This document shows, piece after piece, positions 1-64,000 of a DNA stretch of 64,000 nucleotides. The stretch comes from Balanoglossus misakiensis. Lineage: Eukaryota > Animalia > Hemichordata. A program made the position numbers and the translations under genes. Position 1 is the first letter of the stretch; each line of letters begins with the position of its first letter. The stretch spans positions 6,434,509 to 6,498,508 of the forward strand of contig CM082586.2 of NCBI GenBank assembly GCA_040954595.2, read 5' to 3'. A model generated the notes under the pieces. It was not told where the DNA came from and did not search any database. It saw only the letters and a program-made list of their open reading frames with translations.

Positions 1-3000
1 GATGCAGCCTTTGAGACACACTTCATCAGATATCTAGAGAAATGAAAAAAAAAACTTTCAAAAATTATCCTATATATAAGGGCAGCTCCATATCACGTCC
101 ATTGTTGCATGTCAAAGGTCAACTGAAATGTATGTGCAGTTGCCAATATATTATTTTTTCTTGTGCGTACATCTTATGTCCTGTCATTTGGTGATTTATG
201 TCATCTTTTTTCTGTTATGTTGAAAGAGAAATGGAAAGGCGATGGCAGATTTTGAACGGTACAGTTCACAGCCATCCATTCTTCTTGTAAGTTGTAAACT
301 ATTACAGTGCATTGCCGTGCGTGCGTTGCCGGGGCACGTATCATGATAGTGTCCATGGCAACCTGGCCTAAGAGGGCGCCCTTCACCCGCCATCACCTTG
401 CTGTCTGCAGCATGAGCACACTGTACTCTCCTTCCACGGTCACCAGCGCAGTTGCTCCACTGTACAGCTTGGGAAACCCGCTAGCCTGAGAGTAGCCATG
501 GCCACCACACGACAACCGCAAAACTTCTAATCCCCAGTTTGCGGTCAAAGATGAAAAAGCCTTCATACCAGCAGACAGGCCGTGCAACTGAAAAATCAAT
601 GTCCATGTTTTGATGTATTTTAGTGCTTTGCAAAATGAACAAAATTACAATTATCTACTGTGGGAATCAAGAATTATTTGACAGGGTATTCATAGCCCAA
701 TTTCTGAGAAATACAAATTTCCATAAAGCTGCGTATTATGCACATAAACAATGTCAACAGTAACATTTCCAATTAATGTACGAATCAGCCACAAACCTCC
801 TGTAAACTGGATAGATCACCAGCTTTCACGTCTTCTTGTATCTGGTCGCATCGCTTGCGAATATTGTGGGCTGCAAATTTGAATGCATATGTTGCGGCCA
901 ACTGCGGGAACAGTTTGAGTTGCTGCGACTGGTAGTCAATAATCTGTGGTTCTTTGCCCCTGTAGAAAGAAGTATGCTTCTTATCTCTGCCAGACTTCAT
1001 TTTTCGTATAACAGTTATGCTGTGCAACTTTTGTTTAATTCGATCCACCAAATTCTCTGTTCAAAGTGTTCTCACATTACAATGTATGCCCGTGCACAGG
1101 TTATGAGAACACATACCTGAGATATGACTATTAGGTAACTATTTAATAGTCCAGCAAAACATAATACTGTAATAATAACAATAAATTCCCATCGAAAAGC
1201 ATTCAAATAACCCCCCTTAGAAATGTTGAGAGCATGAATAGAATCAAAAACCATGGTAACCATTCCACTCACCCTGGGGTCAGTTCAGTCTGTCTCCTGA
1301 CAGCACTGTACCTTGTAGCAATGGTGCAACCAGAAGCCAGAGTTCCGGCAGCCATTGCAACTATGCTGACTCTGGTCAAGACCATGCCTACGTACACCAT
1401 CTTGTCGCTGATTGGAGGATGGTAGGTGCCATCTGTGTCTATCTGAAAGGGACGAAACAATATACAAATCAAGAAGTAAAGGTGTTTTTTTACATGAACT
1501 GAAAGCAGCGTAGTTGCATGAATTCCTATTATTCCAGGCATATTACCTTTGCGTACTTGGAAAGTAGATTTTCTCTCGGAATTCTGACATGATCAAATCT
1601 GCAGAAACCGTTGTCGTTGCTGTTCATGCCCGTTTTAGGACCAATGTCCCCAGTTATGACACCTGCCAAAAGAGACATAGAGAAGACTTGAAAACCAATC
1701 TTCGCAACTTTTTTAAGGTGCAAAATGCAAAAATGAATAATTCTTAAAAAATCAGATGCCTTGCAAGACTGAATGGAAAAATGTGTCTGTCTGATAAATT
1801 GGGTTTAAAGATATGTAACACTGATCCATAGATTACACTTGTCTTCTTTATAAACAGGTTCTGTGTTGATATTTGGGATTAATTTCAGTACATGACAGAT
1901 TTCAGGAAGTGCTGTACTAATTACTCATTCATGTAGAAACATTTTCTATGCTACAGTCCCATATCTACATTACAGATATGCTCCCTACGTACCTGGCAGA
2001 AGTTCATGGTTGTCGAATCTTCTCAACGGTACAATGAACGCATGAAGGCCGTACTTTTTGCCTTTTGAATACAACTGGGCCATCAATATAGCACAGTTTG
2101 CAGACCGGCCCACTGAAAGTAAAAGGGAAAATTTCACAGATCCTGACCACTGTAAAGTATTGTATCACATAAACATGATACGGTGTGCTGTGATACTCAA
2201 TGTAAAGGCAGAATGCAATAGACATACTTCACCATAATATGCAGGATACTGGAGTATTTAACAATGTTGTCACTATTGGCTGTGGGATTTTGCACTTGAC
2301 AATCCATTGTCAAATACTGAGAGGATTTTTGATGCAGTACAACAGTGTCCTTTACAGGAATTTCATATAATTTCTGAAAACTAAAGGGTGTCACCCAATC
2401 TGCAAGATGCGGCAAAAATAACTGCTCGATCATGAACAGTACTATGCTTAGCAACACTTACAATATCCAGGCCACCATTTTGTGGATGACAATGTCGGTG
2501 AATTGATGACAAATTCTTCTGTGCTGGGGTCGTAGGTCGCAGTTGTCTCCAAACCACGAATAAATGTGCCTACAAGATAGATATAAGAGTGAATAGTTAC
2601 AAGACTTGATGAGTCAACAGGTTATGGAAATATGATTATGGAGAAATCAACCAGAACTGTATTGCGTCTAAAAGCCCTGGACACTAGCCCCAACTCCATC
2701 CATAAACCTATCCCTGATAGGTGGGAAAATATTTGGGGGTACCAATCCTGATATTTGGTCTTTTTCTCACCGTGGCCAAGTTCAGTCTGCAGGTAGGTCC
2801 CGATGACTTCATAATTCAATGCCTTTGGCAACCATTTCTTTCTCTGTGCATCATCAGCTTGCGTCTGCAACATCGGTATCATCATGAGATCGTGTATTGC
2901 AAATATACTGCCCTCCCCACGCAGGGCTGCCCTGTGAGAAGAAAAAAATGACTGTGATTCGCCTTTTTCATAGAGAGGGTGCCCTTCCATGACGACAGAA

Positions 3001-3984
3001 AAACAAGGCTAGTAGGTCACAGCGTAAAAACTTTATCGTCTTGTACGTGTGTCTTCGCTATAGTTGCTTCTTTTGCTCACCCTTTGTAAATGAGTTGGTC
3101 CGACAGATCAGTCAGGTTCAGTCTCTTCATTTTCTCCACAAGAAGAACGGATCCACGCACAACATTTGTGTAATTTTCATCGCGAGTCAAGAATGAGGGA
3201 TCTTCTGTCTTGAAGTCTGGATCGCTCAGAGCCAACGATTCTGAAAGTAGTAAGAAAAAAATTCCATAAAAATAACAGTGATGTCACTTGGCCCATTCAT
3301 TTCAACATTTTTGTATCAGGCCTGGATGGTTTGTTTACTTTATACCCTAGGGGGCAAAGTCACCCACTATTATGTAACATCTAGTACAACTACACATGTG
3401 AGTTGAGCTGGGACACTGATCATCAAGCTATGTTTCAGTGAGCGAAATTAAATAAAATTGATCTAAAATTATGATCGAAATAATATTCAAAGTGGGCGAC
3501 TGTGGCCCTTTAATCGAAAGTGATACCCCCCCCCCTTTTTTTCCCCAGGTACTAGGTCCTGGTCTGCGGGTCAAAGTTCATTTGTTGTGGTCATGATGTG
3601 CAAGAGTGGGGAACACCCCGTTTTGGTAATTGGAAGGTCATTTTCAAAGGTGTATAAATATTGTACGAGGCGCTACACTTTCCCCGGGCATTCGCATGAG
3701 TTTCCCGGCTCTGTAACAATGTTCTGCGGTGCCAGTGGCATACAAGTCACCGTGGCTGAACAGTTCGTTCACCCGTAAAGCCGAAGTACAAGCATAAGTG
3801 CAACAGAGTACACATATGACTATGATTGATTGACGCGTGATTCTTTGAAGCATTATTACTTACGAATGTACCGTCGCCTTCTGGTGTTTTCAGCCCCTCT
3901 TTCAATAATGTAAGTTAGCTCTGTCGGGTCAAACGTGGCTCTGATCCGCTCTTTTTGCAAATCAGGATTGACTTGCGTCGCCAT
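1..3984 (-). CDS. ACOX1: Peroxisomal acyl-CoA oxidase 1-like, paralog A (exons 1-10; 3' end lies beyond the left edge)
   Basis: Exons, all GT-AG and in frame: 3864-3984, 3081-3240, 2771-2931, 2462-2569, 1993-2112, 1547-1662, 1273-1442, 797-959, 397-587, <1-33. Translation starts [13 protein letters not shown] and contains [41 protein letters not shown] and the catalytic-Glu motif [13 protein letters not shown]. Confidence 0.95.
3568..3580 (+). promoter_or_regulatory. DR1 nuclear-receptor element (PPRE/HNF4/RXR type) in ACOX-A intron 1
   Basis: GGGTCA-A-AGTTCA, a full match to RGKTCA-N-RGKTCA. Confidence 0.5.
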
Positions 3985-4370
3985 GATTGATTCCAGGGGA
4001 CCTTTGACCCCAAGTGCAGTGAGACCCAAAGGTCACGTGCACCGGGAACCAATGATGTGATGTGAAGTGTCAATACATAATGGCTGGAGATCTTTTATTT
4101 TATTTTATTTTATCTTATTTTATCGTATTATAATTTCAATTAAACTGACAAGAAAGAGAATAATGAACGTTCGCATCATGCGCTGGTCCTTTTGTAAATC
4201 GCGGGTCATCGCGCACTTCCGTCGTCTGCTACTGCGCAGAGCAATCTGGGATAGGATTTCAGACGACAACATATCGCCATCATCATCTCCATCTCCCATT
4301 ATCATCACCAGTACCACCGTCTGCGTGCTGTTGTTGTCGTTTTTGAAGTGCTGTATCCCTTACCAGGACG
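3985..4370. promoter_or_regulatory. Probable bidirectional promoter and 5' UTRs shared by ACOX-A and ACOX-B
   Basis: Only 386 bp separate the two divergent ATGs. Contains DR1 GGACCT-T-TGACCC (3998-4010), CAAAGGTCA (4027-4035), E-box CACGTG (4034-4039) and a CCAAT near 4049. Confidence 0.7.
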
Positions 4371-7300
4371 ATGGCGATGTACAGAAGCACAAGTGACGGC
4401 ACTCGGGTGAACCCTGATTTGCAAAAGGAGAGAGACAAGGCGTCTTTTGACCCGACAGAACTGACCTACATAATCGACGGAAGCGCCGAGAAGACAAGAA
4501 AGCGGCGTTACATTCGTGAGTTATTTTGCATGATTTATATATCATTGACATACTTGGAGGCTATGGGGGGGGGGAGGGGTGTACTTTCACAGAAGTGTTC
4601 TGCGGCACTGAGTCCACTTGTCACGTACTGGGAATTAGTTTTGAAAAGTGCCAGGGTCACCATGACCTTTGTTGTCCTCATCTCAGGTCACTCCACGGTC
4701 ACTCCAGTGACCGTGGCCAATTTTCCATTTATTCAAGGCACAAGCTTAGAGACCTGGGGTTAGGATTCTTAACTGACAATATTTAACCTTTGGAGCGTAG
4801 TTTGGAACTTGCCCCTTGTGCCGCATTGGTCAGTGAACCCAGAAAGATGGACTTTGGCAAACCTATTAAACCCTTTAAGTATTTGTACTTAGTTGACCAA
4901 GGACAGACCCCTGCACTACTGTAACAAAAAGTGTACCTGTAAATAATGGCTATATAGTTTAAAATAAAAGTTTTAAAAAATGAAAATGACGCAGGAGGTT
5001 GTCAATGTGCCTACCACCATCAATAAAGATCCAAACTTTACTGTCCAAGATTTAAATGCTGACCATTATGCATTCGCTACATGAAAAAAATTGTAAAAGC
5101 AAGATAAATGTCACATACTTTGCACTGTTGTTATTATTTTTTCTAGAATCTCTTGTTTTCAGTGATCCAGATTTTGATGAAAAAGACGTCTCCTTCTTAA
5201 CACGCGATGAACATTACACAAGCATTGTTAGAAGATCAGTACACATTGTGGAGAAAATGAAGAAGTTGAACTTGACTAATCCATCAGATCAAATCATCTT
5301 CAAAACGTAAGTGAATATGACGTGAGTGAGCTAGCGGGAAGGGTATATACGAGGCTATAATTGAGAAAAATATTCAGTATAAATTTCAAAAGTTGTAATG
5401 AAGTTATTTATTTTGCTCACAGGGCAGCCCTGCGTGGGGAGGGCAGTATATTTGCAATACACGATCTCATGATGATACCGATGTTGCAGACGCAAGCTGA
5501 TGATGCACAGAGAAAGAAATGGCTGCCAAAGGCGTTGAATTATGAAGTCATCGGGACCTACCTGCAGACTGAACTTGGCCATGGTAAACTAATCATTTGC
5601 ACATATTAAACTTATTCTAACGATAACATTTCAATTCAATTATCTGTAAACTTTTTCGGATGCCATCTTTTCGCAAGTCAGACTGTCCAATCATGTATGG
5701 TTTAGTGTGGATTCTTTCAACAGAAGAACTGTATTTTATCACAATTTTATACAGTTTTTGCATTATTTGATAAAGAAAATTGTGACTACGGTATGTTTCC
5801 AGTGCGAACTATCAACTCTTTTAACTATCTACGGTGTGTACAGGTACATTCGTTCGTGGTATAGAGACAACGGCGACCTACGACCCCAGCACCGAAGAAT
5901 TTGTCATCAATTCACCGACATTGTCATCCACAAAATGGTGGCCTGGATATCGTAAGTGTTGTGTTGCTAAGCGTAGTACTGTTCATGATCGAGCAGTTAT
6001 TTTGGTTTTCTTCATTGGATAAATATGTTTACTAAGCATAGTATGTACATTGTGAGTTAACAGTATCTTGCAGATGGGCTGATACACTTTAATTTCCATT
6101 GATTCTATCTTTTATTTTCAGTGGGTAAATCTGCAAACTGTGCCATATTGCTGGCCCAGTTGTATTCACAAGGAAGAAAGTATGGCCCCCATGCTTTCAT
6201 TGTACCGTTGAGAAGATTCGACAACCATGAACGTCTTCCAGGTATGTGTAATAATCCCGCTTAGTAAAATATGAGGCTGCTCTAAGTAATATTATAGCAA
6301 GATACTGAATTTAGTCCTGCCTCTTCTAACGAAAAATAAGAAAACTGTTATAGGTTACAGAAGATAAGATCTACCACTTCTAACTGATACACATGTACAT
6401 AGTGTAACTTGCACGTAATTGACAGTTTTGGCCGTTTAATTTATATGTTCTTGGAATTTTATGTCAGCGTACACTACTCCTTTTATTAGGCATAACTCTG
6501 GGAGATATTGGACCAAAATTAGGCCTGAGTAGTAACGACAATGGTTTCTGCAGATTAGATAATGTCAGAATTCCGAGAGAAAATCTACTCTCAAAGTACT
6601 CCAAGGTAAGCACTATTTGTTACATATAGCTCATAGATTTCCTTGTTTGTTCAGTCGAGTTCTCTATCTGGTACAGAAAGACTGAAGAGATATGTGTATT
6701 ATCCCTTACAGAAACTTTCTGCAGACATCTATAGAATTCTATAGCCTATTGAATTTCTATAGAGATTTATAGAATTTCTGTAGACATCTCTAGTGTATTT
6801 TGATACAAATTAGAATTCAAATGTGCAATAAAAAGAAATGACGATGCCTTTTACGTTTTATACAGTTATGTCCAATTTCTCAATGGAAAAATAATTTGCA
6901 TTGGTTGTGTGCACCAGTTGTTCTGTTAATACTTTTGTGTTGATGGCATGACACAGATTGACGCAGATGGCACCTACCATCCCCCAATCAGCGACAAGAT
7001 GGTGTACGTTGGCATGGTGTTGACCAGAGTCAGCATAGTTGCATTGACTACCGGGTGTCTGGCTGCTGGTTGCACCATTGCTACAAGGTACAGTGCTGTC
7101 AGGAGACAAACGGAACTGACCCCAGGGTGAGTGGAGTGGTTACCATGGTTTTTGATTCTATTCATTGTCTCAACATTTCTAAGGAATGTTATTTGAATGC
7201 TTTTCGATGGAAAGAAATTTATTATTATTATTACTGTAACAGTATTATAGTCATATCTCAGGTATATGTTCTCAAAACCTGTGCACGGGCATACATTATA

Positions 7301-9996
7301 ATGCGAGAACACTTTGAAGAGAGAATTTGGTGGATCGAATTAAACAAAAGTTGCACAGCATAACTGTTATACTAAAAATTAAATCTGGCAGAGATAAGAA
7401 GCACACTTCTCTTTCTACAGGGGCAAAGAACCACAGATTATTGACTACCAGTCCCAGCAACTCAAACTGTTCCCACAATTGGCCACGGCGTACGCGTTCA
7501 GATTTGCAGCCATCAGCATTCGCAAGCGATGCGACCAGATACAGGAGGATGTGAAAGCTGGTGATATATCCAGTTTACAGGAGGTAAGTTTCCTTTCATT
7601 TTAAGCCCCAAGAGCTGCCACTTTTGCATTATTTTCATGATTTTACTTTCCAACTAAGATCGATCCATCTAAACAAGCTTACTGGTAGCATGTACGTTCA
7701 TGAACATTTTATTGACGCCTGTTAGTGTCAGAAAATGTATTCAGTGTTTTTGCTAAGGTTGGGGAACATTGGTAATGGATTTGGGAACCCTGGTAACATT
7801 TCTACAACCCCCTAACTACATTGATACACCCTGGGGAACCCCGGTAAAATGACTGGGGAACTCCGGTAGATTTTACCTAGGTACCGCCCTTAACAAAAAC
7901 ACTGGTATTTGTGAACTTGTATGTCAACAATAACGGTGAATTTACAACTATAAACATGCACTGAAAATTAGTACATGTAAAACAGTCAATGTGCAGCCAT
8001 TCATATTCTGAAAACAAAAAATACATGCACTGAAAAAAAAGCAAACAGTCATTTTTTTTCTACAACAATTCATTATAGTTATTTTTTTTTCTACAACAAT
8101 TCATTATAGTTGCACGGCCTGTCTGCTGGTATGAAGGCATTTTCATCTTTGGCCGCAAACTGGGGATTAGAAGTTTTGCGGTTGTCATGCGGCGGCCATG
8201 GCTACTCTCAGGCTAGCGGTTTTCCCAAGATCTATACTACGAATACCGCCTATGTGACTGCAGAGGGGGAGTACAGCGTTCTCATGTTGCAGACCGCCAG
8301 GTATAAGGTTACAGTAGCCATGCCACTATTGCATCTAGTTACGTGATAAACAATACTTCTATGTCCGTAAATCAATACATTTGACAGGCGACTAGTGGTT
8401 GTAGCTGTGTATCAACTCCTAAAAGCATTGCATTAAAATATCCCCAATTTTCGCAATTCAATACATTTGATACCTTTCCCGACCTCATAGCATGGATTAA
8501 GGCTAAATATACAAATAGATATTCGTCAATTATGACACTTGAGGACTAGATCAATAGTTCCCTTCTTTCTTTCTTTGCTCTAGGTATCTGATGAAGTGTG
8601 TCTCTAAAGCTGCATCTGGGGAGAAGTTGCCAAACAACATGACCTATCTGACAAGAAAACCAGAATCCAAGTGTCCAGCTGAATCTGAACAGGACATTCT
8701 GAACCTTGGTCTGTTAGTGGATGCATACAGACACAGAGCTTACAGGTCAGGATTTTGTTTTTGTATAATCTGCTCCAGTTTCTAATATATTTAATATCAT
8801 TGGTATTTGTTTGACGGGGTTGTTTGACAATACTCTTTCTTTCTGACTTCACAGAATAGTACATGAAGCTGCTCAACAGATGCAATCTGGATTACTCTCA
8901 GGCAAACCACAACATGTCGCATGGAATGATGCTCACTTGTATCTCATCAAAGCGGCTGATGTAAGTCACTCAGTCAACAGATTTTCTCAACCTTGTCTTT
9001 AATTCTGGATACTTTAATATCCAAGTTTTCTAGTTTCCATGATTTGCTGAAGGAAACTGTCATCCAAGCTTGTTGTAGTTTCTGAATGAATTACTGATTT
9101 TTTTTTTTCATTTTAATGACAATCTTTTTGTTATTTCTTCCCAGGCACATTGCCACTATTACACTGTGATGAACTTTGTAGAGTTTCTGAAATCATCAGA
9201 GATGTCGCAGGCCCTGAGGGATGTATTGACCAGTCTGTGTCAGCTCTATGCTTTATATGGCATTGAGAACAATGCAGGCGATCTGTTACAGGTATGGATT
9301 GTGTATTGAAAGTCACTCAGGCACAAACAGGTATAATAATGACCAGACTTTTTCAGGTCTCTGTGCGTTGTTAATGTACATTTTGCATCAGGAGACAGAC
9401 AATTTGGTTGACACAGAGGCCTAAGGGGAGATGACCAAACTGGACAAAACTTTGAAAGAGGGCAGCAGTAGCATTTAAAATTCAAACACAAAAGACCTAA
9501 TGAAAACCCACTCACTGCTGTCTTCTCAACTACAGGATGGCTACATGTCTGGTGATCAGGTGGCCATGGTAACCAATCAAGTGGCTGCATTGTTGGAGGT
9601 GATTCGTCCCAACGCCGTCGCCTTGGTAGATGCCTTTGACATCCATGATGAAATGTTAGGATCCATACTTGGGAGATATGATGGCAATGTCTACGAGAAC
9701 ATGTACGAGTGGGCCAAACGGTCCCCACTCAACAAAACTGAGGTGGGTGGACGTAAACTCATATTCTTGTGACTTTTTCCCCATTTTTTGAATGCTGAAT
9801 TTGTTGTCCTTTTTACGGTGCGTTAATGCTTATTGTTTTGGATATTTTAAAATGGTGATTTTTTGAACTTTGATTAACAAAAAACAAATATATAAACAAT
9901 TCATTTTTATATTTATCTATTATACAGGTTCACCATTCATATCACAAGTACTTGCAGCCTCTGTTGCAGGCAAGCCCTGCAGCTGCCAAGTTGTAA
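4371..9996 (+). CDS. ACOX1: Peroxisomal acyl-CoA oxidase 1-like, paralog B (complete, 14 exons, about 674 aa, C-terminal PTS1 -AKL)
   Basis: Exons 4371-4515, 5147-5306, 5423-5583, 5844-5951, 6122-6241, 6490-6605, 6957-7126, 7421-7583, 8110-8300, 8584-8745, 8855-8960, 9145-9291, 9536-9742, 9928-9996 (sum 2025 nt). Same ACOX motifs as A. Ends [22 protein letters not shown]. Confidence 0.96.
4654..4713. promoter_or_regulatory. Cluster of nuclear-receptor half-sites (IR3/ERE-like and DR5-like) in ACOX-B intron 1
   Basis: GGGTCA-cca-TGACCT (4654-4668); AGGTCA-ctcca-CGGTCA (4685-4701); TGACCG (4708-4713). Confidence 0.45.
7742..7904. mobile_element. Small non-autonomous DNA transposon (MITE) in ACOX-B intron 8
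   Basis: Terminal inverted repeats (TIRs) CAGTGTTTTTGCTAAGG ... CCTTAACAAAAACACTG. Four internal TGGGGAAC..GGTA repeats. GTATT lies on both flanks. Confidence 0.7.
8051..8111 (+). repeat. 30/31-bp tandem duplication of the ACOX-B exon 9 splice acceptor
   Basis: A(T)nCTACAACAATTCATTATAGTT occurs twice in succession. Confidence 0.9.
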
Positions 9997-10607
9997 GATG
10001 TGTATGGCTGGCGGTGTTTATCAACTCAACATTTCAGTTCTTTTGAAGAAACAGAAAGTTAGATGGTGCTCTTAGAACATCAGAAATCTTTTTAAGTTCA
10101 GAAGTTTGAAAATTCTTGTCAATCATGAAGTCATGACTGCATGTAGTCATGCAAAGGATCCCTCAACCGATCTCTGAGCATTATTTTTACATGATGTTTA
10201 TGATTTTCCTGAGTTAACACAAAGGAATATTTTTAAAAGATATATGGGAGATCCTCTTCATAGAAGATTATTTTTACAGGCTCCTGTAAGAAACAGGATT
10301 AGATAACGGTGTTGTAACTGAAATTTAATTGGCAAGAAAAACTGGTTTAACCCTGATATAAAACTGCAGCACATCAATGAGTTTTAAACTCTGTATTCAT
10401 GTATTTCTAGTATCTCTCAATTTATATACACTATTTTAATAGTGTGGGGACTGGGGATATTTACAATATCCACCATTTGTATGATTTCTTCTGATATTTC
10501 CATTGCAAGTAAGCCTATTTACAATCAGTAAGAGAGGAATTTATAATTTTCGCAATATCCTCTTTTACACACTAAACAGTACTGACAACAAAGATTTGTA
10601 TATTTCA

Positions 10608-10613
10608 AATAAA
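10608..10613 (+). terminator. Candidate polyadenylation signal of ACOX-B
   Basis: AATAAA about 610 nt after the stop, followed by a GT/T-rich tract. Confidence 0.5.
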
Positions 10614-10987
10614 ATACTGTTTAACAAATTTGTACGTCTGTAATTTTGTGTATTGTCAAATTGAAGTTTTGAGAGATTGATGATTCTGAGTATTTCAGGT
10701 GATGTTACAGTTTTAGAGGCAAAAAAAAAGGCTTACAGAAGCTACCAATATTTATTTTGACAGATTTAGTGGCTTGTATGTGCTGTGTTGTGTGTGAGAA
10801 TTTTTTCTCAAGTCAAATGTCAACTCAAAAGTTGGTTGATATTTTCTTATTAATCCTTGAAAAATAAGATTCCAATTCTACTTTTTCAGTTAGGGGCTTC
10901 TAAAATACTGTGGTATTTGATAAGTGAGCACTTTTGTCACATTCCTAAATGCTATATTTTTCCTCCGGTGAACAGCTCAATGCAAAC

Positions 10988-11152
10988 CCCCACCGCCTCC
11001 CCCCCCCCCCCCCACCCCCGGCCCCGCGCGTCACTTTTGAAAGGGTTGTGCGTTTCCTGTGCAGGCGTTGTCGTCTGCTGTTTTACGCACTTCCGGGTAT
11101 CCCGGCGTGCTCAGCGAATCTGCTGCAGTCGACAGATTACAAAATGGCCGCT
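10988..11152 (+). promoter_or_regulatory. GC/CpG-rich promoter and 5' UTR of ACOX-C
   Basis: Poly-C tract, ETS-type ACTTCCGG (11089-11096), and YY1-like AAAATGGCCGC overlapping the ATG. Confidence 0.5.
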
Positions 11153-14100
11153 GTGCAGGGCAGATCCACAGTCAAGCAGCCGCCGGTAAATCCCGATTTA
11201 CAGAAAGAGCGGGACAGTGCGACGTTTGATGTGTATGAACTCACAAATCTAAAGGACGGTGGCGAAGATCGGACCATTAACCGACGAAAATGGCGTAAGT
11301 TAACTGCTCGACGTGCGTCGATCATCGTGCAAGGGTCGAAGGCCCAAGTCTCACTTTGCTCAATTCCAAAGTGGAAACGCACCTTGCAAAGATGTCCATG
11401 GCATGAAAATTTCTCACTCAAAACAAGAGATATCGGGCAGGTCTTTTGAGACGTCCGCCGAGAGTTTAACGTTCACTAACTCAACGAACTATATAATACA
11501 GGAGGCTGTACATGTTGTTGCTGAAGAAAAGTTCGTTGACATTGTGACCTTTAACCCTGCTGTGTGTTCCCCAAGCGTTACACTTCGGGACCTGTACAAA
11601 GGGCTAGACGACCTTTAGTCATGTGTACGTGTATATCGTGTAAATGTAGACGGCATAAGTCGATTGCTGCGAACAGAGTCCACCTGCACATATTATGAGA
11701 CACGTTTCTTTACATGGGCAAATGAGCAGAGAGGAAAACACTGTTATGTTTATAAATGTAAATGTACTACACTGACTCCAGAACCCCTTGCCTCCTGTGA
11801 CTGTATGAAGTTTGTTAGCCTGGTCTCCGTACCCAGTGTGTTTTAGATAGATCCACACTGGGTTTGGAGACCGGGCTGGAAGTTTGTTTGCCACACCGTG
11901 CTTGATTGTTTGTTTGTTACATCCTTTCCCTTCCGCAGAATCCGTGGCCCTGAACGATCCCGAACTGAAACACAAACCCGTGGCGTTTATGACCAGAGAT
12001 GAGAGATACACCAACGCAGTCAAGAAAGCGGTGTACGTCACCAAAAAAGTCCAAGAGTATGACATCAACGACATGGAGGAACAGCATTGGTACAGAACGT
12101 AAGTTCATTTACAAAATTGGCACATTTATTCTGACTCCATCTTTTATTCGAGAGTGAAACACGTGAAAGATATTTGTAGCTCATCATTGTTTCCATAGTA
12201 TTGTAAGAAAGAGATTTCAAGGAAAAGGCACTTGAGCAAAGAATCTTAGTTTAGATTGTATCAACTTCCAGCTGCTCAGTGTTCTCCCCAGAACAATACT
12301 AGTATTCTTTCATTTTTGAAAAACAATAGAAACTGATTGTCATTACATTGTTATGATAACAATCTATTGTTTTTCAAAAACGAAAGAATATTGTTCTTAT
12401 GCAATTTAGCCAACAAATTCTGGATTTTTACATTTTTTCTATTTTTTTTTTTTACAGGGCTGCCTCGAAGCAGGATACATATGGCTTTGCATTGCACTAT
12501 GCAATGTTTTTACCGACACTGAACCAGGGTGATGAAGAACAAAGAGACCACTGGGTTCCTTTGGCCAGAGATCTGAAGATCATAGGCACTTACGCTCAGA
12601 CAGAGCTTGGACATGGTATGTGTGCATTGTGCAATAATTAATTGACACCATTTTACATTTTATCCACAGGACGAGATCATGCAAATTCTGATGCCAATTT
12701 CTGATGTTTTACGTTATTTCGTTATCATTTATGGGCTTCAAAGGATGAAAAGCCAAAGTATCAGAAATTCCTGTGAGAACTGAACACGCAATAAGTTCCA
12801 AAGGTAAAAAAAAAAAAATCTCTAAAATTCTATAAATGTAATTATTTTCCCAACTTGGAACAGGTACGTTCATCAGAGGCCTGGAGACCACAGCGACCTA
12901 TGACCCCAAAACTGAAGAGTTTGTTCTGCATAGTCCCACAGTGACATCCCTCAAATGGTGGCCTGGAAATCGTAAGTACGCCAAGTAGGGAATCCTGTTT
13001 TTTTTTAGAGTTAAAAGGCCAACGATCGTCTCATGCACATGCGCCAAACCAGAGACTCCGGTTACATACATTTTATACAGTCAATGCCATAAGGTAGTGT
13101 GCTGTCCTAACAACAGACAAGATGGTTGCTGGCCTTTAGCATAGTGAAATCTATTTCAAAAGCTCATTTGGAGGAGTTCAGTAAATGCCAAAACAGTGAC
13201 TTAATACCTTGATGGGTATATATGCACACACATGGACTTAAACAGTTTTTAATTCTTGTTGTCTGTAAAAAGCAAATACTACTACTGAAACATTGTTACT
13301 TTTACTGGGTCTGAGAGTTGCGTGTATTTTCATCCGTATTTCAGTTGGCAAGACAGTGACACACGCTGTGGTTTTAGCTCAGCTGTACACCAAAGGTGTG
13401 TGCCACGGTCTACATCCATTTGTTGTACAACTACGAAGTTTAGAAGACCATCAACCGTTACCAGGTAAGGTGTTGTGAAGGGCACGGTTTCAACTGGTTT
13501 TCATCAGACAAAGCTCGAAGCTCCCAATGTACTTTTTATTTATTACTCAAGGTATCGAGCCCTCTGCAGAATCTTGTCACTTTAAAATAGATTTTTGTCT
13601 ACCTAGGCAAGTGATAGAAAATCTCGTGCAATAAAATGGTAGTCATGTGGGTCACATGACAAAAAATGACACGTACCACCTGACATTGATTTGGCCAATC
13701 AGAGAACAGGAAACACTGATGAACTACCTGGTAATTGCAAATATGGATGCTTCTTGTTGTCAGGTATAAGCTTAGGTGACATTGGACCAAAACTTGGCTA
13801 TAACAGCAACGATAATGGATTCCTCGGCTTCGACCACTTCAGAATACCCAGAAGAAACATGTTAATGAGATATTCAAAGGTACGGGTACAATTCTTTTGC
13901 TGTTATCCGAATTATACAATTGGTGGGTACCTGTAGCTAGATGGAGATGTAAACTGTGTCTATTAGCTTTTATATGTAGTGAAGCCACAGGTCAAATTGC
14001 TTTGATTCTCAGTTCCCGCTGTAGCGGTCCAACCTTGCCACAAAAAGGGGGTTCGGACCAAGCCACTCTTGCTTTGTCAAACAATTTAAAACTATGTGGA

Positions 14101-17100
14101 TAAATAGTAATAATTGTCAGTTTTTTCATGATCTGTGTAATAGTGGGGAGCTTATATAGTTTTGCATGGAGGGCAAGGTATATGGTGATTATTCGTGCTA
14201 ACTAAACAATGCAAAGCAAATCTTAACATTAGCCGGCAAACTAACTAACATTTTGTAAAGTAACCTTTGCAAATTGTTCTGGTTATTGTCAGACACATCA
14301 ATTATCTAGAGCCTTCATTTCTCATCATAGGATGCTTTTGTGACCTGTTGCTGCCATTCTCATGCATTGTTGCTGCATTTCTGTGACTAACGGCAAAATA
14401 ACAATATATAAATTCTGCATTTTTGGCATATCTGTCGCACCTTGCTTTCCCTGTCACACGCTGTAGGTCTTACCCAACGGGACGTACTTTAAACCGGAAG
14501 TTGAGAGAATCAGTTACGGCACCATGGTGTTCATCCGCGTCATGATCGTGCAGGACGCGGCGGAATCGCTGGCCAAGGGCACGACTATCGCGGTCAGATA
14601 CAGCGCAGTCAGACGACAGACAGAGCTGACCCCGGGGTAAGAGTACATTTCGTCTCACGTTCGCTCGCTCGTCTTCTTTGCCAGGTTGATGCCGACGGCA
14701 CCTACACCAAACCGCCGGTCGCTAGACTGTCCTACGGCACGATGGTTCTGGTGCGTACCAACATCATCATGGGATCCGCAAGTTTCTTGGCGTGCGGGGT
14801 TACCATCGCCGTGAGATACAGTGCCGTTCGAAGACAAACTGAGATCACGCCAGGGTAAATTTCTCGATCAGCAGTCGGCCTTTTTTTTTTTTTGGAGTCG
14901 TGGTTGGTACATGTATTTATGACTTCAACCATTTCATCCCCCAGTTCCCTCTATAGAGGTCCAACCTTGCCATCGTAAACAATGGGCTTGGACTAAACCA
15001 TGTAACGTCTGTAACCAGCGCAGCGGCTACAGCTGGAACATGGGTGTGAGACGAGCTAGGCGCTTTAAATCATTTGTTAATTATAACCTGTCATGAGATA
15101 TTCATGAAAGCAAATTAAACATCTTGCTTCAGTTCTCCAAGTTTCTTTCTCCGCCTTGTTGATTTCAGCGGCGAAGAGCCACAGATCCTGGATTACCAAT
15201 CCCAACAGATGAAACTCTTTCCACTGATTGCCACGGCGTATGCCTTCCTCTTTGCCGCCTGGACCACCAGACTGCGTTACGTGGAAGTGCAGAGCGAAAT
15301 CTTCAGTGGCAATGCCAAGTCATTACCAGAGGTAAGTAAGGCATGAATTGGTTCAATCTCTGTTATCCAGACCCCAAATTGAGGCTACCGAGATCCAAGA
15401 TCTGTGTCGCCCACTTGGTTGTGACTGCTTGGCTTACTGTAAAACACTTTATTTTTGCGAGTTAAAATATTCGCGATATTGAGAGAGGACACTGTTTCGC
15501 GAGTATTAATTTTCGCGTTCTTTTATTTCATTCACTGCATCGTTATCTTCAAAAACAATTTACGCGACTTTTTATTTTCACGCTATTTTGGCTCTCGCGT
15601 ATTTGGCGAAAATTAATTGCTCGCGAAAATAAAGAGTTTTACAGTAGATCTGAATGTTTCTTCCTTTATTTCTCCAGTTGCATGCTCTGTCAGCCGGTCT
15701 GAAAGCATTCACTTCATACGTGATGAACGAAGGCATTGAAGTGTGTCGTATGTCCTGTGGTGGTCACGGTTACTCCAGTGCCAGTGGTTTCACTGAGCTC
15801 TATGGACTGGCCACCCCCATGTGTACTTACGAAGGCGAGAACACTGTCATGCTTCTACAGACAGCCAGGTTAGTGTCATTTCAAATTCTATCTATTTCCA
15901 CCAAATCTCATTTTTTTTACTACCATAGAATCGACAGACACTACTGCCTATGGTCTTACATTCAAAATTAAGCGTGAGATGTTTTAACCCTAATGCTACT
16001 GGGTGTCATACCTGTTTAGAGTGTCAAGTCCCTTAAAATACGTATTTGCCACTTTTTCTTCTAAAACGTATTTTGACACACTGGCAGTCTGGGCCCCCTG
16101 TAAAATGTACCAAATCACACAGGTTTGCACTGTATTGTTCTGAGGGTCCAGTATAACACACACTTGGCAGCCTAACAGGCCTTAAGCCAGGATTCTAGGC
16201 CCCCTGGAAATCAAACCAGTTTCAACTGACTTGGCAGCGTTAGGGTTAATCCATTGCTTTCCCTTATCTCAGATACCTGATGAAGTGTGTGAATGGGGGT
16301 TCTGCTGGAGAGGATCTGCCGGGGATGATGAAGTACTTGAGTCGCAGCAAGAAGGGAAACTGGTCGGCCAAAGAGGACTCGGATGTCATGAATCTGGACT
16401 TGCTGTCTGAGGCATACCAGCACAGAGCCTACAGGTGAGTGTCTTTTGTGCAGTCAGTACATGTTGAAATGTTTGAGTGTTGTTTGGCAAAGATTTTGTT
16501 CTTGAACTGTCATGTGTTGCTCTAAAATCTTATCGGTCACTACTCACAGAAGTTCTTGAGAAATTAATTTTGGAATGCCATCAAGACTTTTTCAGCCATA
16601 TTCTTCTATCTGAAGCCTGATATTAAGTCAATTTTATGGGTGACCCACATTAAGCTTTTTTGGACAGTGGATGCTGTTAGCCTGGCACCAGTCAATAGAT
16701 GTATGCTGTTTCCCTTGACAGGTTGGTTGTCACTGCAGCGGGAAAAGTGAAAGCAGAATTGTCCAAGGGCAAACCACAGCACGAAGCGTGGAACAATTCC
16801 CATATCTATCTTCTGAAAGCTGCCTCTGTGAGTAACCTTTACGAGCAGACTGCGTGTACCTCAGCTGACAGCTGTAGTGATTTTTAAATTGTCTTTGGGA
16901 TATGTTTGGATTGTTTATTGATAAAATTCCAGTGAAAATTCTTGTATTTCCCCAGGATATATCAAATGAAAGTATATTGTTCTGCATTCAAATAAGTTGA
17001 TTTCTACAAATACTTTGTTCCATAAATCTTAGTTCAAGTAACATGCATAATCCTCATCTAATTATTCTAACATATACATTCTCTTCATTTTTAGAGAGAA

Positions 17101-18545
17101 AAACTAACCTACTTTTAGTAGTTTTACTGTACAACTATAAAACAAAAGTCTGTGATTATTTGGATAGATATGTTTGTCCGTTTCTGTACTGTCACCTGTG
17201 GAAATAAGGGCTCATATTTTGTCTGAATCAATGTATAGTATCAACGAATATCTGTTTTACAACTCTGTTACAGGCCCATTGCCATTACTTTGTGGTGCAG
17301 AACTTTGCCAACTACATCAAGACGACCGAGATGAGTGATGCAGTCCGTCAGATACTGACCACGCTGTGCCAGCTCTATGCTCTGCATGGAATAATGCAGA
17401 ATTCCGGTGACTTCTTGATGGTGAGTCGTCTACTGTGTTATAGGACACCCCTTTCACCACCGTGGTTTGGTCCAAATCAGTTGGTGCCTGTGGTGAAGTT
17501 GAACCTCATTGTTAAAGGGATATTAGCTGTAACTTTGAGCTTTAATTTCAGTACATGTATTTTTTATTCTGTGTACCAGATGCAATTGTTTCTACTCCAA
17601 ACATCATGATAATATACCCTGTACTCCACTTGTCAACGTAGCCTGTATATGTGTAGTGGTCAATATTATTGTCGACTAATTTAATGAATTCTGGTCTAGA
17701 CCTGAATTCAAATTTGGCATAATGACAAAGTTGACTGTGCAAATACGTGTTGTGTTGATAAGCTAAATGCTGGACATTTCATCATGTTTCAGGAAATTGA
17801 ACAAGAAATTGCGGTAGATACACAAAACAAAAATGCGTAAAACATAGCGAATAGAAAAAGATAAGGGATACTGTTTTGCCACAGAACAGATTTCAGGTCC
17901 GATTATCAACTTTTTTATTTCTTTCACAGGATGGATACATGAATGGAGAGCAGGTTGTCACGGTGCAGAGACTTGTCGGCCATCTTCTGTCGGTGATTCG
18001 TCCGAACGCCGTCGCCCTGGTCGATGCTTTCGACATCCACGATGACCTGCTCGGGTCCGTTCTCGGACGACATGACGGTCACGTCTACGAAGCCCTGTAC
18101 GAGTGGGCCAAACAGTCGCCACTCAACGAAAATGAGGTGAGTCAATACTGCCCTCTTGTGTTGAGAGGGAGTCAGCGTTGTTCAGTGTATAACGAATGTA
18201 ACAAAGTTAATCTGCGTATTTTTGTACGCCACATTTTTTCAACCTGAAGGTCTTCTCGCGAAATTGATGCTACAGTCCAACCTGAGATAGTGGCCACATT
18301 GTCTTTGCAGTGACCACTTTCTTATGGTCCCTTTTCAATTAAAATGCGCGTTAATTGACCTGTCTATAAAGGCCAATTTAGGAAAGTCCCTTGACTGGCC
18401 ACTATAGACAGGATCGACTGTAATTGCTGTCTCCCCCCCCCCTTCCCTCCCACTCCCCCTCCCCTCCCCCCAACCCAAACAGGTGCACGAGTCATACTAC
18501 AAGTATTTGCGCCCCATGGTACAAGGTGGCAAAGCCAAGCTGTAA
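11144..18545 (+). CDS. ACOX1: Peroxisomal acyl-CoA oxidase 1-like, paralog C (most canonical copy, about 673 aa, PTS1 -AKL, duplicated exon 7)
   Basis: Exons 11144-11294, 11939-12098, 12458-12615, 12864-12971, 13345-13464, 13764-13879, [14467-14636 or 14685-14854], 15169-15331, 15678-15868, 16273-16434, 16722-16827, 17274-17420, 17930-18136, 18483-18545 (2022 nt with one exon 7). Motifs [39 protein letters not shown]. Ends GGKAKL*. Confidence 0.96.
11545..11557 (-). promoter_or_regulatory. DR1 nuclear-receptor element in ACOX-C intron 1
   Basis: TGACCT-T-TAACCC, which reads GGGTTA-A-AGGTCA on the minus strand. Confidence 0.4.
14467..14636 (+). CDS. ACOX1: ACOX-C alternative exon 7a (170 bp)
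   Basis: ctgtag acceptor, gtaaga donor. Encodes [57 protein letters not shown] with no stop. Confidence 0.92.
14685..14854 (+). CDS. ACOX1: ACOX-C alternative exon 7b (170 bp)
   Basis: tttgccag acceptor, gtaaat donor. Encodes [57 protein letters not shown]. Same length and phase as 7a. Confidence 0.92.
15437..15644. mobile_element. Tc1/mariner-type MITE (family 1, copy 1) in ACOX-C intron 8
   Basis: TA on both flanks. TIRs CTGTAAAACACTTTATTTTTGCGAG ... CTCGCGAAAATAAAGAGTTTTACAG. Close copy at 29066-29270. Confidence 0.88.
15988..16245. mobile_element. piggyBac-type MITE in ACOX-C intron 9
   Basis: TTAA on both flanks. Termini CCCTAATGCTAC ... GCAGCGTTAGGG. Confidence 0.65.
18273..18420 (-). 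mobile_element. Tc1/mariner (pogo-like) MITE (family 2, copy 1) in ACOX-C intron 13
   Basis: TA flanks, CAGTC...GACTG termini. Right end is nearly the reverse complement of 28441-28480. Confidence 0.8.
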
Positions 18546-19404
18546 ACTGGACCCAGGGTGACCTCGCAACAATACTGCTTTTCCTCGCCAACCAAAAATG
18601 CTGCAATCATCACCGAAGATAAGTATGGACAACGGACATTTACTCTATGATAATAATAAACTGAAAGTGGGATGACTCATTTAAATTTTAGAAAAGTGAT
18701 TTGAAAACGACTTGCAATTACTTCAAAAGAAGATATTGCCTGCAGTTATTGACAGAAGAGATTTGTCTCAAGGGACATTTTAAAAGTGCAGTAGCTTATT
18801 GATTTTAACCACGGTTACTAGAAGATTTAACTGTACAATGTACTTTGTGAATATTTTAACTACAGACACATGCAGTACATGTATACATATATTTTATCCT
18901 ATACTTTATATGTGTAAACATCAGCGCAAGCATTATGCGATTAAGTGACTGTCAGTCGTGGAAAGTCTTTCCGCAGTTTGTAAGGCTTCAAATCAAAACA
19001 ATGGCGAATATGGTGTCTGAAGACATCCCCTTCGGCACAAAAACAGTCCAAGTGGGAATGGACTGTGGCCAAGAAAAGGTTGATTTGTATATTTGATGTG
19101 GTAGTACATGATTTGTATAGTTTGAAGATCATGAAGATGAGGGAAAGTAAAACAAAGTTGTCTGGTGGATGATTGACACTAGCTGCTAGCTGTCTTTCAT
19201 GATGTCCATTGTTTTCAATAGCAATACAGGACTTTTATACAGGGAAAAATGGGTGTAAAAGGGTTAAGGACCAATATTTTTCTCCACAATGGAGACCCAT
19301 GAATACAAATGTTGGTCTTTCAGTATAAGCACATGTATTATGAAAGAAACTTTTTATATCGACCATCGAATACAGATCGTGGAGGAAACATCAAATATGT
19401 AAAT

Positions 19405-19425
19405 AATAAATATCAGAATAATAAA
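19405..19425 (+). terminator. Candidate polyadenylation signals of ACOX-C
   Basis: Two AATAAA hexamers (19405, 19420). Another lies at about 18655. Confidence 0.4.
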
Positions 19426-19829
19426 TAATGTCTCTGTCATGAGTTCATTTAATTGGACACTTTTTCAATTGAACAAAGCAGTAACAGAGTGGCTGAAACA
19501 GGGAGTACATGTACCAGTAGTCACTTTAGTTTTACAAGCGGCCATTTTCATGACCTCTACATGACCTTACATACTGGTACTATAGCTACAAGTGTGCTTT
19601 ATTATACCGGATCTTTCCCATTCCCAAATATCCGTGGTGATTCTCAGAAACATTTCCCATCGATTTCGGTTTGGAGGATAGTTCTCCAACAAATTAATTC
19701 AACTGATACGATATGGACAACGTCTCGAAATCAACATTTGGGTGCGCCCTCTTCAGTTACGTTTGTGCGATATCTTTGTTTTCAGACCACAAGCCAATCA
19801 CTGAAGCCAGCAAGTAAACCCCCATTATC

Positions 19830-19886
19830 AGATAGATAGATAGATAGATAGATAGATACATGAAGATAGATAGATAGATAGATAGA
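19830..19886. repeat. (GATA)n microsatellite, interrupted
   Basis: Direct reading of the sequence. Confidence 0.95.
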
Positions 19887-20021
19887 AAATGGGTTCCATG
19901 TGTGTACGTGCAAGTTTGCTCGAAGTTTTGCCAGTTTGTAAGCGTTTTCGTTGTATTTTGCTATAAACATCAATCATGATGAATTGTCATAAAGATGTTC
20001 GCACAGAAACCGAAACGTTAA

Positions 20022-20827
20022 GGCTGCATTCACAAACACCTCTGGAGGGGGGGGCGGGAGAATTCAATTTTTTTTACCGCTAATTTTCACATGCCCCCCT
20101 TCCGAACTGCCAATATTTTCAAATCCCCCCCTTCCGAACTGTCAAAATTTTGAAATCCCCCCCCCATTGTCTTTCACAGAGCAAAACACATCACCTATCT
20201 ATCTTGTAAAAAGAAAAACAGCGCTCCCATGAAAAGAATTTGAAACTGATGTTTCCCCTCGTCAGTGGGTATTAAAACTGAACATTGTTTTTATTTTTTA
20301 AATACATATATTTGTATTCTGTGTTGGGAGACTTTGTAAACCGAGAATTGAAGGGGGTGGGTTTGGGAGGGGGTGTCCCCCTACGGCTACCACGTAAGAA
20401 AATTTTCTAAAATACAGAGCTCAAAGCTGCATTTTAATGAACCCGGCAAAAGCAAATTAACTCAACTACCGGTATGTTGGGGAGGACAAATTTAACCGTC
20501 GGCGCTCAAAGTTATCATGGGGTGGGGCAAGTCCCCTGACCTGGGACACTAGATAAACCAGTCAATGATTGAAAGGTGTTGATGAATGGAGGGGGTGGGT
20601 GTGGGAGGGGGTGTCCCCCTCCCACATGAGAAAATTTTGTAAAATAAAGGGCGCGAAACTGCATTTTTGTGGACTCAAAATAAATATTTAGTCGTTAAAG
20701 TTTTCAAGTCCCCCCCTTTCAGTCCCTAAATTATTTCAAATCCCCCCCCTCACATACCCTCAATTTTTTCAAATCCCCCCCCTCAATTCTCCCGCCCCCC
20801 CCTCCAGAGGTGTTTGTGAATGCAGCC
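20022..20827. mobile_element. PIF/Harbinger-type non-autonomous transposon (806 bp) between ACOX-C and aquaporin 1
   Basis: TIRs of about 43 bp, GGCTGCATTCACAAACACCTCTGGAGGGGGGGGCGGGAGAATT, at both ends. 3-bp target duplication TAA (20019-20021, 20828-20830). Subterminal AAATCCCCCC repeats and an internal duplicated G-rich block (about 20352 and 20591). Confidence 0.9.
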
Positions 20828-21296
20828 TAACTGTTAACTTTCCCAGTTGATGGAGAGTGGTACATGTACATGTGTATCGTTTTCCAAGTTTTTATGCCAC
20901 GATTGTGAATGGCTCGAAAACGAATTATTATTAAATCAATTAAAAGAATGGTTTTACTTCCAATGATGCGTTTCTGAAAGGGTGCTTTTCTCCACGCTAC
21001 AGCGAGTTTGGGACACGGATGGTCGAACAAACCACGAACAGATTGAAGGATCGCGCTGCTGCGATCATTTTACACGTCCTGCCCGGGAACTGTGCCATTG
21101 TGTGGAAATAAAGCCCCTTTAGAAACGTGCCAAGGGACGAGCTTTTGTGTACCCCTGTGTGTTTTGATCCTTTTCATGGGTGGGAGATGGGCGGGGCCCA
21201 CTATTATTACCGCTGGTCACTCCTGAAGCGCGAGCTTATTCTTCAAAGTAGACTCGGGGTTAAAGGTCGGCGCTGGTGAAGCATTTAGTGGTGAAG

Positions 21297-24200
21297 ATGG
21301 CGGAGAGGAAGGAGGGAAGGCACAGTTCGTCCCACTCGCGGAGAAAACATCGCAAACGCTGCCGGATTCCCGTGAGTTTCTGGCGTGCAGTCATTGCAGA
21401 ATGCCTCTGCACGTTCTTCTTCATGATCATCGTGTGCGCCGCGCACTTGGAATGGAATGGCGCTGGGATGACCGTGGTGGAAATCTCACTAACTCTTGGG
21501 CTGGCTGGTGAGTAGACACGACAACGTGTTGACAGTTGGGACTTTGCTAATGCAAACTTTGTCAGATCGCTAATGGGGGTCGCGTTCTCATCAAAGAATA
21601 GCTAGCTAAACGTTGCTAGTTTTCTCTGAAAGTGGTAAAAAAATTCGTTCTTAAGTTTTAACCAACACTTTTTAAACTTGTGTGAAGAAAAAGTAAAGTT
21701 GGGATTCCAGTCAAAGTGAAATGTACAAGGCTATTAAACTGTAGCAATGTAGATTTCACAGTTGCGCACGCATATTATAAGTGCGAAAACCAAGTCACTT
21801 AAATTCAACAGTATTCTGGGATCTTATTTATGCTTCGCTTTAAAAAAAAAAACCTATTCATTGCTTTGTAACAATGATTTGTTTCAATAGGGCTTCCCGA
21901 TTCACAGTGGCTAGTTCAAAATTTCGCAATTCACTAAAACAGCAAACATGAATAGTTTTAACTTCCGGAGCCGAAGAATAGCAGCAAGTCTTATTCATTC
22001 ATCTGCGATTGTAAAGGCATTACCCCTGAACAACCGTGTGACAGTCAACATTATTAAAAAGACGTTTCATCGCGAACTTGGGCCTGTCGTGTTGTCGTTC
22101 GCGAACGCCGCCAAGCAGAACCCCTCGTCGCGGCAAAATCTCAAAGGTGTTTTCGCTGAATGAAATGCGAGTGAGTGTTTATTGAAAGCGATGTTTGACC
22201 CATGTGCACGTGCGCAAACAGAACTCCGGTATTTGACGTGTTGAGTGAAGTTGAACAGTTGTCAACATGCAATGCATGCGTTAGAACCGTTGAGCTGCAG
22301 TTGTACATACTGTACATGTACCACGGCTTTCCGAACATCAATAACTACAAGCTTTTAAAGTTGTCTCGATCCACGCGACCATGCCCAGCTCCGAAATGCT
22401 ATGGGCCCCTGAAAGGATTACGTAATTGACACAGAGCCCACCCAGGGGCTTGAAAATAAATTTGTCATTCAAGTGTAAGCAAATATATGCAATAAAAGAA
22501 GCTGTCAGAAAATCGTTTTACAGCCTGAGAAAAAATATGACAGTGCTAAAAGTACAGTGTAATTAAACCATCTCTTTTCTATTTACGAGTGTCTATCAAA
22601 TTCAAAAGATTGCAACGTTAACTTTTGTCCTTCATGGATGAGTTGCCAATCAACAAAATAGTTTCTGACTAATGAAAAAACATTTATAATTGACCTGCGC
22701 AACGCTTGACTGGGTAAAATTGACATGGCTCTGAAGGTTGGTTTATATATATTTAACTATATTAAATTACAGAGGGCTATCAGCATGAGACTTGTGTGCT
22801 CTGGGCAAGTGATATATGAAGATTTATCTTTTATGAACGCCCAAGGAAATCAAACGACATGCAATAAAACTGACAAATTCAATAAATTTCAATTCTTCAC
22901 ACAAGAACGGCACATTCACAGTGTCCTTCTGACCCCACTTATATCAGTTGATACTTTCCACGTGTTTTCCATTCCGTCTAATCAAGCTAGAATGTCCGTA
23001 AAATTTGCTCCGTGATGTCTGCATGGCACAAACATTTCACTGAGGATACTTCCAACAATGTGCTCATGTATGTACAACACACACTGCACTAGAGGCAGGC
23101 TGTGTAGGAATTGGTCTGATTTTTGGCAAAATTCAATCTGATTGAAATCTGACATAATCAAAATCAGTCTTTTCACTTCAATCATATTGTGGTCTGTACA
23201 CCAAAAGTTACAACGACGCTTTAGGAAAACTTTTTTTAATTAAAAAAAAACGTGCAAAACTGATAAGACATCGCTACCCAAAACCCAGTGGCACAACAAT
23301 AAACAAGTTTCCTGTAAGTATAAACCACGAACAAATTATGGGCGTGATGTATGTGCCCGAAAACAGGCAGTGTTTTCAAAGACGCACAAAGGTTTAGATG
23401 ACCTGTGACACTGTGGGAGCAAAGGTCACTGCGAGGTCACATAAACAGTGCCACTCCACAAAGTAAGAAGTCATGTTATTTTTACAAAATTGACAAGTTT
23501 ATTGGCTTTCTTGTGCATTAGATCCATTCCATGTAATTGTAGGTTCAATGTTTTTGTGTCATCAGTTATTTTATTTGAATTTCAGTTTTTGTCTTTTGAG
23601 ATGGACACAATAATTACAATCATGTGTACCTATATGTATGTGACCCATCATAGATGATTCAAGTACAGACATATTGATAATCTGGGGAGTAGTCAAATAT
23701 GTACATTATGATGATATTGGGCGAATGTAATACAGATGGTCGACCTAAAAATGCCCAAACTGTACACTAAAAAGTAATTCTCAGTGATAGTTTCTGCCTG
23801 CATAAGCATTTGTGTCAACCCAAAGTAGACAGTCGAAACTCGCAGAGTACAATGGATGGGGTCGTTAATCAAAGGACAGGTGTTCCAGCATAGTGATACA
23901 AGGTTTTCTTTAGTCGTTGGGTTATTATCTTCCGGCAGATTTCACCTCTGGTCCACTTTGCCATCGCTAATAATGCCACGCTAGTACACTCTCATTATTT
24001 CGGCGTTGTTCGTATGTTCGGCACGTGCGAAACCTTCCATCTCATAAGTTTCTGAGCTCCATGTACAATGGATTTGGTCCGGCTGCGTGCATTTGGGGTC
24101 CCGACCCTGGTTCCTTCAGTTTATCCATTAGTCATGAAATTCCATTGTACCGATCGATGGCTGATCAAATCAGTCTCTTTTCAGTTTTAAGTGAGGGTTT

Positions 24201-27200
24201 ATAAGCTTGGCATCTGGTAAATAGCCCAAAGTTTCTGCTATGAATGTCTCAAAGCTGTAATGTACATGTGTGTACATGTATATGAGAAATCGGTATACTC
24301 AGTGCAGGAAACTTTTTTTGGTGGTTCACATCCTATAAGTAAAATGTCTCTGTTCCTCACACCACTCTGACCAGAGGGTGATGTCTTTACTAAAAATCTA
24401 AGCTTGGTTCGTGGCCACTAACACAGGTATGACTGCATGCCATGTAGCTGTAACAGAGGTGATGATGTAGCTGTCAGTGCTGAAAGGTTCAACTGAATGT
24501 AAACACCTCTATCTGGTTAATAGTTTGTGTAGTGGTTCTAGTGCATGTATGTGTCAAGTGGTGTAGACAGCAGATGAGGAGGGGGGGGGCAACCAGGAGA
24601 TATATAAGTGAATCCCCAAGCACCGGGCTGTGACCTCTCCACAATACAAAGGGGGGAGTCTTTTCTCCCGGTGACTGTGTCATCAAGACAGTGGCGGTGT
24701 TTACAAGGGAGACTTTTGTTTGGGTCATTACGCTAAACTGAAGTCATCTTCAAAGGTTGGTGTTTAACATTAATGGCCTTGGTGTCCCATACAGCAGAGC
24801 AGGTGCAGACGTCTGAATGGGGGAAACGCTCAGAGCAGTTTTTCTTCTTGCATTCCATGGCTGATGTCTCGTTGCGAATTTATGTGCATTTCACACAAGT
24901 ACTGTCTGTGTGAGAGAGAGTCCATTATGGAATTTATCCCCTGGCTGGAGCATGCTAGTCTAGCATCCAGTTGTGTTTTGTCCACTTTGATCCAAAACTT
25001 TGGAAGAAAAGTGGACAATTAAAACAGTGCTCAGTGTATAGACTTAAGATCATGCATGCTGATTGGCCTAATAATACCCATTAGTAATTAGCCTGTATAG
25101 TCTGCAAAGTGTTTGGAGTCTTTTTTAACATTTTTGCCTGATTTAACTTGCTGGTCGGTTAATGTGTCAGCTGAAGGTAACACACCGGTTCATGTTAACT
25201 AAACTCCACTCTACAACTTACTATTTGCCAGCTCTTCTCACAGCAGAAATTCTACTCTAGAATCCAGACATATGTCCCCCAAACACACTAGTCTGGATTC
25301 TAGACCATAGAAATCAGGACAACTTTCACCAATACAGTGCTATGCTAAATAACCACCCAGGGAAGTTTTCAAATTGGCCAAAGCGCCTGATGGTAATGAG
25401 CACACATACAGGGCTTTTATGGTGGATTGAAAGACTCCATCACAAAAGTGTGGCATTTGTAGTGTAAGGAACTGCAGTGTCTAATCCCCCCAGGGATGAG
25501 GGGAGCTGTTATTGTCCCCCCAAATTCCTCAAATGCCAGAAATACCCCCTCAGTTCTTAATCCTCCTTTCACACTAATTTCTTTGAACAAAAACGTTAAC
25601 GAATGAAGCTGAGGATGGCTAGGCTTATTTAAAATTTACATTGCAGTTATCCAAGAGTTTTACCATCATGAATTATCAGAGTACATAAAAGGTACCCTAA
25701 CTAGCTAATTTTGTCCTCCATGGAGAGTTAAGCAGCCAATATTTGTCTCCTACTGATAAATCTATAGTCTAGTAGCTGTTGTGAAAATCACTCAATAGCA
25801 GAGAGAAAACTTCCCTTGTATTTGATAAGAGGGAAATATTTATGAAAGACTAGAGCAGGATTCTGAGCGGTGTTCGGTTGTTTTGGCTGCACATTGCCGA
25901 TTGTTGCGTTATGTGGTTATAACTTTGCACTCTGCTGGGGCCATCTTTGCTCAGCAGAACCTGGGGCTGTGCTTGGGTCTTATGCAGGGTGGGTCGACTC
26001 ACTGGGAACCACATGTATTCATGTATTGACTGAAAACAGGCATGTCTTCACTGCGCAGTAATCACAGACATATTGCCATAAAGCCTGGAAGATAATGTAC
26101 TTGTAACGTCAAAAAAACATTGACTTTGTCCCTTTAACTTTGATTGTACAGTGTCTCTGGATTGCAGCCAACTTTAATGCACAACATCCGAGAGGCAGAG
26201 AAATCTCAAAGGAGCCTTGTTCATTCACAATACTTACAATACAATGCACAATGGACATTATTTATTATTTACATGTTCTGCTCCGCTTAATGTATCTTAA
26301 CTTGCTGTTGTTCGATGTTTGAACAATACGGGTTGTGTGATTGATTGATCGATTGATTGAAAACACCTTGGCACGTCAACAAAAGGGGAATACTATGCAA
26401 ACACGGCACAGACTGTAGAGTGGGAACTCATTGGTAATGTTAACCCTTGGAGGAGTTCTGGACATAATTCACTGATAATGAGAGACTTGCTCGACCAGAC
26501 ACAACTTGAAAAGCTGAACATTGATTGTTGAGAAAATCAATGTCTGTGATTTTTGGGTCTGTGAACTCGGAATCATTCTCGTGTATAGTATCTAGTCTGG
26601 TTTTGTCCGCTTCTGTCAGGAGTGCAGTTTTTCAGAGGTTTCAGATTTTGTTTATTCAGTCTGGCAAAACTACAGAAATGTAGGGTAGATTCTTATAGAC
26701 TAAACTATCAGTATGTGGTCTTTGTATTGAGACATGTATTTGACTGAGAACAGTCTCTGACCTGAACAGACTATAGGGTTTCAACGATTGCTATTTGCAG
26801 ATCACTTTTTGGTTTGTTTGGGCCCGGGCCATGGTATTACTTACCCACTCCACCCTCATTGTCCATGATCACTTACACGTGCTAAATGTCTATTTACCCA
26901 CAGGCCAGACTCTCGCCCCAAATTCAAGGTTTACCTTGAGAGCTTTTCAGGGGATTTATACTGTGACCGCGTTTACATGTATATGTATACAGAAAATTCT
27001 TGGCCAGCTGTCTGCTTGCTGTTGAAGAGAAAGTGATCCTTTTCAGCTGTGCGTTTGTGGGTTTTTTTGGTCGTAGTGTTTCTTTCTTGTTTTGTTGAAC
27101 CACTTTAATAGTCACTTCTTGTATCAAAAACTGGATATTTGTAGTTTTTCTGGAACTGTTCAAAGATGCTGGCTGTTGATCAGACCCCCGTTGCCTAGGT

Positions 27201-30200
27201 GATTGTAGGTCATATGCCGAACTCTGTAAATATTTGCGTGCGTGCATTCTTTCACCCCTGTTTGCTTCCCAGCAACATGCAGTTCTGTGGAGGGATTTGC
27301 TTGTTATTTTAATTGATCAAAGCTGTTCTGTCAGCTAGAGCTGTAGCTAGTACAACAAACAAGAGCTTTCCTACCTCCCTGGGCAGATGTCAAGTAGAAG
27401 TAGAAGTTTGGATCTTTCAGCAAAATATGTTTCAGTTCATGTGAAACTCAGTGATGATCAAAGTGTGTAGTCAGTGACTGGCTGATTGCATGCCCAAAGT
27501 TTTACTGCTATTTCAGCTGGATAGCTGAGGAGATCTTTCACATATGCGTGTATGTGTACATGTGATTTAGAAATCAGGAGTCATCGTTAGAAATTGTATT
27601 ACTGACTCTCAATCTCTAAGATTTGTCTGTACGGATATCACTCTTATGTCTGATAGGCTCTTTGCTCTTGCGACGTATTACTATCGTCCAGAGTTGGACG
27701 AAGCAAATTTATTGCTGCAGCAAGTAAAAGTGAACATGAGACCATAAACCACAAGCTGGTTCAAAAAAGAGCTGGTTGCTCTTTTGAACCTGTCCCGATA
27801 AACTCTCACCATCGCTGAAAGTTGGAAGATAAAGAACTGAAGTGATGATCACACATTGACCACCACATGTACCGCAATCAAGTAGTTGGGGTACCCATGA
27901 CAACAAGTGGTTTTGTAAGAAGCTTGGGCAATAGCATTCGTATGAATTTCAGAACGTGTCTTGAGGACAAAAAATTAATTTGTGTCCTGTAACTCCTCAA
28001 GATTTTTATTTTCTGTTTTTTTGCAGTGATTACACTCATCCAGTGCTTTGAGCACATCAGTGGAGCTCACATGAATCCGGCAATATCGGCCAGTATGCTG
28101 TTTGCCAGGAAAATCGGAATCCTGCGCGCCATATTCTACATGGTCGCGCAGTGTCTGGGAGCCATTACCGGTACAGCTGTTATGACCGGGTGAGTTGTAG
28201 GAGACGGTCGCCTGTGGCGATGAAATATTCATGTGATGAAGTCTGGTGACCACTTCATGAAATGAACATTATCGTTATAAACCAGGAAGGGGTTTGCTTC
28301 CTGTTGTGTCTGGATTTCTGAAATGGACATCAGCGTTATGACTGAAATGTACAATAACCTTGTGACGTGAATGCATCATTTCAGTTGCTCAGGTGCAATA
28401 CATACATATTGATTCTTGAGAATTCCAGAGAATGTGATTACAGTCAAACCTGTCTATAGTGGCCAGTCAAGGGACTTTCATACACTGGCCTTTATAGACA
28501 GGTGGCCTTTATAGACAGGTCAATTAATGCACATGTAAGTTGCACATGGACTGTAACATAGTGGCCACTGTATAGAGCTGGCTGGTATAGAGGTGGCCAC
28601 TAACACAGGTTTGACTGTATTTGTTTGATATACATGTACATGTACTTGTATGTTATTATTTGTATCTGACTGAGGATGCGTGTGACTACAGATAATTCAG
28701 CATGCTTCAATGACAGCAAAACTGAAGGAACTTCTCACATCAGCAAGAATTATTCAAAAGAGACTCAGCATGTGACATTGTCTGAAAAATGATTGACATA
28801 ATCATTAATTTTGATGATGAATATTATAAACTAGAACTAATTTTCATCCGCAGGTTTGCTCCGGGAGACATCCGAGGGAATCTGGGCATGTCCTATTTAT
28901 CCGACTTGGTTTCTCCGTTGGGAGGTTTCGGAGTGGAGTTCCTCATCACATTTATCCTGGCATTCACAGTCCTGGCATCCACGGATCCGAACCGGAAAAT
29001 TCTTGGCACGTCTGCGTTACCTGTGGGAGCAGCATATGCCATGAACACACTGTGGGCAGTAAGTACTGTAAAACACTTCATTTTCGCAAGTTGAAATTTT
29101 CGCGATCTCGAGAGAGGCAACTGTTTCGCAAGTATTAATTTTTGCGTTCTCTTATTTCATTCACTGCATCGTTAATAAAAAAAAAATTATGCGACTTTTA
29201 TTTTCACGCTATTTTGGCTCTCGCGTATTTGGCGAAAATTTGTTGCTCGCGAAAATAAAGTGTTTTACAGTACCATATACACACATGTTGGATTTCTGTG
29301 TACAGACGATGATAGGTTGCCTTGCGGTGTGCTGTGTGATATTGGGCACTGTTTATATGAAGTCTTTGACAGCCCTATAAACAGTGGCCAAGAAAAGAAC
29401 CATCTTGGTGTGGTGTTAAGGACATTTGTCCTTCGTTATATTATCAAATTGCTGTAATGTTTTGACTTGCTATTGCCCTTCTAAGAGGGTGTGGTCTGTT
29501 TAACCCTTTCAACACCATGGTTTGGTCCAAACCTGTTGTTTTCTGTGGTAATTAGCTGCAGCTGGACCTCTATAGTTGGAAATGGGGATGAAAAGAAAAG
29601 TTGAAAATCAATGAATTCTGGTCAAAAATGATCATATGATGCTTTATGTGTGGATAGATAGGTTACTGTGGAAACAAGCCATCATCATCACATAGAGTCA
29701 TCGCATGAAGAATTTGCGTCAGTGTTTCAGAATTAGCCATCTTCAGATGATTTCTTGTTTGCCGGAACGTTATGTTAAGAATTCATGCTGTCTCCACACA
29801 TGGTGTTCCAACAACTATAAACATGACCAACAAGAACATCAGTGGCTATTTATTTCACTCAGCACATCATCAACTTTGACCAGGGCTAGCAAAATGTGTC
29901 CATAATTCCTCAAGTTTTAGGCTGGCCCCAAATCTCCCCCTTTTATTAATTTGCTGGAGCTTATCAGAAATTTTACACTTATATCTATAAGTTGCTATAT
30001 TTAGCTGCACACTTCAGTTCATGTGACCCAGAGTTGGCCTTCATCTAAGGACACACTATATTGACTTTTCTCACAGAGATGCGTGCGCTGAGGCTTAGCT
30101 GAGCACAATTCTCTGGGAACAGCAAATAACTTTATGATCGTTATTATAATTTTATCATCAAGAGCAGTGGGGTTTGATTTCAAATGCTTGACCCTTGTTG

Positions 30201-33200
30201 TAATTGATCCGCATGCTTCAGATGTGGCCCCGATAGGATAAATTCACTCAAGCCCTGAGGCCTTCATACTGTGATTGATGTTGATAATTGATAGAAAACA
30301 TAAAAATGGTTACATTTTGTGCCGATAGTGTACAGTGAATTTCTTGTTCGAAGGGGGCAATAAGGTTCCCATGTGTTCTTCTGAACAAAATTTGGAACAA
30401 TTTAGAAAAAATACCGTCATTTTAAACAATATTGAAAAAATATTTTGAGAATAATATTTGGTGAGGCAATAACTTCATCCATACTAAGTTCATCTTGTTT
30501 GTTGTGACATGTTGATTGTTTCGTACATACATTTCTCAAGAAAATATGTTTTGTACATTTCTTGAGAAAAGCTCGAATTACCAAAAGATTCCAGACATGA
30601 TTCTTGTGACCTTGTAATTAGCTGTGTGTGTTTGGCATTTATTTTTATGTGTCTGAGTCACTGGAAGTAATTTAATCAACATTAAATGGGGGGGGGGGGG
30701 GGGAATGACCCTCTTTGATTTATTTGGGGTCGTAAAAAGCCTGGGTTACAATAATTCAAATGTGAGGACTTTCAACTTTGTCTTGTCTGGGTGTAAATCA
30801 CTGGGCAGGGATGGTTCCAACCAAGCATGGAATGTGTTGTTGTCCGAGTGTGCGCCATAGCTGAGGGGCCAATAGGGAACTTGATAGCCCGTCAAAGGCA
30901 TGGCAACAATATCACTGTGACATTGAGTAAATACCAGCTGTAATCATTTGTATCATTTGATGGTGTGTGATGCACTGATGAGGTACTGAGTGCTGGTGTT
31001 CTCACAGTTATACAAGTGTGTGTGTTGTCGATGCTGGCTGTTATACATGTAGTTGAGAAATGGCGGTCACTTCAATACCATAGCCAACTTGTCGTCACTT
31101 TTCACATAATGAACTTTTACCATATTTTTTTCCTAAAATTTTGATCAAGACCTACAGACAATGTAAAGTTGTGTCCACTTTGTCTAGAATTAAGGGGGAA
31201 AATACGGAAAATCGTGTGAAAATCACGTAAATGTTGCACCAAATTTTGACAGCAAATAATGTGGCGTTCAAAGGGTTAAGACAAGAACTTCTAGTGTCTG
31301 TTCGAAGAAGTTCAGCGGCCAATATGAAGGTGATCGTTTACAGTTGGTGTGTGTGTTTTGTTGATTGGGTCGCAGTGCTGAGCCCACAAAGGAGGCCTGT
31401 GTTTTGATGTGTGTTGACGATGGTGTTGCAGATGTTGTCCAGAAACTGTGCTGATATTGTTCCTGACAACGTGGTCCCCCAAAACGGCACAAAATTAAGT
31501 GCAGAGTCATGGCTGTCACAGATGGAAGCCATCAGAAGCGCTAATGGCCAAGGCACTCCATGGTGGGATATTTCTCAACCGCTTGCCTGAAAAGGCCGGA
31601 CCACTTCTGATCGTGCGGTCCTTTGGGTCTCAAGGGTTGGCTAAAATCACTTGTGGTCAACTACAAGTCTGCTTTGTTGGCACATAGGTGCTGCCATAGC
31701 AGTGGTTTGATTATAGCCCTGGACTGCATGTGTCTTAAAATGACCATGTGGTAGACACTTGAAGATCATCAAAACGCCCAAATCATCCAAAGCTCTCTCG
31801 TGTAGGTTAATAAAAATGGTGACTTTCCCATCACTCCCTTACAAAGTACATGTAGTCTGTTCAGCATTATCACCCTGGACAATATCATCAGAAAAATAAG
31901 GTGATCTTTTGTCCGTGTATTTTTAGAAAAAAAACCCTCCTAACTGTTGACAAGGAGATTTGTGTATACATGCCCTAATAGTTGTTAATTCAAGATTGTG
32001 TCCCAAGTGAAACTACACCGACAACAGTGGAAATTGTGTCGGGAACCAGCAAAGCGTAGAAAGCCTGTCCAGAGGAGAGTTAAAAGTCTCAAGAGAACTG
32101 CCCAGGTGACTGTCCCCGCTCAGATTTACAACCCTTAATGAAGCATACCTGGGTGGCCAGCCATTGAAGCATAGCAATCTACAATACAAGTTCATCAAGT
32201 GGCAACACCGTTTCACGTGGCATTGTACAGTACTGTACAGAAAAATTGTTTTCTTCTGATTGACCGACAGTCAGGGGCTATAACAATGGGTCGGCCATGG
32301 CTGTGTTCTTGACAGTGTTTCTGTAATAGTGTGGGTTATTGTTCATGTTGCCTGATGTTGTCTGTATCTGTATGCTAACGAGTTAACTCGCTGCAAGTGT
32401 GGCAATACACTAGTATATACTTCTGCAGTCATCACATGGCTGTTGTCAGTTGATCTGGTTGAGTTGTAGCTTCCACTGAAGTCAGAAACTCCACTGCAAA
32501 GGGATGGTTTGACGTGACCTCAAAAACGGGGTCAGCGTACGACACATGTTTCATAATATTGCTAATGTTTACCCTGGTGACATTTTATCACTGCATTCTA
32601 TCTGTACGATGTTGCCGTAGAAACTGACTGGGTGCCGGTTTATTTCCTCCAGTGCTCAGGTATACAATGTATGCACACACAGAAAATCTGGCTAGGACTT
32701 GATAAGATTGGGTACTAATAAAACAGCGCTTTTGTGGTAAACGTTCCAGTGATTCTCACAGTAAAAAGCACTACAACAAAGAGCTGTTAGGCCACTTTAT
32801 CATCACGGACCCATAGCGTTTCAGCCAGCCATTTCATACACCCCTCCCTCCTAATCTATTAACTTTAGCACCATTGCTATAATTATATGGCTTGTAATAC
32901 GGCCCGCATCTCGGGTCATGCGCCCGTGACCTCATCCGGCGAGGAGAGCATCAGTAATCTACTCTTGAAGGCAGATCTGAAGCTGTCCTGTGAAACGGGA
33001 TACACTCCCATACTCTTAACTTTGTTTCTTTATTAACTTTTATCGATAGCGTTATCGCACCAGAAATTCCTGGTGGATTAGCTTCGTACTCCCAGTCATG
33101 GCTGAGGGGTCTATGCGTGTCTGTAAGAAAGACTATCACCCGATTGCTTGGCAGTTATTAAATGGGGTCTTCCGGGGATGATAATTTGAAGTGACTAGAG

Positions 33201-34900
33201 GCAAAACACGAGGGTTCATTTCACCAGGAGATTAAAAGCTTTGCTCAGTTGATCTTACGAAAAGACTAGAAACATTCTTATTGTATGTTGTGTAATATGG
33301 CGATTTTACTGACCAAAAAAAATTCTCAATATGTGGGGATGACTATGGACACATTCTAATTGTGGGTCGTGTAAAGTGGTGCAATTTTGCAGACCAAGTT
33401 TTGTTGATCAATGTGTGGGGATGACAGTGGGGTTGTACGAGTTTAATTTATAACACAGTGTGAGGTGAACCCATTTTGATTTGTGAAATAGCAGTAGTGA
33501 TATTGCTGTTGGGAATCCGGGGTTTGTGGTGTTCCAAAGTCACCAGAGATGCAGGTCGACCTCTGAATTTGCACGCAGTCAGCTTTGATTGGTTTTACAA
33601 CGCAGGCAATGATTTTACAACACAGGCAATATGACACATAATTGACGTGTGTAATGTAGCAACCTTGAGATCCTAGCAGCCCTCACCACTGGGGTCAGAG
33701 ATCCAGTCGAAAGTTTGTTTGTATTAAAAACATCAGTCTGTCAAGCTCTGCCCAGCAGGTGAATTCTGCAGCCAGGGAATATCCAGCTGTGGTGGGAAAG
33801 AGTGGAAATCCAGGGCTTACTGCCTACGATTGTGGGGATTGATGACACACGCAGGCATCTTTGACCCAGCTATTTGTTTTCTTTTCCAAGGATTTCATAT
33901 TAAGCCCTTCGCATCTGAGCTTCCTTGAAATACAATATTTTCGTTGCATGGAAGCTGACTTAGACCAATGAATAGAAGCAGTCAAACTACAGAAGTATAT
34001 TCTCATCACACAACCAAATGTAGCTTTTGGTACATGATTTCTGTTTCTTTAAGTGGTTGAAAAAGATTAAAACTGAGTCTAAACTATTAATGTTTCTTTC
34101 CTTACAGTATAATTTCACGGGAGCCAGTATGAACCCTGCCAGGACGCTTGGACCGTTTCTGGTTCTGAACATGTGGGAAGACCACTGGGTAAGTACATGG
34201 CATAGTATCGATATCCAAATGATAAAAAAAGTCATGTAAATTGGGGCGGCTCATGGGGCTTTAAAGGGACAAAGTCTCTCTCTAGCTGCCCTTTTCCCAT
34301 TAATTATGTTTGATACAAGATACCGTTTATGTCATTCTACATGTGTATGTGTAGTGAATCAATGTTCGACCACACACACCTTCCATCCCACTTGTAGACA
34401 CGAGAGTGAAATACTCGCCTAAATGAATAATCGGTGTTTACTATTTATTCATTTTGGCGGGATTTTTACTCTCATATCCTACAAACGGGATGGAAAATGT
34501 GCGTGGTCGAACGTTGATTCACTATACATCCACATATACAATAACATAAGCAGTTCCTTGTATCAAACGTAATTAATGGTAAAGGGGCAGCGAGAGAGAG
34601 ACTTTGTCCCTTTAACAAAAACTGGAATATAAACATATAATGTATTTCTTCTGATTGCAGATCTACTGGGCTGGTCCGTTTGCCGGGGCCTGCGTAGCAG
34701 CGGTGGTTTACGTGTACATATTCGACCCCAGCATCGAAATGAAGTCGTCGTCCTCCTCCAAGTCGAAAGAAAGAAGCAACCGAGAAAACTCCGAGACGTC
34801 GGCCAGCCTGGGAAGCAGCAGCCACCTGTACAACAGCGAGCCCAGCATCACTCTGGACATTCCCTCTCCCAACAGCAAGCAGTATGAGGTGTCGGTGTGA
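21297..34900 (+). CDS. Aquaporin 1 of cluster (MIP family, AQP4/big-brain-like; 5 exons, about 299 aa)
   Basis: Exons 21297-21507, 28027-28189, 28854-29058, 34108-34188, 34661-34900 (900 nt). Motifs [39 protein letters not shown]. Ends YEVSV*. Confidence 0.93.
23399..23447. promoter_or_regulatory. Composite DR1/DR5 nuclear-receptor element in aquaporin 1 intron 1
   Basis: AGGTCA-ctgcg-AGGTCA (23423-23439, perfect DR5), overlapping GGAGCA-A-AGGTCA, upstream TGACCT-G-TGACAC and downstream forkhead-like ATAAACA. Confidence 0.45.
28441..28617 (+). mobile_element. Tc1/mariner (pogo-like) MITE (family 2, copy 2) in aquaporin 1 intron 2
   Basis: TA flanks. TIRs CAGTCAAACCTGT..TAGTGGCCA ... TGGCCACTAACACAGGTTTGACTG. 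Internal TGGCCTTTATAGACAGGT repeats. An end fragment also occurs at about 24411-24436. Confidence 0.85.
29066..29270. mobile_element. Tc1/mariner-type MITE (family 1, copy 2), next to the donor of aquaporin 1 intron 3
   Basis: TA flanks, CTGTAAAACACTT...AAGTGTTTTACAG termini. Colinear with 15437-15644. Confidence 0.88.
29500..29600 (+). mobile_element. About 100-bp interspersed repeat with TTAA-CCCT ends (piggyBac-like MITE family), degenerate
   Basis: TTAACCCTTTCA.CACCATGGTTTGGTCCAAA...GGACCTCTATAG..GGAA.TGGGG.TGAAA. Related copies at about 36040-36130, 17446-17480, 19200-19268 and, inverted, 14008-14065 and 14926-15002. Confidence 0.65.
34265..34611. mobile_element. Fold-back (fully palindromic) MITE with TTAA flanks, Kolobok-like, in aquaporin 1 intron 4
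   Basis: TTAA-AGGGACAAAGTCTCTCTCT ... AGAGAGAGACTTTGTCCCT-TTAA. The arms align as imperfect reverse complements for about 165 bp up to a short central loop near 34438. Confidence 0.9.
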
Positions 34901-37900
34901 AGCGGTTGCCGTGGTGACCAGTGAGTGATGCTGGGGAGACTTATACTCAGATTGTCCAGATGTGTTGTTACAAATGTTATGGAAGCACCTGGATGCGAGA
35001 TGTTATGGGAAGGAAATCTGGAAAAATTTTCGTGGGAAAAAAATCCATCTTCGGTCACCAGTTCTAAGTTTTGCATTAATACTGGAGATTTGGTTTGTGT
35101 GCTTTAACAGCAGAGTACTATATTCACTCCTTCTATGCGTATTTGTCGCTGAGTGAACAGCTACCTCTCAGAGAGGCTGTGAGGCAAGCTCATGTTCTTT
35201 GTATACTAAACCACATAATGAATGTTGCAATCACCATCCCACAATACAGCTTACGAGGGAAGCAGTTGCCAACAGCAAAACTAGGGACTCTCGGTCTGAT
35301 CTGATTGGCTATGCCGTGATCTCTCTCTCTCTATATATATACATAACAGCTGATCTGCATAAAGACCTTTAACTTGTTGATAAACAGTATTTATGGAAAG
35401 AGTGAAAAATATCTTACCCGCCACATCTCAGTATACATCTGTGGCCAAATAAACACTGCCAGTGATATTTTCTGTAGTTTGCACCTTGAACATTAGTCTT
35501 AAAGTTTTTTTCTTATACTAGTATTGTGCTCCAGGCAACGTGAATGAAAGATCCAAATTGTCTCAATTTTGGAATTCAAAATGGCCGCCAATTAATGCAC
35601 TATCTGTATGTGATTTTTACGAAAAAGGGATGGTAAATACCTTGTTTTATTTCTTCGTTTTCAAAAAGACCCTTGACATACCGAAAAGAGAAAGAGAGGA
35701 ATTCTTGAAATGCACTATCAGTTTCATCAACTGCATTTGTGTTTTAGAAGTATAAAAATTGACCTTGAAATTCAACAAAATTGCTGTAAATACTAGCACT
35801 GCCATGTTGTAGTTCATGTTCCAAGCTTTTCACTCCCACCTATTTACTGAAATATATCTATCCACTAAAATGTAAATAAATACATTCACATGATTTACCT
35901 ACAATTGCATGTACACAGGCATTGCTTTTTCTGGGCATTTCAGTTCAAAGTTTATCATTTTTGAAGTTCATTTACTGTTCATGCCTTGTAATATAGCAAG
36001 CATAGTTTGTTGTGTTACGTTCATCATGTATCAAAAACTCACCCCTTTCACCATTATGGTTCAGTCCAACATGCATTGTTTTCTGTGGTAATGTTGGACC
36101 TCTAAAGTGGGAATTGGGGGTGAAAGGTATAAGCATTTAGCAGAAGATTTGTTGGTGTACAGTTTGATTCTATGCCCAATAGAGCCAAGAAAAGCAGTTC
36201 TTACAAATTTGGTGTGAAGAAGCTCAGTTGATCGGAAATACAAAGTTCTTTCTGTACTTGCTGGTAACATTTGCCAAGCATTTGAAGGAAAACTGTATTT
36301 ATCATGTGGAAAAGGCTGTAAAGTGACGTCATCGATTCTGTATATCTCAGATTTTGCCTGTGCCGTGACTCTCTTTCAAGAGTGACAGTGAATGGAGTGG
36401 GCATGAACTGGCCATGCGATCCCCAAGAATCTTGGGTGTCACCGTTTGGTTCGACGATGACGTTCTTGAAGTCGCACCACATTAATTGTGAAATTAATAA
36501 TGAATGGCAGTTCACATGTCAGATTGGACCACAGCGAGAGATTCAACGAAATATGATAGTTTCAAATTACATGTGACTTTAAGAGCTTCAAATTACATCA
36601 TGTACATGGTAGAGCTCGAGCTACAGACAGAAAAGGCGTTTGCAAAAGCGCCCTCAAGAGATTTGTAAATAAATTACCTTGTTTTTACAGATATCGCCAT
36701 TTATTTTCACCCATACAGCAGTTATGATGTCTGTATTTTGAACGTGTTCCACCACTTGTAATTTATAAAGTACTAAACTGATAGTTCCTGTTGAAGTTTT
36801 GTGTCGTCTTTAGAATAAACAAGGTTTGATCTAAAGTATTCCTTTGTATCTACATTCTGCGGAAGTTTTTTTGTTGGAGTTATTGGGAGCTCATTATTAG
36901 ATTTGATGCAAGTTTGAGTATATTGGGAAATCCTGTGTTTCTCTCATAACATGATCTGTGATACTGATAGCATGGAAATTATCACAAGTCACTACTAAAC
37001 AAGTTCTCGTGCTCAGAAAGCTTGTATGCACAACTCATGCGTTCGTCTAGAATTTCAGCATTGTCACTTCAAGCATAGACTGTGTTCTCGTGGGTCCGTG
37101 TTTCAAGCAGAGCCGTGGCGCGGAAAGAAGTATCTTGAAAACAAGAGGCAACTTAAGATATAACTCTAGGTGGCGCCATAACTTGTAAACCCCACAGTAA
37201 TATGAAGTCAACATTGCCAGACCACTAAAAACGGGTAAAAACAATTCAAAAGAGTGTAATCAACTAATATTTATGACCCCAAGTGACCCTGCCAATAAAC
37301 AAATGGCCTCTACAATAATGACGTTTTGTTTGCCGTCTACTCTTGCTGATTCTCAAATATTTGCGTTCGAGTGACACCGAATTTAGGTCAGATCACCAAC
37401 TACAGATTACAAACTGCTCGCATTGCCTCTTGAGACACAGTACTGCACAGTGGGGCTTGCCCGTTTAAACAAATGCCAAATTCTTCAAGTTTTATTGATA
37501 GATATATTACATTGCCGTCATATATCGTTTTTGAATGTTTGTTCGCAAGGTCAAAGATGCGACGATAACAGAATCCAATTTTCAGTGGCAAACTGCAAAA
37601 TATCGCAGTAGTGTGATCTACACGACAATATTGATCTAGACATTACATTATAGATAGGAAAAAATGCATGCAAATTATCTATATTCTTATCATGATAGAA
37701 GGGAAATTTTTCAGTTTACACTCGTTATGTCGAAGCATCGTATCTGAGCTTGTTGTTTGAACTGGAAACATGGACATTGCAAGTGAAATTGCATAAGGTT
37801 TTGACGACCATCTTCAGCTGTTATTTATAGCATCGGCTCTATAAAAGTCTGAAAACATTCCAAATCGCATGCCATCATCACAACGACACATAAAGGCAAT

Positions 37901-39194
37901 AGCTTTTTGGAAGCATGAATACCCTACGTTGCCATATTGTCGCTCTATATATATAGTATTGTGTCGTGTGCCTGTTGTTAATAGGATTCGCGATATCACT
38001 CGTCCACACGGGTTCTTGTGTCCGTCGACAATTGTCATTGCTCCACATATTCCGCTGGGCCAAATGTCACCTGTGTCGGGTCATTGCATGTTAAAGGGGA
38101 GATTTATACCCTTTTATATTCCAGTTGGTGAAGTTGACATGTCTAGTAGAACATGTCCATGTACTTGATAATAGGCGATTTGGGTCATGGAAACATCTCA
38201 CTATTTACACGCGATCAACTTCATGCAAAAATAATTACACATCCACAAACCAATGGCGTAGGTTGAAACAAGCATATTTATTTAATTATTTTATAGAAAA
38301 AAATCAGCTGTTTTTTTAAGTAAAGGCTAACGACAGATTAGACGAAAAAAAGCCGTCACCACAAGAGAATTCTAGCAAACAATGTGAAGCGTGAATAACA
38401 GAGCCTACATCGATTACAATCACTTGTTGTCACTCTCATATCAGGTTAATCAAGCCCAGGTAGACCAACAAAGAGGGCCAAAGAAACCAATCAGTCAAAC
38501 CGAATCCTTCAAATTAACGGAGGGCAAATTCCGGTCGCAGTGTCGTCTTTGAAAGATCTCGGGCACGCGCAGTAACCGCCGTGGTAGCCGGATAAACGTA
38601 CTGGAGACCTGGCACCGTGAAAAAATGCAACGTAAATTATTTATCGAAGTGACAGCTATTTTCGGACAAGTGGCGATAATTCTCCTGAAGGCATGCATGC
38701 AGGGGGCAGTGGAGTAACTGTGTGCAGGGTTATAAAACAGTTTAGATGACAGGAGATAATTCTGATAACAATTTACTGCACTGACAACCAGGCTGGCCCG
38801 CTCCCCTGTCTGTGTTGATATCGCGCATGATTGACCGTAAATTGGGACCGCAATTGAAATCTCCCAATGCCAGGCAATGCACGTGTATATTCTTCGAGGC
38901 AAGCATTAGTAAAGCCACAGTACATGTACGTGTAATAGAGGGACTGCGGTTAAGCTGACTGTAGGGCTAATGAGAAAAATACGCAATTATGTTTTACACG
39001 GACGTCAGTACTAGCGCTATTGGCCAAAGGTGCCGGGACGCAGAACCGATTTCTCACACAGGCTTTAGCGGTAACTCGCGCCATGATATGTACTGCGCGC
39101 TGCCATGTTGAAATTTTAGAAATCGCACCCACAGTTTTATGCAGAGAAGCGATTGGTTAGTTCCCCTTCGTACCACCTGTGGTACAGGTGAATA

Positions 39195-39423
39195 CCAGAA
39201 CGGGCCATTTTATGACCTCACCATGACCCCACATCGTGATAGTTTGCCTGAACGCGGTACTCAAAATTCAACAGCTGCCTCCTGTGGTCTTGCTTGAAAA
39301 TGTGTGTAGTTTCTAGAACTCCAGTCGGCCGCTGCAAAGTTGTTCATCAAATTGCAGGGCTCATACCAAAGAAAATGCCGACACTGTAAAAGGTCATGTA
39401 GGGTTCATGAAAATGGCCTGGTG
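39195..39423. mobile_element. Degenerate inverted-repeat element upstream of aquaporin 2
   Basis: GGCCATTTTATGACCTCACCATGACC ... GGTCATGTAGGGTTCATGAAAATGGCC are imperfect reverse complements. Confidence 0.45.
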
Positions 39424-40212
39424 GGCAAAAAGATTATAATTTCACGAACCTTTTGAGTGTTTCTGGTCAGCGAGATATAATTCACTTTAGATTTTTTAAT
39501 GTCCTGAAAGTCGACAAACAAAACACAAACACAAGTACATGTAATGGAAGTTCGAATCCCAGTTGCTGTGGGTTATCACTCGGCACTTGACTGACCGTTA
39601 TTGAGAATATATTGTTTTATTGTTTAACGACACGTAAATAAATCGATACCGATCACACAAAAAGATATAAACAACCGAACTCACTGGCTGTGTTGTCAAA
39701 GGCTTGAACACAGGCTTGCTCTAAGTCTTGGAGCTTGCTCCATGCCCGAGTGTACGCCAGGTCACGTAACTGGGTCTAGGACGGATTTCACTGAAGTGTG
39801 CAGCGCTCGGACACGCCCACCGTGTTTTTCATGTTTACATAATTTATATGTACCCTTACGTACCTGCCACATATTGTCTGACTATTCCTAAACACACTTT
39901 AAAAGCAACGAGTGATTTTGTTTTCATGATTCATTTGAAAAGAACTTACAATGTCGTTTTACATTTGGCTTTTTCACTGTATATGTTTTTATTTTGATGG
40001 ACTGATCGGACATGTGTGGGGCCGGGGTCTATGGTGGGGTTGACAAATGGCTACGGAAACACAATTGCGTAATATATGGCTTCATATTCACGCGACACTA
40101 CATGTGGGTGTAGCCGGCCCAGTGCTGTCGTCCCGGTGATGTGGGCCTAGACACCGTATACCGAAGCCTACGACCGTGAAGTACCGTGAGGGGAAATCTG
40201 AAGCCAGTTTAA

Positions 40213-40386
40213 AGGTATACGGTCACCTATACAAATTTAGCGACAGTTACCATGGTAAATCGAGATCTAACCAATCACAGATTTTCAGTGGGTGGCACAC
40301 GCGAAAATAAAGCGTTCTTTAGAACACTCAAATACGCCATTTCAACTATATATGGCGATATGTAAATTGGAGGTGACCGTATACCT
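40213..40386. mobile_element. Kolobok-like MITE (TTAA target duplication, AG termini)
   Basis: Perfect 16-bp TIR AGGTATACGGTCACCT flanked by TTAA. Degenerate relatives at about 45234-45360 and 47560-47733. Confidence 0.85.
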
Positions 40387-40622
40387 TTAATTGATGAGAG
40401 AATTTACGTCTGGTGACATTGCCTATAAAATGTACTGAACAACACGGCAGGGAAAATTGGCTTGGCTTGCTGACAGAACTATGGCGAAGTTACAATGCAA
40501 ACCAAAATACAATTATCACCATTTCACAAAACTACTTAGCGAAACACAAACAGCTGCAGGGTATTGTGATTGGACCCAAGCTGTGAACGAAGGAATAGAC
40601 GTGTCAAATGCAATTTCACACT

Positions 40623-40666
40623 GTCGGATATGTAAATTAATCAGGTCGGATATGTAAATTAATCAG
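40623..40666. repeat. Exact 22-bp tandem duplication upstream of aquaporin 2
   Basis: GTCGGATATGTAAATTAATCAG twice. Confidence 0.92.
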
Positions 40667-41142
40667 CCACACATAGGGGTAATTACATTTTCAAGGTGTA
40701 AACTTGCCGCCATCGTGTTCTAACGCTCACAAAGTTAAAATTCCACAATATTGGTAAAAACATAAAACCACTTTTTGAGGTGTATGACACTAGCGTACAA
40801 CAGGTTTATAAATGGATGTTGTAACCGATAACGCAGGGCTTCGGAGATGACGCTGCACACGCCCCCCCCCCCCCCCCCACCGGTCGGTAACCAGGGCGTG
40901 AACTAATGACGGTGTTTCTTATTTGCATACAAGAAAGCAGAACGTCCACATGTCGGAGAATATAATAAAGCACTCGAGTTTGTTGTTATCCAATGAAAAA
41001 GGTCGGGAGTTGAGCAAAGGACTATTGTCGCGTAGAACATCAAACAGGAGGGAGCGTCAACGCCCGGTGTCAACGTTCTTTTTCTAAATTTCACTTCCAA
41101 ATCGTCGAGACCGTGACACACAGCAGACTGTCTTAATACAAG

Positions 41143-44100
41143 ATGGGTATCAGCAAAAACTTGTGGGATACGAAGGATCTCTCCACGCTCGTCTTCTGGC
41201 GCGCCGTCGTCGGAGAGACCTTAGCGACATTTCTCTTCGTTTTCATCGTCTGTACGGCAATCCTGCCCATACACGGAGTGGTCAACAACGGCCCGAAGAT
41301 ATTGCAGATCGCCTTCGCCGTCGGCCTGGCCATCGCCACGCTCGTCCACTGCTTTGCGGACATCTCAGGAGCGCACATCAACCCGGCCGTTACCGTGGCG
41401 ATGCTGTTTACAGCCCGGGCAGGTGTTTTTCGCGCCGTGTTCTACGTCGCCGCGCAGTGCGTCGGGGCGATAGGCGGGGCTGCTGTCGTTTATGCGTAAG
41501 TAATCTCAGCGTGAGTTATTAGCAAACTTCAAATATTTTTGAACAAGTATAATTTATGTTTGTGACTTTTATCAGCAGTCACTTTGAGCTATGCTTTCCA
41601 CAGCGGTTCCTGTTCAATCCCAACATCAAGCCTACTTGTATCATAGTGTAAAAGCCAAACACGTCTTTTTGCGTTATTATCGTCATTTTGATTTTAAATT
41701 TAGAACGGTCCAGTTAAATGTGCTATCTGATGGGTATTCACAACCATATGACATGTGCATGTATTAACCTCTGTGGCTGTACATTTAAATATGAATAAAT
41801 TAAATACCCGGTAATAAAAGGATGCCACACCCGTTTATTCAGCCACAAATTGCAAGGGTTTACAACAACATGTGGAATGCGCACACGCGGATCTCCACAA
41901 ATTCAAAATGGTGTCGTTTGTCGACTAAGGATAAGGTGGAGACTGAAAATTTCCATCTATTAAAAGTATGCTAATAGCTTCAGCTATTGGGGGCTTTAAC
42001 ATTTGAATCCAGCCATCAAAGGTGCCCATATACATTTCTTGACTTCCTGATCCCTGCCTGACCTTATAATCTTTGAGTAAATCTCTCCCCCGCGGGAGAA
42101 ATTGAACCGCTTAACCGACACAGAAGAAAACAAGAGACGTGAATTGTGAAGGTTACGAAAATGTTGTCCTTTTTCCATCTTATGGGACGCTGTAATAATA
42201 CCACACCGGGACGACCAAATTGCGTTGCCTGTTTAGTGAACGCCGGACCAAGAGAAAAAAGTTCATTTGGATAAAAACACATTACGTGACTGTATGTTTT
42301 CTACAATTGTAGTCATGAAACGATTCCGCCACTGCCTATAATAGGGTAACTATGTGGCGATGTAGAAAAGTTTCTTTAATGTACAGAGACAAAAAATCTT
42401 GGGTCAGTTGAAGACAAACTATTCAGTAACGGAAAGGGTACGACGTACAGAAAAAAAAACAAGTCGGTCGACTAAACATCTCTGGTAGGTTAATGACCTG
42501 CCCGGGACAATATAAAACGTAAGACCACTTTCATTGTGATGCACAGAGTGAATTCGCTTTGGGTTTAATCAGGTTTCATTTCTTTAATCACCTCCGCGTA
42601 GGCGTTTCCCTTGTAAACTGAATTACATGTACTTGTAATTTCCTGTTTAGTGTACTTAGTTCGTGTTCAGCGTTTCAGACATGGATAGAATCACCCTTTC
42701 CATATATGCAGAGCTCGGTTTGCGTTCTGTCTGGTTCTACTGTCGATAGCTGGGCGTTGAATGGCTGCCAGACTTTTATATGTTTGGTAAAGGTTTGAAT
42801 GTGTTTGAAAATGTCCACTGGCGTGTCAGTTTTTGAACACCAATACAACAGGTGTTTCTGTCCACCATGTACGTATTCACGTGACTCGGAAGAAAAGTAT
42901 CGCACAATTAAAATAATATTAGAAACTGTTTACTTAGAGCGTACGTATTCAAGTTTTTGAGAAACCTAGCCACGTCATTACGTTCTCTACTTACTAGTTT
43001 CTACAATTTAATATTGATGTTTCTAACCGTGTCTGTCTGTCTGCTTTGCGGGGTTTTGGAGACCTCAACCACTTGTTTGATTTTGTCGTAGTTATCACAT
43101 GTAGGTTCAGTATTCATGCATTTTGTAGGAACTGGGTTCGGTTTTGAGTATTGAATATACACAAGAGAACTCAGGAATATTGTCACACAGCCCGTCCTTG
43201 GGGATAGGTCACTGTATACGAAATTCTCCATTGTGCACTGATTCTCGCATCGTCATGCCCCGAATAAGATCTCTGACTCAAATATTTCTCGGTGATCTAA
43301 AATACAAGCGTGTATTGCCACTTGGCTTTGTCAGGAGCTAGTCAATTATCACGTGCTTGACAGAGACGGCTCCGTCCCAAGAATCACTTGTCCGTAATGT
43401 GGGCCAACATTCTCACATGCCTGGCTGGTTATCATTCGAAGGGTTGTTGCGCGGTCACAACGGTGACTGTTAAAGGGCGACGATCGTCTCATGCGCATGT
43501 GCCAGACTCTGGTTGCAAAAAAATGTATACAGTCCGTGCCAAAAGGCCATGTGCTGTACTAAAAACAGACAAGATGGCGGCGACCATAGTCAGCGTCGGA
43601 GATCGTGAAATGACAGCAAATTGGGTGAAAAGACGGGACGAAGCCAAACTATACACAGTGCAATGAAATATGGAAGGGAGCGAAGGCAAAGAAAAGAGGT
43701 GCAGTTTCATGAACTATATTTTTACTGCAAAATTCACAAAGAAAGATACCCCGGGGGGGGGGGGCATTTAGCACACGGCGTTTGTTATATTAACATGGTT
43801 TATGGAGCATTCGGATGTTTATACGATTCATCTTATTTTATGTACAGGTTAACACCCCCGGAGGGACGTGGAAACTTAGGCGTAACTCTGGTCAACGATT
43901 CGTTAACTGAGATCCAAGGATTTGGAATGGAATTTATGCTCACATTCGTGCTGGTGTTTACCGTCTTCGCTACTGTAGACCCTAAACGCAGTCTGACAGG
44001 GAGTCCGGCCCTCGCCATTGGAGTAGCTGTCTTAATCGACCATCTGATTGGCGTAAGTGTCTAATATGTCAAATTCGTATTGTTACATTACTGTGGCGTT

Positions 44101-44156
44101 CTTTTCGCTGCTGATGGAGACAATGAAGATGAGGAGGAGGAGGAGGAGGACGACGG

Positions 44157-44206
<50 letters not shown>

Positions 44207-45219
44207 GTAGTGGTGATTTTGGTGGCGATGGTGACATTTTCTTAGGAACCATTTTTTCTCATTTTCTATTCACCTGAGGGCAGTAAAATGAACCCAAGGT
44301 GTACCCTCTGATCACGTATATTTCGAAGCTGCAACGACGAACGTAATACTGCTAACAATAGAAACACAGCCTCTGAGCAATTGTAAAGCTATAGCCTTTG
44401 TTCGTACACGTACATGCCCATGTCTCTTATCATTTGAACCATTGTCTATTAAATCCAACAGCAGCCGAGATGAGCGTGTAGGCTGACGTTCATCTCACAT
44501 TCTTATATAGTCCCGTGACTGCTTCCCACGCATACAAGTCATGATCGACTCGGTGTGCTAAACAGTTCGCTTTTTCATGAAATGTTGTAGGTGAATCTCG
44601 ATTCATACAGTTGTTGGGTCGATTGTAATTGCAAATTTTCTCTAGTGATAGGGCAGTCAGTCACAGACGGGGGGTGGGGGGTCACTCAGCGGTCACAGAA
44701 GGGCGCCCTTTATTGAATGTACATTTTGTTCGTCTGTAGATCACTTACACCGGTGCAAGTATGAATCCAGCAAGATCCCTCGGACCAGCAGTAATCACCG
44801 CAAACTATCAAAATTTCTGGGTGAGTGCGCCAGCTAGAGTTCACCTTTTGTTAACCTTTGTTCTCCACGAGCTGTACATGTACAGAACAAATATTTAGAC
44901 CGTGCAGTCTTAGTTTATATTAAACGTTGTCATTCCGTTAATTACAAAAATGGCAATTATTTGATTTATGATATTTGTTTTTAAATCTAAATTATGATAT
45001 TTACCCGTCCCCCAGGTTTATTGGGCTGGTCCATTAGCTGGCGGGGTGGCAGCTGGATGGTTGTACGTGCTCGTTTTCGGCAAAACGTTGAAGACTTCGG
45101 GAGATTCGTACGCAGACAAGAAGAAAGACGACAACCACACAATAGTGCACTATGGAACAGACAACGGTGCCTATGTGGAGTCCAATACACAGACGCCAGA
45201 ATACGACACACCTCTGTAA
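41143..45219 (+). CDS. Aquaporin 2 of cluster (AQP4-like; 4 exons, about 280 aa)
   Basis: Exons 41143-41495, 43848-44052, 44740-44820, 45016-45219 (843 nt). Motifs [39 protein letters not shown]. Ends YDTPL*. Confidence 0.94.
44128..44206. repeat. Compound (GAG)n/(GAT)n microsatellite in aquaporin 2 intron 2
   Basis: Direct reading of the sequence. Confidence 0.95.
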
Positions 45220-45855
45220 AACTGCTACGCCGCTTAAAGGTATAAAAGTACTAGTAAATGTATCTCACAAAGGGGCGTGTCTAAGTGTTTGAATGACCAT
45301 GTGACCAGGTGGCGCACTTTTTTTGCGGTGGTTAAATTTGCATACGTGACCGTATACCTCTATAGAAAATGATTTCATCTGATCGCATTTCTCAAGAATA
45401 AAACACAATTTGTCACATATATGGCCAGTATCTGAACGTACTGTATTCAGATAAAGGCTGGTCAGAATTTAAAAATCCAACAATCCATGCACTAAGCGCA
45501 TATATTCTACTTTGATTTTGTTTATATTAAAATGCTACAGTACAATTTCTTCCGTTGATGGTTGCGGCTTACTTTGAATGAAATAACTAATCTCTGAAGT
45601 ATTATTATTTTTTCATCCTTTATTTGCCATCATTCTTTTCCTAACATTATTATTGAATTTCACTCTCATGTGAAATATTAAAATAACCTTATCCTCCAAG
45701 TTCTTTTCCCGTCCAGAATCCTGGCAACACTACCACTGGATTTTCGGTCGTTCAAAGAGGCTGACGTCATATCTGTTTTCCATGTATTTTGTCTGTCGTT
45801 CACTTTTGAACATTTCAGTTACCATACTTAATATACCATTTCATATATTCGTTAA

Positions 45856-46268
45856 GGATGTACGCGCAGAACATAAACCGGAAACAGTGCGCGCCGGGTC
45901 TTTTTCGCATAGGATTACATTGAAAATTGCTAGAAAACAAACTTGTACTATTGTCATTTTCACGAAATTTTACACATAGCTCAGTCCAGCAAATATAAAT
46001 TCATTGGTCAAATAAAATATAGGGGTCACCGCGCTCTATTTTTAGATAAATTGCGTCAAAAATTTTGCCCATAGACAAACCATTGGTGAAAAATGCTGAG
46101 TCAGCAGTTTTCTTCTATTATCGACTAAATTCATGGCTCTTTATTTCAAAAACAAGCGCGGTGACCCCTATATTTTATTACGGATTTTCATTATACATAC
46201 AAAGGAGAATCCAAAAATCCACAATTAAAAAAAATGACAATACTTTCAATTTTACTGAACGTACACCC
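45856..46268. mobile_element. Kolobok-like non-autonomous element with an internal 24-bp inverted repeat
   Basis: TTAA-GGATGTACG ... CGTACACCC-TTAA. Internal AATAAAATATAGGGGTCACCGCGC (46011-46034) has its perfect reverse complement at 46156-46179. Confidence 0.75.
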
Positions 46269-48084
46269 TTAAACGACACAATTTGATTTCATCAGCGTAG
46301 CTTTGTTGATGCGCTTCTCTGAATCAGAGTGGAGATGATTATGTTTTCAAGAAACCTGAAAATTTGTCATGTTTTGAATGACGTACATGTATATGCTTTT
46401 ATATATCTAAGTATACAAATTTCATTTAGCTCAAACATCAAAAGAAATTATTTCCACAACAAATTAGATTTTTTTAAATAACAACTTACCACAAGTACAA
46501 TTCTTCTCGTTATTGTTCACATATTATAATGTGTTTCAATAAGTTAGATAAAAGTATTTTTGTGTATTTTGAATGATTAATAAAACTTTAACTGTTTACG
46601 TATTTCCGAATGTCTCTCTCCAATGTTTATATAACGATGATAAAAACACGCATAAACGTCATAAACATCCCGTTCACAGCGCACCAAAACAGCTGGTGTA
46701 AAACATGACCAATCACGAAGCGCACAGTGCTCTCCTCTCAGCCAATCAACGATTGGAACGTGTACAGCTGCGTATAGAGATTTCCATTGGTTGAGAGTGG
46801 TCATGTGAATACATAGCTTCGCCAGGTGGTTTTATACAGTTGTACACGCCATTTCATTCGCGCCACTGACTTCACGGTCAACGCATCGTGTCGGATGACA
46901 GGATACCAAAACTCGTCAAGAAGCGAAACAGAAACCACGACGAGACTCGCAATGATGAATAGCTGTTCAAAGATTTTGGGAAATTTATAGGACACTGTCG
47001 AAAGAAAGGACCACTCCTTCATGTCTGTGGAAGTCTGAACCATCAAGCAATAGGTAAGCGTACACCCACCCTTTTACGTTACTGATCACGTGGCATGGTT
47101 ACATTTCCCCAGAACAAGATGGCGTCTCTGCACAGCCATGATGAATGTAAAACGCTTGTTCTTTGAATACTAAACTGTAATCTTGCCGTTATAAATGTAA
47201 CTGTTCGATCGTCTGCATGCGTGTTCCTTGTTCGACATCATGCTCTTGTGTTGGCCAATACATGTATCTAGATAACCCCCTCCAGCGAGTAATGAATAGA
47301 CAATACTACTGGTAGTCAGAATTTGAATCTGCCTGATGTTTTCCCCGTCTATTTTACCCCACGTCATCACACTAAAGAGGTCTGCCGTCCGCACTGAGAC
47401 AAAGGGGATGTTCAGTGTGGTGTAGTATTTTTTAATTAATACGTTTTATTGTGTTTTGATAAAAGTAGTTTTTACATACTTCCAATACTCCCGACGTTGT
47501 TACACAAGATATATAATAAAAATCTTGATTTTATGAAATTGTAGTTTCGTGGGATAACGGTAGACAATCACCTATTAAGCCACAGTTACCATAGCTACAA
47601 GTTGAGACTTAGCCAATTACAGATTTTCACGTAGTCGGCCACCCCAAAAAGCCATCAGACGACTTAGACACGTAATTTTAACCTTATATGGGCATATATA
47701 GATTAAAGGTTTAGAGTACTTGTATTCCTTTAATGCAAGGCATCCGACTGGGAATATGTTTGATACAAGAGTGTCCCATAACGTGAAAAAAAATCTACTG
47801 CAAATAACATACGAGTAGGGCTATCATACTGCTATGAGTATCACCTTAATATAACATAATAAGTAATTGATTGGTTCGAGGACTATTTTCACATACAGTC
47901 TGTCAGGGGTTAAACAGTTCTATACATTTGATACACACAGTTTTCTTTGTAAACTGAGCTAAACACATTGATTTTTTTCATCATCATGATACCCCGATTT
48001 GCTCCTCGCAAGTGATCACAGTTCTGTTTATTAAATTACCATCTCTGTCAACATAATCCCTTTCTGATATATAAGCACCTTGCT

Positions 48085-51000
48085 TCAAAAGACGGTCGTG
48101 TTTGTCTCCTCGTTCATGTCATCCGGGGTCTGCGATTCCATTTCACTGAACGTCGCCGGCGCCTCGCTGTATATGTTCTCTGCTTTTGTGTGATTCGTCG
48201 CCGTTGCGGGCGTTGCTTCTGTCTTCATGGCATTCATTTCGACCGCTGGGCGGCGCTGTCTGGTAGTTTTGGGCGCTGGTGTTCCAAGTTTCCTGCCGAA
48301 GGTGAGGACGTACAGCCAACCAGCGACAATACCTCCAGCCAATGGTCCCGCCATGTACACCTGGCGAAGTAATAAGAACCAATGGAGTTAACACTGGAGT
48401 TAAACAGACCATGTTCCGAATTCCACGAGACCCTGCGAGATTTCGCGTGACTATGCAGTTTGTACGAAGACTTTATCAAAATTGAAACTTACCCAAATAC
48501 CATCGTATATCCCCATGACAATGGCAGGACCAAGCGTTCTAGCAGGATTCATACTTGCACCCGTAAAACCAAGCTGTAACGATTCGAATGCGTCGACTGT
48601 TACTGGCGATGATGAAATCGAATAGACAGAGGGGAGTGTAATTCGGACTCAAGAGCATATAACGGAAGAGCATACGCAATTCTGATTAACGGACAGACAG
48701 ACAGACAGACACAATGCAAAATCAGAGATACTGTATCCAGTACACTTTTACTGCACCTACCCCAATAAGATTGCCAACAATGACGGCCAGTCCAACGGGC
48801 AGACCCCGAATTCCTGTCAGATTGCGCTTGGCGTCGAAGGTTGCAAAGACAGTGAAGACTAAGAGAAACGTGATCATGAATTCCATGGCGAAGCCCTGAA
48901 CTTCCGTCACTTCTTCGTCTAATCGCGTGGCTCCTAGGTAACCACGCACCGATTCGGGCGACATCCTGAAATAACAAAGGAATGAAACTTTGATTTTATC
49001 ATTGTAAATTTTAAACAATGCGAATGTTTTGTCAAACAGCGCTGTGACAGCTGCATAACACATGGTTTTATTTGTAGTTTTGGTTACTCTGGTTAACGTT
49101 CAATTTCAACAGTATATAAAAAAGTAATATATGGTATTTTTTTCCGAATAATGTACTAGTTCATTCGACCCATGTGAGTACTGGTGAATGAATAGCCAGA
49201 GATCGTAATAGCGCCCTCCAGCGGTGGTTTGAATCAACAGGTGTTTGAATGCAAGATGAACGACTCGTTCGGTCCACAATGAATAAACGTTGTTTAATGG
49301 CTTAAGACGCCAGCTGAAATTGATCTTACATAGTAAAATGGGCAACACCCCCTGTACTCGGGTCTTAAAATTCCAGACGATGTCCCATAATATTTAACGA
49401 GATCAAATTCCGACACGACATTCACCTAGGCTTGGTCTCAGTTGTTTTCACCGACGGGTCGGGCTGTTGATAGCCTTTAGTCAAGGACTTTCGATTCAAT
49501 TCAGTGTTTTAATTGATTTCGATGTAGTAGTTTAAAATTGAGTCAGTGAAATGTCAAACACATATTGACAAGAAAAGCGACAAAAATTCGTCTTAAAAAG
49601 AGCTGCCGATCGTTCGAGTCCAAATGATGTTGGATTCGCTGTACAGCATAGCTCGATTAACCTTACACCTCGGATAGTTCAAACTATCGGGCGAAAGTGT
49701 GAACGACAACTAAGGATCAGTCAACAGGATTACTGATACAATAACCGTAGAGATGTAAACAAAGAGTGCCGCTGTAAACAATGACAGAAGTCTTATTTGC
49801 ACGACCCCAACTCACGGAAATTTTGGTTAACGATCCACTTCTGAATTTTTTACGGCGCTTGTCTGCTTTCACTTTGTAAACAAAACGCGGTGATCAAAAT
49901 TTGTTGTCCTTCGGCGAATTCATTAATTCTTGACCTAGAGTGACCGGCCTCGTCGAGTCTAGTGCAGGCGTAAGGAAGGCTTCCCAGTCTTGGCGCGTTT
50001 TGGATCTCATTGACGAAATTAGCTGTTTCCTGAACGCGATTGAAAACTTACCTTCAATCTTTCTGTAAACATTCCTAATATTATCAGAGATGCATGTATT
50101 TTCTGTCAATACAGGCATGCGGCTTACAATGGAGATAACGGTGACATCATTTCAAGTTCTCATTTTTATGTCTTCCAATTTTTGTTTTCCTTGGTGATGG
50201 CAAATACCCAGTCCGTTGAGTACGTGCTTGTATTAGTACACTTATAAGTACTTTGTTTTTCAACTCGGCCAAAGTGATGACATTTTATGTTTGGCGTTTT
50301 CGTGCGTGCTGGTAGTTTGCTATATGTCACGAAACACACCTTTCAAATTTAACCAGGAGCGACTTTTTGCCCCGAGTTGAAACAACTTTCTGTCTGTGAA
50401 TAGTGGTCAGTGTTCTGTTTATTTGATTGCATTGCAGTAACGAGAAATATGTGTCATATGCATGTTTGCAAATACCTCCGGCAGTATGTAGCCCTGGCAA
50501 CGAGCCAACATTTGTTACACTCCGAGAAGAACAGGAACGTCTTTACAAAATCGTTAGTACGCACGAGTAGCCAGTGTGGCCGACTCAGAATAGAATCATG
50601 CGAATAACGTAAGAGAAAGGCAAATAAATCTATTTTGTATACAAGCAATTTTGGTATCGTCCGGACAATTCTTGCAGGCCGTATCGCTAATCTCCGCTAT
50701 TCACAGTTAGTTTCGTTCGGGGCCCTGAATCAACAAGCCTGGTGTTTTTTTTTCACCGCTGTATGCAATGAAGTTAAATGCAGTGCAGCTGTTAAAGTGT
50801 GGGCATTGTTTTCGCACGTGAAAGTGTGACATTCCAATGATGAAGCAGATGTCAACCCGCGAATCGGGGTTGTGGTTATGGGCCAGTGACCATGAAAGCG
50901 ACAAGCGTCTCTCAATCCGTGAAATACAAACCTGAATTGTGTTAGATTGAAGGAAACTAAAGGGACGTAGAAAGGCGGAAACTCCAGGTCATGGGTAATA

Positions 51001-51432
51001 TAGTGAACGGGGAGTACTGTGTACAGAATGGGATCGATCGTCCTCGACGATGTGTTAGCTTATATACGTAATAACCGAAGGCACTTACGCAAACAGCACC
51101 GCCGCTCCACCGATTCCCCCGCCGCACTGGAAGACGATGAAGATAACCGCCTGGAAGACGCCGATTCTGGCTGAAAACAGCATCCCCAGCGTCGTGGCCG
51201 GGTTGACGTGGCCGCCGCTGACGTGCTCAAAGCAGTGGACCAGGACGGCGTAGGAGAACCCGGCCGTGAAGGCGGCGAGGAGGACCTCCTGCACGCCCAC
51301 GCCGTACGAATACCAGTGCAGGAACGACGCGCACACCACGAAGACGTAGAGCAGAGTCGCCAGGCACTCGGCCACGACCGCCCGCCAAAACGACAGTTTG
51401 GAGAGGACGTCGGGATCCCATATTTTCGCCAT
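48085..51432 (-). CDS. Aquaporin 3 of cluster (AQP4/big-brain-like; 4 exons, about 301 aa)
   Basis: Exons 51089-51432, 48761-48965, 48493-48573, 48085-48360 (906 nt). Motifs [42 protein letters not shown]. Ends NTTVF*. Confidence 0.94.
48404..48480. repeat. Short interspersed repeat (probable transposon end) in aquaporin 3 intron 3
   Basis: AGACCATGTTCCGAATTCCACGAGACCCTGCGAGAT... is the approximate reverse complement of about 62548-62627. A third fragment lies at about 59455-59504. Confidence 0.7.
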
Positions 51433-52506
51433 TGCGGTCGTTCCGACGGGTTGAGACGATACAAAGTTGACCCGAGAGAGCAAATGAGAGTGTGCGGAAC
51501 ACAGTGGTGTCGTATATACTCAGGTGCGCGTCACGGTAGACCTGGGGCGGTTATTTACACTGGTACTTAAAAGTGAAAGGCCTGGCCCATCTAGAACTTT
51601 CATTTGTTTACGATCCCCACCTATGTCCCCTTTTAAATTTTGCATAATATACAAAACTAGGACACGGTCTTGTTTCAGTCTATTCAAGAAATGGGGACTC
51701 GTATCATATTACTGTCTGCTCTTTGTGAAAATGCGAACATTTGTTAATGGAATGTATCCGGACTGAAATCGAACTGAACTCAGGTTGGCTTTGTGACCGA
51801 ACTGTTGTACAGTGCATGTTTACGTTTTGAAGAACTGCCACCAGTTGCAGACATGTGTGTAATAGAGGGAGTGTGGCTGACGTCAGGCCGATAGTGAATT
51901 ATTTTTTCGATGATGTGCGCAGGTGCATATGGATATGTATCATGACACATAAAACGTGTAGGTGAATAAAAATCTAATCGTCATATTTTTTTCATTTCGC
52001 TGGCCAAGCGCCTGACAGCAAGTGACATAAGAAACACACATTACAAAATCAAGACAGTGACACTATAGTAAAGTCTCACTCGATTACACCCAAGGTGGCA
52101 TAATGAACTGAGAAAATAAAACGGAGGGAGCTATAACCTTTGATAATATATTTTTGATTTTTCTATTCTGTGTATCCACTACAGTTTACTCCGCACAGCA
52201 CGTTGTCCGGTGTCAAGCTTGTCGCCACAGCAGACATCATGTCTAACCGGCAATGTTATTGTTGACAACTGAATTTTAGTCCGGACTCATTAAAATAGTG
52301 AAGTACTAGAAACAGCAACAGTTACAGCTTTTGTCCCTTTAAGAAAAGCAGACCCGACGAAAATAGACGTGCTTTGGGTGGGATACGAGACAATCAATTG
52401 TAGACATTGATTAATCTGAGAGATTGTGTAATACTTTATGGCCACGTGCACGGGGACTGGACAGATAAGATTCATGTTGCCTAACTGGCTCTGACAAGCA
52501 ACTTGG

Positions 52507-55315
52507 TCACAAGCCCGTAGTTTCTGAAGCCACGTTTATAGTGTTCGCTCTTCCGCTGTTCTCGTCTTCTAACGTGAAAGCCACGTTGTCATGGTTATCG
52601 ATCTCCGCGGCTACAGTGCCTCGCGACATGCCGTCGGTGCCGTCGACAAACTTGACGGGGCGGTCGTCGTTGGCGAGGTACTGGCCCTTGCGATCGTCAG
52701 GGCCGTCGCTTTTTTGACTTCCCGCATCCGCGGTCGCCACCTTCCTGCCGAACGACAGCACGTACAACCAACCGGCAGCGACACCGCCGGCCAAAGGTCC
52801 CGCCCAAAATACCCAATGGTCGTCGAAGAGTCCAGTGATGACGGCGGGGCCGAGGGTTCTGGCTGGGTTAATGCTGACGCTGGTATAGCCAATCTGCAAG
52901 AAAGGAGACAAGAATCATTACACATAATCATTATGAGGATCATAAAAAATAAATTGCATTGTATTCTCGTCTAGTGAAATCCCAGGCGATAGTTCTTATT
53001 GAGCTGCTACGTTTTTGAGTCTCTGTGTAAACATTGGCAATCAGAGAATCACTTTGATAAAATTTATATTTTTGAGATAATATTTCCGTTCGTCATTCAT
53101 TGCCCTGTTTCTCCGCTTCCTTACATGTTCCGTCACATTCCTTTGTCAGTCAGTCAGTCAGTCAGTCAGTCAGTCAGTCTGTCTGTCTGTCTGTATGTAT
53201 GTCTGTCTGCATGACTGTCTGTCTGTCTCTCTGTCTGTCTCTTAATCCCTTCACTTACACTCACCCCTACGAGGTGAGCGATCACTACAGCCACTCCAAT
53301 GGCAAGAGGCTTGCTGCCGCTGATGGCATTCTTCTCGTCCACCGTGGCGAACACGGTGAACACCAACACGAAGGTCAACACAAACTCGACGCCGAAAGCC
53401 TGCATTTGCGAGATGTCTGGGTTCAAGGCGTTGGCTCCTATTGTGCCGCGTACGCCCTCTGGTGTTACTCTGAAATAGGAGAGAATTGTAACCATAGTTA
53501 CAAGACGTTTTGCACCCTTACATCAAGCAGAGTACTCACACACGTACGTGATCGCCTGAAGGGATCTACTCGATATCATAATCACTTGTAGAAAATGTTG
53601 ATTTTACGTTGGGGGACTGCTTAACAATTGAAATTAAAACGATATTGTAATTTTGATCAAGCTTACTTATAATTCACACTTATGGATTTTAACCAGATAA
53701 CCAGACTCAGATACGAATTACATAAATAAGTTCGCATATTTTCGGTATGAAAACGGCTATAAAATAATTTTTGAGCCGCAGCACACTTATTAATAAAAAA
53801 CACCATTTTCATACCATCCTAAATGTCGGGTTCAGCTCAAAACGTAAATATCCATTAATAATCAATATCACATTTATAAATAAATAAATAATTTGATCCT
53901 GTTTGTGTAATGACATACTCCCTTCATAAATAAAAGTGCGCTGATAAATAAATAATTATATCTTATATGTGTTCCGGAAACTCACTTCTCAACACAAGGA
54001 TAAGCTCTTTCTCTGGTACATTAGTACATGTGTAGTACGAGTAGTACAATTTTGAAATTTATTATAACTTACTATAAAATTACCAGCCTCCATTCTCCGT
54101 AAAATTGAAAGTTCAGGATCCGGAAAAATCCGGCCGGATGAGCGTGCTATAAATAGGTAAACCTTGAAATCTTACCAGTCGGTAAACAATGTAATGTACG
54201 CGGTATAGGGTCGGTATAGTTGGGGAAAATTAAAAAAAAATAGTACGTCTGTCTAAGTGTGGATCTGTTTGCTTGTCAAATTTCGCATCAGACAAAATTC
54301 TATTCTTGCAAACAGGGCGCGTTAGTGTGGTTATATGAGGTTATTACGAAAATACCGCAAAGTATGCACGAGGACATTAGCGCTGAGTATCGCCCGACGC
54401 GTAGCGGAGGGCGATGCGCTGCGCTAATGTCCGAGTGCATACTTTGCGGTATTTTCGTAATAACCTTATTATTATACATCTTACATCTCCGTTAGTTCTT
54501 GTGTTGCATGTTACTTGGCTTTCAAAACGCCCAAAATGCCGATACAATCGATCGAAAACCGCTCAGTTGACTCAGTGAGCAGCCATCTTTGTTTTTTGTT
54601 TACGTGTGCGCACGTGCGTTGGAATGCGGGCGCCTTGAAACCGTTCGCATAACAGCGCATACCTGTACACGGTGAGTTTGGGGCGCCTTGAAACTAAGGC
54701 TTATTTAACGCGCGTTCCGTACGTACCGTTCCGTACGGCTTTTTATTGCACGCCAGAATCTATTGTTCTCGGCACTAGATGTATAATAATGGCGTTTATT
54801 TTACTGCCATTTTCCTATTACGCAACAAGACTGTCGTCTCCATCCGTCGTAATCAGTCGCGTCGCTTCTTCAATTGTTGAAGATCAAAAGCAAGAAAGGC
54901 AGTTAAAGATCACCGTACAGATGGGTCTGACTGAAGCTACTTCGACTTACCCGTGAACAAGAGCGGCTCCTGCGATGGCACCAGCACACTGGGCGATCAC
55001 GTAGAAGACAGCCTTCAGTATTCCTATTTTCCCCGCGAACAACATCGCCACCGTGACGGCTGGGTTGATGTGGCCTCCGCTGATATCGCCGAAGCATTGC
55101 ACGAGGGTCGCGATGGCCAGACCAGCGGCGAGGGAGATCTGAACCACCGTCGGCGTCTTCTCGTCCCACGAAATCGTCGACGACAGCATGAAGAAGAGAA
55201 AGAGGAAGGTGGCCAGCAGCTCGGCGGCCACGGCTTGCCAGAAGAAGAGACACTTGTAGCAAGTGATGTCGCACAGTTTTGCAGAAGTTGACTGCGTCTG
55301 TCGTTCGCCTGCCAT
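52507..55315 (-). CDS. Aquaporin 4 of cluster (AQP4-like; only 3 exons, about 318 aa)
   Basis: Exons 54951-55315, 53265-53469, 52507-52893 (957 nt). Motifs [39 protein letters not shown]. Ends ETTGL*. Confidence 0.94.
53146..53241. repeat. Compound (CAGT)n/(CTGT)n microsatellite in aquaporin 4 intron 2
   Basis: Direct reading of the sequence. Confidence 0.95.
54338..54790. mobile_element. Hairpin-plus-inverted-repeat element in aquaporin 4 intron 1 (possibly a non-autonomous Crypton-type element)
   Basis: 129-bp near-perfect hairpin at 54338-54466 with loop region CGACGCGTAGCGGAG. Followed by ATTATTATACATCT (54468-54481), whose reverse complement is at 54777-54790. No target duplication seen. 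Confidence 0.6.
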
Positions 55316-55370
55316 GATCGGCGACGCTACTGGCTCGAGATCTGCGCACCTGGTACCGCGCAAGCTGTTT

Positions 55371-55480
55371 GTTACTGAATTCGAGGCCTTGCTCCTGAAT
55401 TTGAGACCTCGCTACTGAATTTGAGGCCTTGTTACTGAATATGGGGCCTTGTTACCGAATTTGAGGCCTTGCTACTAAAT
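55371..55480. repeat. 20-bp minisatellite (5.5 units) just upstream of the aquaporin 4 ATG
   Basis: Unit consensus G(T/C)TACTGAATTTGAGGCCTT. Confidence 0.92.
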
Positions 55481-57249
55481 CCGAAAATAAATGTGAGCCA
55501 ACGCCAATGTCACTTTCCCCCTCCAGCGTCATGACCGTTTCCCTGGAAACAACGCCATTGTTGCAACACGTTTTGGTGTGAAAATAAAAACTCCCGTGAG
55601 TTACAGACAATTCATGATAATTCTCTTACACGTCACAATAGCAGTGAGGCGAGATCATAGAATGAATAATTGAAAACAAAGCGATGCATATGATGGACGA
55701 ACTCTGTTTGGCGCAGGTTAATTATATAATAGTGTCTATCTGTGCGTTTGAATCAATGATTGAAAAAAAATACTAGAGATGAATACTTTTCGACCTAAAT
55801 GTTTTAGTTAGCATTTCCAGTGCATACTGGCACATCTATAGATTAGCTCCGAAATGTCACTTAGCTATGAATTAATATGTTGAAGTTTTAATCCGACTTC
55901 TCCGAAACCTTGCAAAGTAAGGGGTAATGTTATGCGAATTCACTCAACCGATCCGTCAGCCATGAAGACTTCGTAAAAAAACGTTAGTCTCAAGTCTGAT
56001 ATCACGCTCTCATACCACGGGATCAAGATAAATACTTTATCAGTTATCGCTTGATTTAATAAAATATATTTTATTATTTTACCCCAAAACCTCTGCCAGT
56101 ACTTAGTCTAACAAAACCATCATAGTTGTGACGCCCTTGTATATAGGGTCAAAACATCGACTTAGAAGTTAGACAACAAATTAACGCTGCAGCCTCTGGT
56201 TATACTGTAAGTTGGATAGAGCTAATGATGCGTTTCACCACGGCACATAATTTCCGTAGGATGTAGTTCCTGTCTCATACATCACTAAAATTACAGTTTT
56301 TTCCTGTTTTTGAAAGTCGCGTGGCCAAGAAAGGCGTTGTCTCCTGGCAACCCAAATTACCAAAATATAGATAGGTTCACTGCGTCCAACACGCAGAGTG
56401 TGTTCCTTTAATAGAAATGGGTTCCATGGCAACGAATTCCTCTTTATATCACATTTCATGGGGTTTTTTTTAGAAATGACACAATTATATAAACCTTGCT
56501 AGTTAGCAAATTGACTACACTGGACTGATCCAGTCGAGCTCGCTGTCAGCGTCCAAATTTGCTCGTGTGGATACTCCACTAATTGCTGTCGCCTGTGGGA
56601 GGTTGATAGGCGCACTGGCGTAACCAAGCGACGGCATGTCGAGATCCGCCATTACTTGATACAAAGAAGCGTGTGGTCACCGGGGAGGGCGGTGTTGTTC
56701 GTGTCTGACTGTCAGTGATGTAGCATGTATTTACTAACTTGTCGGCTTCTGACTGTTTGGTGTCTGGTCCGAGTTCTCTCTCCATTCTCCAGAGTTGAAA
56801 CTGCAACCTTGGGTGTTTTTTGTGTTCAAAATGAAATCCTTCCTCTCTGTCACACGGTATACTACAAAGGTGATCGAATCGACAACTGTTCGAAGAAATG
56901 ACATAATTGATGTAATTATATGCCAACTCCAATTTTGCTGTTAAGAGCTCTTTACGGGAGAGCATTCTCGTGAGCCCGAGTGTTTCATCCGCTCCACGAT
57001 GCTACGTAAATAGAATAACGCATGTAACCGTTGCGGTAGAGAAGCCCGAAGTGTACGAGTGAAATACAAAAAATGCTTATTACATACAAGAAGTTGCCTG
57101 CAAACACTGTGCATGACAATTCCCCGTCAATTCACCTACACCCATGCCGTGGAAATATACTAATATTCCAAATACATTACAATCAACAAATTATCAATTT
57201 TACAGTAATGACAATTATTTATATTTTTGCGAAATCATGGGTCTGTTAA

Positions 57250-58039
57250 CTACACTGTAATGACTGACGATGCACTGGCTTCGTCACCATCTTCTTGTGG
57301 TGCATCAGGTGACTCGACCTCTTCGTCTGGTCGCGGATCTTCGTGAGCTGCGTCCGTGGCGCTCTCCTGGTGGGGGTCTGCAAGAGATTCGAATCCCTGC
57401 ACCATCTCCGACACGCGCCCTCCTCTGCTTGGTTTCAGTTGGGAACTGAGGTTCTCCAGCGCGCTCGTCAGGTCCCGGATGCTGTCGGCCATGGCGAGCC
57501 TGCTCCGCTCTTGCTCGAGGATTTGTCTCTGCATGTCGGTCAGCCGGTCTTCCAGCGTCGTCAGCATGCCGCGCCTCTGCTGCTCTTTGGAGGCGAAGTC
57601 GCCCTGCATCTCCTTGATGGCTCCGGTGCCCTCCTCCTTGCTTGTCTGCACTTCCGACTGCAGGTTGTTGAACCAGTCGGTCAGCATGGTCAACCCTCTC
57701 TTCTCTTGCTCTTGTTGTTCAACTTGTACGTTGGACAGCGTCCGTTCCAGGATTTGCAGGACGCTGTTCCCCCGTTCGGTGGAACTCATCAGCTCGTTCC
57801 TGCTTTCTTTCAGTACCTCGTTGTCTTGCAGTTTGTTGCTGTCGATCTGTGTCATGACTTCCTTTATACCACCGGAGATTGCGTCACCCCTTGTGTTGAA
57901 GTGGTCGACCGCTTGTTTAATGCGTTGTCCGATTCCATACACTTCGTACCTAAAAACGCCAAACAACATAAACACATTGTAATAATATGTCCTGGTCATT
58001 GTCACATATCGGACGTAGCACACACCATCGTTAATTTGG

Positions 58040-58092
<53 letters not shown>

Positions 58093-61000
58093 CATCGCCA
58101 TTACGCTCATATTCTCATAAATTCGGATTATGATCTCACCTTATTGTAGACAAGTCTTGCTTTATTGCCATCATCTCTTCCTTCACAGCGCCCCCTTCGC
58201 CCGAATCACGTGCTATGCTCGCCTTCTCTGCGAAATATCTCACCACCAGTTGTTTACAAACATCCTATTCAGAGATGAAACATAACTGAATCTTGAAGCA
58301 GTTTTTTCAACCAACTCGCTACTTATACGGACTGATGTTGTTTTTTTTGTAAGTTTGTCGATTTTGGTTTGCAACTAGCGTTTGTCCAAAGCAAATATAT
58401 GTTTTAAAATTATACAGCGCTACAAAAACATTGGTGTACGTGTCGATGGGAGCCATAACTCCAATCTATTCTGCTTCTAATCTCAATCGAAGGTCTAAAG
58501 TATTTACGTACCTTATAAGAGTCATCTACCGCCTTTGCTTTGCGCGACGACTGGAAAAGAAAACGCAGATATTTAACCTCACTGACACAAAAAATATATA
58601 AACGAAACGATAATTGTAACGCACGCGTTTGCTATTTTGTTTCTAACTCCACAATTGGCCGCTCAAGACACGCCGTGTGCTGCTATTCGTAATGTTCTGA
58701 ACTTACTCACCACCCACTTAACTTTCTTGGAGCATTTGCGACAGAACACATGATTGATGAGATACTGAACGAGTCGAAGGACAGATTTGGGCGTGGGTAT
58801 TATGTTGAACGGTGGCGCCAGTGTAGCTCCGTGGCGGAAGTAGTCCATCCACATTTCACTCCGAGAGTACTTCCACTCCATGTCCGAGTGTTCCTGTGTG
58901 TCAAGGGCACATCCACAAACTGTCTGTCACCACAGTAGTTATCAACATAAAGCTAGTTTCACAAACAACGCATTTCCGACATATGTGTCACTTTTTTCAG
59001 AATATATTCAGAATATTTCAGAATATATTCTCCAAAGAAAGCACTGAACTTACCGATATGGTGGTGTATGTCGTACCCATCAAAGCGATCAACAGATTGA
59101 GAAGAATGACAACCGCGGCAACGTTGTAACCACCGAACAACAAGTATCCAAAGACCTCCGTTGATCTGTGCTCTGCGTCCACCTGCAGAGCGTCCAGGTC
59201 CACCAGTCCGTACAGTGACCAAAACAGTGATTCCATTGACGAGGCGATACTAATTGTTGGCGAGTATCACAAAATAGAAACAGGTTACATGCAGTGACAA
59301 TGTGTAAATCTAGAACCCAATTTCTCGCATTATACCCGCCACGAACCCTTGCATATTTGTCGCTATCGATAATTCTGTCACAAGTAATAGGTACTTTGTT
59401 ATATTAGTCTTTCTAGAAATATGCATGAGGTTCAATTGATGATTTTCCGCTCATCGCGCGATCAAGATCTCGCGTAGTCTCGTGGCGTTCGGCAAATGGT
59501 CTATCAACGACGCAATGTTGAAAGCAAGTATTTACATAACGGATATAACATAACGAATGGTGCCACAGAGTCAGTGTAAATGTCTGTGGGATCCTATTCT
59601 TCCAGGTCACCTTTTTGGTTTTATAAATAAACACAAGCACAATTCGGTACAAATTTGCAAAGAACGCGACAGTATACTCACCTGGCGAACGGTTGATGGC
59701 CGCATTCACTCGATGTGCCGCCCTCTTGCAGACAGTTAACCTTTTCTGCGGCTGCGTACAGCCAGTATATTTCCGTCAGACCCAGGGCGAAGGCAAGCCA
59801 TATGACGCCGAAGATGAACATGAACTGGATGATGTCCTTGATCATTTTGCTGAAACTGATCTGCAGAGGTCCGACGTACTCGTTGATCACCATTAATCGG
59901 AGGAACCTGATGACGCTGATGACGTTGGCGACGGCAATCACGCAGTCGGCGAGGAGCGTGGGATCGGACTGCATCCAGTCCGTGCGAGGAACCGAGTACG
60001 AAATGTCGTTGAAGGCGCTGTGGTTTAAACTGACCGGCGCCCCTTGGCTGTTGCCGCCCTGTTCGCCCGGCAGGCGCTCTGAGACCATCTCGACCAGTCC
60101 TTCAAGCAGCCGGGTGATGTTGGCCAGCAGCCCGTCGGGGTCCACCAGCGGCGAGAACGGCGGGACGGTAGACATCACTTGGGTGACCTGCTCTGCGGTA
60201 GATTCAGTGAAGTTCTCGGTCACACCGACCGTGGAAGAAGCCATGGCATCTGGTATGGCGGTTCCGGTTAATACTCCGTCCCCAGTGGAAAGATTGGACT
60301 CCGCATTCCTTTCTTGCTCAACCTGTGATAATAATACGCTTTTTTCAATCAATCTGAGAATGTTCGATTCCCATCGAAGTACACCATTGGCAACGGGGTG
60401 AAACATAGTATAACCAACATCAAGTAACTTTGTTTTGCACGCACGCACAAAATATCGTCTAACTTGATCTGTATCAGTATTGATCCCGCAAGACCCATTC
60501 CTCTGTGTGTACACTAAGTTTTGTATTCAAAATTCAAAATGTTGGTTGGAATAGAGCAAAATACTTCCCATATTTGTCAGTGAAATGGCAATATCATCTG
60601 GAGATGTACATTAAGTTGTTATTGCTGAATGTTATAAGTTACTACATTGCATTAAGAACATAAAGCTAGGATCAACTCAGAAAGTCGTCGACTTAAGCTT
60701 ACCAATATATAAGCAGCGGTTCTCAGACCCATCCAGCAAAGATATAAACCCAATTGGACGAAATCAAAACAATTCCACGGGTCGCTTATATACTGCAGAA
60801 AGCCTGTCTTCCATATTTCTTTTATTTCCCGCCACACCATTCCTGAAACGTAATGACACGTTTCTTTAATCGTCTCTCTATCTTCGGTAGCTTTTCCCCT
60901 TTCGTCACATCACCACAGACGTACATACTGCAAGATTGTAATTTGCTCGCTGCATGTGTTAGTGTATGTGCGGTTCTTAAAGTAACAAGTCCGTCGGACA

Positions 61001-63170
61001 GTTGTCAATCTAGCTGTATATTTTAGCTATAGGCCTACATGTAATTCTGATAAAGACAAAACCTCTTTCTCTTTACTGCCCAAGTTGAATAATAATAAAC
61101 AAAAGTCTGCCCATAAACATAACGTTAATCCCCCCTTAAACAAAAACTAACATTTAGTGAAGCTATACCAACCTAAAACCCATATTATGAGGAGAAATTC
61201 AAACACTGTTGGCAAAGGCCCTCGTTGCTGGTTGTGCATTTGTCGTTGCTGTAGCTGACCCAATTCATCCTGCTCTCCGTATGATCGAAAATCTTGCGTT
61301 GTCATTATCAAAATAAACACGAAATAGAGATATGATGACGTGTGTATCAAAAATTTCACGTACCTGTAGATGAAGAAAAAAATCATTTGATCAGAATTAC
61401 GTTTCGAGACATTCTTGACGCAGACCTGTAAATTTAGCTGTCCCTCATGATATGACAAAATTGTTACAGTCACGTGACCCTACAGCAATTAGAGCATAGT
61501 GGTCACAGTCTTCATTTTTTTGGAAAAACAATGAGACTTCATTACCATAACAGCTACTTCTATTGTTATTAAAATTGGGCACAATAACACCAAATAGCTC
61601 GAGTCATATGATAGTTCAACCTTCTGCAAATGCAAGATTTCCAAGATTTTCGTTGTTGTCCTGTGCAGGCCAAAACGTTGCAAACACATACTTACGGTAT
61701 TCGCATGAAGCGACCAAATTTGCCATAGGGGAAGATGACGTAAATGAGACACAGAATCGGGAAGAATATCATGATGATCGTTGAAAACAAAATGTTTCGG
61801 AGTGAGCTCTGGTCCCGCCAGTCAGGGAGACCTCTGTACCAACGTTCGATCAGCTCCTGTTGACAATACGGATGAGCTACAAACTGCGAAATAAAGAGAA
61901 GTTTTGGGAGTTATCAAAGTCATCTACAGATGGTCGTGTGTTGCGAGATTTGAACATTATATTAGTTCATAAACTGTCTTCTTTCTAGAGTTTATGGTTG
62001 TTATGTTGAAAGCAAAACAGAGAAAGAAAGCAAGCTAGTGAAGTTAGTCCTACCTTCTTTTGTTCTGTTTTGACGGCATCCAGGACCTTGGACGGTAGGT
62101 CCATCATTCTTACGTCCTCTGTGACACCGGGATGTGAGTTGTGATTCAAGATGGCGCGCAGCTCCTGAGCGTCGCGGGTGTGTCCAAGCAGATCGGCGGC
62201 AAACTGTTCGCATTGTTCCGCGAGTTCCGTGTATTCTTGGCGGAATTCGTACTCGGTTGAGCTCAGGTCCCGTAATTCAACAGACAGCTATAATACAAGA
62301 TTTCAAATAAACATTATCACGAGGGTGAACTATCTTCATGACGTTTCCATCAATTATGACAGTGAATGGATTGGGACATTCCAAGTCCGATGTGTTATTG
62401 TTTCGTCGTCTTGGCTAATTTCCGTAGCAACGGGTTGCTAGCCAAGCAATACAAGTGAAACTTTGTATGAATCTAGAATACGTACAGACTTTAACAATTT
62501 GTAACTTTTGTGCCGTTTAACACATGTGTTGTTTGTACAGTGTGTCACTTGAGAAAGTCATCCCATATAAACTGCCTAACCACGCGAGATCTCGCAGGGT
62601 CTCGTGGAGTTCGGACAATGGTCTATTCTGGTACATGTACATACATGCAGACTTGGCCTATAGTCTCACCTCAAATGCTCGGCCGAATGGATCGGGGCGT
62701 TTCTTCTTCTCCAGCTCAGTATATAAGATGTACGCCTCGCTGGCCAGTGCCTTGTATATATTCAATGTTCCAACGGAGCGCTGCACCGTGTGCTTCTCGG
62801 TGGCAAAATCCGACAGTTCGATTGGGGGCGCCCCTCTTTCCATCAACAGCTGCAAACAGAAATGCGTGCGTGATGTACACATAACAATATCTGTGCGGTT
62901 TCCACCATTTCAAAGCTTCGTGTATGCATCCGCAAATGATAATTCACGGATGTCAATGCTAGAACTTTGTTTAATACAGCGATGTTCATTTAGATTAGCT
63001 CGGAGTGTGTTTACAAGGAGAAAGACTGCTATGACTTACCACGGCACTGACTTTGGCCTTACCTTGATGATGTCGTAGTCATTCTGGTGTGCAGCTAATA
63101 TGATCGGCGTGATATCCGGATGAAACTCTTCGTTGTTTTCGGATGCATGGGAATTGATCAGGGAGTCGCC
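57250..63170 (-). CDS. TRPC-family (short transient receptor potential) cation channel, divergent; 5' exons probably lie beyond the right edge
   Basis: Exons 63063-63170, 62670-62849, 62054-62287, 61696-61883, 61173-61363, 60703-60842, 59682-60322, 59054-59249, 58711-58893, 58512-58550, 58140-58264, 57250-57949 (2925 nt, open frame). Motifs: ankyrin DITPIILAAHQNDYDII, FVAHPYCQQ, GPLQISFSKMIKDI, pore LFWSLYGL, LLNLLIALM, TRP box EWKYSR, LAPPFNIIPTPKS, IKQDLSTIRYEV. Confidence 0.93.
58040..58092. repeat. (GAT)n microsatellite in the last TRPC intron
   Basis: Direct reading of the sequence. Confidence 0.95.
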
Positions 63171-64000
63171 CTTCGTGGTAGAAAGAAGGCAATGTAGAAG
63201 AGATGATATCAGACACACTGTCACGCGAGGGCGTGATTTGGGACAAATGCATAGACGGACAACACATATGCAAATATATCCACATTTAGGGAAATTAAGC
63301 AGGGTTTAAATGTATATAGAGGTAATGTGAAACAAAAGCACAGCGTATGTTTCCAGCAGGGGAACAGACATTTATCAATAATGTATCGAGCACGCGTATT
63401 ACCTGATAGGATAACGCCTATGGATATTGTATTGCTGATGGTGACCTTTTGGCTAACAACAGATTCGCCAAACTGTATGCATTAAACATCACATGGTATT
63501 GAATTCAGAGAAGTGCACTCCGAACCATGTGGCCCCCTTAATCTCATATTAAAGAATATCGCCAATCATAGCATTGTAGGTGTTGGTTAAGTCGTCATGG
63601 TGATAATCTTTCCCGAAAGAAAATATAGAGAATTTGCGTCTGTCAGGAAATCCATTGTGCGTTCGCGTCTGTGAATAATTGGAAGAAATCGTCCCGAGAT
63701 TTTAGCACAAGGCAAATACACGTGTGTCGGCTAAACACGTGGCCGACTCGGGTGTGTCTTCTGAAACATGGGTGATTGTAACAAAAGGAGATAACAAAAT
63801 CCTTGTAGCGGCGTTCAGCAAACATTGAAGCCCGTGGCAAGTGTTTAAGCACACACAGGAAAAGTAGTTTTTCTTCCGTAACAAAATCGGTCACGTGAAA
63901 ATACATGAAGGGCGAGCTTGTTGTCTATGACAATCTGTAACCGGGATTAACGTGATAATCGATCTTCAATCGATGCAAACCTGGCAGACGTACAGAAAAT

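What the first reader, a model, noticed from the sequence alone, without database searches (positions are those of the whole stretch)
14467..14854. Tandem mutually exclusive exon 7a/7b in acyl-CoA oxidase: a splice switch on the substrate pocket, distinct from the vertebrate exon-3 pair
Seen: ACOX-C has two intact 170-bp homologous exons (37 of 57 aa identical by hand count), each with its own acceptor and donor. The intron between them is only 48 nt (14637-14684), with a branch-point-like CTCAC about 20 nt from the 7a donor. Including both exons or neither shifts the frame (170 is not a multiple of 3), and retaining the intron gives an immediate stop (CCG GGG TAA). Differences concentrate in the helix [19 protein letters not shown] versus [19 protein letters not shown], while [14 protein letters not shown] is invariant. 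Established: vertebrate ACOX1 tunes chain-length preference through mutually exclusive exons 3I/3II, and very short donor-to-branch-point spacing enforces mutual exclusion sterically (as in alpha-tropomyosin). Here exon 3 is single-copy. Inference: an independently evolved isoform switch that changes acyl-CoA specificity. I know of no description of it, but I could not search.
Basis: partly seen in the sequence, partly recalled or inferred. Interest (0 to 1): 0.9.

Follow-up and report, generated by a model that had tools for sequence, protein, structure and literature searches.

The report
Acorn-worm oxidase swaps its pocket wall
A fat-oxidising enzyme gene of an acorn worm carries two intact copies of exon 7, both also annotated as isoforms in a related species, and likely splices in one or the other to swap one wall of the predicted fatty-acid pocket, a different exon from the one that vertebrates and many other animals switch.

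Summary
Confirmed. The third ACOX1-like gene of a tandem cluster (ACOX-C, 11144-18546) has two intact 170-bp exon-7 copies 48 nt apart. Either copy gives a 673-aa ORF; both, neither or intron retention give early stops. The gene groups with enteropneust hemichordate ACOX, sister to Ptychodera flava. P. flava RefSeq isoforms X1/X2 differ only in exon 7 (14 aa) and pair best as 7a=X1, 7b=X2, so the pair is conserved. No RNA run was listed, so splicing in this species is untested. Exon 7 encodes the helix equivalent to acyl-CoA dehydrogenase helix G. Five of the 7 positions matching LCAD's helix-G active-site residues differ between 7a and 7b; this mapping is indirect. Exon 3 maps to the opposite wall, helix E. 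Exon-3 isoform sets turned up in 15 species (lampreys, echinoderms, an annelid, mussels, Glandiceps); an exon-7 set only in P. flava. So this is a textbook kind of splicing at a new site in a gene that keeps evolving such switches. Changed specificity is inferred, not shown.

The parts
11144..18546 (+). ACOX-C, peroxisomal acyl-CoA oxidase 1-like gene, 14 coding exons plus the duplicate exon 7; 673 aa, C-terminal AKL
   Evidence: spliced model open with either exon 7; 79.5% identical to P. flava P0003; sister to the P. flava genes in the tree
12458..12615 (+). exon 3 (single copy here); encodes the helix-E side of the pocket; the exon duplicated in vertebrates and many invertebrates
   Evidence: LCAD chain 91-161 aligns to profile 95-165
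13764..13879 (+). exon 6, common upstream exon (donor after 13879)
14168..14179 (+). intron-6 element predicted to pair with the 7a polypyrimidine tract (12 bp)
   Evidence: mean pair probability 0.99; p 0.01 against shuffles; conservation untested
14439..14466 (+). 7a polypyrimidine tract and acceptor (weak; 14439-14450 in the predicted stem)
14467..14636 (+). exon 7a, 170 bp, aa 272-328; closest to P. flava isoform X1 (46 of 57) and nearer than 7b to the vertebrate exon-7 sequences
14637..14684 (+). 48-nt intron between the alternative exons; branch-point-like A at 14657; shortest of 35 ACOX introns in the window (next 104 nt)
14685..14854 (+). exon 7b, 170 bp; groups with P. flava isoform X2 (41 of 57); longest branch of the four copies
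15041..15055 (+). downstream-intron element predicted to pair with 14649-14663 (7b branch-point region), looping out 7b
   Evidence: 9-bp core, pair probability 0.63; 15 bp with G-U pairs, p 0.013; conservation untested
15169..15331 (+). exon 8, common downstream exon
4377..9996 (+). paralog ACOX-B (context), single exon 7 at 6957-7126
397..3984 (-). paralog ACOX-A (context; exons 1-9, the rest lies beyond the window start), single exon 7 at 1442-1273

Best explanation
Exons 7a and 7b are a tandem-duplicated pair, conserved in Ptychodera flava, that is likely spliced mutually exclusively to give two equal-length acyl-CoA oxidases whose swapped helix is predicted to line the fatty-acyl pocket and would change which acyl-CoAs are oxidised. 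Shown: the anatomy, the frame logic, and the matching pair of annotated isoforms in P. flava. Inferred: joint inclusion is blocked because the 7b branch point lies about 21 nt from the 7a donor, and any double-inclusion or double-skip transcript carries an early stop. Inferred: exon 7 is the helix-G wall, so 7a (Met26, Asp30, Ser34, Lys37) and 7b (Asn26, Gly30, Phe34, Cys37) reshape the pocket while the invariant Arg24 and RYSAVRRQ block are kept. Speculative: two long-range RNA stems, each hiding one exon's 3' splice region, help choose the exon.
For: Anatomy and stops. P. flava XP_070533284.1 (X1) and XP_070533285.1 (X2) are both 676 aa and differ at 14 residues, all in exon 7. The quartet (7a,X1)|(7b,X2) has bp-RELL 0.93, with 3 isoform-diagnostic sites (L/D2, F/L22, M/N26) against 1 species-diagnostic site. 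Selection on both copies: codons 40-56 have pS 0.84 against pN 0.04; whole exon pS 0.73, pN 0.30; codons 22-39 pN 0.54. The AlphaFold model of X1 (pLDDT 89.7) puts the exon on helix 287-322, the first helix after the beta domain, and has the ACOX1 fold (7q84 Z 57.4, rmsd 2.0 over 614; LCAD 8w0z Z 20.4, rmsd 3.1 over 362). LCAD helix G carries the catalytic E291 and cavity residues 294, 295, 298, 302, 305, 306 (PMC11153573). These map to exon positions 23, 26, 27, 30, 34, 37, 38. Five of 7 differ in the window (P 0.045-0.064), 4 of 7 in P. flava (P 0.05), and 4 of 7 in both species (P 0.02-0.03). Precedent: human ACOX1a/b differ in chain-length and dicarboxylate preference (PMC11178532 passages); donor-to-branch distance under 50 bp is the steric criterion (PMC5740500 passages).
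Against: There is no read-level evidence in this species, and the P. flava isoforms are annotation models whose support I could not see. The topology with separate duplications in each species is disfavoured but not rejected (p-AU 0.079 and 0.067); 7b-X2 is only 41 of 57 against 39 for 7b-X1. The pocket mapping passes through bacterial dehydrogenases; hhalign has gaps and low confidence in this helix, so I extended gap-free from the Tyr anchor. The enrichment P values are marginal and post hoc, and the varying positions (26, 29, 30, 33, 34, 37) are also the most variable across the 51 exon-7 sequences compared. Stems as stable as the two found occur at 2 of 63 control acceptor-intron pairs. 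Some animals splice introns near 50 nt (recalled), and the minimum for this lineage is unknown.
Confidence: 0.7

Rival explanations
1. Both isoforms are made, but the swap tunes something other than acyl specificity (stability, FAD or oxygen handling, dimer packing) or is nearly neutral.
For: The varying positions are tolerant across homologs (entropy above 3 bits at 26, 29, 30, 33, 34). Six of the 20 differences (positions 2, 3, 4, 8, 11, 54) lie outside the helix. No assay exists.
Against: The Met/Asn26 and Phe/Leu22 contrasts are kept in two species, and the differences shared by both species are enriched at mapped cavity positions.
Confidence: 0.15
2. One copy is a rarely used or decaying spare in this species, so there is no regulated switch.
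For: 7b has the longest branch (0.38, against 0.06-0.20 for the other three copies), and the 7a acceptor is among the weakest (3 of 33 lower).
Against: Both copies are open and full length with near-saturated synonymous sites and conserved codons 40-56, and both are annotated in P. flava.
Confidence: 0.08
3. The pair is real but arose twice, separately in this species and in P. flava, so conservation is not shown.
For: This topology is not rejected at 5% (p-AU 0.079; 0.067).
Against: bp-RELL is 0.04 and 0.08; 7a-X1 is 46 of 57 while 7a-7b is 37 of 57.
Confidence: 0.07

Closest known systems
Vertebrate ACOX1 exon 3a/3b (ACOX1a/ACOX1b)
   Same: Same enzyme subfamily (51-53% identical to human and rat ACOX1); equal-length isoforms from a duplicated internal exon whose length is not a multiple of 3; the swapped segment maps to a wall of the acyl cavity.
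   Different: Exon 7 (helix-G equivalent) instead of exon 3 (helix E); exon 3 is single here; a 48-nt spacer; no biochemistry.
Exon-3 isoform sets of invertebrate ACOX1-like genes in public annotation (echinoderms, Owenia, Mytilus, Glandiceps) and of lampreys
   Same: Equal-length isoforms differing in one exon block; copies mostly cluster by lineage, which points to repeated origins.
   Different: All use exon 3. Only P. flava and this window use exon 7.
Tandem-duplicated mutually exclusive exons with steric exclusion (alpha-tropomyosin type, recalled; 57 human clusters in PMC5740500)
   Same: Homologous tandem exons, donor-to-branch distance under 50 nt, frameshift on joint inclusion.
   Different: Branch point and exclusion are predicted from sequence only.
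Docking-site/selector RNA structures of mutually exclusive exons (PMC6071210, abstract read)
   Same: Long-range intronic pairings flank the cassette, one upstream and one downstream.
   Different: The two best stems use different partners and can coexist in the predicted fold, so they are not shown to compete; no covariation data.

Membership tests
Peroxisomal acyl-CoA oxidase 1-like (ACOX1) | Acyl-CoA_ox_N + beta domain + ACOX_C_alpha1 + ACOX domains, ACOX fold | tested here: met
   Pfam on the P. flava orthologues and on both exons; fold searches with the model of P. flava X1
Peroxisomal acyl-CoA oxidase 1-like (ACOX1) | Catalytic Glu motif and C-terminal PTS1 | tested here: met
   YEGENT motif and terminal AKL in the spliced model; aligns with human and rat FEGENT
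Peroxisomal acyl-CoA oxidase 1-like (ACOX1) | Oxidase activity on acyl-CoA | not testable with these tools
   needs assay
Tandem-duplicated mutually exclusive exons | Adjacent homologous exons of equal length and phase with their own splice sites | tested here: met
Tandem-duplicated mutually exclusive exons | Only one-exon transcripts keep the frame | tested here: met
   the best alternative in-frame joints need weak cryptic donors (score 4.3 or less against 7.5) or weak acceptors
Tandem-duplicated mutually exclusive exons | Junction reads for each exon, none joining them | tested here: inconclusive
   no reads could be examined for this species; indirect support from P. flava X1/X2 models
Tandem-duplicated mutually exclusive exons | Both copies conserved in a related species | tested here: met
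   orthology of the copies favoured, the alternative not formally rejected
Vertebrate-type ACOX1 exon-3 switch | Duplicated exon 3 | tested here: not met
   no second exon 3 in introns 2 or 3
Steric-exclusion MXE | Donor-to-branch distance under 50 nt | tested here: met
   the whole intron is 48 nt; candidate branch A at position 21; branch point not mapped
Docking-site/selector MXE | Conserved, competing intronic pairings | tested here: inconclusive
   two stems at p about 0.01, 2 of 63 controls as stable; no second genome for covariation

The most novel reading that the evidence does not exclude
Animals have repeatedly made ACOX1 a two-specificity enzyme by duplicating an exon that forms a wall of the acyl pocket: helix E (exon 3) several times over in vertebrates, echinoderms, annelids, molluscs and Glandiceps, and, only in the acorn-worm lineage of Ptychodera, the opposite wall, helix G (exon 7). 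Exon choice here would be set by two long-range RNA stems that each mask one acceptor. The two switches would be natural, combinable cassettes that reveal the residue code for ACOX substrate choice.
Probability: 0.35. Interest if true: 0.7.

Novelty: new variant of a known kind. Interest (0 to 1): 0.5.

Why it matters
Human ACOX1a and ACOX1b differ in chain-length and dicarboxylate preference through one swapped exon. A second natural switch on the other pocket wall gives matched enzyme pairs differing at only 14-20 residues in two species, which makes the structural basis of ACOX specificity directly testable. It is also a clean case of convergent alternative splicing that hits one functional site through a different exon, in a phylum with no ACOX splicing paper in my searches. 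The limits: the splicing mechanism is textbook, and both isoforms already sit unremarked in RefSeq for P. flava.

Tried and rejected
No RNA holder was listed for 13700-15400, so no reads were laid; this is no evidence either way. No whole genome is held, so relatives' introns could not be compared. A search for short relatives of the exon 6-8 region listed none closer than 67% among the best 120 of 183 hits.

Idea that 7b came from paralog A or B: 7b is 32 of 57 identical to B's exon 7 against 37 to 7a and 41 to X2, and the exon tree keeps it in the ACOX-C clade; rejected. Idea that the two Saccoglossus ACOX-C genes are a resolved 7a/7b pair: p-AU 0.045 and 0.034; rejected. Timing relative to Glandiceps: three topologies tie; unresolved. 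Hidden second exon 3 or 7 in paralogs: none. The 31-nt direct repeat at 14010-14040 and 14942-14972 has a third copy near 36100, so I read it as a dispersed repeat, not a splice element. A direct exon-7 profile search did not reach acyl-CoA dehydrogenase structures, hence the two-step mapping.

The C. elegans ACOX structure papers (Zhang 2016, 2018) and Oaxaca-Castillo 2007 were not held. I recall that Glu299 limits the ACOX-1.2 pocket; it aligns to exon position 30, but I could not verify the claim and two searches did not surface it. Script slips: wrong ACOX-C start (fixed in 15), a crash (54), and a wrong ACOX-A exon-1 donor (donor scores redone in 86; frame fixed in 93).

Full report
Observation. 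Exon 7a (14467-14636) and 7b (14685-14854) are 170-bp, AG/GT-bounded and open, with 36 of 56 whole codons identical (37 of 57 with the split Gly) and 100 of 170 bases. The 14-exon model 11144-18546 gives 673 aa ending AKL with either exon. With both it stops at 14812, with neither at 15737, with the middle intron retained at 14638. The middle intron is 48 nt, the shortest of 35 ACOX introns in the window (next 104), and its one branch-like motif has its A at position 21. Donors are ordinary; the 7b acceptor is strong and the 7a acceptor weak. Of 12 scans of introns next to exons 3 and 7 in the three paralogs, only the one holding 7b rose above shuffles.

Whose gene. In a tree of 53 proteins built without exons 3 and 7 (543 columns), ACOX-C is sister to two Ptychodera flava genes, then Glandiceps, then Saccoglossus. 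The script printed no support value for the window + P. flava node; the two deeper nodes have 100. The organism is thus an enteropneust close to P. flava. ACOX-A and -B are paralogs with single exons 7; B falls in another hemichordate clade (A was not in the tree).

Conservation. P. flava XP_070533284.1 (X1) and XP_070533285.1 (X2) are both 676 aa and differ at 14 residues, all in exon 7. Identities of 57: 7a-X1 46, 7b-X2 41, 7a-X2 40, 7b-X1 39, 7a-7b 37, X1-X2 43. The quartet (7a,X1)|(7b,X2) has bp-RELL 0.93; the one-duplication-per-species topology has p-AU 0.079 and the crossed one 0.024. Synonymous sites between 7a and 7b are near saturation (pS 0.73), codons 40-56 have pN 0.04, and codons 22-39 have pN 0.54: an old pair, constrained at one end and diverging in the helix. 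That RefSeq isoform models usually rest on transcript evidence is recalled; I did not see their support.

How widespread. I looked up 26 clusters: 6 from the 21 hits, and 20 that I picked from the 120 listed of 4008 hits and, so the sample is biased to deuterostomes. Two clusters listed only 15 of 25 members. Isoform sets of equal or near-equal length confined to exon 3 were found in 15 species: Glandiceps (this gene's orthologue), nine echinoderms, Owenia, two Mytilus and two lampreys. An exon-7 set was found only in P. flava. No fetched protein held two adjacent exon-7 copies, whereas eleven models had merged two exon-3 copies. Exon-3 copies mostly cluster by lineage on a 54-column tree with weak deep support. 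Unannotated copies in these genomes could not be checked.

Where exon 7 sits. The AlphaFold model of X1 (pLDDT 89.7) matches human and rat ACOX1. Exon 7 (residues 275-331) covers the linker hairpin and helix 287-322; it equals rat 259-312. A Dietzia dehydrogenase aligns to human LCAD without gaps over helix G, and hhalign (probability 99.4) pairs the ACOX RYS tyrosine with the dehydrogenase YVKER tyrosine. Extending gap-free puts the invariant Arg24 on LCAD Arg292; hhalign itself has gaps and low confidence here. LCAD helix G (279-317) carries the catalytic E291 and cavity residues L294, I295, V298, A302, F305, M306, and helix E with its preceding loop supplies S130, P132, I136, I140 (PMC11153573, passages and section 8). 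These helix-G residues fall on exon positions 23, 26, 27, 30, 34, 37, 38. 7a/7b read I/V, M/N, I/I, D/G, S/F, K/C, G/G; X1/X2 read V/V, M/N, I/I, D/Q, A/S, K/Y, A/A. Five of 7 and 4 of 7 differ, with hypergeometric P 0.045-0.064 and 0.05, and 0.02-0.03 for differences shared by both species. These tests are post hoc and the same positions vary widely across homologs. LCAD 121-191 aligns to profile 95-165, which places exon 3 on helices E-F. So the two switches map to opposite walls of one cavity. In Pseudomonas FadE1/FadE2, two or three tunnel substitutions shifted chain-length preference (PMC11890623 passages); I did not map those residues onto exon 7.

Mechanism of exclusion. Shown: only single-exon transcripts keep the frame. 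Inferred: any branch point lies under 50 nt from the 7a donor, the steric criterion that PMC5740500 applied to 57 human clusters (passages). Lead only: the 7a pyrimidine tract pairs with 14168-14179 (12 bp, p 0.01) and the 7b branch region with 15041-15055 (15 bp, p 0.013), while the two cross pairings are at background (p 0.29, 0.59). Both stems appear in the ensemble fold. Among 63 control acceptor-intron pairs, 2 were as stable and 3 had p up to 0.02. This resembles the bidirectional pairing model (PMC6071210, abstract and outline), but the stems can coexist and conservation is untested.

Literature. Ten searches; those aimed at prior description were 11, 31, 80 and 88. I saw listings and abstract starts, and none concerned an ACOX exon-7 pair or hemichordate ACOX. 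Searches listed only 25 of 49 and 25 of 932 papers, and none of the 25 mentioned acyl-CoA oxidase. Passages read: PMC11178532 (ACOX1a/b alternative exon 3, conserved zebrafish to human; C10 versus C16/C24, and DC12), PMC9741552 (human ACOX1 event; convergence of such events is common; no mention of hemichordates or echinoderms in the main text), PMC12334608, PMC5986272, PMC8354476, PMC8360864. Supplements were not opened; cross-species exon tables there could bear on novelty, and most subscription papers are outside the library. The scan's own notes hold nothing by sequence or place and one analogous sea-urchin note on another enzyme, not checked.

Verdict. A real, conserved tandem exon pair, very likely mutually exclusive (about 0.9), on a helix that probably lines the acyl pocket; changed specificity is likely but unshown (overall 0.7). 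It works like the vertebrate ACOX1 exon-3 switch but is not a member of it. New variant of a known kind; interest 0.5.

Noticed in passing
P0043/P0161, P0051, P0053, P0060, P0061, P0063, P0092, P0106, P0067, P0118, P0059 clusters: Exon-3 isoform pairs or triples of ACOX1-like genes in echinoderms, Owenia, Mytilus, lampreys (three copies) and Glandiceps (7 aa apart, probably recent). Echinoderm copies form one clade (support 94); the Owenia, Mytilus and Glandiceps pairs each group within their lineage, which suggests repeated origins.
   Followed up: partly
P0003 (P. flava): A recent whole-gene duplicate of ACOX-C whose one annotated form carries an X2-like exon 7 (50 of 57 to X2, 42 to X1): possibly a splice form fixed in a gene copy, or incomplete annotation.
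   Followed up: partly
window 397-18546: Three tandem ACOX1-like genes: A and B head-to-head 392 bp apart, C downstream. A and B have Leu/Thr and Gly where C has Phe/Ile and Lys in the exon-7 helix. The hemichordate ACOX1 family is expanded in all three named species.
   Followed up: partly
P0162, P0054 (Saccoglossus): Two ACOX-C genes whose exon 7 is among their most diverged exons (41 of 57); one has Asn26 like 7b, probably by convergence.
   Followed up: partly
window 14010-14040, 14942-14972, 36093-36120: A short dispersed repeat with copies in both introns flanking the exon-7 pair; 14012-14025 is also complementary to 15026-15039.
   Followed up: partly
window about 41100-55400: Several aquaporin-like ORF pieces (NPA motifs) on both strands, apparently a tandem cluster of about four genes; read by eye.
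   Followed up: no
window about 59700-63100, minus strand: ORF pieces that look like a TRP-type channel with a long insert in a transmembrane loop; read by eye.
   Followed up: no
P0220/P0222 (Branchiostoma lanceolatum): Two models differ by 6 aa in exon 4 only; either a further alternative exon or chimeric models across tandem paralogs.
   Followed up: no

Follow-up and report, generated by a model that had tools for sequence, protein, structure and literature searches.

A tandem cluster in the acorn worm Balanoglossus misakiensis, lying within the 64-kb stretch of DNA analysed here (the window), consists of four intact AQP4-grade aquaporin genes, none of which has the F/H/A/R filter of vertebrate AQP4. 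On the basis of their sequences we lean slightly towards a reading in which genes 2 and 4 would be water channels, gene 3 would pass water, urea, and glycerol, and gene 1 would be an older channel with a likely partly plugged pore. Each gene has exactly one open GT-AG model that agrees to within three bases with the boundaries set by eye, with the ATG of gene 1 at 21297 and that of gene 4 at 55315:

21297..34900, forward strand, gene 1, 299 aa, five exons (21297-21507, 28027-28189, 28854-29058, 34108-34188, 34661-34900)
41143..45219, forward strand, gene 2, 280 aa, four exons (41143-41495, 43848-44052, 44740-44820, 45016-45219)
48085..51432, reverse strand, gene 3, 301 aa, four exons (51432-51089, 48965-48761, 48573-48493, 48360-48085)
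52507..55315, reverse strand, gene 4, 318 aa, three exons (55315-54951, 53469-53265, 52893-52507), the last intron being absent

The models contain no internal stops and both NPA motifs noted in the original prediction, spaced 115 residues apart, and overall identity between the paralogs is 41-58%. Gene 1 has an additional phase-1 intron 16 codons ahead of NPA1, and ACOX and TRP-like genes neighbour the cluster. These intact open GT-AG models rule out pseudogenes, and mis-assembly is ruled out by contigs of two DNA runs (from one sample, possibly the source sample), which cover 30/30 bins of positions 41000-56000. A tblastn search of the 64-kb window with nine aquaporin queries detected no further aquaporin exon. 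Comparison of gene 3 exon 1 with longer proteins returned no matches among 3125 candidates, which is attributed to the search mode.

All four proteins are classical AQP4-grade channels and not aquaglyceroporins. They possess the six TM helices, two NPA half-helices, and Arg after NPA2 that define the MIP/aquaporin family, and ESM Atlas placed them in generic MIP clusters only. A model of the gene 1 ortholog from Ptychodera flava (P. flava; pLDDT 83.7, eight helices) has AQP4 (3gd8) as its best solved fold match, with an E-value of 1.3e-17 and an rmsd of 1.6. The top PDB matches of gene 4 exon 1 are AQP4, AQP2, and AQP5 (E about 1e-30), as against only 1e-8 to 1e-9 for AQP3 and GlpF. The Asp after NPA2-Arg and the aromatic LE1 residue of aquaglyceroporins (Glp) are absent from genes 1-4. 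Froger positions P2-P5 read T/F/Y/W in gene 1, S/A/Y/W in gene 2, T/A/Y/M in gene 3, and T/A/F/W in gene 4; this is the water type (S/T, A, Y/F, W), with minor deviations in genes 1 and 3. The four genes resemble vertebrate AQP4 in their two NPA motifs, conserved Arg, and best solved sequence match, but differ from it in filter composition. Vertebrate AQP4 is their sister in no tree, and a grouping of genes 2-4 with AQP4 gives an AU p of 0.092.

The filter residues (TM2/TM5/LE1/LE2) are L67/T190/A199/R205 in gene 1, V60/H183/A192/R198 in gene 2, A57/N180/A189/R195 in gene 3, and A64/H187/V196/R202 in gene 4; gene models and alignment agree here with the L/T/A/R, V/H/A/R, A/N/A/R, and A/H/V/R originally predicted. 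The original prediction had also allowed that a proper alignment might place an aromatic residue at the TM2 site, and none is found there. In HMMER alignments the Ala of gene 4 and that of gene 3 take the place of the filter Phe in the solved structure of human AQP4 (3gd8). NPA1 follows the TM2 site at a distance of exactly 20 residues in 69/69 aligned rows, so there is no register shift. A Phe does occur two residues before the TM2 site, but it is likewise present in five of 30 rows with a normal filter Phe; as these carry both residues, a displaced filter Phe is ruled out.

Orthologs of all four genes with identical filters are found in P. flava. The closest relative of gene 2 is P. flava XP_070533268, and its V/H/A/R is shared by Saccoglossus XP_002736465 (Aqp4L5); P. 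flava XP_070533267 is the ortholog of gene 3, with the same A/N/A/R and both Tyr residues; and gene 4 has as orthologs P. flava XP_070533265 and -66 and Saccoglossus NP_001158487 (Aqp4L4), A/H/V/R occurring in both genera. L/T/A/R is present in P. flava, Glandiceps, Amphiura, Patiria, and Anneissia. Glandiceps and a second P. flava copy deviate, with G/H/A/R and A/H/L/R. Five P. flava paralogs (XP_070533265, -66, -67, -68, and -72) lie on one 40.3 Mb contig, and to judge by the accessions their order is probably that of the window reversed, that is, the same arrangement. The acorn worms' own F/H/A/R genes are on other contigs (rows P0187 and P0037). Unlike Eglp-bearing insects, acorn worms also retain tandem aquaglyceroporins, and there has therefore been no gene replacement of the kind seen in holometabolous insects. 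Saccoglossus kowalevskii Aqp4L4 and Aqp4L5 were catalogued by Finn et al. in 2014 (PMC4245216), and that paper counts five aqp4-like genes in the acorn worm; we place Aqp4L4 in the gene 4 subclade with A/H/V/R and Aqp4L5 in the gene 2/3 subclade with V/H/A/R. Table 1 of the same paper gives only F-N-I/H-L/A-S/R for basal deuterostomes, and the filter states of the window are missing from it. Our literature search, which covered that paper in part, found no published description of these acorn-worm filters and no functional data on the two Saccoglossus channels.

Three whole-protein trees were built with the filter columns removed, from rows hand-picked among 355 fetched proteins; echinoderms, lancelets, and pterobranchs are thin or absent in this sample, which holds one Aqp14 row and no Glp, named AQP8, named insect Bib, or named Eglp or Mglp. 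Row P0180 (Saccoglossus "aquaporin-4-like") was omitted as a mis-modelled form of P0167 without NPA2. Genes 2-4 form a clade in all three trees (support 100/99, 100/98, and 100/99), which among the rows sampled holds acorn-worm sequences only, and the gene 1 clade, which brings gene 1 together with channels of echinoderms and tunicates, is supported at 100/95, 100/99, and 99/95. The deep branches differ from tree to tree, in whole-protein and half trees alike. The window genes fall outside the Drip/Prip-type group in all three whole-protein trees. Gene 3 stays within the clade of genes 2-4 in both half-trees (97/84, and a 98/89 subclade), which rules out a chimera whose first half is of gene 1 type.

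The original prediction treated the cluster as an independent radiation of solute-permeable channels. The radiation stands for genes 2-4, which are in tandem and acorn-worm-only in the rows sampled; for all four it is rejected by AU tests (p 0.0185, and p 0.0049 in a second test), because orthologs of gene 1 exist in echinoderms and tunicates. The missing TM2 aromatic and the Aqp14-type TM1 residue common to all four, together with their physical clustering and shared intron sites, would suit a single radiation out of water-specific AQP4, and one tree that unites the gene 1 clade, Lingula, and genes 2-4 at 81/82 leaves room for a common, much older ancestor. In that same tree, however, the cluster lies outside a 94/89 group that holds vertebrate AQP4/1/0/5 and the acorn-worm F/H/A/R genes, and genes 2 and 4 keep a His, with the mutants F77A and F56A being solute-tight; we consider it unlikely that all four are solute-permeable products of one such radiation. 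A comparably low probability attaches to the opposite reading, in which redundant duplicates tolerated drift in their filters and all four are plain water channels. Odd filters are indeed common in invertebrate AQP4-grade rows (crab V/H/A/R, centipede A/H/S/R, urchin N/L/A/R, Lingula M/I/A/R, rotifer A/C/A/R), and the Glandiceps and second P. flava copies vary. Drift sits poorly, however, with the conservation of the same filters across acorn-worm families, and of L/T/A/R across two phyla, despite paralog identities of 41-58%, and with the effect of His loss on AQP4 and Prip.

AQP4 with the single change F77A lets through neither urea nor glycerol (both 0; PMC6937295), while F77A/H201A gives 0.37 for urea and 0.08 for glycerol; loss of Phe alone in AQP1 (F56A) confers no urea or glycerol permeability. 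Loss of His alone turns AQP4 and Prip into glycerol channels, and the AQP4 H201A/S and Eglp data identify His as the gate. Kitchen et al. found filter composition to be no predictor of glycerol permeability across channels. Genes 2 and 4 are predicted, with fair confidence, to be glycerol-tight; for these two, with His kept and F77A tight, the solute permeability originally proposed is not supported, and it is retained for gene 3. By analogy with F77A/H201A, gene 3 would be the best solute-channel candidate, with Phe and His both gone, and we think it rather likely to be permeable to urea or glycerol; none of the mutants considered carries Asn at TM5 as gene 3 does. We propose that in the gene 2-4 lineage the TM2 Phe would have been lost and its place taken by a larger residue on TM1 (Val, Met, Leu, or Ile), and that the His still opposite the Arg would keep glycerol and urea out of the channels of genes 2 and 4. 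A later loss of His in gene 3 would then have let small neutral solutes into its outer filter, while further down the pore Tyr29 and Tyr61 likely slow their passage.

The TM1 site (AQP4 S52) is Val46, Val36, Val33, and Met43 in genes 1-4, respectively. Among 67 of the 69 rows scored (the other two being incomplete sequences), this site is G/S/A in 28/29 rows with a filter Phe and larger in 31/38 rows without one. When kinship is counted, 3.5 of eight independent pairs agree with this covariation and none oppose it, which is not significant (p 0.125). Summed TM1, TM2, and TM5 volumes, from a table of residue volumes, are 433 for gene 2, 405 for gene 4, 423 for gene 1, and 343 for gene 3, against 403-432 in most F/H channels and 395 in Aqp14. 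In all four, the Val or Met on TM1 likely takes up the room left by the missing Phe. Gene 1 Tyr186 occupies the AQP4 V197 site, and Tyr29 and Tyr61 of gene 3 the F48 and I81 sites; these three sites presumably face the pore, as helix periodicity suggests. A literature search on AQP0 Tyr23 found nothing. A four-residue filter overlooks a likely compensation by the larger residue on TM1 and by the new Tyr residues one helix turn away.

The TM1 site is Val30 in the aligned Astyanax Aqp14, matching the published number of the fifth Aqp14 filter residue (PMC6906440). Aqp14 is likewise AQP4-related, with a non-aromatic TM2 site, TM1 Val, and in some cases TM5 Thr, and in vertebrates it passes water, urea, H2O2, glycerol, and an ammonia analogue; unlike genes 2 and 4 it has no His, and its LE1 is Gly or Ala (PMC6906440). 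By alignment, the non-aromatic five-residue filter with TM1 Val is found in genes 1 and 3. The single long-branch Aqp14 row joins no window gene. Since Aqp14 passes solutes despite its TM1 Val and its volume sum, gene 1 could too. Gene 3 fits the route described for Eglp/EglpL (PMC4518291, PMC12135271) and malacoglyceroporins (bioRxiv 2022.07.25.501387), AQP4-grade glycerol channels that arose via TM5 His loss and tandem duplication, although the Eglp TM5 residue is given, in the passages covered, as Ala, Ser, Val, or Ile and that of gene 3 is Asn. An uncharged residue replaces the TM5 His only in gene 1 (Thr) and gene 3. Descent from pancrustacean Prip, as for Eglp, is not indicated for genes outside the Drip/Prip-type group, in trees with no named Eglp row.

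Gene 1 would have diverged before the hemichordate/echinoderm/tunicate split, and its pore is likely narrowed by the Leu, by Val46, and by Tyr186, much as in models of Big brain (Bib), where tyrosines partly block the channel; louse Bib passes neither water nor urea. We slightly favor poor permeability for gene 1 on this sequence-based comparison. As in Bib (PMC4539701, PMC5513457), gene 1 has Tyr at the V197 site and gene 3 Tyr at the F48 site, with small TM2/TM5 residues and a larger TM1 residue. A more specific and distinctly tentative reading makes gene 1 the deuterostome ortholog of arthropod Bib, a non-water protein acting as cation channel or in adhesion and lost in vertebrates. The gene 1 clade shares eight diagnostic columns besides the TM5 filter site with Bib and three with genes 2-4, and an aromatic residue at the V197 site occurs in 21/229 anchorable proteins (from the 355 fetched), 13 of them Bib-type, eight in the gene 1 clade, and no others. 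A C-terminal-half tree joins the gene 1 clade with Bib and Haliotis-type channels at 96/87, a grouping compatible with an AU test (p 0.42), and in the tunicate gene 1 orthologs a long tail extends 230 and 259 residues past NPA2. However, gene 1 and Bib group in none of the three whole-protein trees (which hold no named insect Bib), and with the Tyr column removed Bib joins mostly unnamed or molluscan long-tailed channels at 100/98. Those of the latter that were scored keep F/H and Val, and the Tyr may therefore be convergent after His loss. Bib is also described as arthropod-only with a very long tail (PMC4539701, PMC5513457), while the gene 1 tail is short (56 aa), and gene 1 has Phe in TM1 where Bib has Tyr. 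None of the papers listed in one literature search on these filters mentioned big brain. The gene 1 subfamily, with L/T/A/R and the TM5 Tyr, ranges over acorn worms, starfish, brittle stars, crinoids, and tunicates. That it is an unnamed deuterostome counterpart of Bib lost in vertebrates, and that gene 3 is a glyceroporin which evolved independently in acorn worms, is possible as a combined reading, though we hold it with considerable doubt.

Comparable filter remodelling is already known from Eglp, Aqp14, Mglp, and Bib, and the surprise is moderate since the phenomenon is known and some of these genes were catalogued in 2014. The cluster provides a natural filter-variant series on one scaffold, in which His is retained or lost, Phe is missing, TM1 is filled, and Tyr has moved in; this allows one to test whether His alone is the solute gate and whether a residue on TM1 can make up for the absent Phe. 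Should gene 3 pass glycerol, a deuterostome invertebrate would join the insects, branchiopods, snails, and Aqp14 as a further case of repeated co-option, and if gene 1 is the Bib counterpart, a supposedly arthropod-only channel would date to the bilaterian ancestor.

Six-frame scans and exon reading gave a single open GT-AG model for each of the four aquaporin genes, whose products share 41-58% pairwise identity. Introns 38 codons past NPA1 (phase 2) and 8 codons ahead of NPA2 (phase 0) are common to all; gene 4 is without the last intron and gene 1 has an additional first intron.

Features of the window (filters as TM2/TM5/LE1/LE2)
21297..34900, + strand: aquaporin gene 1, 5 exons, 299 aa, L/T/A/R
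41143..45219, + strand: aquaporin gene 2, 4 exons, 280 aa, V/H/A/R
48085..51432, - strand: aquaporin gene 3, 4 exons, 301 aa, A/N/A/R
52507..55315, - strand: aquaporin gene 4, 3 exons, 318 aa, A/H/V/R
about 1000-18300, both strands: several tandem acyl-CoA oxidase (ACOX) genes, Pfam matches at 2628-3008 (-), 14505-14855 (+) and 17855-18244 (+)
57256-58140, - strand: 295-codon open frame, rich in Glu/Gln/Leu and coiled-coil-like
about 59000-63100, - strand: ion channel exons, Ion_trans matches at 59684-60526 and 59024-59266

The channel exons, whose S3-S4 region contains a long insertion, are, judging from motifs, presumably TRP-like; the 295-codon frame, which had no match in a Pfam search, may be the tail of this channel gene. 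High-copy repeats, at depths hundreds to thousands of times background, occupy introns and the gene 2/gene 3 interval (43500-44000, 45500-46500, 54000-55000).

The spliced models carry the very filter residues of the original prediction. An alignment with the solved AQP4 structure bears out the TM2 site, which lies 20 residues from NPA1 in 69 of 69 aligned rows. This constant spacing, and the Phe at -2 also present in five of 30 filter-Phe rows, exclude that Phe as the true TM2 filter residue.

The best matches of all four are acorn-worm proteins, including Saccoglossus NP_001158487 (59% identity to gene 4), Glandiceps XP_077990485 (79% to gene 1) and proteins of Ptychodera flava (76%, 69% and 78% for genes 2-4; 92% over core columns for gene 1). 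By these matches the window comes from an enteropneust, nearest to P. flava among named species yet distinct from it. P. flava has five paralogs on one contig, in what accession numbering suggests is the window order reversed; Saccoglossus and Glandiceps each have two same-contig paralogs. The F/H/A/R aquaporins of P. flava and Glandiceps lie on other contigs than these paralogs.

Trees were built from rows picked by hand out of 355 fetched proteins, with filter columns removed: 69 rows under LG+G4; 47 rows under a mixture model, leaving out 22 redundant, long or nameless rows, with Aqp14 one of those left out; and 52 rows with Tyr and TM1 columns also removed. The single independent radiation originally proposed holds for genes 2-4, which form a clade with acorn-worm orthologs (100/99, 69-row tree), but not for all four, as gene 1 falls with echinoderms and tunicates (100/95). 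Both clades recur in the other two trees. An acorn-worm-only clade of all four was rejected by AU tests (p 0.0185 and p 0.0049) made after tree inspection, the tested grouping being that prediction's own hypothesis. The deep links differ from tree to tree: gene 1 joins Lingula and Dimorphilus in the 69-row tree (88/95), and Bib (Big brain) and Haliotis-type channels in a 49-row C-half tree (96/87; AU p 0.42, not rejected), while in the 52-row tree its clade, Lingula and genes 2-4 are weakly joined (81/82) with Bib adjoining (78/88). Grouping genes 2-4 with vertebrate AQP4 was not rejected (p 0.092). Long-tailed channels from sources including Haliotis (P0291, P0326, P0313, P0042) group with arthropod Bib (100/98, 52-row tree), hinting that Bib relatives may exist outside arthropods; the three scored have F/H/S/R.

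L/T/A/R is unchanged in P. flava, Glandiceps, Amphiura, Patiria and Anneissia, and tunicate members of the gene 1 clade have I/C/S/R and I/S/S/R. P. flava repeats V/H/A/R, A/N/A/R and A/H/V/R, and Saccoglossus the first and last of these; departures are a Glandiceps G/H/A/R and A/H/L/R in the second P. flava gene 4 copy. Unusual filters are frequent in further invertebrate rows too, and the pattern as a whole is therefore no rarity. Saccoglossus XP_002733505 (P0017, Aqp4L3) has S/V/A/R and is sister to a Glandiceps F/H/A/R gene (100/96), which would make it a separate, additional loss of Phe and His within acorn worms. The available part of a published survey counts five aqp4-like genes in acorn worm, names Aqp4L4 and Aqp4L5, and has a filter table without the window's filter states (PMC4245216). 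A literature search limited to non-subscription papers found no description of these filters, and none of a deuterostome Bib.

All ten proteins of the genes 2-4 clade finish in Thr-x-hydrophobic, which we take to be a class I PDZ-type motif like the SSV of AQP4; the remaining tail is divergent (last exons 45016-45219, 48085-48360, 52507-52893), with a QTP motif kept in five of six gene 2/3 subclade proteins. These shared ends suggest scaffolded, polarised placement.

Among 16 TM1 positions compared against the TM2 residue, the one 11 residues past the conserved Glu (AQP4 S52) tracks it (rho -0.75, 65 rows, uncorrected for kinship). Of 29 rows with Phe, 28 have G/S/A there, and a larger residue stands in 31 of the 38 without Phe (V46, V36, V33 and M43 in genes 1-4); independent pairs ran in the same direction but were too few (p 0.125). 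In gene 3, as in its ortholog, Tyr occupies the AQP4 F48 and I81 sites, the latter aromatic in four of 229 scorable proteins. At the F48 site AQP0 carries a Tyr that limits flux. One turn below the TM5 His site is gene 1 Tyr186, a position aromatic in 21 of the 229, every one Bib-type or of the gene 1 clade. We take all three sites to line the pore.

In published mutant studies, AQP4 F77A gave neither urea nor glycerol flux, H201A gained glycerol flux, and F77A/H201A passed both (PMC6937295); loss of His turns Prip and AQP4 into glycerol channels, and entomoglyceroporin (Eglp) closes once His is restored (PMC4518291, PMC12135271). By these data genes 2 and 4 are probably water-selective, and gene 3, with somewhat less assurance, is predicted to be solute-permeable. 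Kitchen et al. describe filter residues as a poor predictor of glycerol flux (PMC6937295). For gene 1, a part-plugged pore like that of Bib is narrowly favoured. It could instead be a polytransporter like Aqp14, whose Val30, modelled as a fifth filter residue (PMC6906440), aligns with the AQP4 S52 site. A normal fold is predicted for the gene 1 ortholog of P. flava (model pLDDT 83.7; best structural match AQP4 3gd8).

Taken together, the four-gene cluster is a real, conserved feature assembled from at least two lineages; one member is a good solute-channel candidate, and another belongs to a deuterostome subfamily without a name that is worth following.
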